Of a DNA stretch of 64,000 bases, positions 1 through 64,000 are shown in pieces (the first letter of the stretch is position 1; the number at the start of each line of letters is the position of its first letter). The notes beneath the pieces were generated by a model, which worked only from the letters and a program-made list of their open reading frames with translations, made no database searches and had not been told where the DNA came from. A program made the position numbers and the translations under genes. The stretch is taken from NCBI GenBank assembly GCA_965223415.1, contig OZ245002.1, positions 3,910,242 to 3,974,241 of the forward strand. Reading direction: 5' to 3'. This DNA is from Myxococcota bacterium (GTDB lineage: Bacteria; Myxococcota_A; UBA9160; UBA6930).

Positions 1-1755
<1,755 letters not shown>

Positions 1756-1864
1756 GGGTCGGTTCCGCTTGTTGCGTTCCCTCCGGGGAGCGCGCGGCGG
1801 TTCTGGCAAAAGGCCGGGCCGGGTGTTACCGATGAGCCCCTTTCACGGGAGGCCGGAACGGCAG

Positions 1865-2176
1865 ATGATCGACTCCTCGATCCTTTGGAACGTGGGCTGG
1901 AGCGCGGTGGCCGCCATGGTGCTCGGCTGGCTCGTCGTGTCCTTCGTGCCCGCCGGCCGCGGCAAGGCGCTGCTGGCCCGGCTGACCGCCATCGCCATGT
2001 ACGTGGCGTTCCTCTGCCTGTTCACGGCGGGCTTCCAGCGCACCGAGAGCACGGTGGGAACGCTCGGCTTCGGCTTCCTGGTGGGCCTGTTCGCCGCGGG
2101 CTTCCTCGTCAGCCTCTGGAAGGGCGTGCAGGAACTCGCGGGCGGCGCATCCGCGGGGGAGCACGCCGCCCACTAG
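1865..2176 (+). CDS. Small membrane protein, about 3 TM segments, unknown function
   Basis: ATG at 1865; hydrophobic 103-aa frame MIDSSILWNVGWSAVAAMVLGWLVVSF... with host-like codon usage. Confidence 0.7.
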   Translation: MIDSSILWNVGWSAVAAMVLGWLVVSFVPAGRGKALLARLTAIAMYVAFLCLFTAGFQRTESTVGTLGFGFLVGLFAAGFLVSLWKGVQELAGGASAGEHAAH

Positions 2177-2238
2177 CAGCTGCCCGCCATGAAGTTGCTG
2201 TCGAGGGTCCGGGGGCGAATCTGAGTCAGGTGGACGGG

Positions 2239-5200
2239 CTAGTGGTAGTCGTGGGACCCGTAGCCTCGCCCCCGCCCGCTTCGGCCGCCGCTTCCAGGGG
2301 ATTTCACTTCGGTCTCCATGGCGAGGGGCCGGATGCTCCCGACCTTCACGTGGATGACCCCGTCCACGTTCTGGATCGGCCCGGCCACCTCGAGCAGCGG
2401 GGAGGCGTGCAGGGGGATCCGCAGCCGGGCGAAGGCGTCCGGCGTGAGGACCGCGTTGGAGGTGCCCGTCTCGTCCTCCAGGGTGAGGAAGCAGAAGCCC
2501 TTCGCCGAGCCCGGGCGCTGGCGCACGATCACGTGGCCGGCGGTGCGCACGAAGCGCCCATTCGGCAGCTCCTTCAGCGCGCCGGCGGAAAGGACGCCGC
2601 GGGCCCGGAGCTCCGCACGCAGGTGGCTCATGACGTGGGGCCCGGTCGTGATGCCCGTCGTGCGGTAGTCGGCCAGGGTGGTTTCGAGGGGGCTGAGCTC
2701 CTCGAGAGGGGAGGGCGCGTCGCTCCCGGGCGGCTTCGCCCCGGCGAAGAGCGACTGGGGATCGCGCTCCACCGCGGCCACCTGCCAGATCGCCGAGCGT
2801 CGCGTCGGCGCCGCCGGGTCGATCGACGCCAGGGCGCCGCTCTCGGCCAGGGCAAAGGTCTCGTCTCGCTTGGGCGCCACCCGCTTCGCGAAGTCCGCCA
2901 GCCCCTCGAAGGGCGCCTGGGCGCGCTCCATCGCGATCCGCTCCCCCGTCTCCTTCGCCAGCCCCGCCACGTACCGCAGCCCCACCCGCGGCCGCGGTCC
3001 CGTTTCGCCGGGTTCGAGGACGCACTTCCAATCGGAGTGGGCAACCTCGATGGGGAGGACGGTGACGCCGTGGCGCTGGGCGTCCTTCACGAGGGTGGCG
3101 GGGTTGTAGAAGCCCATGGGCCAGGCGTTCAGCATGCCGACGAGGAAGGCGGCCGGATGGTGGGCGCGCAGGTAGGCGGAGGCGTAGGCGATCAGGGCGA
3201 AGGAGGCCGAGTGCGATTCGGGGAAGCCGTAGAGGGCGAACGACGTGATGCCGCGGACGATCTCCTCCTGGGCTTCGCCGGTGATGCCGCGCGCCTGCAT
3301 GCCGCTGCGTAGCCGCTCCTCGATCTCGGCCATGCGCTCCACCGAACGCTTGAAGCCCATGGCCCGGCGCAGCTCCTCGGCCTCGCCGCCGGTGAAGCCC
3401 GAGGCCTCCATCGCCAGCCGCAGGAGTTGCTCCTGGAAGATCGGCACGCCCAGGGTGCGCTTCAGGATCGGCTCGAGGGAGGGATGCGGATAGGTCACGG
3501 GCTCGCGCCCGGCCCGGCGGTTCAGGTAGGGGTGCACCATCTGCCCCACGATCGGCCCGGGCCGGATGATCGCGATCTCTACCACCAGGTCGTAGAAGCA
3601 GGCGGGCTTCATGCGCGGGAGCGTCGCCATCTGGGCGCGGCTCTCGATCTGGAAGACACCGACGGTGTCGGCCTCCTGGATCATGGCGTAGGTCTTCCGG
3701 TCGTCCGGGGGCAGGTGGGCCAGGTCGATCTCCACCCCTTCGTGCTCGCGGATCAGCGGGATCGTCTGCTCCAACGCATCGAGCATGCCGAGGCCGAGGA
3801 GATCGATCTTGATGATCCCCAGGTCGGCGCAGTCGTCCTTGTCCCACTGCACGACGCGCCGGTCCGGCATGGCAGCGGGCTCGATCGGCACCACCTCGTC
3901 GAGCCGGTCCTGGGCGATGACCAGGCCTCCGGTGTGCTGGCCCAGGTGCCTCGGCAGCCCCTGCATCTGCTCCGACAGCTCGAGCAGGAGCTGGACGCGG
4001 GGTGAGCGAGGATCGACGCCGGCCTCCCGGAGCATGGCGCAGGTGTCGTCCAGGTCCTCCCGGAAACGGAACTGGCGCAGCTTCTTCGAGAGCCGGTCGA
4101 GGAAGTCGGCCTCCATGCCGAGCACCTTGCCGATCTCGCGGAAGGCGGAGCGGGTGCGGTAGGAAATCACCGTCGCGGTCATGCCCACGCCGTGGGGGCC
4201 GTACTTCTCGTAGACGTACTGGATCGCCTTCTCGCGCTGGTCGCCGGAGGGGAGGTCGAGGTCGATGTCCGGCCACTCGCCGCGCTCCTCGGAGAGGAAG
4301 CGCTCGAAGAGGAGCTCCATGCCCACCGGATCCACCGCCGTGATGGAGAGCGCATAACAAACCGCGCTGTTTGCCGCCGAGCCCCGGCCCTGGCACAGGA
4401 TCCCCTCTTCCCGGGCGAAGCGAGCGATGTCCCAGACGATCAGGAAGTAGCCGGCCAGGTCGAGCTTCTCGATCACCGCGAGCTCGTGCTCGATCTGCGT
4501 GCGCGCGCGCGGCGGCAGGGGATCGCCGTAGCGCTCCCGTGCCCCGGAAAAGGTGAGCCTGCGCAGCCAGGAGCTCTGGCTCTCGCCCGGTGGCGTCGGA
4601 TAGATGGGAAAGCGGTAGCCCAGGTCCTCGAAGGTGAACGCGCAGCGTTCGGCCACCTGGCGGGTCGCGCGCAGCCAGGCGGGCCGATCGGCGAAACGCG
4701 CTGCCATCTCGGCGGGCGTGCGCAGGACGCGCTCGCCGTTCGGCAGCAGCTCCCGCCCCGCCTGGTCGAGGCGGGTCTTCGCGCGCAGGCAGGTGAAGGC
4801 GTCGAGCAGCCGCCGGCCCTCGGGGCGCGCCACCCGCACGTCGCCCCAGGCCAGGACGGGGACGTCGGAGCTCTCGGCCACCGCCACCGCGAAGCGGCTC
4901 TGGCCCTCGAGCGCGCGATCGAGGGCGCGGGCCACGCCGACCGCGACACGGCCCCCGCCGAAGACGCCCTTCAGCCGATCGAGTCGCGCCGGCGTGAGGG
5001 AGCCGCTGGCGGGCACCAACGCCGTGAGCCCGCCCGCGTGGGCCTCGAGCTCCTCCCAGCCGGCCCGGGCCTCGCCCTTGGGCGCGTTCCCCTGGGCCGT
5101 GGTGAGCAGTCGCGCCAGGTTCCGGTAGCCCTGGCGGCTCTCGGCCAGGAGCACCAGGGGCGCACCACCGGCAGCGGACAGCTCGGCCCCCACGATGGCG

Positions 5201-5391
5201 CGCACCCCGGCCCGCCGTGCCGCGGCGTGGAAGCGAGGGGCGCCGTAGAGGCCGTCCCGATCGGCCAGGGCCAGCACGCCGTGCCCCAGGGCGGCTCCCT
5301 GCTGGACCAGATCCTCCGGGTTGGACGCGCCTTCCAGGAAGGAGAACGCGCTTCGGCACCGGAGCTCGACATAGGGGGAGGCGTCGGGCAC
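2239..5391 (-). CDS. dnaE2: Error-prone DNA polymerase III alpha subunit DnaE2 (ImuC)
   Basis: PHP start YVELRCRSAFSFLEGAS; GRGSAANS; catalytic PDIDLD; YGFPESHS; OB fold RQRPGSAKG..FLTLEDETG; C-terminal SHDYH (SRDFH-like). Start placed at GTG 5391 just downstream of the promoter motif; ORF track start at 5427 is the -35 box. Confidence 0.96.
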   Translation of the reverse strand: MPDASPYVELRCRSAFSFLEGASNPEDLVQQGAALGHGVLALADRDGLYGAPRFHAAARRAGVRAIVGAELSAAGGAPLVLLAESRQGYRNLARLLTTAQGNAPKGEARAGWEELEAHAGGLTALVPASGSLTPARLDRLKGVFGGGRVAVGVARALDRALEGQSRFAVAVAESSDVPVLAWGDVRVARPEGRRLLDAFTCLRAKTRLDQAGRELLPNGERVLRTPAEMAARFADRPAWLRATRQVAERCAFTFEDLGYRFPIYPTPPGESQSSWLRRLTFSGARERYGDPLPPRARTQIEHELAVIEKLDLAGYFLIVWDIARFAREEGILCQGRGSAANSAVCYALSITAVDPVGMELLFERFLSEERGEWPDIDLDLPSGDQREKAIQYVYEKYGPHGVGMTATVISYRTRSAFREIGKVLGMEADFLDRLSKKLRQFRFREDLDDTCAMLREAGVDPRSPRVQLLLELSEQMQGLPRHLGQHTGGLVIAQDRLDEVVPIEPAAMPDRRVVQWDKDDCADLGIIKIDLLGLGMLDALEQTIPLIREHEGVEIDLAHLPPDDRKTYAMIQEADTVGVFQIESRAQMATLPRMKPACFYDLVVEIAIIRPGPIVGQMVHPYLNRRAGREPVTYPHPSLEPILKRTLGVPIFQEQLLRLAMEASGFTGGEAEELRRAMGFKRSVERMAEIEERLRSGMQARGITGEAQEEIVRGITSFALYGFPESHSASFALIAYASAYLRAHHPAAFLVGMLNAWPMGFYNPATLVKDAQRHGVTVLPIEVAHSDWKCVLEPGETGPRPRVGLRYVAGLAKETGERIAMERAQAPFEGLADFAKRVAPKRDETFALAESGALASIDPAAPTRRSAIWQVAAVERDPQSLFAGAKPPGSDAPSPLEELSPLETTLADYRTTGITTGPHVMSHLRAELRARGVLSAGALKELPNGRFVRTAGHVIVRQRPGSAKGFCFLTLEDETGTSNAVLTPDAFARLRIPLHASPLLEVAGPIQNVDGVIHVKVGSIRPLAMETEVKSPGSGGRSGRGRGYGSHDYH

Positions 5392-5396
5392 GAAAC

Positions 5397-5427
5397 GGAT
5401 TTTCGTCTTTTCTTCGCCACGGGTCAA
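5397..5427 (-). promoter_or_regulatory. dnaE2 promoter/operator TTGACC-N17-GAAAAT with CGAA-N7-CGAA repeat
   Basis: 27/31 identical to 28501-28531 upstream of imuA. Confidence 0.8.
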
Positions 5428-5462
5428 GTGTTCCTGCCCGGGGTTTCCGCCATCTTCGAGGT

Positions 5463-5837
5463 GTGGAACCGGGTCCTCTCGCTCTCGTCGTCGACGACGA
5501 GCCCATCGTCCAGCGCCTCGTGGCGCGCATCTTCGAGCGGGACGGCATCGAGGTGTGTCCGGCGATCGACGGCGACGGCGCCCTCGAGCGCATCCGCGAC
5601 CGCACGAGGCCTATCGACCGCGCGCTGATCGACGCCACCGTGCCGCCGGGCGGCGCCGCCCCCGTGATCGAGGCCCTGCTCGACCTCGACCCCCGTCCCC
5701 TCGTGGTCGTGACCAGCGGCAAGCCCCTCGACGGCGACCTGCAGCTCCTCGTCGAGCGCATCGGCGCCGTCTACCTGCCCAAGCCCTTCGGTCCCCAGTC
5801 CCTGCTCGATGCCGTGGAGGCCGCCCGTCGGTCGTGA
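5463..5837 (+). CDS. Single-domain response regulator (receiver)
   Basis: LVVDDE acidic pocket, phosphoacceptor LIDATVP, VTSG, LPKPF. Confidence 0.88.
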   Translation: MEPGPLALVVDDEPIVQRLVARIFERDGIEVCPAIDGDGALERIRDRTRPIDRALIDATVPPGGAAPVIEALLDLDPRPLVVVTSGKPLDGDLQLLVERIGAVYLPKPFGPQSLLDAVEAARRS

Positions 5838-5907
5838 GCCGCCGGCACGCTCGCCGCATCGCTCGCGTGCTCCCGCCGGGTCCGCACCGGTTTGCGAGAC
5901 TCCCGCC

Positions 5908-6852
5908 GTGACCCGGGTCCTCGTCATCGGTGCCGGAGCGGCCGGGCTGGCCGGCGCCCGCCGGCTCCAGGCCCTCGGCTGCGACGTCGAGGTGATCGAG
6001 GCCTCGGGCCGGGTCGGAGGCCATCTCACCGAGCTGCCCCTGTGCGTGCTGGACGCTGAGGCCCAGGAGGCCCTCGCCGTGCTCGGCGTGCGGGAGCTTC
6101 CGTCTGTCGGCGCGAGCGAGATCGCGGAGGCCGGTGCTCCGTCCGAGCCGGTTCGCACCACCGGAGGGTGGCGAGCTCTCGCCCGTCGGTGGCTGGCAGG
6201 GCTCCGCCCGCGCATCGCCGCGCCGCCTCCTCCCCGGGCTCCCGCCCTGATCCCCGGGGCGGCCCTCGCCCACGCCCTGGCTCCGGACGTGCCCGTCCGC
6301 TTCGGGTGGGAGGTGCTCGACGTGAAGGGCTCGGCCGTGGCCGCGACGGTCCAGTACGTCGCGCCCAGCGGAGAGCGCAGTCAGGACGCCGACGCGGCCC
6401 TGGTGACGCTGCCTGCCGAGCCGGGGACCGGCGTCGAACGTCGTCTGGCGATCTTCTTCACGGCGGGCTGCGACGGGGGCGCCGCCGCGGCGGCTGCGAC
6501 CCACGGGGCCGTACCGCCGGGAAGCGAGGCGGCCCACGTGTGGATCCTCCGGGACGGGGACCACGGGGTCGTGCGCATCGACCTGACCCCGGAGGCCTCC
6601 CGGGCGCTCTGGGATGCGGACGACGAAGAGCTGGCGACCTCCGTGTGGGACCTGCTGCCCGCCGACCTGCGGCTCGCCGAGGCGCGCCCCCAGGTGCACC
6701 GGTTCTGCGTGCCCGTGGCGGCCCCGGTCGACGCCGGCGACCTCCGGGTCGCCCGCGTGCCCGCGGCCGGCGACCTCGGCGCCACCCTCCGCGCGGCGGT
6801 CGCCACCGCCGAGGAGCTGGTCCAGCGGATCCATGGCAGCATGGCGCCATGA
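5908..6852 (+). CDS. FAD/NAD(P)-dependent oxidoreductase (amine oxidase/renalase-like, divergent)
   Basis: VLVIGAGAAGLAGA Rossmann motif, EASGRVGG; remainder poorly recognisable. Confidence 0.72.
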   Translation: MTRVLVIGAGAAGLAGARRLQALGCDVEVIEASGRVGGHLTELPLCVLDAEAQEALAVLGVRELPSVGASEIAEAGAPSEPVRTTGGWRALARRWLAGLRPRIAAPPPPRAPALIPGAALAHALAPDVPVRFGWEVLDVKGSAVAATVQYVAPSGERSQDADAALVTLPAEPGTGVERRLAIFFTAGCDGGAAAAAATHGAVPPGSEAAHVWILRDGDHGVVRIDLTPEASRALWDADDEELATSVWDLLPADLRLAEARPQVHRFCVPVAAPVDAGDLRVARVPAAGDLGATLRAAVATAEELVQRIHGSMAP

Positions 6853-7649
6853 CCACGCCGAACTCCTGGAACGACGACACCGAGTACGATTTCGGGGCCC
6901 TGGTCGGCGCCCTGAACCGCTACTTGCGGCTCCGCACCACCCCCGTGGGCATGAAGCGCTTCCGCGACGCGGCCGAGCTCGAGGGCATCCACCGGCTGCG
7001 TCGCCCGCCCGAGGGAGAGAAGCTCGCCACCGACCAGATCGTCGGGCAGTCCCGCTGGCTCGGCTACACGATCGGCATCACGATGGAGAATCTGGTCGGC
7101 GCCCAGTGCGGGGCCGTCGTCGGGCTGCACCCCCGGGACGAGGGCTTCCTGAGCGGCCACATGTTCAACGGCGTGTGGTACGGCGATCTCGAGAGCAGCG
7201 CCCGGCACCAGGAGGAGATGTCCTGCGCACCGTTCGGCGAGTACGAGGCCCTGGTCACCTCGCCGCTCACCTCCGGCCGCATCGACAACCCGGACATCTG
7301 CCTGGTCTACGGCACGCCCGGGCAGATGATCACCCTGATGAACGGCCTCCAGTACCGGAACTACCGCAAGTACACCTTCACCTGCGTCGGCGAGAGCGCC
7401 TGCGCCGATTCCTGGGGCCGCGCGCTCCAGAACGGCGAGCCCTCCCTGTCGATTCCCTGCTACGCGGAGCGCAAGTTCGGCGGAGTCCAGGACGACGAGA
7501 TGCTGATCGCGCTGGCGCCGCGTCACCTGCCCGGCATCGTGGACGGCCTCGCGTCCTTGAGCAAGAGCGGGCTCCGCTACCCGATCCCGAACCACGGGCT
7601 CGACAAGTCCCCGATCGCGAGCCTCGCCCAGAGCTACGGCGAACGTTAG
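6849..7649 (+). CDS. DUF169-family protein
   Basis: LRTTPVGMK, PDICLVYGTPGQM, GESACAD, SIPCYAERKFGG..DDEM; ATGA overlap with upstream gene. Confidence 0.8.
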   Translation: MTTPNSWNDDTEYDFGALVGALNRYLRLRTTPVGMKRFRDAAELEGIHRLRRPPEGEKLATDQIVGQSRWLGYTIGITMENLVGAQCGAVVGLHPRDEGFLSGHMFNGVWYGDLESSARHQEEMSCAPFGEYEALVTSPLTSGRIDNPDICLVYGTPGQMITLMNGLQYRNYRKYTFTCVGESACADSWGRALQNGEPSLSIPCYAERKFGGVQDDEMLIALAPRHLPGIVDGLASLSKSGLRYPIPNHGLDKSPIASLAQSYGER

Positions 7650-7651
7650 GC

Positions 7652-8821
7652 GTGGCCCCGGACCTCGACGTCTCGATCGAGGAGCTCCGTCGCCGGCGGG
7701 GCGGCAAGTGGACCGCCTTTCCGCCCGACGTCCTCCCGGCCTGGGTGGCGGACATGGACTTCCCCATCGCCGAGCCGATTCGGGAGGCGGTACTCGGCGT
7801 GCTCGAACGGAACGACGCCGGATACCCCGGGGAAGACTCGCACCGGGCCCTCGGCGCCGCCTTCGCGGCGCGCATGCAGGAGCGCTTCGGCTGGGCCCCC
7901 GATCCGCCCAAGGCCCTCCCCGTCGGCGATCTGATCCAGGCCATGATCGCGAGCGTGGCCAGCCTGACGGCGCCGGGCGAGGGCGTTCTGATCCAGACGC
8001 CCATCTACTATCCCTTCCTCCAGATCGTGGAGCTGCTGGGACGGCGCCTCGTCGAGAATCCCCTGGTCGAGACCGGCGACCGCTACGAGATGGACCTGGA
8101 CGGTCTGGACCGGGCGATCGACGAGGGGACGCGACTCGTCCTCTTCTGCAATCCCCACAACCCGACCGGCCGCGTGTTCGAACGCCGCGAGCTCGAGGGC
8201 CTGGCCGAGCGGGTCCTGCGTCATGACCTCGTCGTCGTGTCCGACGAGGTGCACTCGGACCTCGTCTACCCGGGTGCGACCCACGTCCCCTTCGCGTCCC
8301 TCGGGCCGGAGATCGCCTCCCGCACGATCACGCTGAACGCCGCCACCAAGGCCTTCAACATCGCCGGTCTGAAGTGCGCCCTGATCCACTTCGGCTCCAA
8401 GGCGCTCCGGGATCGCCTGGTCTCCGCCTTCCACCCGCGCCTGCTGGGCAGCCCCAACGTCTTCGGCATCGAGGCCACCCTCGCGGCCTGGCGCGACGGG
8501 GAGGTGTGGCTCACGGCAGCCGTCCGGCAGCTCGACGCGAACCGCGACACGCTCGCGCGCTTCCTCCGCGACCGGCTTCCGGAGGTGGGGTTCCATCCGC
8601 CGGAGGCGAGCTTCCTGGCGTGGATGGACTGTGGTGGGCTGGAGCTGCCCTCGCGGCCGTACGAGTTCTTCCTGTCCGAGGCGCGGGTGGCATTGAGCGA
8701 CGGCGCGGTGTTCAGCTCTCGGAGTGACGGGTTCGTGCGGTTGAACTTCGCGACGGCGGCGGGGGTTCTGGGAGAGGTGCTCGAGCGGATGGAAGCGGCG
8801 GTGCGGGGGGCGGCGGCGTAG
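7652..8821 (+). CDS. MalY/PatB-family PLP enzyme (cystathionine beta-lyase-like)
   Basis: LPAWVADMDF, CNPHNPTGRV, SDEVHSDL, TKAFNIAGL (PLP Lys), FVRLNFAT. Confidence 0.92.
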   Translation: MAPDLDVSIEELRRRRGGKWTAFPPDVLPAWVADMDFPIAEPIREAVLGVLERNDAGYPGEDSHRALGAAFAARMQERFGWAPDPPKALPVGDLIQAMIASVASLTAPGEGVLIQTPIYYPFLQIVELLGRRLVENPLVETGDRYEMDLDGLDRAIDEGTRLVLFCNPHNPTGRVFERRELEGLAERVLRHDLVVVSDEVHSDLVYPGATHVPFASLGPEIASRTITLNAATKAFNIAGLKCALIHFGSKALRDRLVSAFHPRLLGSPNVFGIEATLAAWRDGEVWLTAAVRQLDANRDTLARFLRDRLPEVGFHPPEASFLAWMDCGGLELPSRPYEFFLSEARVALSDGAVFSSRSDGFVRLNFATAAGVLGEVLERMEAAVRGAAA

Positions 8822-8952
8822 CCCGGTCGTGGCGGCGTGACTCTCGGGGTTGGGGTTGGTTGGGATCGGGCGCGTTCGGGTGGTTTCGCGGCTTCCTTCT
8901 CTCCTGCGGAACACCGGGGCGTCCCGGCCAGCTGGGAACGGGCCGGACGACG

Positions 8953-10473
8953 CTACCGACTCCCGCCCAGCTCCTCCCGCAGCTCGTGCTTCAGGATCTT
9001 CATCGTCGCGTTCCGAGGCAGGGCGTCCCGCAGCTCGAGCTGCTCCGGGATCTTCTGCGTCATGAGGCCCGCCGCACGGCAGTGTTCCACCATCTCGTCG
9101 AACTCCAGGGGTGACGCTCCCGGCGCGGTCTCGACCACGGCGCAGACGCGTTCTCCCCGAGTGGGGTCCGGCAATCCGATCACGGCGACGGCACCGACCT
9201 TCGGGTGGGTGTAGAGGACGTCTTCCACCTCCTGGGCGGAGACGTTCTCGCCCTTGCGGATGATGACGTCCTTGAGGCGCCCGGTGAGGACGACGTGGCC
9301 GTCCGCTCGGAGCAGACCGAGGTCCCCTGTGCGGAAGCGGCCCACGTCGTCGAAGGCATCGCGGTCCAGCGCGGGGTCGGTGTAGCCGTGGAAGAGCATC
9401 GGGCCGGCGACCCGTACCTCGCCCGGCTCGCCGGGGCCCGCGTCCCGGCCGTCCGGTCGGACGATCGAGACGCGCAGCCCTTCCACCGGCGCGCCTTCGC
9501 TGTGGGCGAGCTGGTCGTCGCTGTCGGTCGGGCGGCCCTGGCTGATCATCGGGCATTCGGTCATGCCGTAGCCGTGGGCGATGGGGATGTGGAGCTCGCG
9601 TTTGACTTCGAAGTAGAGCTCGGCCGGCATCGGGGCGCCGCCGCCGGCGAGGGCGCGGAGGGTGGGGAAGGCGGGCTCGTCGGGGCTGCGGCGTTGGTGC
9701 TCGAGCAGCATGGCGTAGAAGGCGGTGGAGCCGCCGGCCAGGGTCACACCGTGGCGTCGGAAGAGCCGCGCTGCTCCGTCGGGGGCGAAGCGCTCCATCA
9801 GGAGTGCACCGAAGCCGGCCTCCAGCATGGCGATGACGTAGTCGGGCCCACCGATGTGGGCGTAGGGGAAGGCGATCGAGCCCAGGTCGTCTTCGCCGGT
9901 GCCGAGGGCGGCGGCGAGGCCGCGGCCGGCGGCGAGGAGCGACGCGTCGGTGTGGAGGACGCCCTTCGGGTCGGAGGTGGTGCCGGAGGTCGTGTAGATC
10001 CAGCGCACGTCGTCGGCGGAGGTGGGAGGGGCGGGAAGGCCCGCCGGGTCGCCCTCCGGCAGCGCGTCGTAGGCGACGAGGACCTCCGGCGGCTCCGGCA
10101 GGCCGCGAGCGACGCTGCGTGCCATGGCCGCGTAGTCGAAGCCGTTCCAGACCCCCGGCGTGAGCACGAGGTGCGGCCGGGTCTGGCGCAGGCAGAAGCC
10201 CACCTCCCGCTCCCGGTAGAGGTGGATGATCGGGTTCTGGACGGCGCCGAGCCGGCACAGGGCGAAGGAGGCGACCAGGGTCTCGATGCGCGTGGGGAGC
10301 TGCCAGGTCACCGGCGTGTCGGCAGCGACGCCGAGCGCCGCCAGGCCCGCCGCCACGCGCTCCGCCCGGTCCCGGAACGCGCGAAAGCTCGTCCGCCGGT
10401 CCTCGGCGTCGATCAGCATCGTGCGGTCGGGGCTCCGGGCGACCCGCCACTCGAGCAGCTCCCAGAGGGTCAT
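8953..10473 (-). CDS. AMP-binding acyl-CoA synthetase (cyclohexanecarboxylate-CoA ligase-like)
   Basis: YTTSGTTSDPKG, YGMTE, FRTGDLG, GRLKDVIIRKGENV. Confidence 0.92.
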   Translation of the reverse strand: MTLWELLEWRVARSPDRTMLIDAEDRRTSFRAFRDRAERVAAGLAALGVAADTPVTWQLPTRIETLVASFALCRLGAVQNPIIHLYREREVGFCLRQTRPHLVLTPGVWNGFDYAAMARSVARGLPEPPEVLVAYDALPEGDPAGLPAPPTSADDVRWIYTTSGTTSDPKGVLHTDASLLAAGRGLAAALGTGEDDLGSIAFPYAHIGGPDYVIAMLEAGFGALLMERFAPDGAARLFRRHGVTLAGGSTAFYAMLLEHQRRSPDEPAFPTLRALAGGGAPMPAELYFEVKRELHIPIAHGYGMTECPMISQGRPTDSDDQLAHSEGAPVEGLRVSIVRPDGRDAGPGEPGEVRVAGPMLFHGYTDPALDRDAFDDVGRFRTGDLGLLRADGHVVLTGRLKDVIIRKGENVSAQEVEDVLYTHPKVGAVAVIGLPDPTRGERVCAVVETAPGASPLEFDEMVEHCRAAGLMTQKIPEQLELRDALPRNATMKILKHELREELGGSR

Positions 10474-10489
10474 CGGCCCGCCCGCCGAC

Positions 10490-11347
10490 TCAGTCGAGCT
10501 TCAGGACCTTGCGGGCGTTGTCGCGCAGGAACTTCGGCCACACGTGGTCGCGGAAGGGCACCTCGGGCATGTCGGTCATGATGCGCTCGAGGGAGAGCCC
10601 CATCGGGAAGTAGCCGGCGTAGATGATCTTGTCGGCGCCCCGGGTGTTCGCGTACTTCACGATCTCCTCCGGGTAGTACCGGGGCGCGAAGGCCGAGGTG
10701 GAGTAGTAGAGGTTCGGCCACTTCAGCATCAGCTTCATGGCCAGCTTCTCCCACGGCTCGCAGCCGTGGCGGGTCACGAAGACCAGCTCCGGGAAGTCGT
10801 ACATGACCTGGTCGACGTGCTCGACCTTCTGGGGCCACATCGGGAAGCGCGGTCCCGGCACGCCGACGCAGGAGAAGATCGGCACGTCCAGCTCCACGCA
10901 CTTCGCGTAGATCGGATACATCTTCGCGTCGTTGATGGCGACCTGCGGGTTGAAGCCTGCGTTGAAGGCGCCGAAGGAGGAGACGCCGAACTCCTCGTAC
11001 TGCCGGACCATGTCGCGGATGCCTTCCATCCCGCGGTTCGGGTCCACGTTGCCCTGGCCGACGAAGCGGTCGGGGTGGTCCTTCAGGGCCTTGTTCGTCA
11101 CCTCGCCGCCGACGCCGATCAGGCCGATCTCGACGCCGAAGCGGTCCATCTCGTGCAGGGTGATGGAGATCGGGTCCTTCGAGCCGTACAGCTCCTTCGG
11201 GACGTGCTTGAACATGTACTCGACCGGGAAGTCGAACTCCTTCGAGCCGTCCTTCAGCTGCTTGCGGATGAAGTCGTACTGCTCGAAGTCCTGCGCGGGA
11301 AAGCCGATCATGCAGTCGACGATGCCGATGTCGGCGGGCATGCCCAT
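10490..11347 (-). CDS. Amidohydrolase_2-family protein with atypical metal ligands
   Basis: YPIYAKCVELDVPI, FPELVFVTRHG, KWPNLYYSTSA, DKIIYA, FLRDNARKVL. Confidence 0.85.
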   Translation of the reverse strand: MGMPADIGIVDCMIGFPAQDFEQYDFIRKQLKDGSKEFDFPVEYMFKHVPKELYGSKDPISITLHEMDRFGVEIGLIGVGGEVTNKALKDHPDRFVGQGNVDPNRGMEGIRDMVRQYEEFGVSSFGAFNAGFNPQVAINDAKMYPIYAKCVELDVPIFSCVGVPGPRFPMWPQKVEHVDQVMYDFPELVFVTRHGCEPWEKLAMKLMLKWPNLYYSTSAFAPRYYPEEIVKYANTRGADKIIYAGYFPMGLSLERIMTDMPEVPFRDHVWPKFLRDNARKVLKLD

Positions 11348-11368
11348 GGGGGGTCCTTTCGTCGCGGC

Positions 11369-12610
11369 CTAGGAGGCCGCGGCCTGCTGCTCCGCGGCCT
11401 CGCGCAGCGCCGCCGTGAAGAGGTAGCAGTGCGAGTCCCGGGGAATCTGCTCCACCGGCAGGGGCGTGTCGATCTGCTCCGGCGTGGGCCCGTGCTGCCG
11501 GGCCAGGGGGCGCAGCTTGTCGAGGTCGAAGCCGTAGAGCTCCGCCGCGTTCTCGCCGAAGAGCCTGCGCCGCTGCTCCTCCGGGATGTCGGCGAAGGTC
11601 AGGCGCAGGGACTCGAGGTTGTGGGGGAAGGTGCCCTCGTAGTGCGGGTAGTCGTTGCCCCACAGGACCCGGTCCACGCCTACCTCTTCGATGCCTTGCA
11701 GCTCGACCTTGCTCGGGAAGCTCGCGCCGTACCAGCAGTTGCGCTTCGCGTAGAAGCTCGGCGGCTCGTCGAGGTGCCACTTCTGGTCGCCGTAGGTCAG
11801 CTCGCCGATGGCGCCGCGCTTCATGCCCATGTGGATGCGGTCCATGTGGGCGAGCATCTCCGGCGCCCAGGAGCAGCCGCTCTCGGTGAGGATGTACCGC
11901 AGCTTCGGGAAGCGCTGGAAGACGCCGCTCATGATCAGGTGCCGGTAGCCTCGGCGGCAGTAGAAGGCGACCTCCGAGACCCACAGGGCCTCGGCGACGA
12001 GCCCTTCTCCGTAGTCCGGCGATCCCTGCCCCGAGTGCTGGTTGATCACCAGGTCGTGGTCCTGGATCGCGGCGTACACCCTGTCCCAGTCCGGGTGGTG
12101 AAGGGGCTTCAGCCAGGTGCAATCCTCGGGGATCAGCGGAAGCAGCACGCCGCCTCGCAGGCCCGACTTGCCGATGAACTCGATGTCCTTCACCGCTTCG
12201 TCCAGGTCGTTCGGCAGGATGATGCCGATGCCCGCGCGGCGGTCCGGATCCTCGGCGCAGAAATCCACGAGCCAGCGGTTGTGGGCGCGGGCGCCGGCCA
12301 GGCACAGCTCGTAGTCCCCGGGCCGCGGCGGCTGGGTGGTGACGATGCTCTTCCGGTAGAAGGGTGGCACCGTGTTCGGGTAGACGACCTCGCCCACCAC
12401 GCCCTGGCTGTTCTGGTCGGCGATGCGGATCTCGAGATCCCAGTTGCGCTTCTTCTTTCGCCCGTAGTGCTCCTCGGACGGGTTGCGGTAGCCGCCCCGC
12501 CACTCGTCGAAGGCCTCCCGGTACTTCGGGTCGAGGTACTCGCGGTACTGGGAGTGGCTCCCCCCTGCGTGGGTGTCGGCGGTGATGAGGACGTAGGGGT
12601 CGTTGCTCAT
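11369..12610 (-). CDS. Amidohydrolase_2-family protein
   Basis: ITADTHAG, AHNRWL, SGVFQRFPKLRYILTE, WGNDYPHYEGTFP, GENAAELYGF. Confidence 0.92.
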   Translation of the reverse strand: MSNDPYVLITADTHAGGSHSQYREYLDPKYREAFDEWRGGYRNPSEEHYGRKKKRNWDLEIRIADQNSQGVVGEVVYPNTVPPFYRKSIVTTQPPRPGDYELCLAGARAHNRWLVDFCAEDPDRRAGIGIILPNDLDEAVKDIEFIGKSGLRGGVLLPLIPEDCTWLKPLHHPDWDRVYAAIQDHDLVINQHSGQGSPDYGEGLVAEALWVSEVAFYCRRGYRHLIMSGVFQRFPKLRYILTESGCSWAPEMLAHMDRIHMGMKRGAIGELTYGDQKWHLDEPPSFYAKRNCWYGASFPSKVELQGIEEVGVDRVLWGNDYPHYEGTFPHNLESLRLTFADIPEEQRRRLFGENAAELYGFDLDKLRPLARQHGPTPEQIDTPLPVEQIPRDSHCYLFTAALREAAEQQAAAS

Positions 12611-12620
12611 GGCAATAGAA

Positions 12621-12669
12621 TGAACGATTTCGCCAAAGAATTCAATGAAAATCTTACGAGATCGGTTCA
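12621..12669. promoter_or_regulatory. Double palindrome TGAA-N16-TTCA-T-TGAA-N16-TTCA (putative TetR operator), copy 1
   Basis: Same 49-bp architecture and shared core words as 51953-52001; AT-rich patch directly upstream of the 12610 start. Confidence 0.75.
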
Positions 12670-14480
12670 GCCAATGCCTCGGCCTCGTCCACCATCTCCC
12701 CCAGCAGCGCCAGGCCGCCTTGCCAGAAGGCCGGGTCCGTGATGTCCAGGCCGACCCGGGCCAGCAGCTCCGGCGGGCTGGCGGAGCCGCCGGCCCGCAG
12801 CAGCTCGAGGTAGCGGGGCACGAAGGCCTCGCCCTGCTCGTCGTAGCAGCGGATCAAGGCCAGAACGAGGAGCTCGCCGAAGGCGTAGGCGTAGCAGTAG
12901 AAGGGCGAGTGGACGAAGTGGGGGATGTAGAGCCACCACCAGGCGTAGTCGTCGGTCAGCTCCACCGCATCGCCCAGCATCGGGCGGTTCGCCTCCATCC
13001 AGAGCTCGTTCACCCGCGGGATCGCGAGCTCGCCCTCCGCCCGCCGCGCCGCGTGCAGCGTCTCCTCGAAGCGCGTCATCGCCACCTGGCGGAAGACCGT
13101 GGCGAAGGCGTCCTCGAGCTTCCCGCACAGCAGCGCCAGCCGGACCTTCGGGTCCTTTTCCTCCTTGAGCAGGCGGCGGAACACGAGCATCTCGCCGAAC
13201 ACGCTGGCGGTCTCGGCGGTGGTCAGCGGCGTGTCCTGCTCGAAGAGCCCCTGCTCCCGGGCCAGGTACTGATGGACGCCGTGCCCGAGCTCGTGGGCGG
13301 TGGTCATCACGTCGCGCAGGTTGCCGGTGTAGTTGAGCAGGACGTAGGGGTGCACCGAGGGCACGGTCGAGGCCGAGAAGGCGCCGCCGCGCTTGCCCTC
13401 CCGCAGCTCCGCGTCGATCCAGCCCTCGTCGAAGAAGCGCCGGGCGATCTCCGCCATCTCCGGAGAGAAGTCGCGGTAGGCGTCGAGCACGATGCGGCGG
13501 GCCTCGTCGAAGCTGCGCTCGCCCTGAGGCTCGCCGACCGGCGCATAACGGTCGTAGTCGAAGAGCGGCTCGATGCCGAGGAGCCGCCCCTTCAGCCGGT
13601 AGTAGCGCTGGACCAACGGGTAGCCGGTCTGGCAGGCGTCGAGGAGCGCGCGCACCCCGGGCCCGTCGATCTCGTTGGCCAGGTTGCGCGCCTGCATCGG
13701 GTCCGTGTAGCGGCGCAGCCGGTCCTGGGTCGCCTTGTCCTGGACCAACGTGTTGAAGATGAAGGCCAGCACCCGCGCGTGCTCCTTCAGGCCCTCGGTC
13801 AGGCCGCGGGCCGCGGCCCGCCGCTCGGCCCGGTTCGGGGCGTACAGCAGCGAGAGCACCTGCTCCTCCGAGAGCTCCCGGGTCTCTCCGTCCAGCTCCA
13901 CCTCGAAGCGGGCCGCGCCGAGGATCTCGTCGAAGAGCCGGGAGAAGGCGCGCTCGCCCGTGTTCGCCGTCTCCTCGAGGATGCGCTCCTCGGGCTCCGA
14001 GAGGACGTGGGGGCGGTAGCGGCGCAGGCTCTCGAGCAGGTGGCGGCGGTCGGCCAGGGCTGGCTCCGCCAGCAGCCCGGCGACGCGCTCGTCGTCCGCG
14101 GCGACCCACTCGAGCTCGAAGAACAGCAGGTGCTGGCGGATCGCCGTGCCCTGCTCCTGCACGTGCTGGAGCAAGGCGCCGTGGGCCGGCGCCTGGGTAT
14201 CCCCCGCGAACCGGAGGTGCGCGAAGGCGCCGGCGCGGCCCACCGGCTCCTGGAGGGCCTCGTAGGCCGAGACCGCATCGGCCAGCTCCGCGGCGCTGAG
14301 CTCGGCGAGGCGGCCGCGGTAGCGGGCTTCGAAGGCGCGGGCGGCTTCGAGGCTCCGCTCCAGGTCGGCCTCGAGGCCCTGGCGGGCGGGCTCGGGGTAG
14401 AGGTGTGAGAGGTCCCAGCGCACGCCGGCGGCGGGGCCCGTTCCGGGACCGGAAGTCGGGGTCGAGGTCGGCTCGGTCAT
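12654..14480 (-). CDS. pepF: M3B oligoendopeptidase F
   Basis: WDLSHLY, GKRGGAFS, HPYVLLNY, zinc motif AHELGHGVH, AETASVFGE, IPHF..FYCYAYAFG. Confidence 0.93.
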   Translation of the reverse strand: MTEPTSTPTSGPGTGPAAGVRWDLSHLYPEPARQGLEADLERSLEAARAFEARYRGRLAELSAAELADAVSAYEALQEPVGRAGAFAHLRFAGDTQAPAHGALLQHVQEQGTAIRQHLLFFELEWVAADDERVAGLLAEPALADRRHLLESLRRYRPHVLSEPEERILEETANTGERAFSRLFDEILGAARFEVELDGETRELSEEQVLSLLYAPNRAERRAAARGLTEGLKEHARVLAFIFNTLVQDKATQDRLRRYTDPMQARNLANEIDGPGVRALLDACQTGYPLVQRYYRLKGRLLGIEPLFDYDRYAPVGEPQGERSFDEARRIVLDAYRDFSPEMAEIARRFFDEGWIDAELREGKRGGAFSASTVPSVHPYVLLNYTGNLRDVMTTAHELGHGVHQYLAREQGLFEQDTPLTTAETASVFGEMLVFRRLLKEEKDPKVRLALLCGKLEDAFATVFRQVAMTRFEETLHAARRAEGELAIPRVNELWMEANRPMLGDAVELTDDYAWWWLYIPHFVHSPFYCYAYAFGELLVLALIRCYDEQGEAFVPRYLELLRAGGSASPPELLARVGLDITDPAFWQGGLALLGEMVDEAEALAEPIS

Positions 14481-14506
14481 GGCCCGGGACGTTACCTTTC
14501 GGGATC

Positions 14507-15760
14507 GTGACCGCCGCCTCGCGCTTCCAGCGCACGATCCTGCACGCCGACATGGACGCCTTCTACGCGTCCATCGAGCAGCGGGACCACCCGGAGCTGC
14601 GGGGCAAGCCGGTGGTGGTCGGCGGCGCGGGCTCCCGCGGCGTGGTCTCCGCGGCGAGCTACGAGGCCAGGGAGTACGGCATCCACTCGGCCATGCCGAG
14701 CGCCCAGGCCCAGCAGCTCTGCCCCCACGCGATCTTCCTGCCCGGTCGGATGTCGGTCTACAGTGCCGATTCGAAGCGCATCTTCGAGATCTTCCGGCGC
14801 TTCACGCCGGCGGTGGAGGGCCTCTCCCTCGACGAGGCCTTCCTCGACATGACCGGCACCGAGCGGCTGCTCGGGCCGGTGGCCCGGGTGGGCGAGCGGC
14901 TGCGCAAGGAGGTGCGAGAGGAGACGGGTCTGGCCGTCTCGGTCGGAATCGCGCCGGTGAAGATGGTCGCCAAGATCGCCAGCGATTCGGCCAAGCCCGA
15001 CGGCCTGCTGGAGATCCGGCCCGGCGAGGTCCAGGAGTTTCTCTACCCGCTGCCGGTCGGCCGCATCTGGGGCGTGGGCCCGGTCGCCCGGGAGCGGCTG
15101 GCGCGCATCGGCGTGGAGACGATCGGCGACCTGGCCCGGGCCGAGGGGAAACGGCTCGAGGAGGTGCTCGGGGACTGGGGCCTGCGGGTGGCGCGCCTGG
15201 CCCGGGGCGTGGACGTGCGCGAGGTCGAGGCCTACCGGGATGCCGTCTCCATGAGCGAGGAGAACACCTTCGGCCGTGACGTCTCCGACGTGCGCAAGCT
15301 CGAAGCCGCCATCCTCACCCACGCCGAGTCCGTGGCCCGGCGGCTGCGGCGAAGCGAGGCGAAGGCGCGCACCGTCGTGCTCAAGGTGAAGCTCGCTCGC
15401 CGGGTGGCGGCGGGTCCCCGCGGCTTCCCTCTCTTGACCCGGCGGGAGACGCTGCCGGATCCCACGGACGACGGCGGCGAGATCGCCGACACCGCGAAGG
15501 CGCTCCTCGCCCGGACGGAGCTCGCCGAGCCCGTGCGCCTGGTCGGCGTCGGCGTGACGAACCTGATCTCGCGCCCGGAGCAGCTCTCGCTCTTCCGCAA
15601 GGGCAGCGGCCAGGAGAAGCGCGCGCGCCTCAATCGGGCCCTCGACCAGCTCACCGACCGCTTCGGCTCGAAGGCCGTGCGACGCGCCGGCCAGAGCGAC
15701 GTCGAGCGCATGGCCCCGAGCCTCCAGATCAAGCGGGGGGAGGACGAGCCGGATCGCTAG
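14507..15760 (+). CDS. dinB: DNA polymerase IV
   Basis: HADMDAFYASIEQ, SYEAR, SLDEAFLD, AKIAS...KPDG, WGVG, VRLVGV, clamp-binding EQLSLF. Confidence 0.96.
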   Translation: MTAASRFQRTILHADMDAFYASIEQRDHPELRGKPVVVGGAGSRGVVSAASYEAREYGIHSAMPSAQAQQLCPHAIFLPGRMSVYSADSKRIFEIFRRFTPAVEGLSLDEAFLDMTGTERLLGPVARVGERLRKEVREETGLAVSVGIAPVKMVAKIASDSAKPDGLLEIRPGEVQEFLYPLPVGRIWGVGPVARERLARIGVETIGDLARAEGKRLEEVLGDWGLRVARLARGVDVREVEAYRDAVSMSEENTFGRDVSDVRKLEAAILTHAESVARRLRRSEAKARTVVLKVKLARRVAAGPRGFPLLTRRETLPDPTDDGGEIADTAKALLARTELAEPVRLVGVGVTNLISRPEQLSLFRKGSGQEKRARLNRALDQLTDRFGSKAVRRAGQSDVERMAPSLQIKRGEDEPDR

Positions 15761-15783
15761 GCGCAGGTCTCTCGACTCGGTCG

Positions 15784-16251
15784 TCAGGGCGCGGCGAGCG
15801 GCAGCGCCGTCGTGTACTTGATCTGGCGCAGGGCGAAGCTCGAGCTTGCCGAGTCGACGGCCGGGTGGTGCAGCAGGTGGCGGGTGAGGAAGCGGTCGTA
15901 GGCCGCGACGTCGCTCACCACCACCCGCAGCAGGTAGTCCCGGTCCCCGGTCATCGACCAGCACTCGACGATCTCCGGGTGCTCGGCGACGAAGCGCTCG
16001 AAGGCCGCGCGGCTCTCGTCGCGGTGCTCGGTGAGCGACACGCTGGCGATCACCGAGACGCCGAGGCCGACCGCTTCCGGCGCGAGGAGCACCACCTGCC
16101 CCGCGATCACACCCGCCTCCTCCAGCGCGCGCACGCGCCGCCAGCAGGAGGTGGCCGAAACGGCGACCTGCCGGGCCAGCTCCGCCTGGGAGACGCGCGC
16201 GTCCCGCTGCAGCCGGTCGAGGATCCGCAGGTCGATCTCATCGAGATCCAT
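15784..16251 (-). CDS. Lrp/AsnC transcriptional regulator, divergent from phhA-hppD
   Basis: MDLDEIDLRIL..LQRDAR, CWRRVRALEEAGVI, ECWSMTGDRDYLLRV, IKYTTALP. Confidence 0.93.
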   Translation of the reverse strand: MDLDEIDLRILDRLQRDARVSQAELARQVAVSATSCWRRVRALEEAGVIAGQVVLLAPEAVGLGVSVIASVSLTEHRDESRAAFERFVAEHPEIVECWSMTGDRDYLLRVVVSDVAAYDRFLTRHLLHHPAVDSASSSFALRQIKYTTALPLAAP

Positions 16252-16342
16252 GATGGAGGAATCATCCAATAATTGAGTAAGAACCGCAAGAATCCTCCCA
16301 AACGGTGCAGTCCAGGGCCCAGAAAGAAGCGATCTGTCAACG

Positions 16343-17176
16343 ATGAAGGGCGATTCTCCTTCCATGGAGGCCAGTCTCCACCACCCCATGATCGACGACG
16401 CTCAGGCCCGCCGGGCCCTGGCCCTGGCGGCCTGCTTCGAACGGCCGGGCGCGCGGGACCCCGAGGGCCTGTTCATCGACCAGCGCTACGCGGGCTACGA
16501 CGGCCGCGACCAGGAGACCTGGCGTCTCCTGGTCGACCGCCAGACGGCCTGGCTCGAAAAGCACGCAGCCGACGCCTTCCTCGCTGGCGCCCGGGACATC
16601 GGGCTCTCCCGGGAGCGCATTCCCGAGCTCGCGGTCCTCTCCCGCCGCCTGCTCGCACGCACCGGCTGGTGCAGCCGCGCGGTGCCGGGCTACCTGCCGC
16701 CGCGCGCCTTCTTCGCGTGCCTGGCGCAGCGCACCTTCCCCACCACCGTCGTGGTCCGGCCGCGTGCGAGCTTCGCCTACCTCCCGGAGCCCGACATCTT
16801 TCACGACGTCTTCGGCCACCTGCCGCTCCTGGCCGATCCGGCCTTCGCGGACTTCCTCCGGCTCTACGGCGAGACGGCTCTCTCCACCGAGGATCCCGCC
16901 CACACGCTGCGCCTGGCGCGGCTCTTCTGGTTCAGTGTCGAGTTCGGCCTCGTCGCCGAACGCGGCGACGCGCGCCTGTACGGTGCGGGCCTTCTCTCCT
17001 CGCCGCGAGAGGCGGTGCACGCCCTGCGTTCCCCGGACGTCGAGCGCAGGCCCTTCGACCTGGAGGAGGTCTGCGAGACCTCGTTCGAGATCGATCACCT
17101 CCAGCCCGTACTGTTCGTGCTCGACGGCTTCGGGCAGCTGGAGGACGCGATGCGCGGCTACGCGCGCACGCTGTGA
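16343..17176 (+). CDS. phhA: Phenylalanine 4-monooxygenase
   Basis: PEPDIFHDVFGHLPLL and FWFSVEFGL (Fe His-His-Glu), YGAGLLSS; start uncertain (16343/16364/16388). Confidence 0.92.
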   Translation: MKGDSPSMEASLHHPMIDDAQARRALALAACFERPGARDPEGLFIDQRYAGYDGRDQETWRLLVDRQTAWLEKHAADAFLAGARDIGLSRERIPELAVLSRRLLARTGWCSRAVPGYLPPRAFFACLAQRTFPTTVVVRPRASFAYLPEPDIFHDVFGHLPLLADPAFADFLRLYGETALSTEDPAHTLRLARLFWFSVEFGLVAERGDARLYGAGLLSSPREAVHALRSPDVERRPFDLEEVCETSFEIDHLQPVLFVLDGFGQLEDAMRGYARTL

Positions 17177-17187
17177 TGGGAGACGCC

Positions 17188-18234
17188 ATGGACAATCCGA
17201 TGGGAACCGACGGCTTCGAGTTCATCGAGTTCGCTGCGCCCGATCCGGCCCTGCTCGGCCGGCTCTTCGAGCAGCTCGGCTTCGCGAAGGTGGCGCGGCA
17301 CCGCTCGAAGGAGGTCTGGCTCTACCGCCAGGGAGACGTGAACTTCCTCGTCAACGCGGAGCCCGACAGCTTCGCCCAGGCCTTCGCCCGCATCCATGGC
17401 CCGAGCATCTGCGCGATGGCCTTCCGGGTGGACGACGCCGGCCGCGCCCTCGAACGCGCCCGCTCGCTGGGTGCCTGGGTGGTGGAGAGCTCCGTCGGAC
17501 CGATGGAGCTCTGCATCCCGGCGATCAAGGGCATCGGCGACAGCTTGCTCTACCTGGTCGACCGCTACGGAGAGCGCGGCACGATCTACGACGTGGATTT
17601 CATGCAGCTGCCCGTCCCCGAGAGGGAGGGAGGCGCGGTGGGCTTCGAGCACGTCGACCACCTCACCCACAACGTCCATCGCGGACGCATGGCCGAGTGG
17701 GCCGAGTTCTACGAGCGACTGTTCGGCTTCCGCGAGATCCGCCACTTCGACATCGAAGGTCGGGCGACCGGTCTGCACAGCAAGGCCCTGACCAGCCCCT
17801 GCGGCAAGATCCGGATTCCCCTCAACGAATCGGCGGACGATCGCTCCCAGGTGCAGGAGTACCTGGAGGCCTATCATGGCGAGGGCATCCAGCACGTCGC
17901 CTTCCACACGGCGGACGCCTTCGGCACCGTGGAGGCGCTACGAGCCCGCGGTGTCCGCTTCCTCGACACCCCCTGCACCTACTACGAGAAGCTCGACGAG
18001 CGGGTGCCCGACCACGGCGAGGATCTCGAGCGGCTGTGGTCCAACCGGATCCTGCTCGACGGCGGATCGGCGGAGGGCACGCTGCTGCAGATCTTCACCG
18101 AGACGGTCGTCGGCCCGATCTTCTTCGAGATCATCCAGCGCAAGGGGAACGCCGGCTTCGGCGAGGGCAACTTCCAGGCGCTCTTCGAGTCCATGGAGCT
18201 GGAGCAGATCCGGCAGGGGAGGGTGCAGGCATGA
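17188..18234 (+). CDS. hppD: 4-hydroxyphenylpyruvate dioxygenase
   Basis: NPMGTDGFEFIEF, DHLTHNV, GEGIQHVA, LLQIFT, FFEIIQRKGNAGFGEGNF. Confidence 0.97.
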   Translation: MDNPMGTDGFEFIEFAAPDPALLGRLFEQLGFAKVARHRSKEVWLYRQGDVNFLVNAEPDSFAQAFARIHGPSICAMAFRVDDAGRALERARSLGAWVVESSVGPMELCIPAIKGIGDSLLYLVDRYGERGTIYDVDFMQLPVPEREGGAVGFEHVDHLTHNVHRGRMAEWAEFYERLFGFREIRHFDIEGRATGLHSKALTSPCGKIRIPLNESADDRSQVQEYLEAYHGEGIQHVAFHTADAFGTVEALRARGVRFLDTPCTYYEKLDERVPDHGEDLERLWSNRILLDGGSAEGTLLQIFTETVVGPIFFEIIQRKGNAGFGEGNFQALFESMELEQIRQGRVQA

Positions 18235-19373
18235 AGGCACCGCGACCGCAGGAGATCCCGATCCAGCGGCGGGAGGGACGCATCTCCCGCCAGGCCCACG
18301 TCGACGTGCCGGAGGAGGGCTACGAGCGCGAGATCGGCCGCGCCGGCTTCGCCGGCCCCGCCAGCCACGTGATCCACGCCCACCCGCCCACGGGCTGGAG
18401 CGGCTTCGACGGCCCCCTGCGCCCGCGCGCCTTCGACACGCGGGACCTCAAGGACGAAGAGGTGCTTCCCTTCGACGCGCCCCTGCTGCTGGGTGGCGCT
18501 CACCTGGAGCTCCGCTTCTGGGTCACCGCCGCGCCCATGTCGCAGCTGGTCCGCAACGCCGACGGAGACCAGCTGCTCTTCGTCCATGCCGGCCGGGGTG
18601 CGCTCTTCTGCGACCACGGCCACCTGCCGTTTCGCGACGGCGACTACCTGCTGCTGCCGCGCGGAAGCGCTTGGAGGATCGAGCCGGTGGAGCCGCTGCG
18701 CATCCTGCTGCTCGAGGCCACGGGCCAGCGCCTCGGCCTTCCGGACCGGGGCCTGCTCTGCCAGCACGCGCTCTTCGATCCGGACGTGCTCGAGACGCCG
18801 CGCCTCGACGAGGCCTTCGACGCCCAGCGCAGCGAGGCCACCACGGAGCTCGTCGTCAAGGGCCGCGGCGGGCGCACGACGATCACCTATCCATTCAATC
18901 CCCTCGATGCCCTCGGCTGGAAGGGAGGCCTCGCGCCAGTGCGCCTCAACTGGCGGGACCTGCGGCCGGTGGGGAGCGCGCGCTACCACCTGCCGCCCTC
19001 CGCCCACACCACCTTCCTCGCCGAGCACTTCGCCGTCTGCACATTCGTCCCGCGGCCGCTCGAGAGCGATCCGCGGGCGCTGAACCTGCCGTTCTTCCAT
19101 TCCAACGACGACGTCGACGAGGTGCTGTTCTACCACCGCGGTCGCTTCATGAGCCGCGACGATGCGGGGCCGGGCCTGCTGAGCTTCCATCCCGCGGGCT
19201 TCCCCCACGGCCCGCACCCGAAGGCGCTCGCCGAGGCCCGCGCGGGGGGCCGGGAGGCCACTGACGAGGTCGCCGTGATGATCGACGCCTTCGAGGCGCT
19301 CGAGCCCGGGCCCGGGGCGGCGCAGATCGAGCGGGCGGCCTACGCGGACTCCTGGAAGGGAGAGCCGGCGTGA
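18231..19373 (+). CDS. hmgA: Homogentisate 1,2-dioxygenase
   Basis: YEREIGRAGF, RNADGDQLLF, YHLPPSAHTTF, PFFHSNDDVDEVLFYH, GFPHGPHP; directly after hppD. Confidence 0.92.
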   Translation: MKAPRPQEIPIQRREGRISRQAHVDVPEEGYEREIGRAGFAGPASHVIHAHPPTGWSGFDGPLRPRAFDTRDLKDEEVLPFDAPLLLGGAHLELRFWVTAAPMSQLVRNADGDQLLFVHAGRGALFCDHGHLPFRDGDYLLLPRGSAWRIEPVEPLRILLLEATGQRLGLPDRGLLCQHALFDPDVLETPRLDEAFDAQRSEATTELVVKGRGGRTTITYPFNPLDALGWKGGLAPVRLNWRDLRPVGSARYHLPPSAHTTFLAEHFAVCTFVPRPLESDPRALNLPFFHSNDDVDEVLFYHRGRFMSRDDAGPGLLSFHPAGFPHGPHPKALAEARAGGREATDEVAVMIDAFEALEPGPGAAQIERAAYADSWKGEPA

Positions 19374-20362
19374 AGCTCGCCTCCCTGCGCTGCGGGCGGG
19401 ACGGCGAGCTCGTGATCGTGAGCCGCGATCTCGTCCGCGCGGTCCGGGCCCCGGAGATCGCGCCCACGCTGCAGGCGGCCCTGGACGAGTGGGCGATCCT
19501 CGCGCCCGCTCTCGCCGAAGCGTGCGATCGTCTCGAGGCCGGCGAAGCTCCGGGCGTCTTCGCCCTGGATCCGGCGGACCTGGCCGCGCCCCTTCCCCGC
19601 GCCTTCCAGTGGCTCGACGCCAGCGCGTACGTGAACCACGTGGAGCTCGTGCGCCGCGCCCGCGGCGCCGAGATGCCGCCCCGCTTCTGGACGGACCCGC
19701 TCATGTACCAGGGCGGTTCCGATGTCATGCTCGGGCCGTGCGAGCCGATCCGGGCTCGCGACGAGGCATGGGGCATCGACTTCGAGGCGGAGATCGCGGT
19801 GGTGACCGGCGACGTGCCCCGCGGTGCGGGTCCCGAGCTGGCGCAGGGATCGATCCTCCTGGTGCTGCTCGTGAACGACGTCTCGCTGCGCAACCTCATT
19901 CCGGACGAGCTGGCCAAGGGCTTCGGCTTCCTGCACGGCAAGCCACCGACCGCGTGCTCGCCGGTGGCCGTGACCCCCGATGAGCTGGGGGACGCCTGGG
20001 ATGGGGGCCGTCTCCATCTGCCCCTCGAGGTGCATCGCGGTGACGAGCGCTTCGGCGCTCCGGACGCGGGGACCGACATGACCTTCGACTTCCCGACCCT
20101 GATCGCCCACGCCGCCCGCACCCGGCCGCTCACGGCCGGGACGATCCTCGGCTCGGGGACGGTCTCCAACCGGGATCGCAGCCGCGGCTCCTGCTGCATC
20201 GCCGAGCGGCGCATGCTCGAGACCCTCGAGCGAGGTGCGCCCAAGACGCCGTTCCTCCGCCACGGCGACCGTGTGCGGATCGAGATGCGCGACGCCGCGG
20301 GCCGCTCGATCTTCGGCGCCATCGACCAGTGCGTGGAAGGGACCCCCGACGAGCTACCCTGA
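19370..20362 (+). CDS. Fumarylacetoacetate hydrolase family protein
   Basis: MKLASL, PLPRAFQWLD.SAYVNHV, PLMYQGGSD, IDFEAE, VNDVSLRN, GSGTVSN. Confidence 0.92.
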   Translation: MKLASLRCGRDGELVIVSRDLVRAVRAPEIAPTLQAALDEWAILAPALAEACDRLEAGEAPGVFALDPADLAAPLPRAFQWLDASAYVNHVELVRRARGAEMPPRFWTDPLMYQGGSDVMLGPCEPIRARDEAWGIDFEAEIAVVTGDVPRGAGPELAQGSILLVLLVNDVSLRNLIPDELAKGFGFLHGKPPTACSPVAVTPDELGDAWDGGRLHLPLEVHRGDERFGAPDAGTDMTFDFPTLIAHAARTRPLTAGTILGSGTVSNRDRSRGSCCIAERRMLETLERGAPKTPFLRHGDRVRIEMRDAAGRSIFGAIDQCVEGTPDELP

Positions 20363-20380
20363 CGGCACGGGGAGGACGTC

Positions 20381-21064
20381 ATGGCCCATCCGCGCAGCCT
20401 CGAGGCGCTCGTCAACCAGCAGGTCCGTCGCTGGGAGCTCTCGCCGCAGGGCGCCCCGGGCCGCCGGGTCGCGCCGACCGTCGCGCTCTCCCGCCTTCCG
20501 GGCTCGGCCGCCGCGGAGCTGGGCCAGGCCGTCGCCGACCGCCTCGGCTTCGGCTTCTTCGGCATCGAGATCGTCGACCTGATCGCCCGGGAGACCGGCA
20601 CCCGACGGGAGCTCGTGGCCGGGCTCGACGAGCACGTTCGCAGCGCCATCGAGCGCTACGTCGTGGACGCGACCAAGGGGCGCACCTACGACGAGAGCGC
20701 CTATCACCAGCAGCTGGTCCGGACCGTGGCGACCCTCGGCGAGCGCGGGCTGGCGGTCATCCTGGGCCGCGGAAGCGCCTTCCTGTTGCGGCCCGAGCGC
20801 TCCCTTCGTGTGCTGGTGGTCGCGCCAAGGGACCAGCGGGTGGAGCGGCTGGCGAAGCGCCTCGACGTGGACGCCGCGACCGCTGCGACCCGTCTCGACC
20901 GGGAGGATGCGGAGCGGCTGCACTTCAACCGACACCACTTCCACGTGGACCCGGATGACGCGAGCCACTTCGACCTGGTCGTGAACACGGGAACGCTCTC
21001 GCTCGGGCTCGCGACGGACCTGGTCGTCGAGACGGCCCAGCGGAGGTTCCCGCAGCTGGGCTGA
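20381..21064 (+). CDS. Cytidylate kinase-like family protein
   Basis: VALSRLPGS, VILGRG, LRVLVVAP, DREDAER, FDLVVNT. Confidence 0.85.
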   Translation: MAHPRSLEALVNQQVRRWELSPQGAPGRRVAPTVALSRLPGSAAAELGQAVADRLGFGFFGIEIVDLIARETGTRRELVAGLDEHVRSAIERYVVDATKGRTYDESAYHQQLVRTVATLGERGLAVILGRGSAFLLRPERSLRVLVVAPRDQRVERLAKRLDVDAATAATRLDREDAERLHFNRHHFHVDPDDASHFDLVVNTGTLSLGLATDLVVETAQRRFPQLG

Positions 21065-21068
21065 TCGG

Positions 21069-22357
21069 TCAGCCGCCCGGCGCGACGTCGAAGCATGCCC
21101 GGTAGCGCGCGAAGGCGGCCCGGAGCTCCTGCGGGTCGGCGCCCAGGCCGTCGAGCGGGTAGGCGTGCCCGCCGTAGCGATTCGCCGGATTCTCGCCGAG
21201 GGCCTTCGCCATGGCGGCTTCGGTGTCCGCATTCCAGGGCCGCTGGAAGCGGGTGTAGAGCCCGCGCACGACCGCGAGCGCGTCCCGCTGGAAGTCCTCG
21301 AAGTGGCTGTGATGCACCCGCGCCTCGGGCAGGAGCCCCGCCTCCGTCCAGTCCACCAGGGCCTCGAAGGTCGCGCAGTAGCGCCGCAGGTGGCCCTCGG
21401 CGATCGCGTCTCCCTCGACCACGTCGCTGTGGGCCCAGCGGAGGTTGGCGATCAGCTGGTCAGGGACGCCAGCAAGGTGGGCGGGTCCCGGTGTGTGACG
21501 GCGATGCGCGCGTCCGGGTAGATGGCCAGCAGCGTCGGCAGCGAGTGCAGATGGACGGGGGACTTCAGGACCCAGGCCGACGTGGGACACCGACGTTGGA
21601 GCACCTGGAGGACGAGGCGATGCATCCGATAGGCCGGCTCCATGTCGGCGCCGAAGAGCCAGCGCTCGTAGCTCGGGACGGCGTAGCGCGCCGTGAACTC
21701 CTCGGACTGGAAGACCAGGGACATGGCCGAGAGGCACTCCTTCGGTCGTCGTGCCCCGTACTCGTGGATGGCCCGCAGCCCGCTCACCACTGTCTGGGGG
21801 CCGGCGAGCTCGCGCTCGGCCAGGGCGACCCGCGGATCGTCGTCCGAGGCCTCCGGGTCACTCCGTGGAGGGGGCACCGGGCGCAGCAGCTCCCAGCCGA
21901 GGGGCACCCGGTGGCGCGGATCGGCGGCGAGCAGGGTGTGGAGGATGGTCGTCCCCGTCCGGGGCGCACCGGCGACGAAGAGCGGCGCGTCGATGGCCTC
22001 GTCCACGACGCCCGGGTCGCCGTCCAGGTACGCGAGGAGCTGCAGTCGCACCTCCAGGAGCCGCAGCAGGAAGCGCCGCGTGAGGAGGCGCCCGACCTGC
22101 GTGAGGCGCGCCTCCTCCTCGAGGGCCGTGGTGAGCAGGCCCAGGTTCCCGATCGCCGGCTCCGCTTCGAAGCCGGGCCGCCCGAAGGCGGCGCGCAGCT
22201 CGGAGGGCGAGCGCGCGTCCCGGCCCTGCCGGGCAGCCGCCTCCGCCAGCAGCGCGTCGCGTTGGAGCGGCAGCGCGGCCTCCTCCGCCACCGGGCCCGC
22301 CTCGGCCGCGTTCAGGGCCACCACCCAGTCGGGACGCGCGGGCGGCTCCCAGCTCAC
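21069..22357 (-). pseudogene. Sulfotransferase with a 1-nt frameshift near 21454 (pseudogene or sequencing error)
   Basis: PAPS motif GAPRTGTT, WVLKSP, THRDP in one frame ending LASLTS*; C-terminal half (LIANLRWAHSD...) in another frame; adding one C restores LTSLIANL. Confidence 0.85.
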
Positions 22358-23544
22358 GTCCGGAAGCGCCACGCGAGGTGGCTCTTGCGCCGCCGGATCT
22401 CCTCGCGGCGGGCCGCCGCGTCGACCTCCGGCGTGTCCCCGGGCAGCGCGTCGCGCAGCTCGGCGCGGGGAAGCGTCCGGACCTTCGGGGTCGGGTCGCT
22501 CTCGGCCCAGAACCAGCGGTAGGTCAGGATCCCGCTTCGGTGGCCGGCGGTGTCGAGCCAGTTCGGCACGCGCGGATCCTCGTGGGCCAGGACGAATCGC
22601 ACACGCCCGTCGCCGCCCACCACGGCCTGGTGCTGGTTGATCGACGTCACCCGGTGGACGGGCTCGATCGGCTCGAACCAGCCGAGGCTCGCGATCTGCA
22701 GCCCCCAGTATCGCGCTCGGGGCACGTCCGTCTCGATCAGGAGCGCCTGCTCGGGACCCAGATCCCAGAACAGGAAGCCGTAGCGGGCGTCCGAGAGCAC
22801 CTTCGCGACGGTTCCGTGCATCGTGAAGGTGTTGTCCGCGGCCTCCGCGCGATGCTGCTGGAGGTATTCGTTCCAGCCGAGCATCGAGCGCTCGACCTGC
22901 TCGAGCGCATGGTCGAGCTGCGCCGCGATCCGCTCCGGCCCGGGCGGGGGCGGGGCGCCCTTGGGGTCGAGGCATTCGATGGTGAACACGGCCGGCTCGG
23001 CCGGCTGCCAGTCGACGTAGAACTCCCGCAGGGAGACCGTGGTGACGTCCTCGGGAATCGCCGTCCAGCCCGGCTCGCTGCCATTGCCGCCCAGCAGGAT
23101 CTCGAAGTCGTCGCCCGGGCCGAGGCCGAGGTCGACCGAGGAGATCGCCTTCTTCGTTCCCCACTCCTTCATGTGCATGAAACCCACCCGCAGCGTCAGC
23201 GCGAAGTGCTCGCAACTGTGCATGCGCCCGCGAATTCGATACCGGTGCTTCGGGTCGATCCGCGCGTGGTGGTAGGCGTTGTCCTGGTTCGGGCCGCCCC
23301 ATTGGGTGAAGAGGTCGTTCGAGCGGTGGAAGAAGGGTGCGCTCGTGTCCGCGTGGGCGAGCGCCCAGCCGAGCCAGCAGGAGACCTGGTCGGCGAGGTG
23401 GGCGACGCCCTCCGAGACGTCGCGGGGCTCGTTCGGGAATTCGTCCTCCAGCAGACGCTCGCCGAGGGCCTCCACGCGCCGGCAGAAGCGCTTCCAGGCT
23501 CGGACGTCCTCGGGGAGCGAAGGCGCGGGCCCCCTCTCGCTCAT
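22354..23544 (-). CDS. DUF1214-like protein (sulfotransferase-associated)
   Basis: WGGPNQDNAY, YRIRG, GDDFEI, LREFYVDW, DGRVRFVLAHEDP.VPNWLDTAG; GTGA overlap with sulfotransferase. Confidence 0.8.
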   Translation of the reverse strand: MSERGPAPSLPEDVRAWKRFCRRVEALGERLLEDEFPNEPRDVSEGVAHLADQVSCWLGWALAHADTSAPFFHRSNDLFTQWGGPNQDNAYHHARIDPKHRYRIRGRMHSCEHFALTLRVGFMHMKEWGTKKAISSVDLGLGPGDDFEILLGGNGSEPGWTAIPEDVTTVSLREFYVDWQPAEPAVFTIECLDPKGAPPPPGPERIAAQLDHALEQVERSMLGWNEYLQQHRAEAADNTFTMHGTVAKVLSDARYGFLFWDLGPEQALLIETDVPRARYWGLQIASLGWFEPIEPVHRVTSINQHQAVVGGDGRVRFVLAHEDPRVPNWLDTAGHRSGILTYRWFWAESDPTPKVRTLPRAELRDALPGDTPEVDAAARREEIRRRKSHLAWRFRT

Positions 23545-24329
23545 GCCCGCATCACGCCGCCGCCGTCGACCATGAAGGTCTGGCCGGTCACGTAGCGGCT
23601 CGCGTCCGACAGCAGGAAGGCCACCACCGGCGCGATGTCCGCCTCCGGGTCTCCGTCGCGGCCGAGTGGGTGGTCCTTGTACATCTCGGCGAAGGCCGCG
23701 GCGCGCTGGCCGTCATCGTCCGCGACCGCCATGCGGTGGGCCACGGAAGCCGGGCAGACGCAGTTCACCGTGATTCCGAACTCGCCCCACTCGCGGGCGG
23801 CGGTCCGGGTGAGAGAGCGGGTCCCCTCCTTCGCCGCCGAGTAGGGGCCGTAGCCCGGCGCCCCCGTCAGGCCCATGGCGGAGCCCATCGTCACGATGCG
23901 CCCGCGGCCGAGGGCCTGCATGTGGGGAAGCACCGCCTGCATCAGCCAGAGCGTGCCCTTCGGCCCCGTGTCCAGGACGCGATCGATGTCTTCGGGCCGG
24001 ACATCCGCCAGCTTCGTGACGGGACGCAGGGATTGGGCGTTCGCGACGAGGCCGTCGATCCGGCCGAAGGCGTCGATCGCGGTCGCCGCGACGGCGCGGC
24101 TGGCCTCCGGATCGGCGACGTCCGCGACCCTCGTACGATGGGGCGCGCCCAGGGCACGGAGCTCCTCGCCCAGCCGCTCGAGACGCTCCTGCTTGCGCCC
24201 GGTGATCGTCAGCTGGACGCCGGCCCTCGCGAGCACGCGCGCCAGGCCGAGGCCGATGCCCCGCGTCCCACCCGTCAGGACGACGCTTCGACCCGCCAGG
24301 TCGCCCGGGATCACGGAGAGGTCCTCCAC
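23541..24329 (-). CDS. SDR family oxidoreductase
   Basis: TGGTRGIG, YSAAK, ITVNCVCP, YVTGQTFMVDGG. Confidence 0.93.
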   Translation of the reverse strand: MEDLSVIPGDLAGRSVVLTGGTRGIGLGLARVLARAGVQLTITGRKQERLERLGEELRALGAPHRTRVADVADPEASRAVAATAIDAFGRIDGLVANAQSLRPVTKLADVRPEDIDRVLDTGPKGTLWLMQAVLPHMQALGRGRIVTMGSAMGLTGAPGYGPYSAAKEGTRSLTRTAAREWGEFGITVNCVCPASVAHRMAVADDDGQRAAAFAEMYKDHPLGRDGDPEADIAPVVAFLLSDASRYVTGQTFMVDGGGVMRA

Positions 24330-24347
24330 GGCCGCACGATACCGCGC

Positions 24348-25139
24348 CTACGCGACGGGCGCGGCGGCGATCCGGACCAGAGCGGTCGAGGTGAGGGCGT
24401 CGTCTCGACCGCGGTCCCGCTGCGTCACGCAGAGCATCCCGGCAGCGGGCTCGCCGATCCAGTGGGCCTCGCTCTCCACGGGTCCGATGGAGGCCGCAGC
24501 CAGGTAGCGAAGATCGAGCTCGGTCACGACGGCCGGGCCCTCGGCTGCGTGCTCGGCGAGGGCCAGCGAGGCGCACTCGGCGAGGAGGGCGACGAGGGCG
24601 CCCTGGAGCACGCCCTCGGGGTTCAGCAGCGCTTCGCGAAGCGCCAGGCGGACCGCACCGCGCGTCGCGTCGACCGTCTCGACGCCGACCTCCTCGTCGA
24701 GGGGGCGTTCCAGGGGGTGGAAGGGGATCTGCTCCGGCGTCGCGAGCGTGCGCCGATCCGGCACGGGTCCGCTGCGGGCCCGGCGCAGGAACGTCGTCTG
24801 CCCGTAGGCGTGCATGCCTTCGCCGGATTCCAGGCGGACCTCCGTCGTGACCAGCCGGCGGCCGACGCGAAGCGGGGTGGCGTGGGCGATCACCTTCGCG
24901 GGCACGCCCGGCCGCGGGACGCGCAGGGAGAGGTCCGTCGTGAAGGTAGCGTCGGTACCGGCGGCCTCCCGGGCCGTGAATCCGCCCACCAGGTCGACCG
25001 CCGATGCGAGCACCGTCGCGCGCAGGGCGCCGTTCCGGCAGACCTGCGGGTAGGGCTCGACCCGCAGCGGGGTCCGTGCGACGCCCGTTCGCGAGAATCC
25101 GTAGCGGGTGAAGAGCGGAGGCGTCCGGTCCGCGGTCAA
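24348..25139 (-). CDS. Double-hotdog PaaI-type thioesterase
   Basis: Two hotdog repeats (LASAVDLVGG...TTDLSLR; NPEGVLQGALVALLAE...LDLRYLAA..GP); TTG start overlapping upstream stop. Confidence 0.78.
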   Translation of the reverse strand: MTADRTPPLFTRYGFSRTGVARTPLRVEPYPQVCRNGALRATVLASAVDLVGGFTAREAAGTDATFTTDLSLRVPRPGVPAKVIAHATPLRVGRRLVTTEVRLESGEGMHAYGQTTFLRRARSGPVPDRRTLATPEQIPFHPLERPLDEEVGVETVDATRGAVRLALREALLNPEGVLQGALVALLAECASLALAEHAAEGPAVVTELDLRYLAAASIGPVESEAHWIGEPAAGMLCVTQRDRGRDDALTSTALVRIAAAPVA

Positions 25140-25927
25140 CGCTTCGGCACGTCCGGAGTGGGGGTCGGGTAGCGGCAGGCGATGCCGCCGTCGACGGGGA
25201 CGACGACGCCCGTCACGTAGCTCGCCTCGTCGGAGGCGAGGAAGAGGGCGACGTTCGCGATCTCCTCCGGCGCGCCGAGCCGGCGCAGGGGCACGCCCTC
25301 CTCCATGCGCTGCCTCAGGCCTTCCACGGAGTCGAGGTACGAGGCGAAGCCCTCGGAGGCGATCGGCCCCGGCGAGATCACGTTGGCGCGGATGCCATGG
25401 GGGCCGTACTCCTCCGCCACGCTCTTGGCGAGGTTCACGACGCCGGCCTTGGCCATTCCGTACGCCGCGAGTCCCGGCACCGCGCCGAGCCCCGCACCGG
25501 ACGTGGTGATGAGGATGCAGCCGGACCTGCGCGGCAGCATCACCCGGAGCGCCGCGCGGGTTCCGAAGAAGACGCCGTCGAGGTTCAACGCCAGGGTCGC
25601 GCGGTACTCGTCGTCGCGGAGGCCCTCGGTGGGCTGCGGGAGTGCGCCACCCGCGTTGCTGAACATGACGTCGAGTCGCCCGAAGTCGTTCACCGCCCGG
25701 TCGACGAGCCCGTCGACTTGCGCCGAGTCGGTGACGTCGGCGGGATGGCAGATCGCGTTTCCGCCGAACTCGACGATGGTCTTTGTCGTGTCCTCGGCGG
25801 TCGCTGCGTCGACGTCGCTGACGACGACCGTCGCGCCGGACCGGGCGAAGCGGATCGCGCAGGCCCGCCCGATGCCCCGGCCGCTTCCGGTGATGATCGA
25901 GATCCTGCCGGCGAGTCGTTCGTCCAT
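25136..25927 (-). CDS. SDR family oxidoreductase
   Basis: TGSGRGIG, FSNAG, YGMAK, IRANVISPG, YVTGVVVPVDGG. Confidence 0.93.
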   Translation of the reverse strand: MDERLAGRISIITGSGRGIGRACAIRFARSGATVVVSDVDAATAEDTTKTIVEFGGNAICHPADVTDSAQVDGLVDRAVNDFGRLDVMFSNAGGALPQPTEGLRDDEYRATLALNLDGVFFGTRAALRVMLPRRSGCILITTSGAGLGAVPGLAAYGMAKAGVVNLAKSVAEEYGPHGIRANVISPGPIASEGFASYLDSVEGLRQRMEEGVPLRRLGAPEEIANVALFLASDEASYVTGVVVPVDGGIACRYPTPTPDVPKR

Positions 25928-25932
25928 GGCGG

Positions 25933-27717
25933 CTAATCGTACACCGCGTCGATGGACCAGCAGCGTCCGACGTGGTCGCATCGCAAGCGGAAGACCCAGC
26001 CGTCGCGGGTCTGCACGTCGTAGTGGTCGAAGGCGTAGCGCTCGCCCTCGGACCACCAGCGGCCGGTGGTGCGCCAGGGGCCGGCGCAGTGGACGACGTC
26101 GCCGTTGGCCAGGGGGCTGCGGATCCGGCGCGGCTGGCCGCCCGGCGCGTCGACCTGGGCGCGCACCGGCGGGCGCAGGGCGCGCAGCGCCAGGTGGGGG
26201 CGCGTGGGGTCCGGAGGCTCGGACGCTCCGGCTTGGGAGGGGCGGAAGGCGGCGACCTCGTAGGCGTCCGGGCGGTGGTCGTCGGCGACGGCGGGGGCGC
26301 CGACGCGATCGGCGCCGCACAGGGCGCCGAGCTCGGCGAGGGTGTGGTCGAGGACGGCGGGGCTCGGGCCGGGAGGACGGAAGAAGTCGAGCTGGTCGCC
26401 GCGCAGGGGCGCGCCGGGCGTCGCCAGGCGCACGTGGATGGGCGCCTCGCCCGGTGGCTTCGACTCGAGGGAGAGGGCGACCAGCCGCAGGGCCAGGCGC
26501 GGATCGACGGTGGGGGCGGCCAGGCCGACGCGTCGCGCGTCGCGGCCGCCGCCCTCGAAGCCGAGCTCGAGCTCGAGATCGCCCAGGGCCAGGCCGCGAC
26601 AGGTGAGCCGCCCCTGCAGCCGCGAGAGCATGCCGCGCAGCACGAACAGCAGGGGCTCGAGCTGCTGCACGGCGAACTCGAGCTCCATGGCCTCCTCGAA
26701 GCAGAGCGTGGCCTCGGCGGAAGGAGGCGGCGCGCGGTCGTGGCCGCGGGCCAGATCGAGGAGCGGCACCACCCGCGCGCCGAGGCGCTGGGTGAGGGCA
26801 CGTTCGGACAGGCGCAGCAGGTCGGAGACCCGGCGCAGGCCGAAGCGGGTGAGTGCGCTGGCGAGATCGTCGTCCGGATCCAGCAGGTCGAGGGGGAGAG
26901 GGGCCAGGGCCTCCGCGTCTTCGCCCGGCGGCACGACGCGCACGCTCTCGCCGGCGAAGGCGAGCTGCCGGGCGAGGATGCGGGCGGCGCCGCGGGAGCC
27001 GGCCACCGCCACCACGCCGGGCAGTCCGAGTCGCGCCGCACGCTCGCCGAGGGCGCTGGCGAAGCCGGCCTCGGAGTGGAAGAGGGCGCTCGTGCCGCTC
27101 GCGTCCACGATGGCGGCGGCCTCGGCGGCGTGCAGGCCGCTTCCGGCCGGGGCGAGCTCGGCGCGGGGCGAGGTGGAGAGCGCCGCGTCGAGGAGCGCGT
27201 CCCGGGCGGCGCGCTCGAGCGCGGGCGAGGCGACCTGCACGTGGAGCTCGGCGCAGGCGGCGCGGGCGTGCACCACGGTCGTACCGGGGCGGACCGCCGC
27301 CCGCGCCGCTTCGGGCGAGACCGCCAGGATCTCGGCGCGGGAGCCCGCGGCGGAGGCGACGGCAAAGGGGCGTCCCCGAAGCTCCGGGTGGGCGCGCAAG
27401 GCGGCGGCGAGGGGCATGGCCGGGATCAGGAGACACGCCAGTCTGTTGGGACTTCGCTCGCCGGTCGTTCGCTTCCGCTCACGGGCTCGCTGCGCGTGCC
27501 TCGCTTCGCGGGTCGCTTGCGGGAGGAGAGGTGCGCTGGGCTCGTCGCTGCGGGCGGGCTCCTTGCGCGGCTTCGTCGGCTCGCGTTTCGCCTTCGGCGG
27601 CGGCTCGAGCTCGGGGAGCAGCGCCGGCTGCTCGAGACGCTCGGTGAGTCGCTCGCGACGGATGCGCTTGGCGCGCGGAGCCTCGTCGCGGGAATCGGGA
27701 CGCGTGGGGGGGGACAC
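25933..27717 (-). CDS. imuB: ImuB (inactive Y-family polymerase homologue)
   Basis: Y-family fold lacking DxDxF and DE catalytic motifs; clamp motif DQLDFF; C-terminal GPWRTTGRWW...YDV; downstream of imuA. Confidence 0.9.
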   Translation of the reverse strand: MSPPTRPDSRDEAPRAKRIRRERLTERLEQPALLPELEPPPKAKREPTKPRKEPARSDEPSAPLLPQATREARHAQRARERKRTTGERSPNRLACLLIPAMPLAAALRAHPELRGRPFAVASAAGSRAEILAVSPEAARAAVRPGTTVVHARAACAELHVQVASPALERAARDALLDAALSTSPRAELAPAGSGLHAAEAAAIVDASGTSALFHSEAGFASALGERAARLGLPGVVAVAGSRGAARILARQLAFAGESVRVVPPGEDAEALAPLPLDLLDPDDDLASALTRFGLRRVSDLLRLSERALTQRLGARVVPLLDLARGHDRAPPPSAEATLCFEEAMELEFAVQQLEPLLFVLRGMLSRLQGRLTCRGLALGDLELELGFEGGGRDARRVGLAAPTVDPRLALRLVALSLESKPPGEAPIHVRLATPGAPLRGDQLDFFRPPGPSPAVLDHTLAELGALCGADRVGAPAVADDHRPDAYEVAAFRPSQAGASEPPDPTRPHLALRALRPPVRAQVDAPGGQPRRIRSPLANGDVVHCAGPWRTTGRWWSEGERYAFDHYDVQTRDGWVFRLRCDHVGRCWSIDAVYD

Positions 27718-27738
27718 GTCGCGCTCCGGGTGGTGGAA

Positions 27739-28494
27739 TCATGCGGCGCGCTCGTCTTCGGCGCGCGTTGGCCCGTTTCCGACGGTGGGCTCGCTCTCTG
27801 CGCGCCAACGCACGGGGACGGAGCGGCCGTCGGGGCCGAGGCGGTTGCGGACCAGGGCGACGCGACCGTCGAGCCCTTCGAGCCAGGCCGGGCCGGCTTC
27901 GAAGCAGGGACGCGCCTCCCCCAGCTCGAGGGCGAGATCGGCGAAGGTGCCGATCAGCCGCTGGTGGCTGAGCGTGACGAAGGCGGCGGAGGTGGAAGCC
28001 ACGAGCTTGCGCACGCGCGGCCAGACCGCCTGGGAGACCCGCGGCGTCTCGTGGGCCATGGCCAGGTCGAGCAGCACCAGGGCGAAGCCTCCGGCGCGCA
28101 GCACGTGCTCGGCGCAGCGCAGGGCCTCGGGCACGCCAGGGGGCCGGGCCCAGAGCACCCGGGCCAGGTCGACGCCGCCGTCCCGGGCCGAGATCGGGTC
28201 GAAGGCGTCGGCGCGGTCGATCACGCAGGCCAGCCCGCCGCCGGCCGTGGCCCGGGCGAGCAGGGCATGGGCCAGGGAGGTGCGGCCGCAGGAGGCCGGG
28301 CCGGCGATCTCGCTCACGCGCCCGCGCGGGAAGCCGCCCCCGAGCAGCGCGTCCAGCGGCTCCAGGCCGGTGGGCTGGCGTTCTTCGGGCAGACCGGGGC
28401 CGCCGCCTCGTCGGACGGGGACGGGAAGGGAGCGCAGGAGTCTCTCAAGGCGGCCGTCCTCGGCGGGGGCGGCTGCCCGGGGGGGCGAGAGCAT
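27739..28494 (-). CDS. imuA: ImuA / RecA-like mutasome protein
   Basis: TGLEPLDALLGGGFPRGRVSEIAG, degenerate Walker A GPASCGRTS, FDP...GVDLARVLW, GGFALVLLD. Confidence 0.88.
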   Translation of the reverse strand: MLSPPRAAAPAEDGRLERLLRSLPVPVRRGGGPGLPEERQPTGLEPLDALLGGGFPRGRVSEIAGPASCGRTSLAHALLARATAGGGLACVIDRADAFDPISARDGGVDLARVLWARPPGVPEALRCAEHVLRAGGFALVLLDLAMAHETPRVSQAVWPRVRKLVASTSAAFVTLSHQRLIGTFADLALELGEARPCFEAGPAWLEGLDGRVALVRNRLGPDGRSVPVRWRAESEPTVGNGPTRAEDERAA

Positions 28495-28500
28495 GACTCG

Positions 28501-28531
28501 GGATTTTCGCTCTTTCTTCGCCTCGGGTCAA
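28501..28531 (-). promoter_or_regulatory. imuA promoter/operator TTGACC-N17-GAAAAT with CGAA-N7-CGAA repeat
   Basis: 27/31 identical to 5397-5427; ATG 8 nt after the -10; -35 overlaps the purN stop. Confidence 0.8.
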
Positions 28532-29145
28532 TCCGAAACGGAGACCCGCCCCTCCTCGATCCGCAGCCGGCCCAGGGCGAACGCCCGCACTGCTTCCGGC
28601 ACCAGCCGTCGCTCGGCCTCGGTCACCCGGGCCTGCAGGGTCTCGATCGTGTCGTCCTCGCGCACCGTCACCGCCTCCTGGGAGACGATCGGTCCGTGGT
28701 CGTACTCCTCGTCGACGAAGTGCACCGTGGCACCGGTGACCTTCACGCCCTTGGCGAGCACCGCCTCGTACACCCGACGGCCGTAGAAGCCCCGGCCCGA
28801 GAAGGCCGGGATCAGCGCCGGGTGCACGTTCAGGGCGCGGCCCTCGTAGCACCCGCGCAGCTGGAAGGGCGAGAGGAAGCCCAGCAGGCACACGAGCTCC
28901 ACCTCGTGCTCGGCCAGGAAGGCGTGGATGCGGTCGTTGAACGCCTCGAGGTCGCGATGCCGCTTGCGCGGGACCGCGAGGGCCGGGATGCCGCGCTTCT
29001 CCGCCCGGCGGAGCCCGCCCACGTCTTCCTTGGAGCTCACCACCGCGACCACCCGCGCCGGCACGCGTCCCGCGTCGATCTGCTCGCACAGGTTCTCGAG
29101 GCTCGTGCCCTCGCCGGAGAGGAGCACGCCCACACGCAGCGTCAT
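28528..29145 (-). CDS. purN: Phosphoribosylglycinamide formyltransferase
   Basis: VLLSGEGTSL, LNVHPALIPAF.G, GVKVTGATVHFVDEEYDHGPI. Confidence 0.96.
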   Translation of the reverse strand: MTLRVGVLLSGEGTSLENLCEQIDAGRVPARVVAVVSSKEDVGGLRRAEKRGIPALAVPRKRHRDLEAFNDRIHAFLAEHEVELVCLLGFLSPFQLRGCYEGRALNVHPALIPAFSGRGFYGRRVYEAVLAKGVKVTGATVHFVDEEYDHGPIVSQEAVTVREDDTIETLQARVTEAERRLVPEAVRAFALGRLRIEEGRVSVSD

Positions 29146-29196
29146 TCCGCACCCACGTGCAGCGTCATTCCGCACCCACGTGCAGCGTCATTCCGC
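29136..29196. repeat. 23-bp tandem repeat (about 2.7 copies) at the metF-purN junction
   Basis: GCAGCGTCATTCCGCACCCACGT at 29136 and 29159; partial GCAGCGTCATTCCGC at 29182. Confidence 0.92.
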
Positions 29197-30057
29197 GAGC
29201 AGCCGCTTCATCACGCGGCGCGAGGCCGGCGACTTGTTGAGGGTGTAGAGGTGGATTCCCGGAGCGCCGCCCGCCAGGAGCTCCCGGCACTGGGCCGTCG
29301 CCCAGGTGACGCCCACCTCGAGGGAGCGCTCCGCATCGCCGGAGGCTTCGGCGAGGGCTTCCTCCAGCTCCCGCGGCGTCTTCGAGCCCGGTGAGAGCCG
29401 CATGGCCGCCCGCAGGTTCTGCAGGGCCACCATCGGCATGATGCCCGGCACGATCGGGACGTCGATCCCCGCCGCACGGGCCCTGCGAACGAAGGCGAAG
29501 TAGTCCTCGTCGTCCAGGAAGAGCTGCGTGATCAGGAACTCGGCGCCCGCCTCGACCTTGTGCTTCAGGTTCGCGAGGTCCTGCTCGAGGCTCTCCGCCT
29601 CCGGATGCTTCTCCGGGTAGCAGGCTCCGCCCACGGTGAGGTCGAAGTGGCCCTTGATGAAGGCCGTGAGCTCGCTCGCGTGGCGGAAGCCGCCGGGCAC
29701 CGGGCGCCACTCCGGCTGGTCCTTCGGCGGGTCTCCGCGCAGGGCCAGCACGTTGCGGATGCCCTCGGCGTGCAGCCGGCCTAGCGTGACCGCGAGCTCC
29801 TCCCGGGTCAGGCCGGTACAGGTCATGTGGGCCATCGCGGTGAGGCCCAGCTCGTTCTGGATGCGAACCACGAGGTCGGTGGTCTTGCTGCGGGTCGAGC
29901 CCTGGGCGCCGCAGGTGACGGACACGAAGCCCGGGCCCAGCTCCTTCAGATCTTCGATCGTGCGGTAGAGGGCGCGGTAGCCCGCGTCGGTCTTCGGCGG
30001 GAAGAACTCGAAGGAGAAGACGGGCCCTTCCCCCTGGTACAGCTCTGCGATGCGCAT
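29188..30057 (-). CDS. metF: 5,10-methylenetetrahydrofolate reductase
   Basis: SFEFFPPK, FVSVT, AHMTC, LALRGDPP, YPEKHPEA, ITQLF, HLYTLN. Confidence 0.96.
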   Translation of the reverse strand: MRIAELYQGEGPVFSFEFFPPKTDAGYRALYRTIEDLKELGPGFVSVTCGAQGSTRSKTTDLVVRIQNELGLTAMAHMTCTGLTREELAVTLGRLHAEGIRNVLALRGDPPKDQPEWRPVPGGFRHASELTAFIKGHFDLTVGGACYPEKHPEAESLEQDLANLKHKVEAGAEFLITQLFLDDEDYFAFVRRARAAGIDVPIVPGIMPMVALQNLRAAMRLSPGSKTPRELEEALAEASGDAERSLEVGVTWATAQCRELLAGGAPGIHLYTLNKSPASRRVMKRLLAE

Positions 30058-30136
30058 CCGGTGGAGTGTACCCGACGGCCCATTGACGCTACGGGGCCAT
30101 GGGCGAGACTGCCCCGCGAGCAGCCAGGAGGGTCGG

Positions 30137-31078
30137 ATGTCGGTGTTGTGTACAGGATCGGTGGCGGTGGATCACATCATGGTGTTCCGGGGCCGATTCC
30201 GGGACGTGATCCTGCCGGACAAGGTCCACATGCTGAACGTCGCCTTCCACGTGCCCGAGCTGCGGCGCAGCTTCGGCGGCACCGCGGCGAACATCGCCTT
30301 CAACCTGCGCCTGCTCGACGTGGATCCCCTCATCCTCGCGACGGTCGGCGGGGCCGACTTCGCCGCCTACGCCGAGTGGCTCGATCGGCACGGGCTGCGC
30401 CGGGACACCATCGTGCCCCTGGCGGACGAGTCCACGGCCGGCGCGTACATCACGACGGATCTGGACGACAACCAGATCACCGGCTTCCATCCGGGCGCCA
30501 TGGATCGGGCCCACGAGGCCGGCCTGGATCTCGTCCGGGCTCCCTACGAGATCGCCGTGGTCTCCCCCAACGGCAAGCAGGCGATGATCGACCACGCCCG
30601 CGGCCTCAAGGAGCGGGGCGTGGCGACGATGGTCGACCCCGGCCAGGGCCTGCCGCTCTTCGAGAAGGAGGAGCTGATCGAGCTACTGACCGGAGCCGAC
30701 CTCTACGTCGTGAACGACTACGAATGGCAGCTCACCCAGGAAACCACCGGCCTCAGCCGGGAAGAGGTGGAGGACCGGGTCGGCGCCCTGGTGGTCACCC
30801 GCGGAGAGAACGGCTCCACCATCTACCACGACGGTGCGAGCGTCGAGGTGCCCGTGGTGCGTGCGGAGCAGGTCATCGATCCCACCGGCTGTGGGGACGC
30901 CTTCCGTGCGGGCTTCCTCGCCGGCCGCCTGCGCGGCCTCGACCTCGAGGCCAGCGCTCGGCTCGGAAGCGTGATGGGCTCGTTCCTGGTCGAGCGCGCA
31001 GGAACCCAGAACGCGGACTTCGGGCAGGGCGACGTCCGCGCCCGCCATCGCGAGGCCTTCGGCACGGACCCGGAATGA
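30137..31078 (+). CDS. PfkB carbohydrate/nucleoside kinase (adenosine kinase-like)
   Basis: TGSVAVDHIM, FGGTAANIA, DPGQ, VNDYE, DPTGCGDAFRAG; RBS CAGGAG. Confidence 0.92.
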   Translation: MSVLCTGSVAVDHIMVFRGRFRDVILPDKVHMLNVAFHVPELRRSFGGTAANIAFNLRLLDVDPLILATVGGADFAAYAEWLDRHGLRRDTIVPLADESTAGAYITTDLDDNQITGFHPGAMDRAHEAGLDLVRAPYEIAVVSPNGKQAMIDHARGLKERGVATMVDPGQGLPLFEKEELIELLTGADLYVVNDYEWQLTQETTGLSREEVEDRVGALVVTRGENGSTIYHDGASVEVPVVRAEQVIDPTGCGDAFRAGFLAGRLRGLDLEASARLGSVMGSFLVERAGTQNADFGQGDVRARHREAFGTDPE

Positions 31079-32271
31079 CGGGCGGGCAGGCGGGCGCATG
31101 GCGGGACTGGCTGTGGCTGGCGATCTCGCTGGCGATTCCGCTGCCCTGGATCGTCGTACACGTCCGCGGCGCCCATCCGGCGCCGGAGCTCGTCGCGCTG
31201 CTCGCCGGCGCGGCGATCCTCGGCTCCGCCATGCTGCTCTCCTGGGCGACAGAGCTGGCGGAGAAGGACATTCCCCAGTCCCTGGCCCTGCTGGTGCTCG
31301 CCCTGGTGAGTGTGCTGCCCGAGTACGCCGTCGATCTCTCCTTCGCGATTCGCGCCGCCGAGGATCCGGAGTACGCCCAGTACGCGGTCGCCAACATGAC
31401 CGGCGCGAATCGCCTGCTGATCGGACTCGGCTGGGCCACGGTGGTGCTCGTGGCGTGTCGGCGCAGTCGTACGTCGGAGCTCGAGCTACCGCCGACGCGG
31501 ATCCTCGAGCTCCGCTTCCTGCTGGCCGCGACCGTCTATGCCTTCCTGATCCCCCTCGATGGAAGGCTCTCGCTCCTCGACGCCGCGGTGCTGATCGGCC
31601 TCTTCCTCGCCTACGCCTTCCGGGCCTCCCGCGGCTACGCGGAAGACGTCGAGCTCGTCGGCCCGCCGGCGCGCCTCGAGGCCCGCTTCGGCGACACCGG
31701 TCGCCGCGTGTGGGCCCTGGTCCTCTTCCTGTTCGCCGGTTACGCCATCTGGGTCGCCGCCGAGCCCTTCGCCGAGAGCCTCGTCGCGGTCGGCAAGCGC
31801 ACGGCCATCGACGAGTTCGTGCTCGTGCAATGGGTGGCGCCCCTCGCGTCCGAGTCGCCGGAGTTCATGATCGCGCTGCTCTTCGCCTTCCGGATGCGCG
31901 GTGAGGTGGGGCTCGGGGCGTTGATCTCGTCGAAGGTGAACCAGTGGACGCTCCTGGTCGGGGCGCTCCCCATCGCCTACTGCGTGGCGGCCGGGACCCT
32001 GAGCGGCCTCCTCCTCACCCCACGCCAGAGCGAGGAGCTGTGGCTGACGGCGGCCCAATCGCTCTTCGCCGTGCTCGTGGTGGCGGATCGGGTCTTCCGG
32101 GTCTGGGAGGCCGTGGCGATCGCCGGCCTGTTCGCCGTGCAGCTCGTCTTCCCGAGCCCGGAAGTCCGCATCGCCTTCACCTGGCTCTACCTGGTGCTGT
32201 TCGCCGGCTTGCTGGCCCACTCGTCGGCGCGACGCCGGGCGATGCTCCGGCTCCTTCGGTTCCGGCGCTAG
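31075..32271 (+). CDS. Sodium:calcium/cation antiporter (CaCA family)
   Basis: Alpha repeats SVLPEYAVD...ANMTGANRLLIG and APLASESPE...LISSKVNQW; multiple TM segments. Confidence 0.88.
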   Translation: MTGGQAGAWRDWLWLAISLAIPLPWIVVHVRGAHPAPELVALLAGAAILGSAMLLSWATELAEKDIPQSLALLVLALVSVLPEYAVDLSFAIRAAEDPEYAQYAVANMTGANRLLIGLGWATVVLVACRRSRTSELELPPTRILELRFLLAATVYAFLIPLDGRLSLLDAAVLIGLFLAYAFRASRGYAEDVELVGPPARLEARFGDTGRRVWALVLFLFAGYAIWVAAEPFAESLVAVGKRTAIDEFVLVQWVAPLASESPEFMIALLFAFRMRGEVGLGALISSKVNQWTLLVGALPIAYCVAAGTLSGLLLTPRQSEELWLTAAQSLFAVLVVADRVFRVWEAVAIAGLFAVQLVFPSPEVRIAFTWLYLVLFAGLLAHSSARRRAMLRLLRFRR

Positions 32272-33086
32272 CGGGCGTCCGCCAGCCAGGCGACCGCGGC
32301 TGCCACGTTGTCCCCCGCCCGCTTCTCGCGATGGGAGCCGCAGGCGCGCTCGCAGACCGCCCGGGCCAGGGCGGGGGCGCGCAGGTCGGCGGGCTCCCGC
32401 CCGGCGCCTTGCACCGCGGCGGCGACGGCCGCCGCCGGGTCCTTCACCCCGATTCCTTGCTCGCTCAGCCCGTCGGTCACGCACACCACCGCGCGAACGC
32501 CCGCCAGATCGTGACGCCCGAGCTGGCAGCGGGTGTGGAGGCTCTCCGGGGTCTCCTCGCGGGTGCCCAGGAAGGGGGTCGGTCGGCCGATCCGGGAGCC
32601 CAGCTCGTGCACGCTGCCCTCCGCTCCCACCACGAAGAGGTGGCTGTCGCCGACGCAGGCGTAGAAGAGATCCCCGGTCTCGGGGCGGACGAGGGTGGCG
32701 ACCAGGGTGGTCTCCGAGTCCAGGTGCAGGCCCTGAGCCTTCTCGCGGAGGATGTCCAGGTTCGCGTCGCAGAGGGCGGCGAGGGCGTGACGACCCCAGC
32801 CGGTGAGGAAGCTCGCGTCGTCGCCGGTCCACTGGGGCGCCGGGTGGGCGAGCAGGTGCTCGACCGCCACCTCCGCCGCCTCGAAGCCCGAATGGCCGTC
32901 GGCCACGACCAACAGGGCGCCACCGGTCCCGCGGAAGAATCCGGCGGTGTCCTCGTTGGGATCGGTGTGCAGGTAGCTCTTGGGTGCGCCGCCCCGGGAG
33001 TTGGCGATGGCGACGGGTCCCTCGGCGACCACGTCCACCGCGCCGAGGTGGTCATGCTCCCGGCCACGAAGGACCGCGGACTTCAT
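32268..33086 (-). CDS. PP2C/SpoIIE-family protein phosphatase
   Basis: PNED, VVADGHSG, VGDSH, VCVTDGL, GDNVA motifs. Confidence 0.88.
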   Translation of the reverse strand: MKSAVLRGREHDHLGAVDVVAEGPVAIANSRGGAPKSYLHTDPNEDTAGFFRGTGGALLVVADGHSGFEAAEVAVEHLLAHPAPQWTGDDASFLTGWGRHALAALCDANLDILREKAQGLHLDSETTLVATLVRPETGDLFYACVGDSHLFVVGAEGSVHELGSRIGRPTPFLGTREETPESLHTRCQLGRHDLAGVRAVVCVTDGLSEQGIGVKDPAAAVAAAVQGAGREPADLRAPALARAVCERACGSHREKRAGDNVAAAVAWLADAR

Positions 33087-33172
33087 GGGTCGCAGGATAT
33101 CGGCGCCGTCGCTGGCCTGCGAGTGATCCGGCGCGGTGTATCGGAGGAACCCCTTAGATACTCCCTTCGTCG

Positions 33173-34168
33173 TCAACCCTTCGTGGCGAAGAATTTCTCG
33201 CCAAGGAAGTCCTGGTCGTGGCGGAGCATGCCGTAGATGGCGTGGAGCAGCTTCCGCATGACGGCGACGAGTGCTTGCATCTTGGTTTTGCCCTTGGAGA
33301 GCAGCTTCTCGTAGAAGGCCTTCACGTTCGGTTCCCAGCGTGCAGCGACCATCGCAGGAAGAAAGAGTGCGCGGCGAAGGTGGGCGTTGCCGGTCTTGCT
33401 GATGCGAGCTGGCTTGTGCACAGAGGTGCCCGATTGAAACTGTCGGGGGTCGAGGCCCGCATGCGCGACCCATTGCCGGGTCGTCATGTCCTTGGGCAAG
33501 GTGCCTAGCTCGGCGAGCAACTGGATGCCGGCTGCGTCGGCGATACCCTTGATCGATGTGATGTGGCCGAAGTCTCTGGCGAGCTCGGGGCTCTGCTCGA
33601 TCACCTTCAACGCTTGCTTGCGCAGCCGATCGATTCGCCCCTCCAGGAGCTCGATCAGTTCGCGGATGTCTTGCTTCACGAACTCACTGAGCTCCTCGCT
33701 CTGGTCGTTGGCATGGAGCCGGTTCTTCTCCTGCGTCACGGTCTTGCTCAGAGCCTCCACGCGGCGGGAGAGGGCCCGTACCTCCAGAATTCGGGGGTCC
33801 GGCGGAGTCCAGGCGGAAAACTCCATGCGCATTCCGAACTCGAGAATCGTTTCCGCATCGAGCGCATCCGTCTTGGAGCGTTGAAGCGATGCCTTGGCGA
33901 ACGCGGCAATGGCCCGCGGGTTCGCCACCATCACCTGGGACGCCTTCGCACGGTGAAGCGCGAACGCGAGGTCGAGGCCGTACACCCCGGTCGATTCCAG
34001 GACGACGCGCGCCGTCGCATTCCCCTTCGTGGCCCACCGAATCAGCCTCTGGTGGCCCTTGGGATCGTTCGCAAAGACCAGCCCGCCCTCGCGAGTTCCG
34101 TTCCGGTCGATGGCGACGACGAGCTCCTTCGCCCCGACGTCCACGCCCACGTAATGACACTTCTTCAA
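33173..34168 (-). CDS. IS110 recombinase (DEDD RuvC-like + Tnp domain)
   Basis: VGVDVGAKEL (D), VLESTG (E), KTDALDA (DD), SIKGI, AGLDP..FQSGTS (catalytic Ser), ISKTGNAHLR, VMRKL; TTG start with GGAGGAG RBS. Confidence 0.95.
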   Translation of the reverse strand: MKKCHYVGVDVGAKELVVAIDRNGTREGGLVFANDPKGHQRLIRWATKGNATARVVLESTGVYGLDLAFALHRAKASQVMVANPRAIAAFAKASLQRSKTDALDAETILEFGMRMEFSAWTPPDPRILEVRALSRRVEALSKTVTQEKNRLHANDQSEELSEFVKQDIRELIELLEGRIDRLRKQALKVIEQSPELARDFGHITSIKGIADAAGIQLLAELGTLPKDMTTRQWVAHAGLDPRQFQSGTSVHKPARISKTGNAHLRRALFLPAMVAARWEPNVKAFYEKLLSKGKTKMQALVAVMRKLLHAIYGMLRHDQDFLGEKFFATKG

Positions 34169-34199
34169 GGTCTCTCCTCCCCGTGATAAGCTGGGACCC

Positions 34200-34385
34200 G
34201 GGTCTCCCGACCCTGCACATTCACCTACGGACCTTGTAGACGCAGGCTCTCGGGCCTCGGATACTCCACGGCATGGGTGACGAGGGCGGGAGGCCCATCT
34301 AACGGACAAGCTCTCTGGCTTCAGGCAGCGACGGCCTTTCCCGGGAACCCATCTCGGAGTCTCACTCAGGCCCGAAGAGCCTGCT
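34200..34385 (-). ncRNA. Putative IS110 bridge RNA: target-binding loop 34291-34337, donor-binding loop 34222-34279 (transcript ends approximate)
   Basis: Two stem/internal-loop units with matching inner hairpins; loop strands match the element's own junction (GGAGTATC, TACAAG) and flanks (CGCTGC, CCGTTAGA). Confidence 0.82.
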
Positions 34386-34486
34386 CAGAGGTACAAGAGC
34401 AGCGCGTGCCGGCCCGGATTATCCTGCCCCCCTGATCCGCATGGACGCGGATCCGCCTCAGCCGAACGCAAGGGGATGCTTCGCCC

Positions 34487-35119
34487 ATGGACTGGGTCCG
34501 GCCGGTCTGCCACGAGCTCGGGAACCTGCTGGCAGGTGTCCAGCTCTCGGGGCACTTCCTGGGCGGCGAGCTCTCCGATCGCGATCGCCGGCAGGTGGCC
34601 CGGGACGTCCAGCTCCTGAGTGCCCAGGCCGGCGCATGGGTCGCGCTGATCCGTCCGCTCCAGCTGCGCAAACCGCCGCTCTCCCGGGTGGCACCGGCCG
34701 AGATCCTGGCCGCCCTGCGCCGGAGCGTCGATGAGCTCTTGTGGAAGCCCGACCAGCTCAAGGTGTCGAAGGGCACGCGGCAGTCGGACGTCCGGGTCGA
34801 CTCGGACGCGGTCCACCATCTGCTGGCGCTCCTCGTGAGCGCCGCCCTCGCCGACGGGGGCGCGACCTCCCAGCTCCGCCTGGGCACCCGCCAGCAGTCG
34901 CGGCACCTGGTGCTGGCGCTGACCGATACGGGCCCGGTCCTGCCCAAGCCCACGGCGGTGCCCGCGGCCCGCGGGCGGGAGCTGGCGCTCCAGGTGGGCG
35001 ACGCGATCCTGCGGGCCGGCGGCGGAAGGCTCGCTCTCGTGTCGCGCCGCGTGGGCAATCGCATCGAGCTCTACCTGCCCTGGGCGCCTCGCCGGGCTCG
35101 GGCGGCGCGGCGCGGCTAG
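34487..35119 (+). CDS. Sensor-less histidine-kinase-fold protein (HisKA + degenerate HATPase)
   Basis: H-box CHELGNLL; partial G1 box DTGP; GGGRL...IELYLP; N-box Asn and G2 GxGL absent. Confidence 0.65.
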   Translation: MDWVRPVCHELGNLLAGVQLSGHFLGGELSDRDRRQVARDVQLLSAQAGAWVALIRPLQLRKPPLSRVAPAEILAALRRSVDELLWKPDQLKVSKGTRQSDVRVDSDAVHHLLALLVSAALADGGATSQLRLGTRQQSRHLVLALTDTGPVLPKPTAVPAARGRELALQVGDAILRAGGGRLALVSRRVGNRIELYLPWAPRRARAARRG

Positions 35120-35162
35120 CCCCGTTCCGGCGCGACCGCGTTCCTGGAACCGGGCTCCGTCG

Positions 35163-36086
35163 TCAGGCGGCCCGCGCCAGGGTGGCCTTGGCGGCGCGGC
35201 CCGCCCGGATCGCCCCGGTGGGCTCGCGGAGGTCCCAGACGAGCCCCACCCATGAGAGCGCCTTCAGCACGTACCAGGTCACGTCCACCTCCCACCAGAA
35301 GAAGCCGTTGCGGGCGGCCGCCTGGTAGTAGTGGTGGTTGTTGTGCCAGCCTTCGCCGCAGGTGAGCAGCGCGATCCACAGGTTGTTGCGGCTGGTGTCC
35401 GTCGTCTCGTAGCGGCGCGAGCCCCAGAGGTGGGCCAGGGAGTTCACGCAGTAGGTGGCGTGCCACAGGGCCGTGGTCGAGACGGCGAAGCCCCACACCA
35501 GGCCCGGGAAGCCCGCGACCAGGCCGCACAGCACGGCGAGGGTGAGCGGCGGTACCCAGTGGTGCTTGTTCAGCCACACGAGCTCCGGGAAGCGCGCGAA
35601 GTCCTTGATCACGTCCTCCGGCGTGCCCTCCCAGCGGGAGTCGAAGATCCAGCCCTGGTGGGAGTGGTACCAGCCGTCCTTCGGACTGTGGGGGTCGCCT
35701 TCCTGGTCGGAGAAGCGATGGTGGCGCCGGTGGTTGCCCGCCCACCAGAGCGGCCCCTTCTGGGTGGCGGAACAGCCGATCCAGGCGATCACGAACTGGA
35801 AGATGCGGCCGGTCTTGTAGCTCTTGTGGGAGAAGTAGCGGTGGTAGGCGCCGGTGATGCCGAGGACCCGCACCACGTAGGTGGCCACGCCGAGCAGTAC
35901 GGCCTCGACGGGCGCGCCGACCACCAGGACCAGGAGACAGGCGGCGTGAATGCCCCAGTAGACGGCCCTGGAGAGCACGTCCGTGCGGGTCAGCCAGCCG
36001 TCGGAGGCCTCGAAGCCCTGGCGGTAGCTCTCGGGCTCGGGCGTCCCGGGGCGCGGATCTTCCTTGGCCGGTGCAGCGCTCGCCAT
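35163..36086 (-). CDS. Delta-9 acyl-CoA/acyl-lipid desaturase
   Basis: His boxes YHRYFSH, HRRHH, GEGWHNNHH; NSLAH. Confidence 0.94.
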   Translation of the reverse strand: MASAAPAKEDPRPGTPEPESYRQGFEASDGWLTRTDVLSRAVYWGIHAACLLVLVVGAPVEAVLLGVATYVVRVLGITGAYHRYFSHKSYKTGRIFQFVIAWIGCSATQKGPLWWAGNHRRHHRFSDQEGDPHSPKDGWYHSHQGWIFDSRWEGTPEDVIKDFARFPELVWLNKHHWVPPLTLAVLCGLVAGFPGLVWGFAVSTTALWHATYCVNSLAHLWGSRRYETTDTSRNNLWIALLTCGEGWHNNHHYYQAAARNGFFWWEVDVTWYVLKALSWVGLVWDLREPTGAIRAGRAAKATLARAA

Positions 36087-36251
36087 GTTCCCTCCGGATG
36101 AGCGGTCGCGAGGATACGGACCCTTTCGGTGGCCGGGGCGCCTGGCCTGTGAAACTTGCGTAAATCCCCGGTTCGATGGGGTATCGGCCCCACGGCTGCC
36201 GACGGGAAGCGCTGGCGGGGGCCCGGAGCTTCCCCCACAATCGGGCGCGCC

Positions 36252-37067
36252 ATGGCGACGAACCCCATCGAGCCCCTGGGACTGTCCCCGCAGGAACGCG
36301 ACGCCTACCGGGAGGACGGCTTCTTCTTTCGCGCGGCCGTGCTGAGCTCCGACGAGGTGGACGGGCTTCGCACCGCCGCCGAGGAGGTGGTGAAGCGAGC
36401 CGAGCAGGCCGTGGCCGGGAGCGAGGACTGCTACGCCATCGACGGCAACCAGTACGTGGAGGTCCGGGAGCTCGGTGACGGCTCGACGGTCCAGCTCGAG
36501 CACGCGCCCGGCTCGCGCACGATCCGGGTGATCGAGCCCTTCCACTTCCTGCACCCGGTCTTCGACCGGCTCGTCGACGATCCCCGCATCGTCGAGCCCA
36601 TGCGGGGACTCGTGGGAACGGAGAGGATCGCCCTCTTCTCGGACAAGATGAACCTGAAGCGTCCCCGGGAGGGCTCGCGCTTCGACTGGCACCAGGATTC
36701 GCCCTACTGGGCGCACTTCTGCGACCACCTGGACCAGCTCCCCAACGTGCTCGTCGCCCTCGACGACGCCGATGCGCAGAACGGATGCTTCCGCGTGGTG
36801 CGCGGCAGCCACACCCAGGGCTGCCTGCCGGGACGCGAAGGCGAGGGCACCCTGGGTCCGCTCTTCACCCATCCCGATCACTTCGACGAGACGGAACAGG
36901 TCGCCCTCGAGGTGCCGGCGGGCTCCCTCGTCTTCTTCAGCCCCCACACCGTGCACGGCTCCCAGCCCAATCGCTCGGGCCGCGCCCGTCGCGCCCTGGT
37001 CCTGACCTACCAGCCCGGCGGCCGGCGCATGTTCAAGATCGACCGGGTGCGGGGCGTCGGACGTTAG
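36252..37067 (+). CDS. Phytanoyl-CoA dioxygenase (PhyH) family protein
   Basis: YREDGF, WHQD (HxD), NGCFRVVRGSH, HGSQPNRS..RRAL. Confidence 0.92.
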   Translation: MATNPIEPLGLSPQERDAYREDGFFFRAAVLSSDEVDGLRTAAEEVVKRAEQAVAGSEDCYAIDGNQYVEVRELGDGSTVQLEHAPGSRTIRVIEPFHFLHPVFDRLVDDPRIVEPMRGLVGTERIALFSDKMNLKRPREGSRFDWHQDSPYWAHFCDHLDQLPNVLVALDDADAQNGCFRVVRGSHTQGCLPGREGEGTLGPLFTHPDHFDETEQVALEVPAGSLVFFSPHTVHGSQPNRSGRARRALVLTYQPGGRRMFKIDRVRGVGR

Positions 37068-37915
37068 GCGATCAGCACCTCGCGGCACCACGAGTGCAGC
37101 CGGGTGTCGTCCACGGCCCAGGCCCAGAACGCCGCGAGCCAACGCTCGGCTGCATCCCGGTAGGCGGCGAGCCCGTGCTCGGCGAGCCAGCGGCCGGCGA
37201 AGGCGCGATCCGCGTCGGTGGCGGCCGGTGACATCGCCGGCGCCAGGTAGATCGCCGCGCCCAGCGGGTCGAGGCGCCGATCGCCGATCAGGGTGACCGG
37301 ACCGAAATCGAGGACGGCGCTGATCCCGTCGCCGTCGACCAGGACGTTGCCCGGGAAGAAGTCCATGTGCACGAGGTCGCCGCGCGCGGGCTCCGGGAGC
37401 GCGCGGGCCAGGGCCGCCGCGTCGACCGCGTCGAAGCCGGGGCCCGCCCTCGCCAGGCTTCGCGCCGCACGCGCCTCGAGATAGTCGCGTTGGGTCGGCG
37501 TGTGGATCGGATCCGCCGCCAGCAGATCGCCGAACCACGGGCGCGGGAGGGGGAGGTCGCCGATGCGGTCCGCAGCGGTCAGGTAGGCGTCGAGGAGTGC
37601 CTCACGGCGGTCGCCCCGGGCTTCCCGGAGCACGTCGCACATCGCTCGCCCCGGAAGCCGGCGCTCGACCGAGACGATCCAGTCGTCGCGGGCTTCGGTC
37701 TCGAGCACCTCGGGAAGCTCGAAGGGCACCGCGTTCCGACCCCGACCCAGCTCGGCGTAGAGCTCCGCCCGGCGTTCGACGGCCGCGCGGCTCGTTCCCG
37801 GCCGATGCACGCGCAGGACGCGAGACCCGTTCAGGGCGTACACCTGCGCCTCGCCGCCCTCTCCCAGCAGCGCGTCCGGACCGAGGCCGAACGCCCGAAG
37901 CGCCTCTTCAGGCAT
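37064..37915 (-). CDS. Aminoglycoside phosphotransferase (APH)-family kinase
   Basis: LLGEGGEAQVY, LVHMDFFPGNVL, AVLDFG. Confidence 0.85.
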   Translation of the reverse strand: MPEEALRAFGLGPDALLGEGGEAQVYALNGSRVLRVHRPGTSRAAVERRAELYAELGRGRNAVPFELPEVLETEARDDWIVSVERRLPGRAMCDVLREARGDRREALLDAYLTAADRIGDLPLPRPWFGDLLAADPIHTPTQRDYLEARAARSLARAGPGFDAVDAAALARALPEPARGDLVHMDFFPGNVLVDGDGISAVLDFGPVTLIGDRRLDPLGAAIYLAPAMSPAATDADRAFAGRWLAEHGLAAYRDAAERWLAAFWAWAVDDTRLHSWCREVLIA

Positions 37916-38675
37916 CCGGGTCGGTGGCCGCGCCCCGCCGCAAGGCGAGCACGAGCACCGTCGCACCGACGGCGCCGGCCAGCACCATCAGGCCCTGGGC
38001 CGGGGTCCAGCCGAAGTAGCGGGCATCGCCGGTGCGCAGCCCATCCAGGGCGAAACGGCCGGGCGCGTAGAGCAGGAAGAAGAGGCCGAAGAAGAAGCCG
38101 GTCGGCCGGGGCCTGCGCGCCAGTGCCACGAACACGAGGGCGATGACGCCCACGAACAGGAACTCGAGCAGCCCCAGGTCGAAGCGCGGGCCGTCCGGGA
38201 AGGCGACCGCCAGTGGGTGGGTCGAGGCCACGCCCAGGTGGTCGTGCTGGAGTGCACAGCCGAGGCGCCCGGTGGCCAGGGTGAAGGGCAGGGCGAAGAC
38301 GCAGAGGTCGAACAAGCGCAGCGCGTCCCGGGGGCCGGTGCCCTGCCAGCGCATCACGAGGAGCAGGCCGAGCAGCCCGCCGACCATGCCCCCGGTGGAG
38401 GAGAGGCTTCCCCAGACGGCGAGTAGCACGAGCGGGTTCTCCCGCAGCTGCTCCGGGAAGTAGAAGAGCACGTCGAAGACGTGGGCCGAGACCAGACCGA
38501 TGCCGATGGCCCAGATGCACAGGCTGCCGGCGCGCTCGGAGCTGAGCGCGAAGCGGGGCGCCGCCCGGACGACGACCTGGTACTGCACGATGACGGCGGT
38601 CAGGGTCAGGACCCGGAAAGCGGTCAGTTCGTAGCCGCCGAGCTCGAGGGTGGGGTGCGGGATGTAGGGCAGCAC
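37908..38675 (-). CDS. lgt: Prolipoprotein diacylglyceryl transferase
   Basis: GSLSSTGG, GRLGC..HDH.G, GRFALD.LR; multiple TM segments. Confidence 0.82.
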   Translation of the reverse strand: MLPYIPHPTLELGGYELTAFRVLTLTAVIVQYQVVVRAAPRFALSSERAGSLCIWAIGIGLVSAHVFDVLFYFPEQLRENPLVLLAVWGSLSSTGGMVGGLLGLLLVMRWQGTGPRDALRLFDLCVFALPFTLATGRLGCALQHDHLGVASTHPLAVAFPDGPRFDLGLLEFLFVGVIALVFVALARRPRPTGFFFGLFFLLYAPGRFALDGLRTGDARYFGWTPAQGLMVLAGAVGATVLVLALRRGAATDPDA

Positions 38676-38708
38676 GGGAGCGGAGCGTAGACGATACGAT
38701 GGGCGTCC

Positions 38709-39416
38709 GTGAGCGCGCCGTCCCGCAAACCGCCTCGCGAGCAGCTCGGCCAGACCGTCGGGCTCCTGCTCTTCGGCCTGCTCGTGCTCCGCCAGGTGTC
38801 GCTCTTCCCGGACCCGCTGAATCCCATCGACGGCCTGCGCTGGCTCCTGATCAGCCTGTTCTTCCTGCTGGCCTGCTCCGCCTACGCGACGCGCCACGCC
38901 GCCCGGGTGCTCGCCCGCGGACCGCTGGACGTGCTCCTGCCCCTCGTCTGCGCGGCCCTTCCGCTGGTCCAGAGCCAGGTGCCCTCCGACCTGGCCCGGG
39001 AGCTGGGCGCCGGGCTCGCAGCCTTGGGCCTGCCGCGGGACGGGCTCTGGGTCCGCCGCCTGGACGCCGGGCCGGGGTTGGGCCTCGGCCTCGCCGCCTT
39101 GGGCGAGCTCGTCATGCTCGCCGGGTTGATCAGCCTGCGCCGCTCCTTCAGCATCTTCACCGAGGCGCGGGAGCTCGTGACGACGGGGCTCTACCGCTGG
39201 GTGCGTCATCCCCTCTACCTGGGCGAGATCGCGACCGTCTGGGGTATCGCCCTCTCCTGGCCGACGCTCTGGGCCTTCGGCCTGGCGGGCGTGTTCAGTG
39301 GGCTCCAGCTCTGGCGGGCGCGCCGGGAGGAGCGGCTCCTGGCGAGCGTCTTCCCCGAGTACGCGGGCTACCGCCGGGAAGCGGGGTTCCTGTGGCCCCG
39401 CCGCGGTGCGCCCTAG
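38709..39416 (+). CDS. Isoprenylcysteine carboxyl methyltransferase-family membrane protein
   Basis: LVTTGLYRWVRHPLYLG, REERLL..FPEY. Confidence 0.88.
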   Translation: MSAPSRKPPREQLGQTVGLLLFGLLVLRQVSLFPDPLNPIDGLRWLLISLFFLLACSAYATRHAARVLARGPLDVLLPLVCAALPLVQSQVPSDLARELGAGLAALGLPRDGLWVRRLDAGPGLGLGLAALGELVMLAGLISLRRSFSIFTEARELVTTGLYRWVRHPLYLGEIATVWGIALSWPTLWAFGLAGVFSGLQLWRARREERLLASVFPEYAGYRREAGFLWPRRGAP

Positions 39417-40941
39417 CCCTGATCCGGCATTGAGATCACGGATCCGAGCGTAGGTCTGGCGGGCTCACGCGGCGAGCGCGGTCTCGGCGGCCCGGATGGT
39501 GGAGCGGCTGCGCGAGGACGCGGCGATTCGGAGCGAAGCGCGTCCGGCAGGCCGAGCGATGCGGCCAGGGAGCTGGATCAGCTCGAAGCGGAGCGTGCGG
39601 AGCGAGGGGAAGCGGAGCCGGGCGGTCCGCTTTCGGCCGTTGGGTCGCTCTGGCAGGCCAAGCGTGGCTTGGAAGTCCCGCACCAGGTTGTGGGTCAGGG
39701 CACTGAGCAGCTGCCAGTTGCTGTTGGCGTCCCAGTCCTGGGTCGGGATGGTGGCGAACGCCAGGTGCTGTTTGAGCTCGGCCAGCGTCTTCTCGTGGCC
39801 GCCGCGTCCGGCCATGAAGGCCCAGACGGCGGCCTCGCTGGTCCGCTTGTTCGTCGCGACCATCGAGTACTCGTAGTGGCCATCGTCCGGGGTGAAGAGG
39901 TCGAGCTGGAAGTTCTTCGCGCTTCGCCCGGAGACCTTCTTGCGGAACACCACGATCCGCTCGCAGCGCTTCCACTGTGGGATCCGGTGGACGACGGAGA
40001 AGGCGTCGACGCTCGCGTTGACGCGGTGCCAACGCTTCCGGGCGGCGATCTTCTCACGCACGCCGAGCCAGCGCCACATGGGGACCTTGAGGGCGTACTC
40101 CACGCGAGAGGCCGTGAGAACCTCGAGAACGGCCTTCTGGAAGAAGGCGCCATCGAGCCGCACCTCGATCGGGACCCGATCGAGGCGCCGCTTCGCGTCG
40201 CCCAGGAGAAAGGCCAGCTTCTCCGCAGCGCCCACCGCATCGTTCACATTGCCCGGCCGGTTCCATACGCCGAGCAGCTGGCTCGTCTGCGCCAGGTGCG
40301 CCGTCAGCGGGTAGTAGGACGGGTCCTTCGGGTGATGTGGGTTGAAGCCGCGCTCGGCGCCGTCCACGTACTCGCCCGTCCGAAGCACGGTGCCGTCCAG
40401 CTCGATCGTGGCCCGCTCCAAGCCGAGCCCTGTGTGGGTTCCATAGGCCATGTCCCGCAGCAGTTCGTTCAGACGATCGCGGTAGCCCGACGTCAGCTCC
40501 TTCAGGTTCCTCGCCAGGGTCCGCTCGTCCGGAAGCCGCTGCAATCGGACGAACCGCCGAAACAACGGATCCCGATCGAGCACCCGGACATGCGAGAGAC
40601 GGCTCCCTCCCAGCAGCAGCATCCCCACCACCACCAGCATGCAGCGGAAGGATCCGTAGTCCGAGTCGAACGCCCGATCCGCAAAGGCCGCTTTCAGGCG
40701 CTCTGCCCAAAAGCGGTCGAAGAAGCGCCGGAACAGCTCCAGCCCGCCGTAGCTCGTCAGCGCCTCATCCGTGAAGGCGATCGACAATTCGCCCTTGACG
40801 CGGGCTCGAATCCGGTGTCTGCTTAGCTTCACGAATGTGGCTCCTCGGAGGCATGATGGTGGTTGGCACTTCCATCAAGCACACCGACGGAGCCACTTTC
40901 AATTCCGGGCTTTCCCTACACCTCGCAATGCCGGATCAGGG
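39417..40941 (-). mobile_element. IS1380-family insertion sequence with 16-bp TIRs and CTAG target duplication
   Basis: CCCTGATCCGGCATTG 39417-39432 and its reverse complement 40926-40941; CTAG at 39413-39416 and 40942-40945. Confidence 0.93.
39465..40832 (-). CDS. IS1380 DDE transposase
   Basis: LTSYGGL, IELDGT, SYYPL, RPGN, VRLDGAF, RGGHEK..ELK, TLRFELI. Confidence 0.92.
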   Translation of the reverse strand: MKLSRHRIRARVKGELSIAFTDEALTSYGGLELFRRFFDRFWAERLKAAFADRAFDSDYGSFRCMLVVVGMLLLGGSRLSHVRVLDRDPLFRRFVRLQRLPDERTLARNLKELTSGYRDRLNELLRDMAYGTHTGLGLERATIELDGTVLRTGEYVDGAERGFNPHHPKDPSYYPLTAHLAQTSQLLGVWNRPGNVNDAVGAAEKLAFLLGDAKRRLDRVPIEVRLDGAFFQKAVLEVLTASRVEYALKVPMWRWLGVREKIAARKRWHRVNASVDAFSVVHRIPQWKRCERIVVFRKKVSGRSAKNFQLDLFTPDDGHYEYSMVATNKRTSEAAVWAFMAGRGGHEKTLAELKQHLAFATIPTQDWDANSNWQLLSALTHNLVRDFQATLGLPERPNGRKRTARLRFPSLRTLRFELIQLPGRIARPAGRASLRIAASSRSRSTIRAAETALAA

Positions 40942-41562
40942 CTAGCTCTCGCCCTCGATCGCCCGGGCCGCTTCGTCGAATGCGGCCGAGAGCTCGTCGT
41001 ATCCTCGGGTGACCGGGAACTGGGGGAACTCGCGGATCACGTTGTCCGGCGGGCGGAACAGGATGCCGCGATCGGCCTCGCCGAGCATGGTCGTGTCGTT
41101 GTAGGAATCGCCGGCCGCGATCGTCTGGAAGTTGAGGGAGCGGAAGGCCTGGACGGCCTTGCGCTTCGGGTCCTGCTGGCGCAGGTGGTAGTTCGCGATC
41201 CGGCCGTCGCCTGCGATCTCGAGATCGTGACAGAAGAGGGTGGGCCAGCCGAGCTGCTGCATCAGCGGCTTGGCGAACTGGTAGAAGGTGTCCGAGAGGA
41301 TCACGACCTGCATGCGCGCCCGCAGCCGGTCCAGGAACGCGCCGGCGCCCTCCAGGGGCGTGAGGCCGGCGATGACCTCCTGGATGTCGGCGATGCCGAG
41401 GCCGTTCGTCTCCAGGATGCCGAGCCGGCGGGTCATCAGCTCGTCGTAGTCCGGGATGTCGCGGGTGGTGAGACGCAGCTCCTCGACGCCCGTTCGCTCG
41501 GCCACGCCGATCCAGATCTCGGGAACGAGGACCCCTTCGAGGTCCAGGCAAGCGATGATCAT
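40942..41562 (-). CDS. thrH: Phosphoserine phosphatase / homoserine phosphotransferase ThrH
   Basis: [44 protein letters not shown]. Confidence 0.95.
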
Positions 41563-41571
41563 GGCGGCGGC

Positions 41572-43113
41572 CTACTCGGGAGCCGGGCCGGGGAACTGCT
41601 CGCGCAGGATCCGCTTCAGGATCTTCCCCGTCGGGTTGCGGGGGATCTCGTCTATGAAGTGCACGCTCCTCGGCTGCTTGAAGCGGGCGAGCTTGGTCTG
41701 ACAAAACTGGATGACGTCGTCCTCCGTGACCTGCGTGTCCGGCTTGCGGACCACGATGGCGGCCGCGGATTCTCCCCACTTCGGTGACGGCATGCCAATC
41801 ACGGCCACGTCGGCCACGTCCGGATGGGCGGAGATCGCGTTCTCCACCTCGGCCGGGTACACGTTCTCGCCGCCGGAGATGATCATGTCCTTCTTCCGGT
41901 CCTGGATGTAGACGAAGCCCTCCTTGTCGATGGTCGCCAGGTCGCCGGAGTGGAGCCAGCCGCCCTGGATCGTCTCCGCCGTGGCGTCGGGCCGGTTCCA
42001 GTACTCCTTCATCAGGTGGCGGCCGCGGATGATCACCTCGCCGATCTCGCCGGGGGCCACGTCGCGCCGGGCCTCGTCGACCACGCGCACGTCGGTGTGG
42101 AAGAAGGCCGGGCCCGTGGAGCCGGCCTTGGCGATGGCGGCCTCCGGGCTGATCAGGCAGGCGGGGCCGCCGGTCTCGGTGAGGCCGTAGACCTGGTGGA
42201 TCTCGGTGCCGAGCTCCGCGTACTGCTCGATCAGCGGGACCGGCACGGGCGCGGCACCGGACATGAACCAGCGCAGGGTGGAGCGGTCGTGCTGGCCGTG
42301 GTTGCCCGCCGCGAGCATGAAGCGGAGCATCGCGGGTACGGCGAGGCCGACGGTGATCTGCTCGCGTTCGATCACGGGGAAGACCTGGGAAGGGTCGAAG
42401 GCGCGCATCAGCACCAGAGCCATGCCACGGTGGATGCCCGAGGTCAGCGGCGTCAGCGCACCCACGTGGAAGAGCGGCAGCATCTGCAGGTAGCGATCGT
42501 CGAGCCGCATGTCCGCGGTCATGTTGATCGTCGTGGACGCCCACAGCATCGAGCTGTGGGTATGCACCGCGCCCTTGGGGAGGCCCGTCGTGCCCGAGGT
42601 GTACATGATGAAGAGGAGGTCGTCGCCTTCGGCGGCGATCTCGGGCTCGGCGTCGCTCGCGTCCGAGGTGAGTGCGTCGTAGCTCTGGGCGAAGCCCGCA
42701 GCGTCGCCCGGGCCGCCCGCGCGGATCCAGGTGCCGACGGGGGTGTCGCCTGCGTGAAGGGCCGCTGCGGCGTCGTCGAACTCCTGGTCGAAGAGGAGCA
42801 CGGTCGATCCGGAATCGCCGAGGATGAACGACAGCTCGTCGGGGACGAGGCGCCAGTTGAGGGGCACCATCACCGCGCCGATCTTGGCGATGGCGAAGTA
42901 GGCCTCGACGTACTCGACGCCGTTCATCATCAGCACGGCGACCCGGTCGCCCTTGCCCGTGCCCTGATCGCGCAGGACGTGGGCGAGGCGGTTCGCGCGG
43001 GCGTTCAGCTCGCCGTAGCGGAACCGACGGCCCCGCTCGAGCTCGATCAGGGCCTCCCGGTCGGGGCCGAGGGCGGCGCGCTTGGTCAGGAAGAGTCCGA
43101 GATTCTCACGCAT
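41572..43113 (-). CDS. Long-chain-fatty-acid--CoA ligase
   Basis: YTSGTTGLPKG, YGLTE, WLHSGDLA, DRKKDMIISGGENVYP, PRNPTGK. Confidence 0.93.
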   Translation of the reverse strand: MRENLGLFLTKRAALGPDREALIELERGRRFRYGELNARANRLAHVLRDQGTGKGDRVAVLMMNGVEYVEAYFAIAKIGAVMVPLNWRLVPDELSFILGDSGSTVLLFDQEFDDAAAALHAGDTPVGTWIRAGGPGDAAGFAQSYDALTSDASDAEPEIAAEGDDLLFIMYTSGTTGLPKGAVHTHSSMLWASTTINMTADMRLDDRYLQMLPLFHVGALTPLTSGIHRGMALVLMRAFDPSQVFPVIEREQITVGLAVPAMLRFMLAAGNHGQHDRSTLRWFMSGAAPVPVPLIEQYAELGTEIHQVYGLTETGGPACLISPEAAIAKAGSTGPAFFHTDVRVVDEARRDVAPGEIGEVIIRGRHLMKEYWNRPDATAETIQGGWLHSGDLATIDKEGFVYIQDRKKDMIISGGENVYPAEVENAISAHPDVADVAVIGMPSPKWGESAAAIVVRKPDTQVTEDDVIQFCQTKLARFKQPRSVHFIDEIPRNPTGKILKRILREQFPGPAPE

Positions 43114-43162
43114 GGGGGCATTATTCTTCGTGCGGCTGGGAAGGGGAAGGGGGGAGCGAGGC

Positions 43163-43945
43163 ATGCAGCCGCTCGAGGCGGTGTGGCTGGGGATCGTGCA
43201 GGGGTTGACCGAGTTCTTCCCGGTCTCGAGCTCCGGCCACCTGGTGATCGCCGAGACCCTGCTCGGCCACCTGGGCGAGGGCGTGCTCTTCGAGATCGCC
43301 GTCCACGTCGGCACGCTGATGGCGATCCTCGTCTTCTACCGGGAGCGGATCGCCGGGCTCCTGACCGGCCTGCTGGCCCGGGAGAGCGAGGCCTGGGTGT
43401 ATTCGGGAAAGCTGGCCCTGGCGACGTTGCCGGCCGTGGTGGCCGGACTCCTGGCCAAGCCCTTCATCGAATCGCTGTTCGAGAGCCCGCCGGTGGTGGT
43501 GGGGACGCTGGCGGCGACGGGGGCGTTCCTGCTCACCATTCGATTCACCCAGCCACAGGCCGCCGCGCCGGCGCCGAGCTGGTCCCAGGCCTTCTGGATC
43601 GGCTGCGCCCAGATGCTGGCGATCGCGCCGGGGATCTCGCGCAGCGGCGCCACCGTCGCCGCGGCCCTGGCGCTGGGCGTGGCCCCGCTGGCGGCCACCG
43701 AGTTCTCGTTCCTGATGGCGGTGGCAGCCATCACCGGCGCTGCGGTGCTGGCGCTCCCGGAGGCGAACGCCGCCGACGCGAGCACGCTCTGGGCCTGCGC
43801 CATCGGCGCCCTCGCCGCCGCCGCATCGGGCCTGCTGGCGCTGCGCGGCTTCGTGCGCCTGCTCGAGAGCCAGCGCTTCCACCTCTTCGCCTACTACTGC
43901 TTCGCCGCCGCCGCCGCCTTCGGGACGTACCTGCTGTCAAGTTAG
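43163..43945 (+). CDS. uppP: Undecaprenyl-diphosphate phosphatase
   Basis: GIVQGLTEFFPVSSSGHL, PGISRSG, EFSFL. Confidence 0.96.
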   Translation: MQPLEAVWLGIVQGLTEFFPVSSSGHLVIAETLLGHLGEGVLFEIAVHVGTLMAILVFYRERIAGLLTGLLARESEAWVYSGKLALATLPAVVAGLLAKPFIESLFESPPVVVGTLAATGAFLLTIRFTQPQAAAPAPSWSQAFWIGCAQMLAIAPGISRSGATVAAALALGVAPLAATEFSFLMAVAAITGAAVLALPEANAADASTLWACAIGALAAAASGLLALRGFVRLLESQRFHLFAYYCFAAAAAFGTYLLSS

Positions 43946-43963
43946 GTTCCTGGAACCCAACTT
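43939..43963. terminator. Hairpin between convergent uppP and sigma genes
   Basis: AAGTTAGGTTCC-T-GGAACCCAACTT, one mismatch. Confidence 0.5.
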
Positions 43964-43981
43964 AACGAATCGAGTCGGCGG

Positions 43982-45358
43982 CTAGGGCTCAAGGATGGGG
44001 TGGAGGCGCTGGGCCGGCATGGTGTCGCGCAGCTTCTTGAGGGCGCGGGCCTCGAGCTGGCGGACGCGCTCACGGGAGAGCCCGAGGCTCTGGCCGATCT
44101 GCTCGAGGGTGTGCTCCTCCTCGCCGCCGAGGCCGTAGCGCAGGCGCAGGATCAGCTGCTCGCGGTCGGAGAGGGCGCCGATCAGGTGGCCGACCCCGGA
44201 GCGCATGCGGTCGTCGTCGATGCCGCCGTCGGGGATCTCGGCACCGGCGTCGGCGACGAAGTCCTCGAGCCGCTTCTCGGTGCCCGCCACCGACGACTCC
44301 AGCGAGATGGCCTCGCGGCTGAGCCGGTCGAGGGCCTCGAGGCTCTCGGTGTCGGTGCCGAGGGCCGGGGCCAGCTCGGCGGGCGTCGGCTCGCGGCCCA
44401 GCTTGCCCGTCAGCTCGGCCTTCACGCGCTGGCTCCGCTGGAGCCGATCGTGCACGTGGGAGGGCAAGCGGATCGTGCGGGAGTGGTTCTGGATGGCCCG
44501 CACCAGGGCCTGGCGGATCCACCACACCGCGTAGGTCGAGAATTTGAACCCGCGTCGGTGATCGAACTTCTCGACGGCGCGGATCAGCCCCAGGTTCCCC
44601 TCCTGGATCAGGTCGGGGAAGGAGAGGCCCAGGTTCCGGTAGTCCTTGGCGATGGCGACGACCAGCTTCAGGTTGTGCTCGATGAAGCGGTTCTTGACGG
44701 CGGTGAGCCGATCCTGGGCCGCTTCCACATCGTTCCAGCGGGACGAGAACGTGGTCTTGTCGTGGCCCGCGTGGATCTCGAGCTCCTTCAGCCGGCGGCT
44801 GCCCTTGCGGGCCCGGCGCATGTTGCGGCCGAGCCGCCGCACGTCCTCGCGAAGCTCGGCGAGCACCGCGAGGGAGAGCTGGGCGTTGTCCATCTCGGTC
44901 GCGATGCCACGATCGGCGCGCGTCCACTGGGCCTTCGGCGAGCGGGTGTTGAGGCCGTCGCGCCGCTTCACGTGGCGGCGCAAGCGGGTGACGGCCGCTT
45001 CCACCCGGGCCGCGATCTCGCCCGTGTCCTCGTCGCCGGCGGACTCGGAGAGCTTCGCGCCGGTATGGGACATGGCGCGCAGGGAATCCCAGCGGTCGAT
45101 CACGAAACGCGCGCAGGACGGGATGGCGTAGAGGGCGGCCCGCAGCTGGGCCGTGGCGGCCTCCAGCTCCTTCGCCAGCACGACCTCTTCCTCACGCTTC
45201 AGCGTGCGGGTTCCGCCGATTTCCTGGAAGTAGGACTCGAGGGGGCGCCGCTCGCGGGCGGCGTCGTGCTCTTCGATGGGGAGGGCGGGCTTGGCACCCT
45301 TCGCCGCCCGAGCGGGCTCGGTCGGCGTGGTGGCGGGGGCTCGCGTGGTCTCGTCCAA
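43982..45358 (-). CDS. Sigma-70 factor, RpoD/RpoS-like without region 1.1
   Basis: [68 protein letters not shown]; TTG start with AAGGAG. Confidence 0.92.
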
Positions 45359-45710
45359 GGTCGGAGGCTCCTTGCAGGTCGGGGAGGGGGGGGAGGCGAT
45401 CGAAGGGTCGGGTGGCCGAAGGCGTGCGCCTCCGACCAGGGGCACCGGCGGAGAGCTACACGAGGCCCTCCGGGGCGGCAGGGGGGAAGATCGCGGTCCT
45501 CATGATCTCTGGGATCTGGCTCCGGCTCGCTGGGCGCGCTCGCCCCGGGGGAGATGACTCGAAGTCGGCCAGGGCAGGCGATCCGATATCTTCTTACGTC
45601 CTTCCTCGCATTTCCAGAACTTTCTTCGACGTCGATGTCAATTCCGGTCCCGCGGGGGTACCTCGCCACGGTCCCGGCTCGCAGCAGCGGCCCCAACTGA
45701 CCGGGATTCC

Positions 45711-46130
45711 TCACGGGACGACGAAGATCAGCTCCAGTCCCAGATCCGCGACCCGGAACGGAACCGAGGCGAAACGGGCCGACACATGGCGCGTCCGGCC
45801 CCGTGAGATTCCCCCGAATGGGAGCCGGCCGCTCCGTTGCTCCCCGCCGGGGCCGTACAGAATGACCCGTAGCATCCCCTGCTCGAGATCCCGGGAGCTG
45901 CCGTTGGTGAGGGTGAGGTCGATCCGCAGCTCCTCTCCGACCCGCTCGACGTCCCCCGGGCGCCAGGTGAGCTCACCACTGCGGGGATGGCTCGACCGGG
46001 TCAACGGAGTTCCGTGCCCGCGCTCTTCCAGGGTCTCGTAGGGAAGGGTGGCGACGCCGCAGCTTGGGAGCAGGCCGAGCAGCACGACCAAGACGGCCAA
46101 GCGACGCGCGAGCGCGGGCATGCGAGCCAT
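45711..46130 (-). CDS. Putative lipoprotein (Ig-like beta-rich domain)
   Basis: Signal peptide RRLAVLVVLLGLLPS-C lipobox-like; IDLTLTNGS. Confidence 0.65.
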   Translation of the reverse strand: MARMPALARRLAVLVVLLGLLPSCGVATLPYETLEERGHGTPLTRSSHPRSGELTWRPGDVERVGEELRIDLTLTNGSSRDLEQGMLRVILYGPGGEQRSGRLPFGGISRGRTRHVSARFASVPFRVADLGLELIFVVP

Positions 46131-46177
46131 CCTACCTCCAGCCCGGGCTCGGTTGACGCCCATTGCGGGCCGCGGTA

Positions 46178-46195
46178 GTACTGACCAGTCAGTAC
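46178..46195. promoter_or_regulatory. Palindrome GTACTGAC-N2-GTCAGTAC, probable TetR operator
   Basis: Perfect 8-bp arms upstream of TetR-RND operon; TTGACG at 46153 as candidate -35. Confidence 0.75.
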
Positions 46196-46221
46196 CGCTC
46201 GCGCCCCGAGCCGCTCGCTTC

Positions 46222-46899
46222 GTGCCCAGCCCCGAACCCGATCCTAACGGCGCACCCGCTCGGCCGCCGCGCGCGCCGGCCGGCGAGCGGCGTCGCCAGA
46301 TCCTGGCGGCCGCCCGGGAGGTGAGCCTCGAGCGGGGTCTCGCCGCCGTGCGTATGGAACAGATCGCCGCGCGGGCCCGGGTCTCCAAGGGCACCCTCTA
46401 CAACCACTTCGAGAGCAAGGAAGATCTCCTGCTCGCGATGCTGGAGGACCGGCTCGCCCTCGGCACCGAGATCGTCGCCCGGGCCGTCGGCACCGAGCCC
46501 GACCCGGCCCGTGCCCTCGAGCGCACCCTCGACGGTCTGGTCCAGCTGATCGGTGTCCAGGCCCAGACGACCTCGCTGCTCTACCAGGCCTGGGCCCTGG
46601 TGGCCGACGCGCCGCCGCTGCAGCAGCGGCTGGAGGAGGCGCTGCGGCGCTTCTTCCAGCTCTGGGCCCGCAGCACCCACCAGAACCTCCAGGTCGGCCA
46701 GGCCGCCGGTGCGTTCCGGGCGGACGCGGACGCGGAGGCGTTCAGCGCGGCGCTTCTCGCCCTGGTCTCCGGCTTCATCTTCCGCGGCGCCTTCGATCCG
46801 GGCGCGATCGAGCCCGCCGCCCTGCGCGCCGCCTTCCAGGCCCTCGTGGCCGACCAATTGCTCGCCGAGCCCGCCGCCCGCTCCGGAGGACCCCGATGA
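46222..46899 (+). CDS. TetR/AcrR regulator of the RND operon
   Basis: RRQILAAA, MEQIAARARVSKGTLYNHFESKEDLL. Confidence 0.93.
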   Translation: MPSPEPDPNGAPARPPRAPAGERRRQILAAAREVSLERGLAAVRMEQIAARARVSKGTLYNHFESKEDLLLAMLEDRLALGTEIVARAVGTEPDPARALERTLDGLVQLIGVQAQTTSLLYQAWALVADAPPLQQRLEEALRRFFQLWARSTHQNLQVGQAAGAFRADADAEAFSAALLALVSGFIFRGAFDPGAIEPAALRAAFQALVADQLLAEPAARSGGPR

Positions 46900-48080
46900 A
46901 CGAGCCCCTGGCTTCCCGCGCACCGGCCGCACGCGCGCGCTGGATCTTCCTCGGCGCGGCGGGCCTGCTGCTGCTCGGGACCTTCGCGCTCTTCGGCTCG
47001 GCCCCGGAGCCCGAGCGCGAGGGAGCCGCCCGCACCGACGCGAGCGCGGTGGCCGTGTCGATCTGGACCGTCGCGCCCCGGCCACTGGCCCGCACGACCC
47101 GCCTCTCCGGCGTCGTCGAGGCGCGCCGGCGGGTGGAGCTCTTCGCCGAGGTGGGCGGCCGCGTCACCGAGCTCGGCGCCGAAGAGCTCGACCAGGTCGA
47201 GGCCGACCAGCTGCTGGTGCAGCTGGATCCCCTGCTGACGGAGGTCGCGGTCGAGCGTGCCCTGGCCTCGGTGGCGCGTGTCGAGAGCCAGCTGGCCTTG
47301 GCCGAGAGCGAGCGCAAACGCTTCGAGAGCCTGGCGACCCGCGACGCCGCCAGCGCGTCGCGGCGCGATCAGGCCGTGAACGCCCAGAAGGTGGCGGCGG
47401 CGAACCTGCGCGAAGCCCGTGCGAACCTCTCCCAGGCCCGGGACCAGCTCGCAAAGAAGACGATCCGCGCGCCGTTCGCCGGCGTGCTCCAAGGCTTCCC
47501 GGTCGAGCGCGGCGAGGTGCTCCAGCCCGGCGAGCGGGTGGGCGAGCTGCTCGACCTGACCACCGCGCGGCTCGAGCTCGGCGTGACGGACCGCGAGATC
47601 GTGACGGTCGATACGGGCGCCGAGGTGAGCGTCGAGCTCGAGGCCTACCCGGGCGAGACCCTCGAAGGGCGAGTGATCCGGGTCGGTGCGGCCGCTGACG
47701 TCACGAGCCGCAAGTTCCCCGTCGAGGTCGAGCTCGAGAATCCGGAGCGACGGATCCTGCCCGGGATGATCGCCCGGGTCCGTCTCGGTCTCGGCCCGCC
47801 GACGCCGGTCCGGGCGCTGCCGCGGGACGCGACCCTCGACCAGTACGGCGTGCGCCTCGTGTACGTCGTCGAAGAAGGGGAGGGCGGCACCGTCGTGCGC
47901 CAGCGCCGGGTCGAGCTGCGGGACATTCCCTTCCAGCCCGAGGAGGTGGAGGTTGTCTCCGGCCTCCGCGACGGAGAGCGGGTGGCGGTGAGCGGGATCC
48001 GCGAGCTCCGCGACGGCGCCTCGGTGCGGGTGCGGGGCGAAGCCTCGGTCGCCCGCGCCGCCGAGGAGGAAGGCGCATGA
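46896..48080 (+). CDS. RND efflux periplasmic adaptor (MFP)
   Basis: N-terminal TM, AEVGGRV, IRAPFAG, ILPGMIARV, SGLRDGERV. Confidence 0.92.
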   Translation: MNEPLASRAPAARARWIFLGAAGLLLLGTFALFGSAPEPEREGAARTDASAVAVSIWTVAPRPLARTTRLSGVVEARRRVELFAEVGGRVTELGAEELDQVEADQLLVQLDPLLTEVAVERALASVARVESQLALAESERKRFESLATRDAASASRRDQAVNAQKVAAANLREARANLSQARDQLAKKTIRAPFAGVLQGFPVERGEVLQPGERVGELLDLTTARLELGVTDREIVTVDTGAEVSVELEAYPGETLEGRVIRVGAAADVTSRKFPVEVELENPERRILPGMIARVRLGLGPPTPVRALPRDATLDQYGVRLVYVVEEGEGGTVVRQRRVELRDIPFQPEEVEVVSGLRDGERVAVSGIRELRDGASVRVRGEASVARAAEEEGA

Positions 48081-51000
48081 GCCTGCCCGAGTTCTCGGTC
48101 CGCCAGGTCGTCCTGGTGAACATCCTGTTCGTGATGGTGATCGGCGCCGGGCTCTTCGCCTGGGCCCGGATCCCGATCGAGGTCTTCCCGGACATCTCCT
48201 TCAACTCGGCCGTGGTCAATACCGTCTGGCCCGGCGCCTCGGCGGACGAGATGGAGCGGCTCGTCACCACCAGGCTCGAGGAGGAGATTCAGGACGTCGA
48301 CGGCATCAAGGAGATGGTGAGCTCGTCGTTGGCCGGCCTCTCCTCGATCGACATCGAGTGGGACGAGACGCTTTCCGCCGCCGAGCAGGAGAGCTCGCTG
48401 AACGAGCTGCGCGCGGCCATCGACCGGGTGAACGACCTGCCGGACGACGCCGAGCGGCCCTTCGTGATGGAGCTCTCGGTCCACGAGGTGCGGCCATCGT
48501 GCATGATCGCCGTGGCGGACGTCGGCGGGGTCGGCGAGTACACGATCCGCGAGGTGGCCCGGAGCCTGGAGGATCGGCTCGAGCGGCTTCCCGGCGTGCG
48601 CAAGGCGGTGCTGCGCGGCGAGCGCGAGCGGGAGCTGCGGGTGTACGTGGACCGGCGGCTCGCGATGCAAGCGGATCTCACGCTCCCCGAGATCAGCGCG
48701 GTGATCCGCAGCAACAACCAGAACATCCCGGCCGGCAACTTTCTGAACGCCCAGTCCGACGAGATCACCGTGCGCGGCCTCGGCAGCTTCGCGACGCCGG
48801 CCTCCCTGGCCGCCACGGTGGTGAAGAAGGATCGGGACGGGCGGCACATCACCCTGGGCGAGATCGCCACGATCGAGGAGGGCTTTGAGACGCGGCGCGT
48901 GTTCGGCCGCTACAACGGCAAGCCCGCCATCCAGATCGGCGTGGCCCAGCAGAGCGGCGTCGACGTACGCAAGCTCGTGGCGCGGGTGCGCGAGCTGGTC
49001 GAGAAGGAGCAGCCGCAGCTTCCGCCGGGTGTCGAGGCCACGGTCACCTGGGACAGCTCGACCTACGTCGAGTCCCGCATGGCGCTGCTCCAGTCGAACC
49101 TGGTGATCGGCATCCTGGCGGTGATCGGCGTGCTCTGGTTCACCGTCGGCTTCCGCAACGCGCTGCTCGCGATCCTGGCGGTTCCGTTCTCGTTCCTGTT
49201 CGCGATCTACGCCTTCCCGTACATGGGGATGAGCCTGAACAGCCTGACGCTGATCGGCTTCATCATGGTCTCGGGGATGCTGGTCGATCACGCGATCATC
49301 ATCATCGAGAACATCTACCGCCACGTGGAGGAGGGCAGCCCGCTGCGCACGGCCATCGTGGAGGGAACGCGCCAGGTCATGTGGCCGGTGATCGCCACTG
49401 TCGCCACAACCCTGGCGGCCTTCTTGCCGATGCTGCTCGTCTCCGGCACCTCCGGCGAGTTCTTCTCGCTGCTGCCGAAGGCGGTGATCATCACCCTGGT
49501 CGGCTCGCTGATCGAAGCGCTGATCATCCTTCCGGCCCACTACCTCGATTGGGGAAGCCGTGCCGGTGCCGCGGCGGCGGGCGACGCCGCCGAAGGGCCC
49601 GGTGTCACGGCCTTCTCCCAGCGGGCGCGCGCTCGCGTGGACGGGTGGCTCGGCCAGGCCCGGGAGAGCTACCTGCGGGCCCTGGAGCCGGTCCTGCGCC
49701 ACCGGGGGAGCTTCTTCCTGGCCTGCTGCGCCGCGCTCGCCTTCTCCTGCGGGCTCACCCAGCATGTCGACGTCGCGCTCTTCAAGTCCGATTTCAACCA
49801 GCTCTTCGTGAACGTGGACGCGCCGATCGACGCGGGCATCGACCAGACCGGCGAGGCGATGGCGGCTGTCGATTCGGCGCTCGCCGAGTTCGGCGGCGAG
49901 CTCACCGACTACCTCTCCTACGCCGGCATGAAGATGTCGCCCAACGGTGGGCCGACGAACGGTGTGAACTACGGCGTCTTCTACGTGCAATTCCCGGACA
50001 CGCCGCACAACGTCGCGCATCCGGAGGCCATCTTCGAGCGGATCCGCGAGCGGGTGGAAGGGACGGCGCGGGAGCAGGCCGGAATCGAGAAGGTGTTCGC
50101 GATCGCGCCCCGCAACGGCCCGCCGGTGGGCAAGCCCGTGGCGATCCGCGTGTACTCGGACGACTACGACGAGGCGAAGCGGGCCGCCGCGGAGCTCAAG
50201 GCCGAGCTGGCAGCCATCCCCGGTGTCTACAACATCGAGGACAACATGCCGATCGGTCCGCGGGAGCTGCGCGTTCGCCTGGACGAGCACCGGGCGTCCC
50301 TGCACGGCCTCACCTTCCAGGACGTGGGTATGGCGCTGCGTGCCGCCAACGACGGCCTCGTCCCCGGGACCTTCAAGGACCCGACCGCCGACGAAGACGT
50401 CGATATCCGGGTCATGTATCCCGAGGCCCAGCGCAGGAGCATCGCGGACCTCCTCGACGTGGAGATCCGCGCGCCCGCCGGCCACACCGTGAAGCTCGGA
50501 GACGTGGCGCGCATCGATGTCGAGCGCAGCTACCACACCCTCACCCACTACGATGCCCGCCGGGCCGTCGTGGTCTACGCCGAGGTGGACGGTGACCAGG
50601 CCACGTCGTTCTCGGCGAACCGGGAGATGGCGGCGCGCTTCGCCGACGCGAGCCAGCGCTGGCCCGGCGTAACCCTGGTCTTCGGCGGCGAGGCCCAGGA
50701 GACCGAGCGAAGCATGTCGGAGCTGCTGGGCACGCTCTTCATCGCGCTGATCGCCATCTACGCGATCCTGGCCGCCCAGTTCCGCTCCTACCTCCAGCCG
50801 GTAGTGGTGATGAGCGTGATCGGCTTCGCCTTCATCGGCGTCGTGCTCGGCATGTTCGTGCTCGACTACCCGCTCACCATGTACGTCTTCTACGCCATGG
50901 TGGGCCTGGCGGGCATCGTGGTGAACGACTCGCTCGTGCTGATCGACTTCGTGAACCAGGGCCGCGCCGGCGGCCTTCCCGCCCTGGACGCCGTGCGCGC

Positions 51001-51259
51001 CGCCTGCCGGCTGCGCTTCCGGCCGATCCTGCTGACGACGGTCACCACCATCGCAGGCCTGCTGCCGATGGCGATCGGCCTCGGCGGCACCCATCCCGTG
51101 TACGGGCCCTTTGCCGCCGGTATCGTGTTCGGCCTGGGCATCGCGAGCTGCCTCACCCTCTTCACGGTCCCGGCGCTCTACCTGATGGTGGAGGGGGCGA
51201 AGGACCGGGTCGTCACCTGGCGCGGAGGAGCCGAGCCCGTCGCAGCGCCAGGACGCTAA
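48077..51259 (+). CDS. RND efflux permease (AcrB/AcrD/AcrF family)
   Basis: 1060 aa; WPGAS..EME, GMLVDHAIIIIENI, GIVVNDSLVL, RFRPILLT. Confidence 0.95.
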   Translation: MSLPEFSVRQVVLVNILFVMVIGAGLFAWARIPIEVFPDISFNSAVVNTVWPGASADEMERLVTTRLEEEIQDVDGIKEMVSSSLAGLSSIDIEWDETLSAAEQESSLNELRAAIDRVNDLPDDAERPFVMELSVHEVRPSCMIAVADVGGVGEYTIREVARSLEDRLERLPGVRKAVLRGERERELRVYVDRRLAMQADLTLPEISAVIRSNNQNIPAGNFLNAQSDEITVRGLGSFATPASLAATVVKKDRDGRHITLGEIATIEEGFETRRVFGRYNGKPAIQIGVAQQSGVDVRKLVARVRELVEKEQPQLPPGVEATVTWDSSTYVESRMALLQSNLVIGILAVIGVLWFTVGFRNALLAILAVPFSFLFAIYAFPYMGMSLNSLTLIGFIMVSGMLVDHAIIIIENIYRHVEEGSPLRTAIVEGTRQVMWPVIATVATTLAAFLPMLLVSGTSGEFFSLLPKAVIITLVGSLIEALIILPAHYLDWGSRAGAAAAGDAAEGPGVTAFSQRARARVDGWLGQARESYLRALEPVLRHRGSFFLACCAALAFSCGLTQHVDVALFKSDFNQLFVNVDAPIDAGIDQTGEAMAAVDSALAEFGGELTDYLSYAGMKMSPNGGPTNGVNYGVFYVQFPDTPHNVAHPEAIFERIRERVEGTAREQAGIEKVFAIAPRNGPPVGKPVAIRVYSDDYDEAKRAAAELKAELAAIPGVYNIEDNMPIGPRELRVRLDEHRASLHGLTFQDVGMALRAANDGLVPGTFKDPTADEDVDIRVMYPEAQRRSIADLLDVEIRAPAGHTVKLGDVARIDVERSYHTLTHYDARRAVVVYAEVDGDQATSFSANREMAARFADASQRWPGVTLVFGGEAQETERSMSELLGTLFIALIAIYAILAAQFRSYLQPVVVMSVIGFAFIGVVLGMFVLDYPLTMYVFYAMVGLAGIVVNDSLVLIDFVNQGRAGGLPALDAVRAACRLRFRPILLTTVTTIAGLLPMAIGLGGTHPVYGPFAAGIVFGLGIASCLTLFTVPALYLMVEGAKDRVVTWRGGAEPVAAPGR

Positions 51260-51325
51260 GAAGCGGGGCCAGAGTTAAGAATTCAGTTGTCCACAACTGA
51301 ATTCTTAACTCTGGCCCCGCTTCTT
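51258..51325. repeat. Perfect 33-bp inverted repeat with 2-nt loop between convergent genes
   Basis: AAGAAGCGGGGCCAGAGTTAAGAATTCAGTTGT-CC-ACAACTGAATTCTTAACTCTGGCCCCGCTTCTT. Confidence 0.95.
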
Positions 51326-51329
51326 CATT

Positions 51330-51950
51330 TCAGGAGGCGACGGCGTCGCGGACGAACTGCACCACTGCGTCGAGGATCTTCGGGGTGTCCGGGAAGCGCG
51401 GGTCGCGGCGGTAGGCGCGGCCGGAGTAGTCGCTCTGGAGCTGGCAGATCACGTCGGCCACCGAGGGGACGTCCAGGTCCGGGCGGAACTCGCCGCTCTC
51501 GATGCCGCGGCGCAGGATGGAGGCGACCAGGTCCCGGTGGGGCTGCACCCGGTCGGCGCTGGCGGCGGAGATGCGCGGCAGGTCGAGGGAGCGCTCGCCC
51601 CGCAGCAGGGCGGGCAGGAGGGGGTGGCTGCGGCAGAACTCGACCGAGCGGCGGAACATGCCCTCCAGGGTCTCCCCGGCGGGCTCGTTCTCCGCGTCGC
51701 GAGGGACCATCGCGCGGACCCAGTCGCGGATGATCTCCTCCATGACCACCTCGTAGAGGTGCTCCTTGTCGCGGAAGAAGCGGTAGAGGAGGCCGTTGGA
51801 GACGCCGGCGTCCCGGGCGATGGCGCCGATGGTGGCGCCGGCGTAGCCGTGGGAGCCGAAGCAGGAGCGGGCGGCGGCCAGGATGCGCTGACGGCGGGCC
51901 TCGCTCTCCTGCTGGCGTCTTCCGGTCTTCTCGGCGGTCTCGGATCTCAC
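51330..51950 (-). CDS. TetR/AcrR family regulator
   Basis: RQRILAAA...GYAGATIGAIARDAGVSNGLLYRFFRDKEHL. Confidence 0.92.
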   Translation of the reverse strand: MRSETAEKTGRRQQESEARRQRILAAARSCFGSHGYAGATIGAIARDAGVSNGLLYRFFRDKEHLYEVVMEEIIRDWVRAMVPRDAENEPAGETLEGMFRRSVEFCRSHPLLPALLRGERSLDLPRISAASADRVQPHRDLVASILRRGIESGEFRPDLDVPSVADVICQLQSDYSGRAYRRDPRFPDTPKILDAVVQFVRDAVAS

Positions 51951-51952
51951 GG

Positions 51953-52001
51953 TGAACGAAATCTATCAGAAATTCATTGAAAAATCGCTCCAAATCGTTC
52001 A
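51953..52001. promoter_or_regulatory. Double palindrome TGAA-N16-TTCA-T-TGAA-N16-TTCA (putative TetR operator), copy 2
   Basis: In the TetR/amidohydrolase divergent gap; matches 12621-12669. Confidence 0.78.
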
Positions 52002-52033
52002 TCTTACGACTCGCCCCGCAAAGGAGACCCGCC

Positions 52034-52981
52034 ATGGCCGAGCTCGCCTTCCGCGCCTTCGACGCCGACCACCACTACTACGAGCACGAGGACGCCTTCA
52101 TCCGCCACATCGATCCGCGCATGAAGCGGCGCTGCATGCAGTGGGCGGAGGTGAACGGGCGCAAGCGGCTGCTCGTGGGCGGGAAGGTCAACTCGTTCAT
52201 CCCGAACCCGACCTTCGACCCGGTGGCCAGGCCGGGTGTGCTCGACGAGTTCTTTCGAGGCAAGAACCCGGACGGCAAGGGCATGGTCGAGCTCTTCGGC
52301 GAGCTCGATCCGATCAACCCCGCCTACCGGGATCGCGATGCCCGGGTGCGACTCCTCGACACCCAGGGCCTCGACGGCGCCTACCTGTTCCCCACGCTCG
52401 GCGTCGGAATGGAGTTCGCCCTGGCCGACGATCCGGAGGCGGCCCTCGCCGCCTTCCGCGCCTTCAACCGCTGGATCGAAGAGGACTGGGGGTTCGCCTA
52501 CCAGCTCGCCTTCCACTCGGGCGACGCCGGCTACAACCGCTTCGCCGACGAGTGGGGCGCGCTCTCGCCGGAGCCCATCGCCGACACCCTCGCCGCCGTG
52601 ATCTGCCACGGCGTCCTCACCCGCCACCCGAACGTACGAATCGCGACCATCGAGACCGGCAGCATCTGGGTGCAGCCCCTGCTGCGGCGTCTCAAGAAGG
52701 CCTACGGCCAGATGCCCTTCGCCTTCGAGCACGACCCGGTCGAGCAGTTCAAGCGGAACGTGTGGGTGTCGCCGTACTACGAGGACGACCTGGAAACGCT
52801 CCGGAACACGATCGGCGCCGACCACGTGCTTTTCGGCTCGGACTATCCCCACGCCGAGGGCCTCGCCGAGCCCACCGACTTCCTCTACGACTGCAAGGGC
52901 TACGACGAGGACGAGATCCGGCTGGTCATGCGCGAGAACGCGATGGGACTCATCGAGCCCCGCCCGGCGAGCCGCGCCTAG
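52034..52981 (+). CDS. Amidohydrolase_2-family protein with apparent in-frame internal deletion(s)
   Basis: FDADHHYYE, FNRW, FHSGD, FGSDYPHAEG, MRENA; RBS AAGGAG; barrel segment between NRW and FHSG missing. Confidence 0.82.
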   Translation: MAELAFRAFDADHHYYEHEDAFIRHIDPRMKRRCMQWAEVNGRKRLLVGGKVNSFIPNPTFDPVARPGVLDEFFRGKNPDGKGMVELFGELDPINPAYRDRDARVRLLDTQGLDGAYLFPTLGVGMEFALADDPEAALAAFRAFNRWIEEDWGFAYQLAFHSGDAGYNRFADEWGALSPEPIADTLAAVICHGVLTRHPNVRIATIETGSIWVQPLLRRLKKAYGQMPFAFEHDPVEQFKRNVWVSPYYEDDLETLRNTIGADHVLFGSDYPHAEGLAEPTDFLYDCKGYDEDEIRLVMRENAMGLIEPRPASRA

Positions 52982-52986
52982 GACAC

Positions 52987-53010
52987 GCGCCGGGGCGGGC
53001 GCCCCGGCGC
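52987..53010 (+). terminator. GC-rich hairpin after the amidohydrolase (no U-tract)
   Basis: GCGCCGGGGCG-GG-CGCCCCGGCGC. Confidence 0.4.
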
Positions 53011-53047
53011 TCCGTCTGGCACCCTCGGGCGCCCACAGGGAGGCCCG

Positions 53048-54016
53048 ATGACCGACTACGCCACCGAGCTCGACGTCGCTCTCGAAGCCGTGCGTGCGGC
53101 CGCCCGCGTGTGCCGGGCGGTGCAGCAGCGCCTCGTCACCGCCGAGACCCTCGAGAAGAAGGACAAGAGCCCGGTCACGGTGGCCGACTTCGCCTCCCAG
53201 GCGATCGTCTGCCAGCGGCTGGCGGCGGCGCTGCCGGACGACCGGGTGGTCGGCGAGGAGGACTCGGCGGAGCTGCGCGCACCGGACCAGGCGGCGCTCC
53301 GCGCCGCGGTCGCCCGGGAGGTGGCCGCCGAGGTGGACGGCGCAGCCGACGAGGAGGCGGTGCTCGGCTGGATCGACCGGGGCGGCGCCGCCGCCGACAC
53401 CGCGCGCTACTGGACCCTCGACCCGATCGACGGGACGAAGGGCTTCCTGCGCGGCGAGCAGTACGCGGTGGCCCTGGGCCTGATCGAAGGCGGTCAGGTG
53501 GTGCTCGGCGTGCTGGGCTGCCCCAACCTGGACGGCGGCCTGCTCTTCTCCGCTGTGCGTGGCCAGGGCGCCCGGGAGCACGCCCTGGCGCCCGGCGGGG
53601 CCGGCACGCCGATCCGGGTCGCCGGTGTGACCGCGCCGGCGCAGGCGCGCTTCTGCGAATCGGTGGAATCGGCCCACTCCGACCAGAGCGAGTCCGCCCA
53701 GATCGCGAGCCGCCTCGGCATCACCCAGGAGCCCTACCGCATCGACAGCCAGTGCAAGTACGCCGCGGTCGCCCGGGGCGACGCCTCGATCTACCTGCGT
53801 ATGCCCACCCGCAAGGACTACCGCGAGAAGATCTGGGACCACGCAGCGGGAATGCTCGTCGTGCAGGAGGCGGGCGGGTGCGTGTCCGACGTGCTGGGGC
53901 AGGAGCTCGACTTCAGCCGGGGACGCACCCTCGACGCCAACCGCGGCATCGTCGCCACCGCGGCCCCGATCCATGCCGACGTGATCGCCGCCGTGCGCGC
54001 CGTGCGGGGCGAGTAG
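53048..54016 (+). CDS. 3'(2'),5'-bisphosphate nucleotidase (HAL2/SAL1 type)
   Basis: KKDKSPVTVADFASQA, VGEED, WTLDPIDGTKGFLRG.QYA, IDSQCKY, EKIWDHAAG. Confidence 0.93.
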   Translation: MTDYATELDVALEAVRAAARVCRAVQQRLVTAETLEKKDKSPVTVADFASQAIVCQRLAAALPDDRVVGEEDSAELRAPDQAALRAAVAREVAAEVDGAADEEAVLGWIDRGGAAADTARYWTLDPIDGTKGFLRGEQYAVALGLIEGGQVVLGVLGCPNLDGGLLFSAVRGQGAREHALAPGGAGTPIRVAGVTAPAQARFCESVESAHSDQSESAQIASRLGITQEPYRIDSQCKYAAVARGDASIYLRMPTRKDYREKIWDHAAGMLVVQEAGGCVSDVLGQELDFSRGRTLDANRGIVATAAPIHADVIAAVRAVRGE

Positions 54017-54022
54017 CTCCGC

Positions 54023-55786
54023 TCAGCCGAGCGGCCAGACCCAGGGAATGACGGTGAGCGCGACGACCGCGCACACCACGTCCAGGGGCAGGCCCGCGCG
54101 CACGAAATCGGTGAAGCGGTAGCCGCCGGGCCCGTAGACGATCAGGTGGGTCTGGTAGGTCACCGGGTTCGCGAAGGCGCAGGCGGCGCCCAGGGCCGTG
54201 GCCATCACGAAGCCTCTCGGCTCGGCGCCGACCTGGGCCGCCGCCTGGATCGCGATCGGGAACATGATGGCGACCGCCGCGTTGTGGTGCAGGAACTCCG
54301 AGAGGAGCACGGTGAAGCCGTACACCGCGGCGAGGGTGAGCCACGGATCCATGCTGCCGGCGCTCCCGACCAGCAAGCTCGCCACCGCGGCGGCAGCGCC
54401 GGTCTTGTCCATGGCCAGGGCGATGCCGAGCCCGGCGCCGATCACGACGAGGACGTCCCACTTCACGGCCTGGCGCGCCGTCGGGCCGTCGATGCAGCGG
54501 GTGCCGATCAAGGCGCCCGCGGCGACGAAGGAGGCGATGGAGATCGGCACGACGCCGAGGGCGGCGACTGTGACCATCGTGACGAGGATGACCAGGGCCA
54601 CGCCGGCCTTCTCCGTGCGCGGTGCGACGTGGCCACCGATCTCGCTGACCAGGTAGAAATCGGGGCTGCCGCCGTGGGCGCGCATGAAGCCCGGGGCGGT
54701 CTGCATCAGCAGGGTGTCGCCGGGGCGCAGGACGATCTCGCCGATCTTGCCGCCGACGCGCTCGCCATTGCGGTGCACCGCGACCACCGCCGCGTCGAAG
54801 GTCGTGCGGAAGTTGACGTCGCGGATGCTCTGGCCGCGCAGGGGCGAGCTGCTCGACACCACCGCCTCGACGAGCCGACGCTCCCGGGTGCCCGCCACGT
54901 CGTCCGTGTCCGGGACCAGGCCGGGGAAGCGCTGCAGGTCGACGATCGTCGACACCACGCCGGCGAACACCAGCCGGTCGCCCTCGCGGAGCCGCTCCTG
55001 GGGCCCGACCGGCGTGACCGTCTGCCCGTCCCGATCGATCTCGACCAGGAAGAGGCCCGGAAGCTGGCGCAGGCCCGCCTCCTCCACGGTCTGACCGGCG
55101 AGTCGGCTCCCGGCCTCGACCCGCATCGCCGCCGTGTACTCGCGCCAGCGGTCGCCGAGCTGCTGGGCCAGGTCCTGGCGGGCGGGGATGAGCCGCGGGG
55201 CCACGACCACCACGTACGCCAGGCCGACGATGCAGATCGGGAGGCCGACCGGCAGGAACTCGAAGAAGCGGAGCGGCGGCATGCCGGCCTGGTCGACGAG
55301 GCCCGCCGCGGTGAGGTTCACGCTCGTGCCGATCACCGTCAGCACGCTGCCGAGGATCGTCGCGTAGGAGAGGGGGATCAGGAAGCGGCTCGGGGAGAGG
55401 CCGGTGCGCCGCGACCACTCGATCACCACCGGCGTCATCATGGCCACGATCGGCGCGTTGTTGAGGAAGCCCGAGAACGCGGCGAGGGGCGGGCACATGC
55501 GCACCAGGGCCGAGAGCTCGCTGCGCGCCCGGCCGAAGAGCCGCACCACGGCCCCCTCCAGGAGCCCCGTCTCGCGCAGGCCCGCGGAGACGATGAAGAG
55601 CGCGCCCACCGTAGCCATGGCCGGGTTCGCGAAGCCCGAGAAGGTCTCGCCGGGGGTGAGGACGCCGGTGATGGCGAGGGTGAACAGGCCCGCCATCACG
55701 ATCAGGTCGGGCCCGGCCAGCTCCTTGGCCATGGCGGCGACCATCAACACGAGGACGCCCACGGTCAGCCAGCCGTCGAATCCCAT
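54023..55786 (-). CDS. SLC13/DASS permease with TrkA-C domains
   Basis: GFANPA, FLNNAPIVA, IGTSVNL, two RCK-C segments, NPVTYQTHLIVYGPGGYRFTDF. Confidence 0.92.
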   Translation of the reverse strand: MGFDGWLTVGVLVLMVAAMAKELAGPDLIVMAGLFTLAITGVLTPGETFSGFANPAMATVGALFIVSAGLRETGLLEGAVVRLFGRARSELSALVRMCPPLAAFSGFLNNAPIVAMMTPVVIEWSRRTGLSPSRFLIPLSYATILGSVLTVIGTSVNLTAAGLVDQAGMPPLRFFEFLPVGLPICIVGLAYVVVVAPRLIPARQDLAQQLGDRWREYTAAMRVEAGSRLAGQTVEEAGLRQLPGLFLVEIDRDGQTVTPVGPQERLREGDRLVFAGVVSTIVDLQRFPGLVPDTDDVAGTRERRLVEAVVSSSSPLRGQSIRDVNFRTTFDAAVVAVHRNGERVGGKIGEIVLRPGDTLLMQTAPGFMRAHGGSPDFYLVSEIGGHVAPRTEKAGVALVILVTMVTVAALGVVPISIASFVAAGALIGTRCIDGPTARQAVKWDVLVVIGAGLGIALAMDKTGAAAAVASLLVGSAGSMDPWLTLAAVYGFTVLLSEFLHHNAAVAIMFPIAIQAAAQVGAEPRGFVMATALGAACAFANPVTYQTHLIVYGPGGYRFTDFVRAGLPLDVVCAVVALTVIPWVWPLG

Positions 55787-55835
55787 GCGGGGGCGACCAT
55801 ACCGGGATCGGGGCCCATCCGCGACAATGCGCCGG

Positions 55836-56939
55836 ATGCCCTTCGGCCCCGACGCCCCTCCCCGCGCCTTCTCGGAGCGCGCCTTCTATCAGCGCGAGTT
55901 CCGCGCGCGCACCCTCGCGGTCGCGTCGCTTCGGGCCGACGACTTTCGGCATCCGGGCCTGGCCCAGGGCCTCGATGTCCTGCACGACGGGGGAGGTCGG
56001 GCCGTCGTCGTCGGTCCGGACGAGGAGGCCCTTGACGCGCACACCGGCGGCGCCACCTGGGCGATCGACGACGACGGGCTGGAAGGCGCGCTGTGGCGGG
56101 CGCTCGGCAAGGCCTCGCCGGTGGGGGTCGTCGCGCCGGCGCAGGGTTTCGACGCGTCGCTCCGCGGCCTGGCCGCAGGCCTCCGCTTCTTCAAGGTGGT
56201 GCGGCTCGATGCCGGGGGCGGGCTCCGATCGAAGCGCGAGGGCCGGCACTCCTTCGTGCACCGGGAGGAGCTCCGGGCGTGGATCGCCGGCGGCGGCGAG
56301 GGGTTGGCCCGGGACGATCGGCTGCCGCTGTGGCGGGAGGTGGTCGCGCTCCTCGACGCCGGGGTGCCGGCGGTCAACGTGTGCGATGCGGCCGGGCTGA
56401 CCGACGAGCTCTTCACCTACGCGGGCGTCGGCACGCTCTTCACCAGCGAACGCTATGTCGGCGTGCGAGCCCTCACCATCGACGACTACGCCGCGGCGGC
56501 GGACCTGATCGCCCGCGGCATGGAGGAGGGCTACCTGGCGCCGCGCAGCGACGCGGAGATCGACCGCATGCTCGGCAGCGGCTTCGGGGCCTTCGTCGAG
56601 GGGCGCTACCTGGCCGGGATCGGTGCGCTCCTGCGCTGGGGCGACACCGGCGAGATCAGCTCGCTCTACACGCTCACCCGCTTCCTGGGCGAGGGCGTGG
56701 GGCAGCACCTGGTGGCCCACGCCGTGCAGCGCGCCGCCGAGCTGGGCCTGGGGAGCATCTTCGCCTGCACCACCTCGGAGCGGGTCGCGAGCTTCTTCAC
56801 ACGACAGGGCTTCGTCGAAGCAGACCCCGCCGAGCTGCCGCCGGAGAAGTGGAGCGGCTACGACCCGGCGCGTCGGGCAAAGCTCCGCTGCCTGCGTCGG
56901 GAGATCCGCGGCGACGGTGTGGCCGGAGGTGGACTGTAA
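55836..56939 (+). CDS. ArgA-like protein: degenerate amino-acid-kinase domain + GNAT
   Basis: GLTDELFTYAGVGTLFT linker, EISSLYT..RFLGEGVG, IFACTT..FF..GF. Confidence 0.72.
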   Translation: MPFGPDAPPRAFSERAFYQREFRARTLAVASLRADDFRHPGLAQGLDVLHDGGGRAVVVGPDEEALDAHTGGATWAIDDDGLEGALWRALGKASPVGVVAPAQGFDASLRGLAAGLRFFKVVRLDAGGGLRSKREGRHSFVHREELRAWIAGGGEGLARDDRLPLWREVVALLDAGVPAVNVCDAAGLTDELFTYAGVGTLFTSERYVGVRALTIDDYAAAADLIARGMEEGYLAPRSDAEIDRMLGSGFGAFVEGRYLAGIGALLRWGDTGEISSLYTLTRFLGEGVGQHLVAHAVQRAAELGLGSIFACTTSERVASFFTRQGFVEADPAELPPEKWSGYDPARRAKLRCLRREIRGDGVAGGGL

Positions 56940-57353
56940 GCCGGGTTCTGTTCCGGCCCGCGGTCGCCCGCGAGCCGGCGAGGATCATTCATCTAGGCGA
57001 CGCATTGCTGCGCCACTCGAGCGCTCTCACCCGGACGTCGGTTCCTTGCGGACGCTCGGGCGGACCACCCTCGGCGACGTCCCTATTCGAGCTTGCTCCG
57101 GGAGGGGCTTGCCCCGCCGCCGGTCACCCGGCAGTCGCGCGTGGGCTCTTACCCCACGATTTCACCCTTGCCTGTGCCTCCTCCGGCGGCCCCTCTCAGA
57201 GCCTCCGGGATCGCGGGCCATCGGCGGTGTGGTTTCTGTGGCGCTTTCCCTCGGGTCACCCCGGGTCGCCGTTAGCGACCTCCCTGCCCTGTGGAGCCCG
57301 GACTTTCCTCCCGCGGGCGATGCCCGCCCGCCGGCGATCCTCCGTCCACCTCC
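56925..57353 (-). ncRNA. rnpB: RNase P RNA, bacterial type A
   Basis: Minus strand GAGGAAAGTCCGGGCTCC, GAAAGCGCCACAGAAA, GGTGAAA..GGTAAGAGCCCAC, ACAGAACCCGGCTTA; P1 GGAGGTGGAC/GTCCACCTCC. Confidence 0.97.
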
Positions 57354-57450
57354 GGCCCCGCAAGCCTAATCCGGAGCGGAGGCCTGGCAAGCGCACGCCA
57401 GCCGAGTTCCCTGGGTCCGGGAGCCACCCCGAGGGGACTTGATTCGTCAG

Positions 57451-57471
57451 TCAGTATCCGATAGATACTGA
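57451..57471. promoter_or_regulatory. Inverted repeat TCAGTATC-N5-GATACTGA, probable HxlR operator
   Basis: Perfect 8-bp arms ending 5 nt before the GTG start; TTGATT at 57439 as candidate -35. Confidence 0.72.
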
Positions 57472-57476
57472 TCTCC

Positions 57477-58208
57477 GTGTCCGAACACGTCTCCCCCACC
57501 CCGATCCTCCGTCCCGGCGAGATCTTCGATCCGGTGGCGCGGGCCCTCGACTGGATCGGCGACAAGTGGACCCTGGTGCTGGTCCGCCACCTGCTGCGCG
57601 GGCCCCGCGGCTTCCAGGAGCTGCGCCAGCGCACCGGCATCACGCCGCGGGTGCTCTCCAACCGGCTGCGCCAGCTCACCTCCGCCGGCTTCGTCGAGGC
57701 GACGCAGACCGAGGCCGGCCGCCCCGCCTACGCCGCCACCGAGAGCGCCCGGGAGCTCGAGCCGGTCATCTCGGCGATCGCCCGCTGGTACGTCCACCAC
57801 GCCGTGGACGAGCTCGATCTCGACATCCAGCAGTTCACCGAGACGTCCCCGCTCTCGATCCTCGAGTCGCTGCCCTTCCTGCTCCGGGAGGAGCGGGCGA
57901 AGGAGGCGGACGTCGTCTTCGAGCTGCGGCTCACCGGCGAAGGGGGCGGCGTGTGGGCCATCCACATCCACGACGGCCAGTGCCGCGTCGAGCCCGGCTT
58001 CGCCAGTGGCGCCGATGTCCGGTACACGGCCGACGCCCGCGTCTGGTGCGCGGTCGCCCTCGGGCTCCTCGACGCCCGGGACGCCGCGAAGCGCGGCCTC
58101 CTCGAGAAAGAGGGAGGCCGCGAAGCCATGGACCCCTACTTCCACCAGCTTGCCCGTCCCCTGGCTCCGAGCACGTTGCCGGAGACCGGGGAGGGAACCC
58201 AGGAGTGA
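57477..58208 (+). CDS. HxlR-type wHTH regulator fused to an SCP2-like lipid-binding domain
   Basis: PVARALDWIGDKWTLVLVRHLL.GPRGFQEL; C-terminal FELRLTGEGGGVW.I...ADVRYTAD. Confidence 0.87.
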   Translation: MSEHVSPTPILRPGEIFDPVARALDWIGDKWTLVLVRHLLRGPRGFQELRQRTGITPRVLSNRLRQLTSAGFVEATQTEAGRPAYAATESARELEPVISAIARWYVHHAVDELDLDIQQFTETSPLSILESLPFLLREERAKEADVVFELRLTGEGGGVWAIHIHDGQCRVEPGFASGADVRYTADARVWCAVALGLLDARDAAKRGLLEKEGGREAMDPYFHQLARPLAPSTLPETGEGTQE

Positions 58209-58212
58209 CCCC

Positions 58213-59328
58213 ATGATCTCGTTCGGACCTACCGAGGAGCAGGAAGTCGTCCGCGACGCGATGCGCGAGTTCGCGGAGCAGGTGCTGCGTCCCGCCGCCC
58301 GCGACGCCGACGAAGCCAGTGCGCTGCCCGACGGCGTGCTGGACCAGGTGTGGGAGCTGGGCCTGACCAACACCCAGCTCCCCGAGGAGTACGGGGGCGG
58401 CGGCGAGGTGCGCTCGCCGATCACCAACGCCCTGATCCTGGAGGAGCTGGCCTTCGGTGATCCGGCCCTGGCGATCGCTTCGACCCATCCCTCGGCCTTC
58501 GCCTTCGCCGTGAACGACTTCGGCACCGAGGAGCAGAAGGCGGCCCACCTGCCGCGCTTCTGCGAGGCGCGCGTCGCGCCGGCCAGCCTGGCGCTGATCG
58601 AGCCCTCGCCCACCTTCGACGCGGTGGCGCTGCAGACGACGGCCGAGGCGAAGGAGGGCGGCTTCGTGCTCTCCGGCCGCAAGCGCTTCGTCGTCCTGGG
58701 CGACCGGGCCGAGAACTTTCTCGTGCTGGCCCGCAACGCCCAGAGCGCCGACGCCGGCGCCCGGTCCCTGGACGCCTTCATCGTGCCCCGGGATGCGGCC
58801 GGCCTCAGCGTCTCCGATCGGGAGCTGAACCTCGGCATGAAGGCGCTTCCGACCGTGAGCCTGGAGCTCGAGAAGGTGGAGGTGCCGGCGGAGGCCCGGC
58901 TCGGCGGCGACGCCGGCATCGATGCGGCGCGGTTCCTGGCCGGGACGCGCACCGCGAACGCGGCGCTGCTCGTGGGCCTGGCGCGGGCGGTGCGCGAGTA
59001 CGCCATCCCCTACGCCAAGGATCGTCACGCCTTTGGCGAGGCGATCGCCCAGAAGCAAGCCGTGGCCTTCATGCTCTCGAACATGAAGATCGAGACCCAC
59101 GCCATGCGTTGGCTCACCTGGAAGGCCGCCGCCACCCTCGAGAGCCGGGAGGACGCGACCCGCGCCTCCATCCACGCGCACACCTACACCGCGGAGCAGG
59201 GCATGAAGCTGGCCGACGACGGCCTGCAGGTGCTCGGCGGCCACGGTTTCATCCGCGAGCACCCGGTCGAGATGTGGTACCGCGCCGCGCGCACGCTGAG
59301 CGTGCTCGAAGGCGTCGCCGCGGTCTGA
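58213..59328 (+). CDS. Acyl-CoA dehydrogenase family protein
   Basis: PEEYGG, LSGRKRFV, YAKDRHAFG..IAQKQ, QVLGGHGFIREHPVE.WYR. Confidence 0.92.
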   Translation: MISFGPTEEQEVVRDAMREFAEQVLRPAARDADEASALPDGVLDQVWELGLTNTQLPEEYGGGGEVRSPITNALILEELAFGDPALAIASTHPSAFAFAVNDFGTEEQKAAHLPRFCEARVAPASLALIEPSPTFDAVALQTTAEAKEGGFVLSGRKRFVVLGDRAENFLVLARNAQSADAGARSLDAFIVPRDAAGLSVSDRELNLGMKALPTVSLELEKVEVPAEARLGGDAGIDAARFLAGTRTANAALLVGLARAVREYAIPYAKDRHAFGEAIAQKQAVAFMLSNMKIETHAMRWLTWKAAATLESREDATRASIHAHTYTAEQGMKLADDGLQVLGGHGFIREHPVEMWYRAARTLSVLEGVAAV

Positions 59329-59359
59329 CCCTCTGCATCTCGACTCCCTGGAGAACCCG

Positions 59360-60541
59360 ATGATCGACTTCAACCTGACCGATACCGACCAGAAGATCTT
59401 GGACTACGTGCGCAGCGAGGCCCTGGTGGCCCGCAAGTACGCGCGCCACTACGACGAGAACGAGGCCGAGTTCCCGCCCGAAGAGCTCGACGAGGCGAAG
59501 GACTACCCCGGCGTGTGGTCCCTGATGGGCGAGCGCACCGAGGAGGACACCAGCCAGACGGTGATCGGCATGCTCGTCACCATGGCGGAGACCTGGGGCG
59601 ACTACTCCGTGCGCATGCGCAAGGGCCGCGGCGTCGGCCTGGGCAACGCCGCCCTCGGCGCCGCCGGCACGCCCGAGCAGAAGGAGAAGTGGGGCGGCCT
59701 GCTCTTGTCGATGGCCATCACCGAGCCGGGCTGCGGCTCCGATCCCTCCCTGGTGCAGACCACCGCGGTCCTCGACGAGGAGACCAACGAGTGGATCATC
59801 AACGGCGAGAAGATCTTCGTGACCACCGGCTGCCGCGCCGACGGCGTGGTGCTGTGGGCGACGTTGGATCGCAGCGCCGGCCGCGCGGGCATCAAGAGCT
59901 TCCTGGTCGAGAAGGGCACCCCGGGCTTCGAGGTCTCCCACAAGGAGAAGAAGCTCGGCATCCGCGCCGACGACACCGCCACCTACGTGTTCACCGATTG
60001 CCGTATTCCCCGCGACAACCTGCTCGGCGGCAACGAGGAGATCCCGAAGGCCGGCTCCGGCGGCTTCCGCGGCGTGATGAAGACCTTCAACATCACCCGC
60101 CCGATGACCGCCGCCTTCGGCCTCGGCATGTCGAAGGCCGCCCTCGACTTCACCCGCGAGCAGCTCGAAGGGGCGGGTGTCGACCTCTCCTACGGGGCCG
60201 GCACCCACGGCCAGTCGGCGGCGGCCGCGAAGTTCCAGCGCCTGGAGGCGATCCAGGAGGCGGCGGAGCTGACGGTCTGCCATGCGGCCTGGCTCTCGGA
60301 CCAGGGCCAGCCGAACAACATGGAGTCGTCGATCAGCAAGGCGAAGGGCGGCTCGGCAGTCCGGGAGATCACCCAGGGCTGCATCGAGCTGCTCGGCCCG
60401 ATGGGCATCAGCCGCGAGCACCTGCTCGAGAAGTGGTTCCGCGACGTCCGTATCACCGACATCTACGAGGGCACCGGCCAGATCCAGAACCTGATCATCG
60501 CCCGCGAGATCCTGGAGTACGACCGGACCCAGCTCAAGTAG
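59360..60541 (+). CDS. Acyl-CoA dehydrogenase
   Basis: AITEPGCGSD, INGEKIFVT, KLGIRA.DT, EKWFRD..ITDIYEGTGQIQ. Confidence 0.94.
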   Translation: MIDFNLTDTDQKILDYVRSEALVARKYARHYDENEAEFPPEELDEAKDYPGVWSLMGERTEEDTSQTVIGMLVTMAETWGDYSVRMRKGRGVGLGNAALGAAGTPEQKEKWGGLLLSMAITEPGCGSDPSLVQTTAVLDEETNEWIINGEKIFVTTGCRADGVVLWATLDRSAGRAGIKSFLVEKGTPGFEVSHKEKKLGIRADDTATYVFTDCRIPRDNLLGGNEEIPKAGSGGFRGVMKTFNITRPMTAAFGLGMSKAALDFTREQLEGAGVDLSYGAGTHGQSAAAAKFQRLEAIQEAAELTVCHAAWLSDQGQPNNMESSISKAKGGSAVREITQGCIELLGPMGISREHLLEKWFRDVRITDIYEGTGQIQNLIIAREILEYDRTQLK

Positions 60542-60671
60542 CGGCCGGAAGCCCGGTCGGGATCGGGGACGGGCCTCCAGGCCATCTGCGCCAGGGAACC
60601 CGTCCCGACCCTCCCGGGCGCCGGTGTGGCTCTTCGTGCCGCCGTCGCGACCTCACGCAGGGATCTCGAAT

Positions 60672-62018
60672 CTACCTCGCGGAGGAGCGCCCAGGCCGCG
60701 CTGATCCGCGTTGTCGTGGAGAGCTCGCCGTCCTGCCGGCGGCAGACCGCCCGAGGCCGAACAACCCGAGGCCAAGCAACATCGCTGCACCCGGCTCGGG
60801 AACGGCGCTGACGTAGGTGCGGAAGTGAAAGTCGCGGGTCGCGCTGCAGGCGAAAGGGCCTCCGTTCGACCCGCAGCTGTCTCCGAGCGCGTAGAGGGGG
60901 TCCCCCGCCGAGTCGAAGCCGGCGGCCCATGCGTACTGGTAGACCGGCCCGGTCGTCGGCACCGACAGAACCAGCGCCAGGAGATCGCCCGGTGCGACGG
61001 CGATTCCGTAGACACTGACGTCCAAGCTGACCCAGGAGAAAGTGGTCGGGACACCCGAGACCACGATGCTCGCCAACGCTGGACCCGTCGGGACCCCGCC
61101 GGCCGCCGAGAAGATCTCGACTGTGAGGTTGGAGACGCTGTTCCTGGAGACTTCGAACTCGATCCTGTCGAGAGTTCCGGAGGCCCCCACCTCGAAGACC
61201 TGCGCAAGATGGGTCGCCGTGACCCCGAGGGCAGCATTCCCCGAGCCGAGGTCGTAGCTCTGGTCGAGAATGGGGACGGCACGCGCACCTCCGCTCGCCA
61301 TGAGTGAGAGCGCCAGGACCGCGGACGCGCGGCTGGCCGGCGAGCGCAGGACGCCAGAGGCCGCACCGAGAGGACGCACCTCTCGCTTCCTCCGTCCTCC
61401 AGCGAACAGCAGGACGCCGCCGGCAACCAGCATCAAGAGACTCGTGCCAGGCTCCGGGACGACCTCAGCGAACGTGTGACTGATCGTGCCGGCGACGAAT
61501 ATCGGCGAAGTCGAATTCCCGGTGTGGTACCAGAACGTGTGGTTGGTCGACCCATCGACCAGGAAGCGAGCGATCATGTCGGCGGGGCCGCTGACAGCGC
61601 CCATCTGCGGCCCGAGGTAGACGCCGTAGATCTCCACCAGCCTCGGCGCACCGTTGGTGTACCAGAACTGGGCGCTCGCGTTGGAGGGCGTGTAGGCCAG
61701 TCCACCAAGCGTCAGCGTGATCGAGTCGATCGTTGCCGAGAGCTTCTCCGTCCCGATTCCCGTGATCGCCGAGTCATCGAAGGTGATCGTCGCGGAGCCG
61801 ATCGCTGGATCGGTGGGAGCTGTACACCCGCCCGAACAGGTGAACCCGGACGCCGAGAAGCTCCCCGAGTAGGTGGTTGCATGAGACACCGCGGCCGAGA
61901 GAACACCCGCTGCCGCGACCGTGACGAGCGAAACCCGGAAAGCTGCCCGTCCCAAGAGACCCGCCGCCGCCACGAACGCAACTCGACACGACGTGCCATC
62001 CCACGTGAAGACACTCAT
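60672..62018 (-). CDS. Secreted protein with two PEP-CTERM sorting signals in tandem modules
   Basis: Signal peptide ending VSHA; VPEP+TM+RRKR (VPEP 61449-61460); second signal-like segment; second VPEP (60792-60803)+TM; RBS AAGGAG before ATG 62018. Confidence 0.82.
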   Translation of the reverse strand: MSVFTWDGTSCRVAFVAAAGLLGRAAFRVSLVTVAAAGVLSAAVSHATTYSGSFSASGFTCSGGCTAPTDPAIGSATITFDDSAITGIGTEKLSATIDSITLTLGGLAYTPSNASAQFWYTNGAPRLVEIYGVYLGPQMGAVSGPADMIARFLVDGSTNHTFWYHTGNSTSPIFVAGTISHTFAEVVPEPGTSLLMLVAGGVLLFAGGRRKREVRPLGAASGVLRSPASRASAVLALSLMASGGARAVPILDQSYDLGSGNAALGVTATHLAQVFEVGASGTLDRIEFEVSRNSVSNLTVEIFSAAGGVPTGPALASIVVSGVPTTFSWVSLDVSVYGIAVAPGDLLALVLSVPTTGPVYQYAWAAGFDSAGDPLYALGDSCGSNGGPFACSATRDFHFRTYVSAVPEPGAAMLLGLGLFGLGRSAAGRTASSPRQRGSARPGRSSAR

Positions 62019-62181
62019 CCACATCTCCTTCCCAAGAGCTGCTGCCAAGGCGGCAGCACGAGCACCCTATCCCCGAGTAGGCCCCGGCCGCATGACCCAT
62101 TCGTACCAGCAGGTCGGATCTCGGCGCTCCATGGCCCAATCGGGCCATGGAGCGCCGGGCCGGTCTGATACCCTGGGACCC

Positions 62182-63318
62182 ATGGCGCCTCCCGAGATCG
62201 GAGCCCAGGACCTCACCCGCGCCCACGCCCTTCTCGATCCGCTCTACCGCTCCGCGACCGAGCCCGAGGCCCTGGAAGAGTTCCTGGTCGGGCTGGGAGA
62301 GCTCACGGGTTCGGTCATGCCCGGCATCGCGACGGGCGGGCCCTCCCCACGCGTGCTGGCGATCGACACGCAGGAGAGATGGAGGCGGGACTTCGAGCAG
62401 CAGTACGCGTCGGGGCTGGAGGCCTGGGCTCGGGCGAACCGGGTCTGGGGCGTCTTCTGCTACTCCGATGTCGGTGGTCCGGTCGTGGAAGGGCTCCTCC
62501 ACGAGTGGGCGAGACCCATCGGCGTGCGCGACTGCCTCTCGGCCCACGTCTCCGTGGCCGGTTCGCTCGCCGGGCTCGGCGTCTATCGGGAGCTCGGGCG
62601 CCCGACCTTCAGCGAGCGGGACCGGGAAGTCATGAGGATCCTGTCGCCTCACGTCGGGAGTGCGCTGCTCCTCTCGCAGCGCCTCGGGGCCGGGCCCTCG
62701 CACCAGGCGTTCGCGCCTGCGGTCCTCGACCGCTGTTCGAGCGCCGTCGTCGTGCTCGACGCGCTCGGGCGGGTCGGCGACATGAACGACGCGGCGCGCG
62801 CGATCCTGGAGGCCGGGGACGGCCTGGCGGTCCGTGACGCCATGATCGCGGTCTCCGACCGGGAGGCTTCGCGGCGGTTGCGTGACCACCTCCGAGAGGC
62901 CATTGCGACAGCGATGCACGGTGGGATCCAGGCGGGCGGCGCGCTGAGGTGTCCTCGTGCCTCCGGCCGCCGGCCGTACGAGCTGTGGGTGGTCCCCCTG
63001 GCCGTCAGTGACCCGGGCCGCCTCGGGGATCGCATTCCGAGCGCGGCGCTCTTCATCGCCGATCCCGACACCGAGATCGCCTCCTTCCCCGAGCGCCTCG
63101 CTTGCCTGTACGGGCTCACGCCCGCGGAGAGTCGTCTGGCGGCGGGTCTTGCCGAGGGGTGGGGCCTGGCAGAGCTGGCCGAGGCGTTCGGCGTGACGAG
63201 GCAGACGCTCCGCAACCAGCTCAAGTCGGTGTTCGACAAGACCGGCTGCCGCCGCCAAGGGGAGCTGGTCTCGCTGCTGCTCCGCGGCGTCGCGAGTCGT
63301 TTCCGCGAACGGGGGTGA
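62182..63318 (+). CDS. LuxR-type HTH regulator with GAF/PAS-like input
   Basis: FSERDREVMRILSPHV, VVVLDALGRV..MN.AA, C-terminal YGLTPAESRLA...TLRNQLKSVFDKTG..RQ.ELV; start uncertain. Confidence 0.88.
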   Translation: MAPPEIGAQDLTRAHALLDPLYRSATEPEALEEFLVGLGELTGSVMPGIATGGPSPRVLAIDTQERWRRDFEQQYASGLEAWARANRVWGVFCYSDVGGPVVEGLLHEWARPIGVRDCLSAHVSVAGSLAGLGVYRELGRPTFSERDREVMRILSPHVGSALLLSQRLGAGPSHQAFAPAVLDRCSSAVVVLDALGRVGDMNDAARAILEAGDGLAVRDAMIAVSDREASRRLRDHLREAIATAMHGGIQAGGALRCPRASGRRPYELWVVPLAVSDPGRLGDRIPSAALFIADPDTEIASFPERLACLYGLTPAESRLAAGLAEGWGLAELAEAFGVTRQTLRNQLKSVFDKTGCRRQGELVSLLLRGVASRFRERG

Positions 63319-63464
63319 CCTCAGCGCGCGAGGCCCGCCGGAGCGCGAGCCGGCCCGGTGGTTTCGGCGCCGTCGTCGCCCGGAGACGCTCGCCACCGAG
63401 GCGATGGCGGTCGTGGCGCTCCGGTCGCGCGCAACCCTGGCCGCGCGCGCTAGCTTTCGCGGCC

Positions 63465-64000
63465 ATGCGCGCCGTCGTCGTTGACAACCCGGGCCGTGAC
63501 TCCACGCTCCGCGTCGCCGAGGTGCCGGCGCCGGAGATCGGCGCCGGCGATGTCCGAGTGAGCGTCCACGCCTTCGCGCTGAACCGCGGCGATCTCCTCC
63601 AGCGCCAGGGCCTCTACCCCCCGCCGCCCGGCGCGTCTGAGATCATGGGCCTCGAGTGCGCCGGCGAGGTGATCGAGGTCGGCGCCGAGGTGCAGGCCTG
63701 GAAGCCCGGCGACCGGGTGATGGCGCTCCTCGCCGGCGGGGGCTACGCGGAGGAGGCCGTCGCCCCGGCTCCTTGTCTCATGCCGGTGCCCGAGCGGCTC
63801 TCCCTCACCGAGGCCGCGGCGATTCCCGAGGTCTTCCTCACCGTCCACCAGAACGTGTTCCAGCACGCCCGCCTCGCCGAGGGCGAGTGGCTGCTCGCCC
63901 ACGGCGGCGCCAGCGGCATCGGCACCGCCGCCATCCAGCTGGCCAAGGAGGCCGGGGCGAAGGTGATCGTCACCGCCGGTGGCGACGACAAGTGCGCCCG
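63465..64000 (+). CDS. NAD(P)H-quinone oxidoreductase (PIG3/Qor), 3' end outside window
   Basis: MRAVVV, LNRGDLLQRQGLYPPPPGASEIMGLECAG, GGGYAE, AAAIPEVFLT, HGGASGIGTAAIQLAK. Confidence 0.93.
   Translation, partial: MRAVVVDNPGRDSTLRVAEVPAPEIGAGDVRVSVHAFALNRGDLLQRQGLYPPPPGASEIMGLECAGEVIEVGAEVQAWKPGDRVMALLAGGGYAEEAVAPAPCLMPVPERLSLTEAAAIPEVFLTVHQNVFQHARLAEGEWLLAHGGASGIGTAAIQLAKEAGAKVIVTAGGDDKCA

Follow-up and report, generated by a model that had tools for sequence, protein, structure and literature searches.

A predicted direct-repeat LexA operator shared by the promoters of a split imuA-imuB and dnaE2 mutasome in a Myxococcota genome

Results

The two halves of the mutasome in this Myxococcota genome, imuA-imuB and dnaE2, lie apart, and each is preceded by a 31-bp element that we read as a sigma-70-type promoter overlaid by a predicted LexA operator, such that both halves would be induced together. 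We put the probability of this reading at about 0.85. The CGAA-N7-CGAA direct repeat within both elements is very probably the LexA operator, judging from the promoters in which it recurs. The genes concerned lie as follows in the window (the whole stretch of DNA that was analysed, 64,000 nucleotides):

2239..5391, minus strand: dnaE2, error-prone DNA polymerase, 1050 aa, GTG start (NCBIfam NF004225)
5463..5837, plus strand: response-regulator receiver gene, divergent from dnaE2 (gene call)
25933..27717, minus strand: imuB-like gene, 594 aa, Y-family IMS domain (Pfam IMS)
27739..28494, minus strand: imuA-like gene, 251 aa, RecA fold (Pfam RecA)
28528-29175: formyltransferase-like gene upstream of imuA (Formyl_trans_N match)

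The dnaE2 product scores 1231.5 bits, over a cut-off of 939, against NF004225, the NCBIfam model for error-prone DNA polymerase. For the imuA-like protein, the Pfam RecA match is 62.7 bits and that to the NCBIfam ImuA model NF033429 is 48.4 bits, below the cut-off of 150; the imuB-like protein matches Pfam IMS (E 1.3e-10) but nothing in the NCBIfam search. The imuB-like gene lies 21 nt 3' of imuA, and the two are presumably co-transcribed. The cassette is not contiguous: 20.5 kb and 21 called genes, among them dinB and metabolic genes, separate dnaE2 from imuB.

The original prediction had placed two 31-mers, 27/31 identical and 23 kb apart, at 28501-28531 and 5397-5427, and this was reproduced. 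The imuA element is TTGACCCGAGGCGAAGAAAGAGCGAAAATCC (minus strand, 28531->28501) and the dnaE2 element is TTGACCCGTGGCGAAGAAAAGACGAAAATCC (minus strand, 5427->5397); 27 of the 31 positions agree and the separation is 23.1 kb. When a 19-mer pattern was searched in the window with up to 3 mismatches, the imuA and dnaE2 sites were the only matches, and two matches were reached in 0/100 shuffles. Neither 31-mer has a further match with up to 6 mismatches in the whole genome of 5,833,097 bases; at 8 mismatches there is one partial match, ahead of a tRNA gene.

An independent promoter scan returned the same parse at both sites that had been proposed for them, TTGACC / 17 nt / GAAAAT, matching the consensus at 9/12 positions, where 50 shuffles gave a mean of 0.0; the -10 hexamer GAAAAT agrees with the consensus at 4/6 positions only. 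The hexamers called are:

28526..28531, minus strand: -35 TTGACC, imuA promoter
28503..28508, minus strand: -10 GAAAAT, imuA promoter, conserved in relatives
5422..5427, minus strand: -35 TTGACC, dnaE2 promoter
5399..5404, minus strand: -10 GAAAAT, dnaE2 promoter, conserved in relatives

The TGA stop (28530-28528) of the upstream formyltransferase-like gene sits inside the imuA -35 hexamer, and TTGAC is kept at the same distance in the imuA promoters of relatives. Among 49 imuA and dnaE2 promoters of relatives, 98% keep the terminal T of the -10 and 96-100% the AAA before it, and both TTGAC and a start codon 6-10 nt past the -10 are recurrent. The start codons here were found 7-8 nt past the -10, as predicted: the dnaE2 GTG (5391-5389) at 7 nt, and the imuA ATG (28494-28492) at 8 nt. 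Relatives carry GTG, TTG or ATG at the same position of dnaE2. For imuA we infer a leaderless geometry, with no space for a Shine-Dalgarno sequence between the -10 and the ATG.

Read on the other strand, CGAA-N7-CGAA is TTCGC-N6-TTCGCC, a head-to-tail TTCGC repeat of 11-bp period spanning 18 bp; the coding strand of imuA and dnaE2 carries it as GGCGAA-N7-CGAAA. The predicted operators are:

28505..28522: predicted LexA operator, imuA; GGCGAAGAAAGAGCGAAA on the coding strand, TTTCGCTCTTTCTTCGCC on the plus strand; matrix score 24.6
5401..5418: predicted LexA operator, dnaE2; GGCGAAGAAAAGACGAAA on the coding strand, TTTCGTCTTTTCTTCGCC on the plus strand; matrix score 26.6

At imuA, four bases of the -10, as well as the promoter spacer, fall within the predicted operator. 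The matrix was trained only on lexA sites of other genomes (53 distinct sites, chosen for an exact TTCG-N7-TTCG), and over the 5.83-Mb genome it ranks the dnaE2 site first and the imuA site fourth of all positions. Scores of at least 20 occur in 9 of 17,676 genomic windows of 330 nt, and several other high-scoring sites fall within coding sequence or before unrelated genes. The dinB gene in the window has no box (best matrix score -4.1). Since dnaE2 has a 71-nt intergenic region in common with the divergent receiver gene, the predicted operator could also act on the latter.

No lexA lies within the window, as had been stated; the only lexA of the genome is about 3.45 Mb away:

C1:457,972-458,571: lexA (TIGR00498)

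Its product scores 198 bits against TIGR00498 (cut-off 110.95) and aligns over its full length to the solved LexA chains 3k2z and 1jhh. It keeps VAAG, GDSM and LKRF, which, by the positions of these motifs in E. coli LexA, we take to be the cleavage site, the serine and the lysine. The promoter of this lexA reads TTGACC-TTCG-N7-TTCG-G-CGAA-N7-CGAA, that is, two boxes facing each other. Beyond this genome, the 220 nt upstream of lexA contain an exact TTCG-N7-TTCG in 72/80 other genomes, compared with 1/77 control segments from the same loci, and N6 or N8 spacing of the repeat was found upstream of lexA in 0/80 each. The original prediction, that the sites bind a DNA-damage regulator (a divergent LexA or another factor) and share the period of the alphaproteobacterial direct repeat, is thus supported, with the 11-bp period of the N7 spacing seen in all 72 loci. 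In many of the foreign lexA loci the box exactly occupies the -35/-10 spacer.

Orthologous promoters were then drawn from relatives at the level of genus, family and order (up to 60 genomes); as these are kin, the counts that follow overstate independence. A box scoring at least 20 precedes dnaE2 in 30/30 loci, in 28 with the orientation seen here, and lies within 250 nt of imuA in 23/29; five further imuA loci have the box 281-302 nt upstream, giving 28/29 with the wider limit. A PA0069-family radical-SAM gene is preceded by a box in 23/30 relatives. Counts for imuA, dnaE2 and the radical-SAM gene are independent of the lexA-trained matrix, and background windows contained a box in 1/341 cases. 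All 30 lexA loci of relatives have at least one box scoring at least 14, with a convergent pair in 18, a count that is not independent of the matrix, as the training collection overlaps these genomes. The motif is therefore present before other genes (lexA, dnaE2, imuA and the radical-SAM gene) and in orthologous regions, where its absence had been considered damaging to the proposal. No box precedes recA, one of the genes named for checking in the original prediction (0/30 loci of relatives); the regulon apparently lacks this classical core SOS gene.

These promoters could also be interpreted as strong core promoters and nothing else, retained or duplicated as an ancestral imuA-imuB-dnaE2 operon came apart, with the repeat having no operator role or being part of an alternative-sigma promoter. 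Both 31-mers do parse as promoters, part of the conservation of the second repeat unit, which reaches into the -10, could be due to promoter constraint, and the split is common to the relatives, whose imuA and dnaE2 share a contig at a distance of 6-43 kb. We nevertheless regard this interpretation as highly improbable. All 49 promoters of relatives keep the first repeat unit, GGCGAA, unchanged, although it falls within the spacer, a part of the promoter in which sigma-70 makes no demand on sequence. The repeat units are just 7 nt apart, unlike the -35 and -10 elements read by alternative sigma factors. Finally, imuA and dnaE2 carry the box on the non-coding strand, whereas the radical-SAM gene has it on the coding strand and lexA on both strands; the same 18-bp repeat is thus reversed at some promoters, unlike a promoter element, and this difference in orientation points to a site for a factor.

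Which factor reads the site is best addressed by the LexA proteins themselves. All 23 aligned LexA proteins with the motif in their promoter have the recognition helix ATVH(K/E)H, a set that takes in records labelled Acidobacteriota, Gemmatimonadales and Nitrospina. Within the same class as the present genome, the box precedes lexA in 3/3 cases; in other classes of the same phylum it was found in 0/17 lexA promoters (best score 12.8), and in 16 of the 17 encoded proteins the helix is another one, S-T/P-N-G/A-V-x-D/E-H. The fit has exceptions. For seven aligned foreign lexA loci among the 80, the 220 nt upstream show no exact motif, and six of the seven have the ATVHKH helix; one LexA of the same phylum (G099; 54% identity, helix ATVHRH) has no box within 350 nt. 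Taken together, the predicted box tracks the LexA recognition helix ATVHKH and not organismal relatedness. The original description of the site as lineage-specific does not hold in this light, the motif following a LexA type through records labelled Acidobacteriota, Gemmatimonadales, Nitrospina and Myxococcota.

An alternative is that the repeat is read by another DNA-damage regulator, for instance a WYL-type activator or an XRE-type factor resembling DdiA from Myxococcus xanthus, and that this regulator controls lexA, imuA-imuB and dnaE2 in parallel to LexA. In the available part of one report, M. xanthus DdiA activates dnaE2 independently of LexA, and the abundance of ImuB rises with mitomycin C independently of DdiA and is lower in a lexA deletion mutant (PMC12288472). 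The lack of a box at recA, a usual LexA target, would also fit such a regulator. We consider it unlikely, since the motif sits in lexA promoters of several phyla, a classical signature of autoregulation that argues for LexA as the factor, and since the helix of LexA changes with the motif while organismal relatedness does not account for its presence.

Discussion

We propose that a LexA switch of an ordinary kind, in a spelling and a bacterial group without earlier description, governs both halves of this mutasome. Each sigma-70-type promoter would start transcription at or beside the start codon, yielding a leaderless mRNA, and the 18-bp LexA operator would cover the spacer and -10 of both promoters. 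In the undamaged cell, LexA on the operator would bar RNA polymerase from both; upon DNA damage, RecA-stimulated self-cleavage of LexA would free both promoters at once, and imuA-imuB and dnaE2, 23 kb apart, would be co-induced, together with lexA and the PA0069-family radical-SAM gene. From sequence we infer that LexA binds and represses these promoters, that damage induces them, and where transcription begins; a check of RNA runs found none that contains the stretch.

On this proposal, a split mutasome could remain under one control by having its own copy of the promoter-operator on each half, and the uncultured Myxococcota class gains a candidate LexA operator. The matrix could serve in predicting SOS regulons in thousands of metagenome-assembled genomes. 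The operator appears widespread in Acidobacteriota and other soil phyla, and we suggest TTCGC-N6-TTCGC as the better spelling. The apparent position of recA outside the regulon and the recurrent radical-SAM gene are points of specialist interest.

More tentatively, and with slightly less than even confidence, we suggest that TTCG(C)-N7-TTCG(C) and the helix ATVHKH may mark a distinct LexA lineage, spread across Acidobacteriota, Gemmatimonadota, Nitrospinota and one Myxococcota class. This class would have a minimal "mutasome-first" SOS regulon (lexA, imuA-imuB, dnaE2 and the PA0069-type radical-SAM gene, without recA), and the GTTC-N7-GTTC box of Acidobacterium would be a register-shifted description of the same site and not the alphaproteobacterial box. 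Part of this reading is that LexA of this Myxococcota class resembles that of Acidobacteriota more closely in sequence than that of the remaining Myxococcota.

The nearest known system is that of the Alphaproteobacteria, in which, in the accessible portions of the reports, the LexA box is the direct repeat GTTC-N7-GTTC (PMC8565304, PMC9578287, PMC12700426). Both boxes are head-to-tail tetranucleotide repeats with an 11-bp period and a TTC core, both lie over lexA and imuA-imuB-dnaE2 promoters, and in both cases LexA is of the canonical cleavable type. The candidate "new" SOS box of the original prediction is therefore overstated, the predicted operator being a close relative of a published direct-repeat LexA box. 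The invariant letters here are TTCG(C), however, and not GTTC. A G precedes TTC in 14-17% of the 53 training sites, which were preselected for TTCG-N7-TTCG, and the base before TTC in the window's four sites is T or C. The repeat does not fit the GTTC-N7-GTTC box proper, an exact form of which occurs upstream of 1/80 lexA, against 72/80 for TTCG-N7-TTCG, and of 2/29 imuA and 0/30 dnaE2 genes. The recognition helix of alphaproteobacterial LexA presumably also differs from the ATVHKH found here. For Acidobacterium capsulatum, a direct-repeat LexA box GTTC-N7-GTTC was reportedly described in 2006 by Mazon and colleagues (in Microbiology, volume 152, from page 1109). It is probably the same operator class in a shifted register, because records labelled Acidobacteriaceae have the ATVHKH helix and TTCGC repeats, at times with a preceding G.

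The available text of one source describes imuA-imuB-dnaE2 as an SOS-regulated mutagenesis cassette in Caulobacter crescentus and others (PMC9578287). The same three gene types appear to be present here, with a predicted LexA-type operator, and a translesion function would be expected; unlike the Caulobacter cassette, the genes are split in this genome and its relatives, with a promoter-operator of its own on each half and a boxless dinB and metabolic genes between. For Balneolaeota, the LexA motif given in the accessible part of the source is the direct repeat TTACACATATTTTWTACATA, with a small regulon centred on translesion polymerases and including a radical-SAM protein (PMC7739468). LexA acting on a direct repeat is a likeness to the present case; the sequence is unrelated to TTACACATATTTTWTACATA, and recA belongs to the Balneolaeota regulon in that same text (PMC7739468).

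Within the phylum, M. xanthus divides its DNA-damage response between LexA and DdiA, and imuA-imuB and dnaE2 are separate units there as they are here, according to the portion of the report at hand (PMC12288472). In contrast to M. xanthus, where dnaE2 is described in that portion as DdiA-dependent and LexA-independent (PMC12288472), both units in the present genome carry the box of lexA. LexA proteins of other Myxococcota classes differ from the one studied here in their recognition helix (16 of 17) and have no such box. The contrast with M. xanthus suggests that the regulation of error-prone repair has been rewired within one phylum.

Shared predicted operator in the imuA and dnaE2 promoters

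The 31-nt sequences preceding the two separated parts of the mutasome (imuA-imuB and dnaE2) very probably carry, inside both promoters, a conserved and predicted LexA-type operator, TTCG-N7-TTCG (CGAA-N7-CGAA on the other strand), referred to here as the box.

28501-28531, minus strand: 31-mer before imuA
5397-5427, minus strand: 31-mer before dnaE2

Both copies lie on the strand and at the coordinates claimed for them, are identical at 27 of 31 positions and are separated by 23.1 kb. The original prediction had also read each copy as TTGACC, 17 nt and GAAAAT, followed by a start codon after another 7-8 nt. A promoter scan calls these same elements at both places (shuffled sequences give a mean of 0.0), and the dnaE2 GTG (5391) and the imuA ATG (28494) begin 7 and 8 nt past the -10, respectively. 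From this geometry only, we infer that both genes may be transcribed as leaderless messages. The -35 hexamer of imuA (28526-28531) includes the TGA stop of the upstream formyltransferase-like gene, and the 33-nt gap between these two genes consists entirely of promoter and operator.

When the 19-mer pattern was searched with up to 3 mismatches, these two places were the only matches in the window, and two matches were obtained in 0 of 100 shuffles. The genome containing the window is a single contig (C1) of 5,833,097 bases with 71% G+C, and no further match to either 31-mer, at up to 6 mismatches, was found elsewhere in it.

The box upstream of lexA

The genome's single lexA lies far outside the window. 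Its promoter, which had been suggested as a place to look for the motif, reads TTGACC-TTCG-N7-TTCG-G-CGAA-N7-CGAA, so that the repeat is present twice in facing orientation. We also retrieved 80 lexA loci of other genomes via the LexA protein; an exact TTCG-N7-TTCG is found within 220 nt upstream of lexA at 72 of these, versus 1 of 77 control segments from the same loci. Repeats with N6 or N8 spacing were seen at 0 of 80, and GTTC-N7-GTTC at one. The commonest form at the foreign loci is cTTGACgTTCGCtttcttTTCGCCTA, in which the repeat occupies the whole -35/-10 spacer. The closest loci (57-72% identity) are mostly labeled Myxococcota, Myxococcales or Deltaproteobacteria, and those near 50% identity Acidobacteriota, Gemmatimonadales, Nitrospina and others.

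Bare CGAA-N7-CGAA occurs 164 times in the window's genome, 42 of them outside crude gene calls, with no genome-wide enrichment over other spacings. Since codon periodicity swamps the signal in such counts, we replaced them with an 18-position matrix built from 53 distinct foreign lexA sites and scanned over this genome. Among all genome positions the dnaE2 site ranks first (26.6) and the imuA site fourth (24.6), while the genome's own lexA boxes score 19.7 and 18.3; only 9 of 17,676 genome windows of 330 nt score at least 20.

Which regulator reads the box

Relative to transcription, the box is found facing either way, and it is therefore a factor site rather than a promoter element. The genome's LexA can be aligned along its entire length with solved LexA structures and is canonical, with readable cleavage-site and catalytic motifs. 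LexA is preferred over another regulator mainly because the motif co-varies with its recognition helix. Of 47 LexA proteins aligned, the 23 whose promoters contain the motif all have the helix ATVH(K/E)H, and among 17 same-phylum proteins lacking the motif, 16 show S-T/P-N-G/A-V-x-D/E-H instead. There are exceptions: the helix is also present in six foreign LexA proteins whose genes have no exact motif in the 220 nt upstream, and a same-phylum LexA at 54% identity, with helix ATVHRH, lacks the box. The box precedes lexA in 3 of 3 cases from the same class and in 0 of 17 from other classes of the phylum (best score 12.8). Identity to the window's LexA is 59-92% within the same order and class and mostly 35-48% in the other classes, which are thus less similar than Acidobacteriota-labeled records (~50%). 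As to other damage regulators, the RecA-independent promoter motif to which PafBC binds in mycobacteria presumably has a spacing unlike that of the repeat described here.

Extent of the predicted regulon

Orthologous promoters were taken from as many as 60 genomes belonging to the genus, family and order of this one; because these relatives are kin, the resulting counts overstate independence. A box scoring at least 20 is present within 300 nt at 30 of 30 dnaE2 loci (own included), 28 of them matching the window's orientation and layout, and within 250 nt at 23 of 29 usable imuA loci. Five of the other six imuA loci have a box 281-302 nt upstream (scores 18.2-23.9), and the sixth has just 251 nt of upstream sequence. 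The consensus of the imuA and dnaE2 promoters (n=49) is TTGAC-N5-aGGCGAAnAaAAggCGAAAaT, followed 6-10 nt on by ATG, GTG or TTG.

The expectation that the motif would recur at other repair genes held for lexA and failed for recA. A box of at least 14 is found at 30 of 30 lexA loci (a facing pair in 18), a count that is not independent of the matrix. At recA, a box of at least 20 is found at 0 of 30 loci (own genome and 29 relatives), even within 1.5 kb upstream, against a background of 1 in 341 windows of those loci reaching 20. Thus, recA seems to lie outside the LexA regulon predicted for this lineage.

C1:3,313,668-3,314,717: recA (locus L004/L227), no box
C1:760,400-760,417: box before a PA0069-family radical-SAM gene (locus L089/L197), outside the window

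The regulon probably includes the radical-SAM gene as a fourth unit: the box stands directly before the ATG, with one mismatch in this genome, and orthologues keep a box of at least 20 at 23 of 30 loci, always on the coding strand. PMC8565304 counts splB-type radical-SAM genes among SOS genes.

The second-best site in the genome (25.7; C1:1,766,194-1,766,211, locus L297) is located 32 nt upstream of a 222-aa gene without a family match and is preceded by the palindrome GTGAC-N-GTTCCGGTCAC. The gene product is one of a multi-copy family, and of six other best-matching loci (38-69% identity) one, G009, has palindrome and box and five have neither; with the box kept at only one of six, this gene was not counted as part of the regulon. 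Two other CGAA-N7-CGAAAAT sites are not clearly regulatory, one lying ~90 nt upstream of a tRNA gene with no -35, the other, 2.4 kb away from recA, falling inside a called coding sequence. At C1:4,431,361-4,431,430 (locus L002, 1960-2030), four A-rich CGAAAA(T/C) words occur ~60-120 nt upstream of a tRNA gene; the LexA matrix gives the first pair a score of 24.3, but no TTGAC stands before it. Upstream of ruvC, at a distance of 55 nt, there is a weak box with a score of 13.6 (C1:16,565-16,582).

Genes of the split cassette

The dnaE2 product scores above the cut-off of the NCBIfam model 'error-prone DNA polymerase', that of imuB has a Y-family IMS domain, and that of imuA is a 251-aa RecA-fold protein under the NCBIfam ImuA cut-off. 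The 20.5 kb that separate dnaE2 from imuB hold 21 called genes, including those for tyrosine and phenylalanine catabolism, other metabolic genes and a dinB, upstream of which no operator was found (best matrix score -4.1).

14507-15757, plus strand: dinB (DNA polymerase IV), between the mutasome halves; above NCBIfam cut-offs

In many relatives (loci L108-L166) imuA and dnaE2 share a contig at distances of 6 to 43 kb; the split is therefore old, and the inserted DNA is variable in length. Downstream of imuB, six genes on the same strand (21069-25927, minus strand) follow with gaps of at most 29 nt or overlaps, and transcription of imuA-imuB might continue into them. Two encode short-chain dehydrogenases, one a 4HBT thioesterase and one a sulfotransferase; the products of the other two match no family.

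Proposed mechanism and relation to known systems

By analogy with the alphaproteobacterial box, two LexA DNA-binding domains would bind head-to-tail. Bound LexA would shield the spacer and the -10 and so exclude RNA polymerase; its self-cleavage upon damage would release all four units (imuA-imuB, dnaE2, lexA and the radical-SAM gene) at once.

In Myxococcus xanthus, according to PMC12288472, dnaE2 is under the control of DdiA, not LexA, which sets the window's lineage apart from a member of its own phylum. The direct-repeat LexA box GTTC-N7-GTTC is described for Alphaproteobacteria (PMC8565304, PMC9578287 and PMC12700426). The window's motif agrees with it in period and TTC core, with the invariant letters offset by one base. 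Judging by the title of Mazon et al. 2006, GTTC-N7-GTTC is reportedly also found in Acidobacterium capsulatum. The spellings TTCGN7TTCG, TTCG-N7-TTCG, CGAAN7CGAA and CGAA-N7-CGAA were not found in the literature searched. Direct-repeat LexA boxes are thus already known, and that of the window is possibly a separately definable variant among them.

What the first reader, a model, noticed from the sequence alone, without database searches (positions are those of the whole stretch)
33156..34397. Complete IS110 bridge-recombinase system whose RNA guides can be read and matched to its own donor and target
Seen (minus strand): the element starts CT|TGTAC and ends GGAGTAT|CT, so the excised-circle junction is GGAGTAT-CT-TGTAC and the empty site is CGCTGCT-CT-AAGGG. 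The roughly 230-nt non-coding end holds two similar units. Unit 1 (34291-34337): stem AGGCC/GGCCT, inner hairpin AAGC-CAGAGA-GCTT, loop strands CGCTGCCT (matches left target CGCTGC plus core CT with a 1-nt offset) and CCGTTAGA (7/8 to the reverse complement of TCTAAGGG). Unit 2 (34222-34279): stem CACCCATG/CGTAGGTG, inner hairpin AGGC-CCGAGA-GCCT, loop strands GGAGTATC (8/8 to left donor) and TACAAG (reverse complement of CTTGTA). The recombinase keeps DEDD and the Tnp serine. Established: this is the bispecific bridge-RNA architecture of IS621-type IS110 elements, which also use a CT core. Inference: an intact, probably reprogrammable ortholog from a high-GC host, sitting at an imperfectly matched target. 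The class is known; this member and its guides may not be.
Basis: partly seen in the sequence, partly recalled or inferred. Interest (0 to 1): 0.85.

Follow-up and report, generated by a model that had tools for sequence, protein, structure and literature searches.

The report
IS621-type bridge-RNA insertion sequence, six copies
This is an intact, recently active mobile element of the known IS110 bridge-RNA family, whose guide RNA can be read against its own ends and insertion sites; it is a well-documented new member, not a new kind of system.

Summary
Window 33156-34397 (minus strand) is a 1242-bp IS110-family element. It starts CT|TGTAC and ends GGAGTAT|CT, and the genome holds six letter-identical copies with the same ends.

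The recombinase matches IS621 and ISCro4 and keeps the residues that align to IS621 D11, E60, D102, D105 and S241.

The left end encodes an RNA that can be laid out segment by segment like the published IS621 bridge RNA. This includes the 8-nt left donor guide, the 9-nt discontiguous right donor guide, both handshake dinucleotides, and the eight flipped-out A and syn-G positions.

Across 25 of 151 genomes of the same class the scaffold stems co-vary. The guide strands change together with the flanks and ends.

The preferred target is CGCCGC-CT-AACGG. The window copy is the worst matched of the six: its right half fits 6 of 7, and its left half fits only with a 1-nt bulge.

No RNA or circle-junction data were available, so activity is inferred. 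Verdict: new member of a known kind, of modest interest.

The parts
33156..34397 (-). Whole IS110-family element, 1242 bp counting the CT at both ends (1240 bp plus one core)
   Evidence: Six letter-identical copies in the genome with the same ends. A Logan unitig spans 33154-34397 at depth 105 against about 16 in the flanks.
34396..34397 (-). Left core dinucleotide CT
   Evidence: Read. Present at all 6 copies.
33156..33157 (-). Right core dinucleotide CT
34398..34404 (-). Left target half of this copy, CGCTGCT. It is off-consensus and matches the left target guide only with a 1-nt bulge.
33151..33155 (-). Right target half of this copy, AAGGG. The consensus is AACGG, so there is one mismatch to the right target guide.
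34391..34395 (-). Right donor half TGTAC (left end of the element)
   Evidence: Pairs with the right donor guide. Co-varies with it in relatives.
33158..33164 (-). Left donor half GGAGTAT (right end of the element)
   Evidence: 8/8 to the left donor guide when the core C is included.
33171..33176 (-). -35-like TTGACG, ending 15 nt from the right end and overlapping the stop codon TGA
   Evidence: TTGAC lies at this fixed distance in 15 of 16 distinct related elements. The IS621-family copy L068 has the same geometry. Promoter function is inferred.
34388..34393 (-). -10-like hexamer TACCTC (weak, 2/6), placed 17 bp from the -35 only in the circular right-end/left-end junction
   Evidence: Relatives have TATATC (4/6) and L068 has TATTAT at the same place. 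Inferred.
34367..34381 (-). Putative 5' stem-loop of the bridge RNA (AGGCU-CUUCG-GGCCU). The predicted transcript start is near element nt 17 by analogy with IS621.
   Evidence: Sequence. Position by analogy with L068, where published nt 1 lies 17 nt from the left-end core. Not tested by covariation.
34285..34345 (-). Target-binding loop module (element nt 53-113): outer stem, CGU linker, left target guide, hairpin, GU linker, right target guide, handshake AU
   Evidence: 5 of 8 outer-stem pairs show compensatory changes. Segment map against IS621.
34323..34330 (-). Left target guide CGCUGCCU (6 nt plus core CU)
   Evidence: Matches left flanks of copies and relatives: 175 of 232 strict matches in 29 distinct pairs, with 0 of 2000 permutations as high.
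34299..34305 (-). Right target guide CCGUUAG, complementary to CT-AACGG
   Evidence: 19 of 23 right junctions are 7/7. Relative L061 has AGCGGAG with flank CT-CCGCT.
34297..34298 (-). Handshake dinucleotide AU of the target loop, complementary to donor positions 6-7 (AT)
   Evidence: Same letters and place as IS621 A81-U82.
34221..34280 (-). Donor-binding loop module (element nt 118-177)
   Evidence: 3 of 8 outer-stem pairs are compensatory. Segment lengths are as in IS621 nt 110-177, except for a shorter hairpin.
34260..34267 (-). Left donor guide GGAGUAUC
   Evidence: 8/8 to the right end. GGAGGAUC pairs with AGAGGATC in 4 relatives.
34233..34241 (-). Right donor guide GUCUACAAG: 9 nt pairing discontiguously with CTTGTAC
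   Evidence: 7/7 under the IS621 scheme. The first base is G with donor C14 and A with donor T14.
34231..34232 (-). Handshake dinucleotide GU of the donor loop
   Evidence: Same letters and place as IS621 nt 166-167. Pairs G:C and U:G with target positions 7 and 6 of the consensus site.
34200..34213 (-). Nearly invariant GGGUC-GGGA-GACCC hairpin just 3' of the donor loop; role unknown
   Evidence: Conserved across relatives. An alternative pairing with the spacer is not resolved.
34174..34180 (-). Ribosome-binding site GGAGGAG
   Evidence: Lies 5 nt upstream of the TTG start.
33173..34168 (-). Recombinase gene: TTG start, 331 aa plus stop

Best explanation
The feature is a complete, recently active insertion sequence of the IS110 group, built like E. 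coli IS621.

How it most likely works:
1. Excision joins the right and left ends into a circle with junction GGAGTAT-CT-TGTAC. This places a conserved -35 box (TTGACG, in the right end) 17 bp from a -10-like hexamer in the left end.
2. Transcription from this junction yields a bridge RNA of about 160-185 nt from the left end.
3. The first internal loop of the RNA reads the target. [quoted passage not shown] 4. The second internal loop reads the circle junction. The left donor guide GGAGUAUC pairs with the right end. The right donor guide GUCUACAAG pairs discontiguously with CTTGTAC.
5. A tetramer of the DEDD/Ser recombinase exchanges strands at the CT core.

The window copy is an off-target insertion. 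It was accepted on a good right half (CT-AAGGG, 6/7) and a left half that pairs only across a 1-nt bulge.

What is shown: the anatomy, copy number, conserved residues, scaffold covariation and guide-flank covariation.
What is inferred: transcription, circle formation, catalysis and present-day activity.
For: Copies and ends:
- Six letter-identical 1242-bp copies share the same ends.

Protein:
- Pfam PF01548 (3.7e-26) and PF02371 (1.4e-20).
- NCBIfam NF033542, 218 bits.
- Solved structures: ISCro4 5e-49 and IS621 2.2e-46. D9, E57, D100, D103 and S245-G246 (numbering of the 330-aa translation from 34165) align to IS621 D11, E60, D102, D105 and S241-G242.

RNA compared with IS621:
- Laid beside an annotated IS621-family copy (L068), the published numbering fits L068 exactly.
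- The window RNA shows the same order of segments, identical CGU and GU linkers, an 8-nt left donor guide, a 9-nt right donor guide, AU and GU handshake dinucleotides and a 1-nt linker.
- It also has an A or G at all eight positions that correspond to A43, A67, A116, A150 and G48, G72, G121, G155.

Relatives:
- A covariance model of the RNA finds it in 25 of 151 genomes of the class.
- On 35 aligned matches, 12 of 29 pairs carry compensatory changes. 91.4% of cells are paired against at most 50.5% when partners are slid, and 0 of 500 shuffles reach the score.

Guides against flanks:
- Left target guide against left flank: 175 of 232 strict matches, permutation mean 152, 0 of 2000 as high.
- 19 of 23 right junctions are 7/7.
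- L061 has AGCGGAG with flank CT-CCGCT. L035 has CUUUGC with flank CTCTGC. The G022 guide CUGUUAG goes with flank AACAG.
- Left donor guide GGAGGAUC goes with right end AGAGGATC. The first base of the right donor guide is G or A with donor C14 or T14.

Other support:
- Two unoccupied GCCGC-CT-AACGG sites lie in the same repeat that carries two of the copies.
- 4 of 5 same-genus genomes have the two flanking genes adjacent without the element.
- The -35 box lies at a fixed distance in 15 of 16 distinct elements, with the same geometry as L068.
Against: - There is no direct evidence of the RNA, of a circle junction or of recombination. No RNA run was listed, and the public runs are contigs only, which showed no right-end/left-end joint.
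- The -10-like hexamer of this element is weak (TACCTC, 2/6).
- The single-sequence fold is no better than shuffles (z = -1.2).
- Rfam gave no hit.
- My clade-specific model did not find the IS621-family RNA (best 2.7 bits, at the wrong place). RNA-level homology to IS621 therefore rests on the segment-by-segment comparison, not on a statistical score.
- The alignment used for pair counts was fitted to the model's structure, and the relatives are not independent.
- Three of the six copies (L001, L003, L006) match the guides in register no better than 10% to 68% of random CT sites.
Confidence: 0.88

Rival explanations
1. The element selects its target mainly by protein or structure recognition of a hairpin-forming repeat (GCCGCC-TAACGGACA-GGCGGC). 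On this view RNA pairing is secondary, or acts as a second check ('dual match').
For: - Two copies and both unoccupied perfect sites lie in one repeat of about 140 bp whose start can form this hairpin.
- Right flanks in many genomes share AACGGATCGGCG..TCAGC.
- A 2026 preprint on ISPpu10 reports a sequence-plus-structure logic. I saw only the start of its abstract in the search listing.
Against: - The window copy, L003, L005 and L006 are not in that repeat.
- Relatives with changed guides sit at correspondingly changed sequences, which a fixed protein-DNA code would not give (L061, L035, and the subfamily whose target core is AT).
Confidence: 0.12
2. The copies are a fossil. The guide matches record past activity, and the element no longer moves.
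For: No RNA or circle evidence is at hand. The -10 hexamer is weak.
Against: - Six copies are identical at 1242 of 1242 positions.
- The frame is open and the aligned catalytic residues are present.
- A decayed relative (L007) in the same genome shows what a fossil looks like: 76% identity and a lost gene.
Confidence: 0.06
3. The left-end RNA is a regulator of transposase expression (attenuator or antisense-like) rather than a guide.
For: A conserved hairpin lies between the donor loop and the ribosome-binding site. Small RNAs were earlier proposed to modulate expression in ISPpu9, as cited in a passage of PMC11208160.
Against: Covariation of loop strands with flanks and ends has no place in a purely regulatory model. 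The layout equals that of the experimentally proven IS621 bridge RNA.
Confidence: 0.03

Closest known systems
IS621 of Escherichia coli (IS110 group; bridge recombinase with solved structures 8WT6-8WT9)
   Same: - Same protein domains and the same aligned catalytic residues.
- CT core, and very similar donor halves: IS621-family copy L068 has ACAGTAT-CT-TGTAT, here it is GGAGTAT-CT-TGTAC.
- The left end encodes an RNA with a 5' stem-loop, a target loop and then a donor loop.
- Identical CGU and GU linkers, an 8-nt left donor guide, a 9-nt discontiguous right donor guide, and AU and GU handshake dinucleotides.
- The -35 box lies 15 nt from the right end and the -10 hexamer at left-end nt 5-10.
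   Different: - Only 36% protein identity by tblastn.
- The left target guide is 8 nt rather than 9.
- The right target guide is naturally 7 nt rather than 4.
- The donor-loop hairpin is shorter (14 nt against 22) and the target-loop hairpin slightly longer (14 against 12).
- The 3' linker of the target loop is 1 nt rather than 4.
- An extra conserved hairpin follows the donor loop.
- The host has 71% G+C.
- The target is CGCCGC-CT-AACGG rather than ATCGGGC-CT-AC.
- My RNA model does not score the IS621-family RNA.
ISCro4 transposase (PDB 9T56)
   Same: Best match among solved structures, E = 5e-49 over residues 2-319.
   Different: Only the protein was compared. Its RNA and ends were not examined here.
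IS110-family elements that target repeated palindromic sequences (ISPpu9, ISPpu10)
   Same: Multi-copy IS110 elements inserted in a repeated, hairpin-capable sequence (abstract starts in the listings).
   Different: Only 2 of the 6 copies here lie in the repeat. No sequence comparison with these elements was made.

Membership tests
IS110 family (IS110 group) RNA-guided recombinase | N-terminal DEDD RuvC-like domain plus C-terminal Tnp domain | tested here: met
   PF01548 at 3.7e-26 and PF02371 at 1.4e-20. NF033542 equivalog at 218 bits against a 140-bit cut-off.
IS110 family (IS110 group) RNA-guided recombinase | Catalytic D, E, D, D and the Tnp serine followed by glycine | tested here: met
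   D9, E57, D100, D103 and S245-G246 align to IS621 D11, E60, D102, D105 and S241-G242 (residue list from passages of PMC11208158).
IS110 group element | Long non-coding left end upstream of the gene and a short right end, with no long terminal inverted repeats | tested here: met
   The left end is 229 nt before the TTG start, and 17 nt follow the stop codon.
IS621-type bridge RNA | [quoted passage not shown] | tested here: met
   Stems are supported by 12 of 29 compensatory pairs across 35 matches. The 5' stem-loop is seen in the sequence only.
IS621-type bridge RNA | [quoted passage not shown] | tested here: met
   3 of the 6 own copies score 13-14 of 14, wobble counted, against 0.1% of random CT sites.
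IS621-type bridge RNA | [quoted passage not shown] | tested here: met
   8/8 and 7/7 in the window element, with covariation in relatives.
IS621-type bridge RNA | Handshake dinucleotides 3' of each right guide | tested here: met
   AU and GU sit at the corresponding places, with the same letters as IS621. Their function was not tested, and their covariation in relatives is not informative.
IS621-type bridge RNA | Conserved flipped-out A (A43, A67, A116, A150) and syn G (G48, G72, G121, G155) | tested here: met
   A or G at all eight corresponding positions: element A61, A86, A124, A150 and G66, G91, G129, G155. Positions come from the table and from passages. Their conformations are not testable here.
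IS621-type bridge RNA | Statistical RNA homology to the IS621 bridge RNA or to a curated family | tested here: inconclusive
   No Rfam match. The clade-specific model R1 gives 2.7 bits on the IS621-family locus, at the wrong place. The model has an effective sequence number of only 1.23.
IS621-type element | CT core at both junctions | tested here: met
   All 6 copies.
IS621-type element | Promoter reconstituted across the circle junction | tested here: inconclusive
   The -35 TTGAC lies at a fixed distance in 15 of 16 elements and has the IS621 geometry. The -10 of this element is only 2/6. No transcript data.
IS621-type element | Circular intermediate and RNA-dependent recombination | not testable with these tools
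   Only contigs of public runs were available, and they showed no joint.

The most novel reading that the evidence does not exclude
The insertion record of this clade shows that natural bridge recombination is looser than the full-match IS621 rule, in three ways.

1. The window copy, and relatives L042 and L061, fit their left target guide only with a 1-nt offset or bulge. The window copy and L003 are right-half-only matches. This would be a natural counterpart of the 'half-match' insertions reported in vitro.
2. A sister lineage inserts a CT-core donor into AT-core targets. Its left target guide reads AT while its right target guide reads CT.
3. The clade carries an extra, nearly invariant 3' RNA module.

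If the bulged pairing is real, the targetable and off-target space of bridge recombinases is wider than in-register models predict.
Probability: 0.3. Interest if true: 0.5.

Novelty: new member of a known kind. Interest (0 to 1): 0.3.

Why it matters
The element adds a fully readable, apparently active bridge-recombinase system from a 71% G+C host. Both guides, both handshake dinucleotides, the preferred target and unoccupied sites are all defined, so it is a ready candidate for an ortholog screen.

Its six copies also give a small natural specificity record: three good matches, and three partial matches that include one bulged site. This bears on current work on off-target and half-match insertion.

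It does not change what is known about how the family works.

Tried and rejected
- Single-sequence folding of 34170-34397 gave z = -1.2 and an MFE that pairs the guide strands with each other. It was not informative.
- RNAalifold on 7 close relatives likewise folded the loops onto themselves.
- Rfam gave only a chance miRNA match outside the element. A scan of the target repeat gave only a sub-threshold sRNA match.
- Exact empty allele of the window site: the same-genus genomes keep the two flanking genes adjacent, but the intergenic sequence is too diverged to show the site.
- Public runs: no RNA holder was listed. Four runs laid as contigs showed no right-end/left-end joint and no empty-site joint. 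The loose ends are the flanks of other copies.
- Model R1 on the IS621-family locus gave no meaningful hit. MAFFT aligned only the target-loop half of the two RNAs.
- Right-guide permutation test: only 5 distinct guide-flank pairs, with 407 of 2000 permutations as high, so it carries no weight on its own.
- Alternative long-range helix between the spacer CCCGCCCU and AGGGUCGGG: 96.9% paired but almost invariant (1 compensatory cell, 79 of 500 shuffles), so it is neither supported nor excluded.
- An inversion between copies was considered as the cause of the poor left flanks of L001 and L003. It was rejected on logic, because such an event swaps right flanks and not left ones.
- A donor half-match at the window site was considered and rejected: the left half is 2/7 to the left donor half, and the right half is unlike TGTAC (by eye).
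- The supplementary tables of the bridge-RNA papers, which may list this ortholog, could not be seen.
- Searches for prior mention found no paper holding both 'Myxococcota' and the IS110 or bridge-RNA terms among those listed. That is not proof that the element is unlisted.
Full report
**Observation.** It has CT|TGTAC at the left end and GGAGTAT|CT at the right end. The flanks are CGCTGCT and AAGGG. The left end is non-coding and about 230 nt long, and it holds the two described units. The only long frame is the recombinase gene, 33173-34168 on the minus strand. It has a TTG start preceded by GGAGGAG and encodes 331 aa.

**Boundaries and copy number.** The genome that holds the window is a single 5.83-Mb contig with 71% G+C. 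It contains six copies identical at all 1242 positions. Similarity between copies stops at the CT at both ends. A decayed relative also lies about 4 kb from one copy; its RNA region is 76% identical and its gene is lost. Logan contigs of the best-holding run break at 33154 and 34397, and the repeat unitig has depth 105 against about 16 in the flanks. Four of five same-genus genomes have the two flanking genes next to each other, separated by 91-103 nt, without the element. These genes are an unassigned gene starting at 34487 on the plus strand and a PP2C phosphatase gene starting at 33086 on the minus strand. The intergenic sequence is too diverged to show an exact empty allele.

**Protein.** The protein carries Pfam DEDD_Tnp_IS110 and Transposase_20. 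It meets the NCBIfam equivalog 'IS110 family RNA-guided transposase' at 218 bits against a 140-bit cut-off. Among solved structures it matches ISCro4 (5e-49) and IS621 (2.2e-46). D9, E57, D100, D103 and S245-G246, in the numbering of the translation from 34165, align with IS621 D11, E60, D102, D105 and S241-G242. That residue list comes from passages of PMC11208158. Identity to an annotated IS621-family transposase is 36% by tblastn.

**RNA anatomy compared with IS621.**
- I fetched an E. coli plasmid copy annotated 'IS110-like element IS621 family transposase' as locus L068. The published nucleotide numbering fits it exactly.
- Laid side by side, the window RNA has the same order of segments. 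These are the outer stem, a CGU linker, the left target guide, a 1-nt linker, a hairpin, a GU linker, the right target guide, the AU handshake and the closing stem. The donor loop follows with an 11-nt 5' strand, a 2-nt linker, an 8-nt left donor guide, a 2-nt linker, a hairpin, a 2-nt linker, a 9-nt right donor guide, the GU handshake, a 1-nt linker and a 9-nt 3' strand.
- All eight positions that the structure paper singles out as flipped-out A or syn G have the same base here.
- Differences: the left target guide is 8 nt rather than 9, and the position before it matches flanks poorly. The right target guide is naturally 7 nt. The donor-loop hairpin is shorter than in IS621, the target-loop hairpin slightly longer, and the 3' linker of the target loop is 1 nt.

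**Relatives and scaffold covariation.**
- Protein-based and DNA-based searches gave close relatives.
- A covariance model of the two loops then found the RNA in 25 of 151 genomes sampled from the same class, the window's own included.
- On the 35 aligned matches (33 distinct rows), 12 of 29 pairs have compensatory changes, in 53 cells. 91.4% of cells are paired, against 26-50% when the 3' partners are slid. No shuffle of 500 reaches the covariation score.
- Two caveats apply. The alignment was fitted to the model, and the sequences are related to each other.

**Guides against flanks.**
- In the window's genome the five other copies have these flanks:
  - L002: ..CGCCGC-CT / AACGG
  - L004: ..CGCCGC-CT / AACGG
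  - L005: ..CGCCGC-CT / AACGG
  - L006: ..AGCCGC-CT / AACCC
  - L003..GCTCAC-CT / AACGG
- The right target guide therefore fits CT-AACGG perfectly in four copies.
- CT followed by AACGG occurs at 44 of 653,119 CT sites, the element's own junctions included.
- Scored in register over 14 positions, wobble allowed, three copies reach 13-14. Only 0.1% of CT sites do so. L003 and L006 reach 10 and the window copy 7.
- Across relatives, the left target guide matches its flank at 175 of 232 positions in 29 distinct pairs. The permutation mean is 152, and 0 of 2000 permutations are as high.
- 19 of 23 right junctions are 7/7.
- Four changes are informative:
  - L061 has right target guide AGCGGAG and flank CT-CCGCT.
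  - L035 has left target guide CUUUGC and flank CTCTGC.
  - The G022 element has CUGUUAG, and one of its right flanks is AACAG.
  - Guides with U at position 6 go with T in the flank.
- On the donor side, the left donor guide is 8/8 here and GGAGGAUC goes with AGAGGATC in four relatives. Under the IS621 discontiguous scheme the right donor guide is 7/7. Its first base is G where the left end is TGTAC and A where it is TGTAT. L043 and L060 are exceptions.
- By chance, both donor strings occur in 1 of 20,000 shuffles of the left end.

**Target context.** Only two unoccupied GCCGC-CT-AACGG sites exist in the genome. Both lie in a repeat of about 140 bp, which also carries copies L002 and L004. 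The repeat begins with a possible hairpin, GCCGCC-TAACGGACA-GGCGGC. In one place it abuts an IS21-like element. Right flanks in many other genomes share AACGGATCGGCG..TCAGC.

**Promoter.** TTGAC lies 15 nt from the right end in 15 of 16 distinct elements, overlapping the stop codon. In the circle it would sit 17 bp from left-end nt 5-10, which reads TACCTC here and TATATC in most relatives. L068 has TTGCAG and TATTAT in the same geometry, and its published transcript start is 17 nt from the core. Passages of PMC11208160 describe the reconstituted promoter. For this element, promoter function is an inference, and the -10 is weak.

**The window copy.** Its left flank matches the guide at 2 of 8 positions in register. 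However, CGCTGC followed by one extra T and then CT matches the guide's six non-core bases exactly. That pattern precedes 677 of 653,119 CT sites. Its right half is 6/7. Together with L003 (right half perfect, left half poor), it resembles the single-half-site insertions reported for IS621 in a 2026 preprint (10.64898/2026.08.31.748434; abstract and section 8 read). This is a reading of the flanks, not a test.

**Not shown.** The RNA itself, a circle junction and catalysis were not observed. No RNA run was listed and only contigs could be laid. Rfam has no match, and my model does not reach the IS621-family RNA.

**Verdict.** The element is a new, well-resolved member of the known IS621-type bridge-recombinase family. 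Standard annotation would already name the protein an RNA-guided IS110 transposase. I could not see the supplementary ortholog lists of the bridge-RNA papers, which may include it.

Noticed in passing
Loci L036, L039, L044, L045, L047, L053, L055; empty sites L063 and L066 (genome G125): A sister lineage has a left target guide ending AU and a left junction with AT, but a right junction with CT. Its right target guide and both donor guides read CT. Two unoccupied sites in G125 read GCCGC-AT-AACGG. The natural target core (AT) therefore differs from the donor core (CT), and each junction keeps the core expected from the top-strand lineage.
   Followed up: partly
window 34200-34213 (-), with 34284-34291 (-): A nearly invariant GGGUC-GGGR-GACCC hairpin lies 8 nt after the donor loop. 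It has no counterpart within the 177-nt RNA described for IS621. Its 5' half could instead pair with the equally conserved spacer CCCGCCCU between the two loops. Covariation cannot tell the two apart.
   Followed up: partly
L007 (G000:C1:2528927-2529252): A decayed relative of the element sits about 4 kb from copy L002. Its RNA region is 76% identical and its gene is reduced to fragments. Its left target guide AGCUGCCU still matches its left flank AGCCGC-CT.
   Followed up: partly
L042 and L061: Two relatives fit their left flank only with a 1-nt shift or bulge, like the window copy. L042 has guide AGCUGC against flank AGCCGGC. L061 has guide CACCCACC against flank CACCCGCC one place over (read by eye).
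   Followed up: no
L024 (G000:C1:2071800-2076800) and L025 (G000:C1:2770300-2775300): The unoccupied target sites and several copies lie in regions rich in mobile elements. These include IS21-like istA/istB in about ten copies, an IS5/IS1182-like transposase, and a fragment of a different IS110-family transposase at L024:4340-4966.
   Followed up: partly
L026 (G004:C55): A left-end fragment with the same target loop as the window element lies at a perfectly matched left flank (CGCTGC-CT, 8/8). It is cut off just after the target loop by sequence starting CCTTGTATCGACC, which looks like the left end of another IS110-type element.
   Followed up: no
window 33087-34486: The element sits in the divergent promoter region between a PP2C phosphatase gene (32268-33086, minus) and an unassigned 210-aa frame (34487-35119, plus). 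The recombinase gene points the same way as the phosphatase gene.
   Followed up: no
run X5, loose end at window 34397: A run labelled as another organism holds part of the element, joined to the left flank of copy L006 of this genome. That insertion may therefore be shared with a relative.
   Followed up: no
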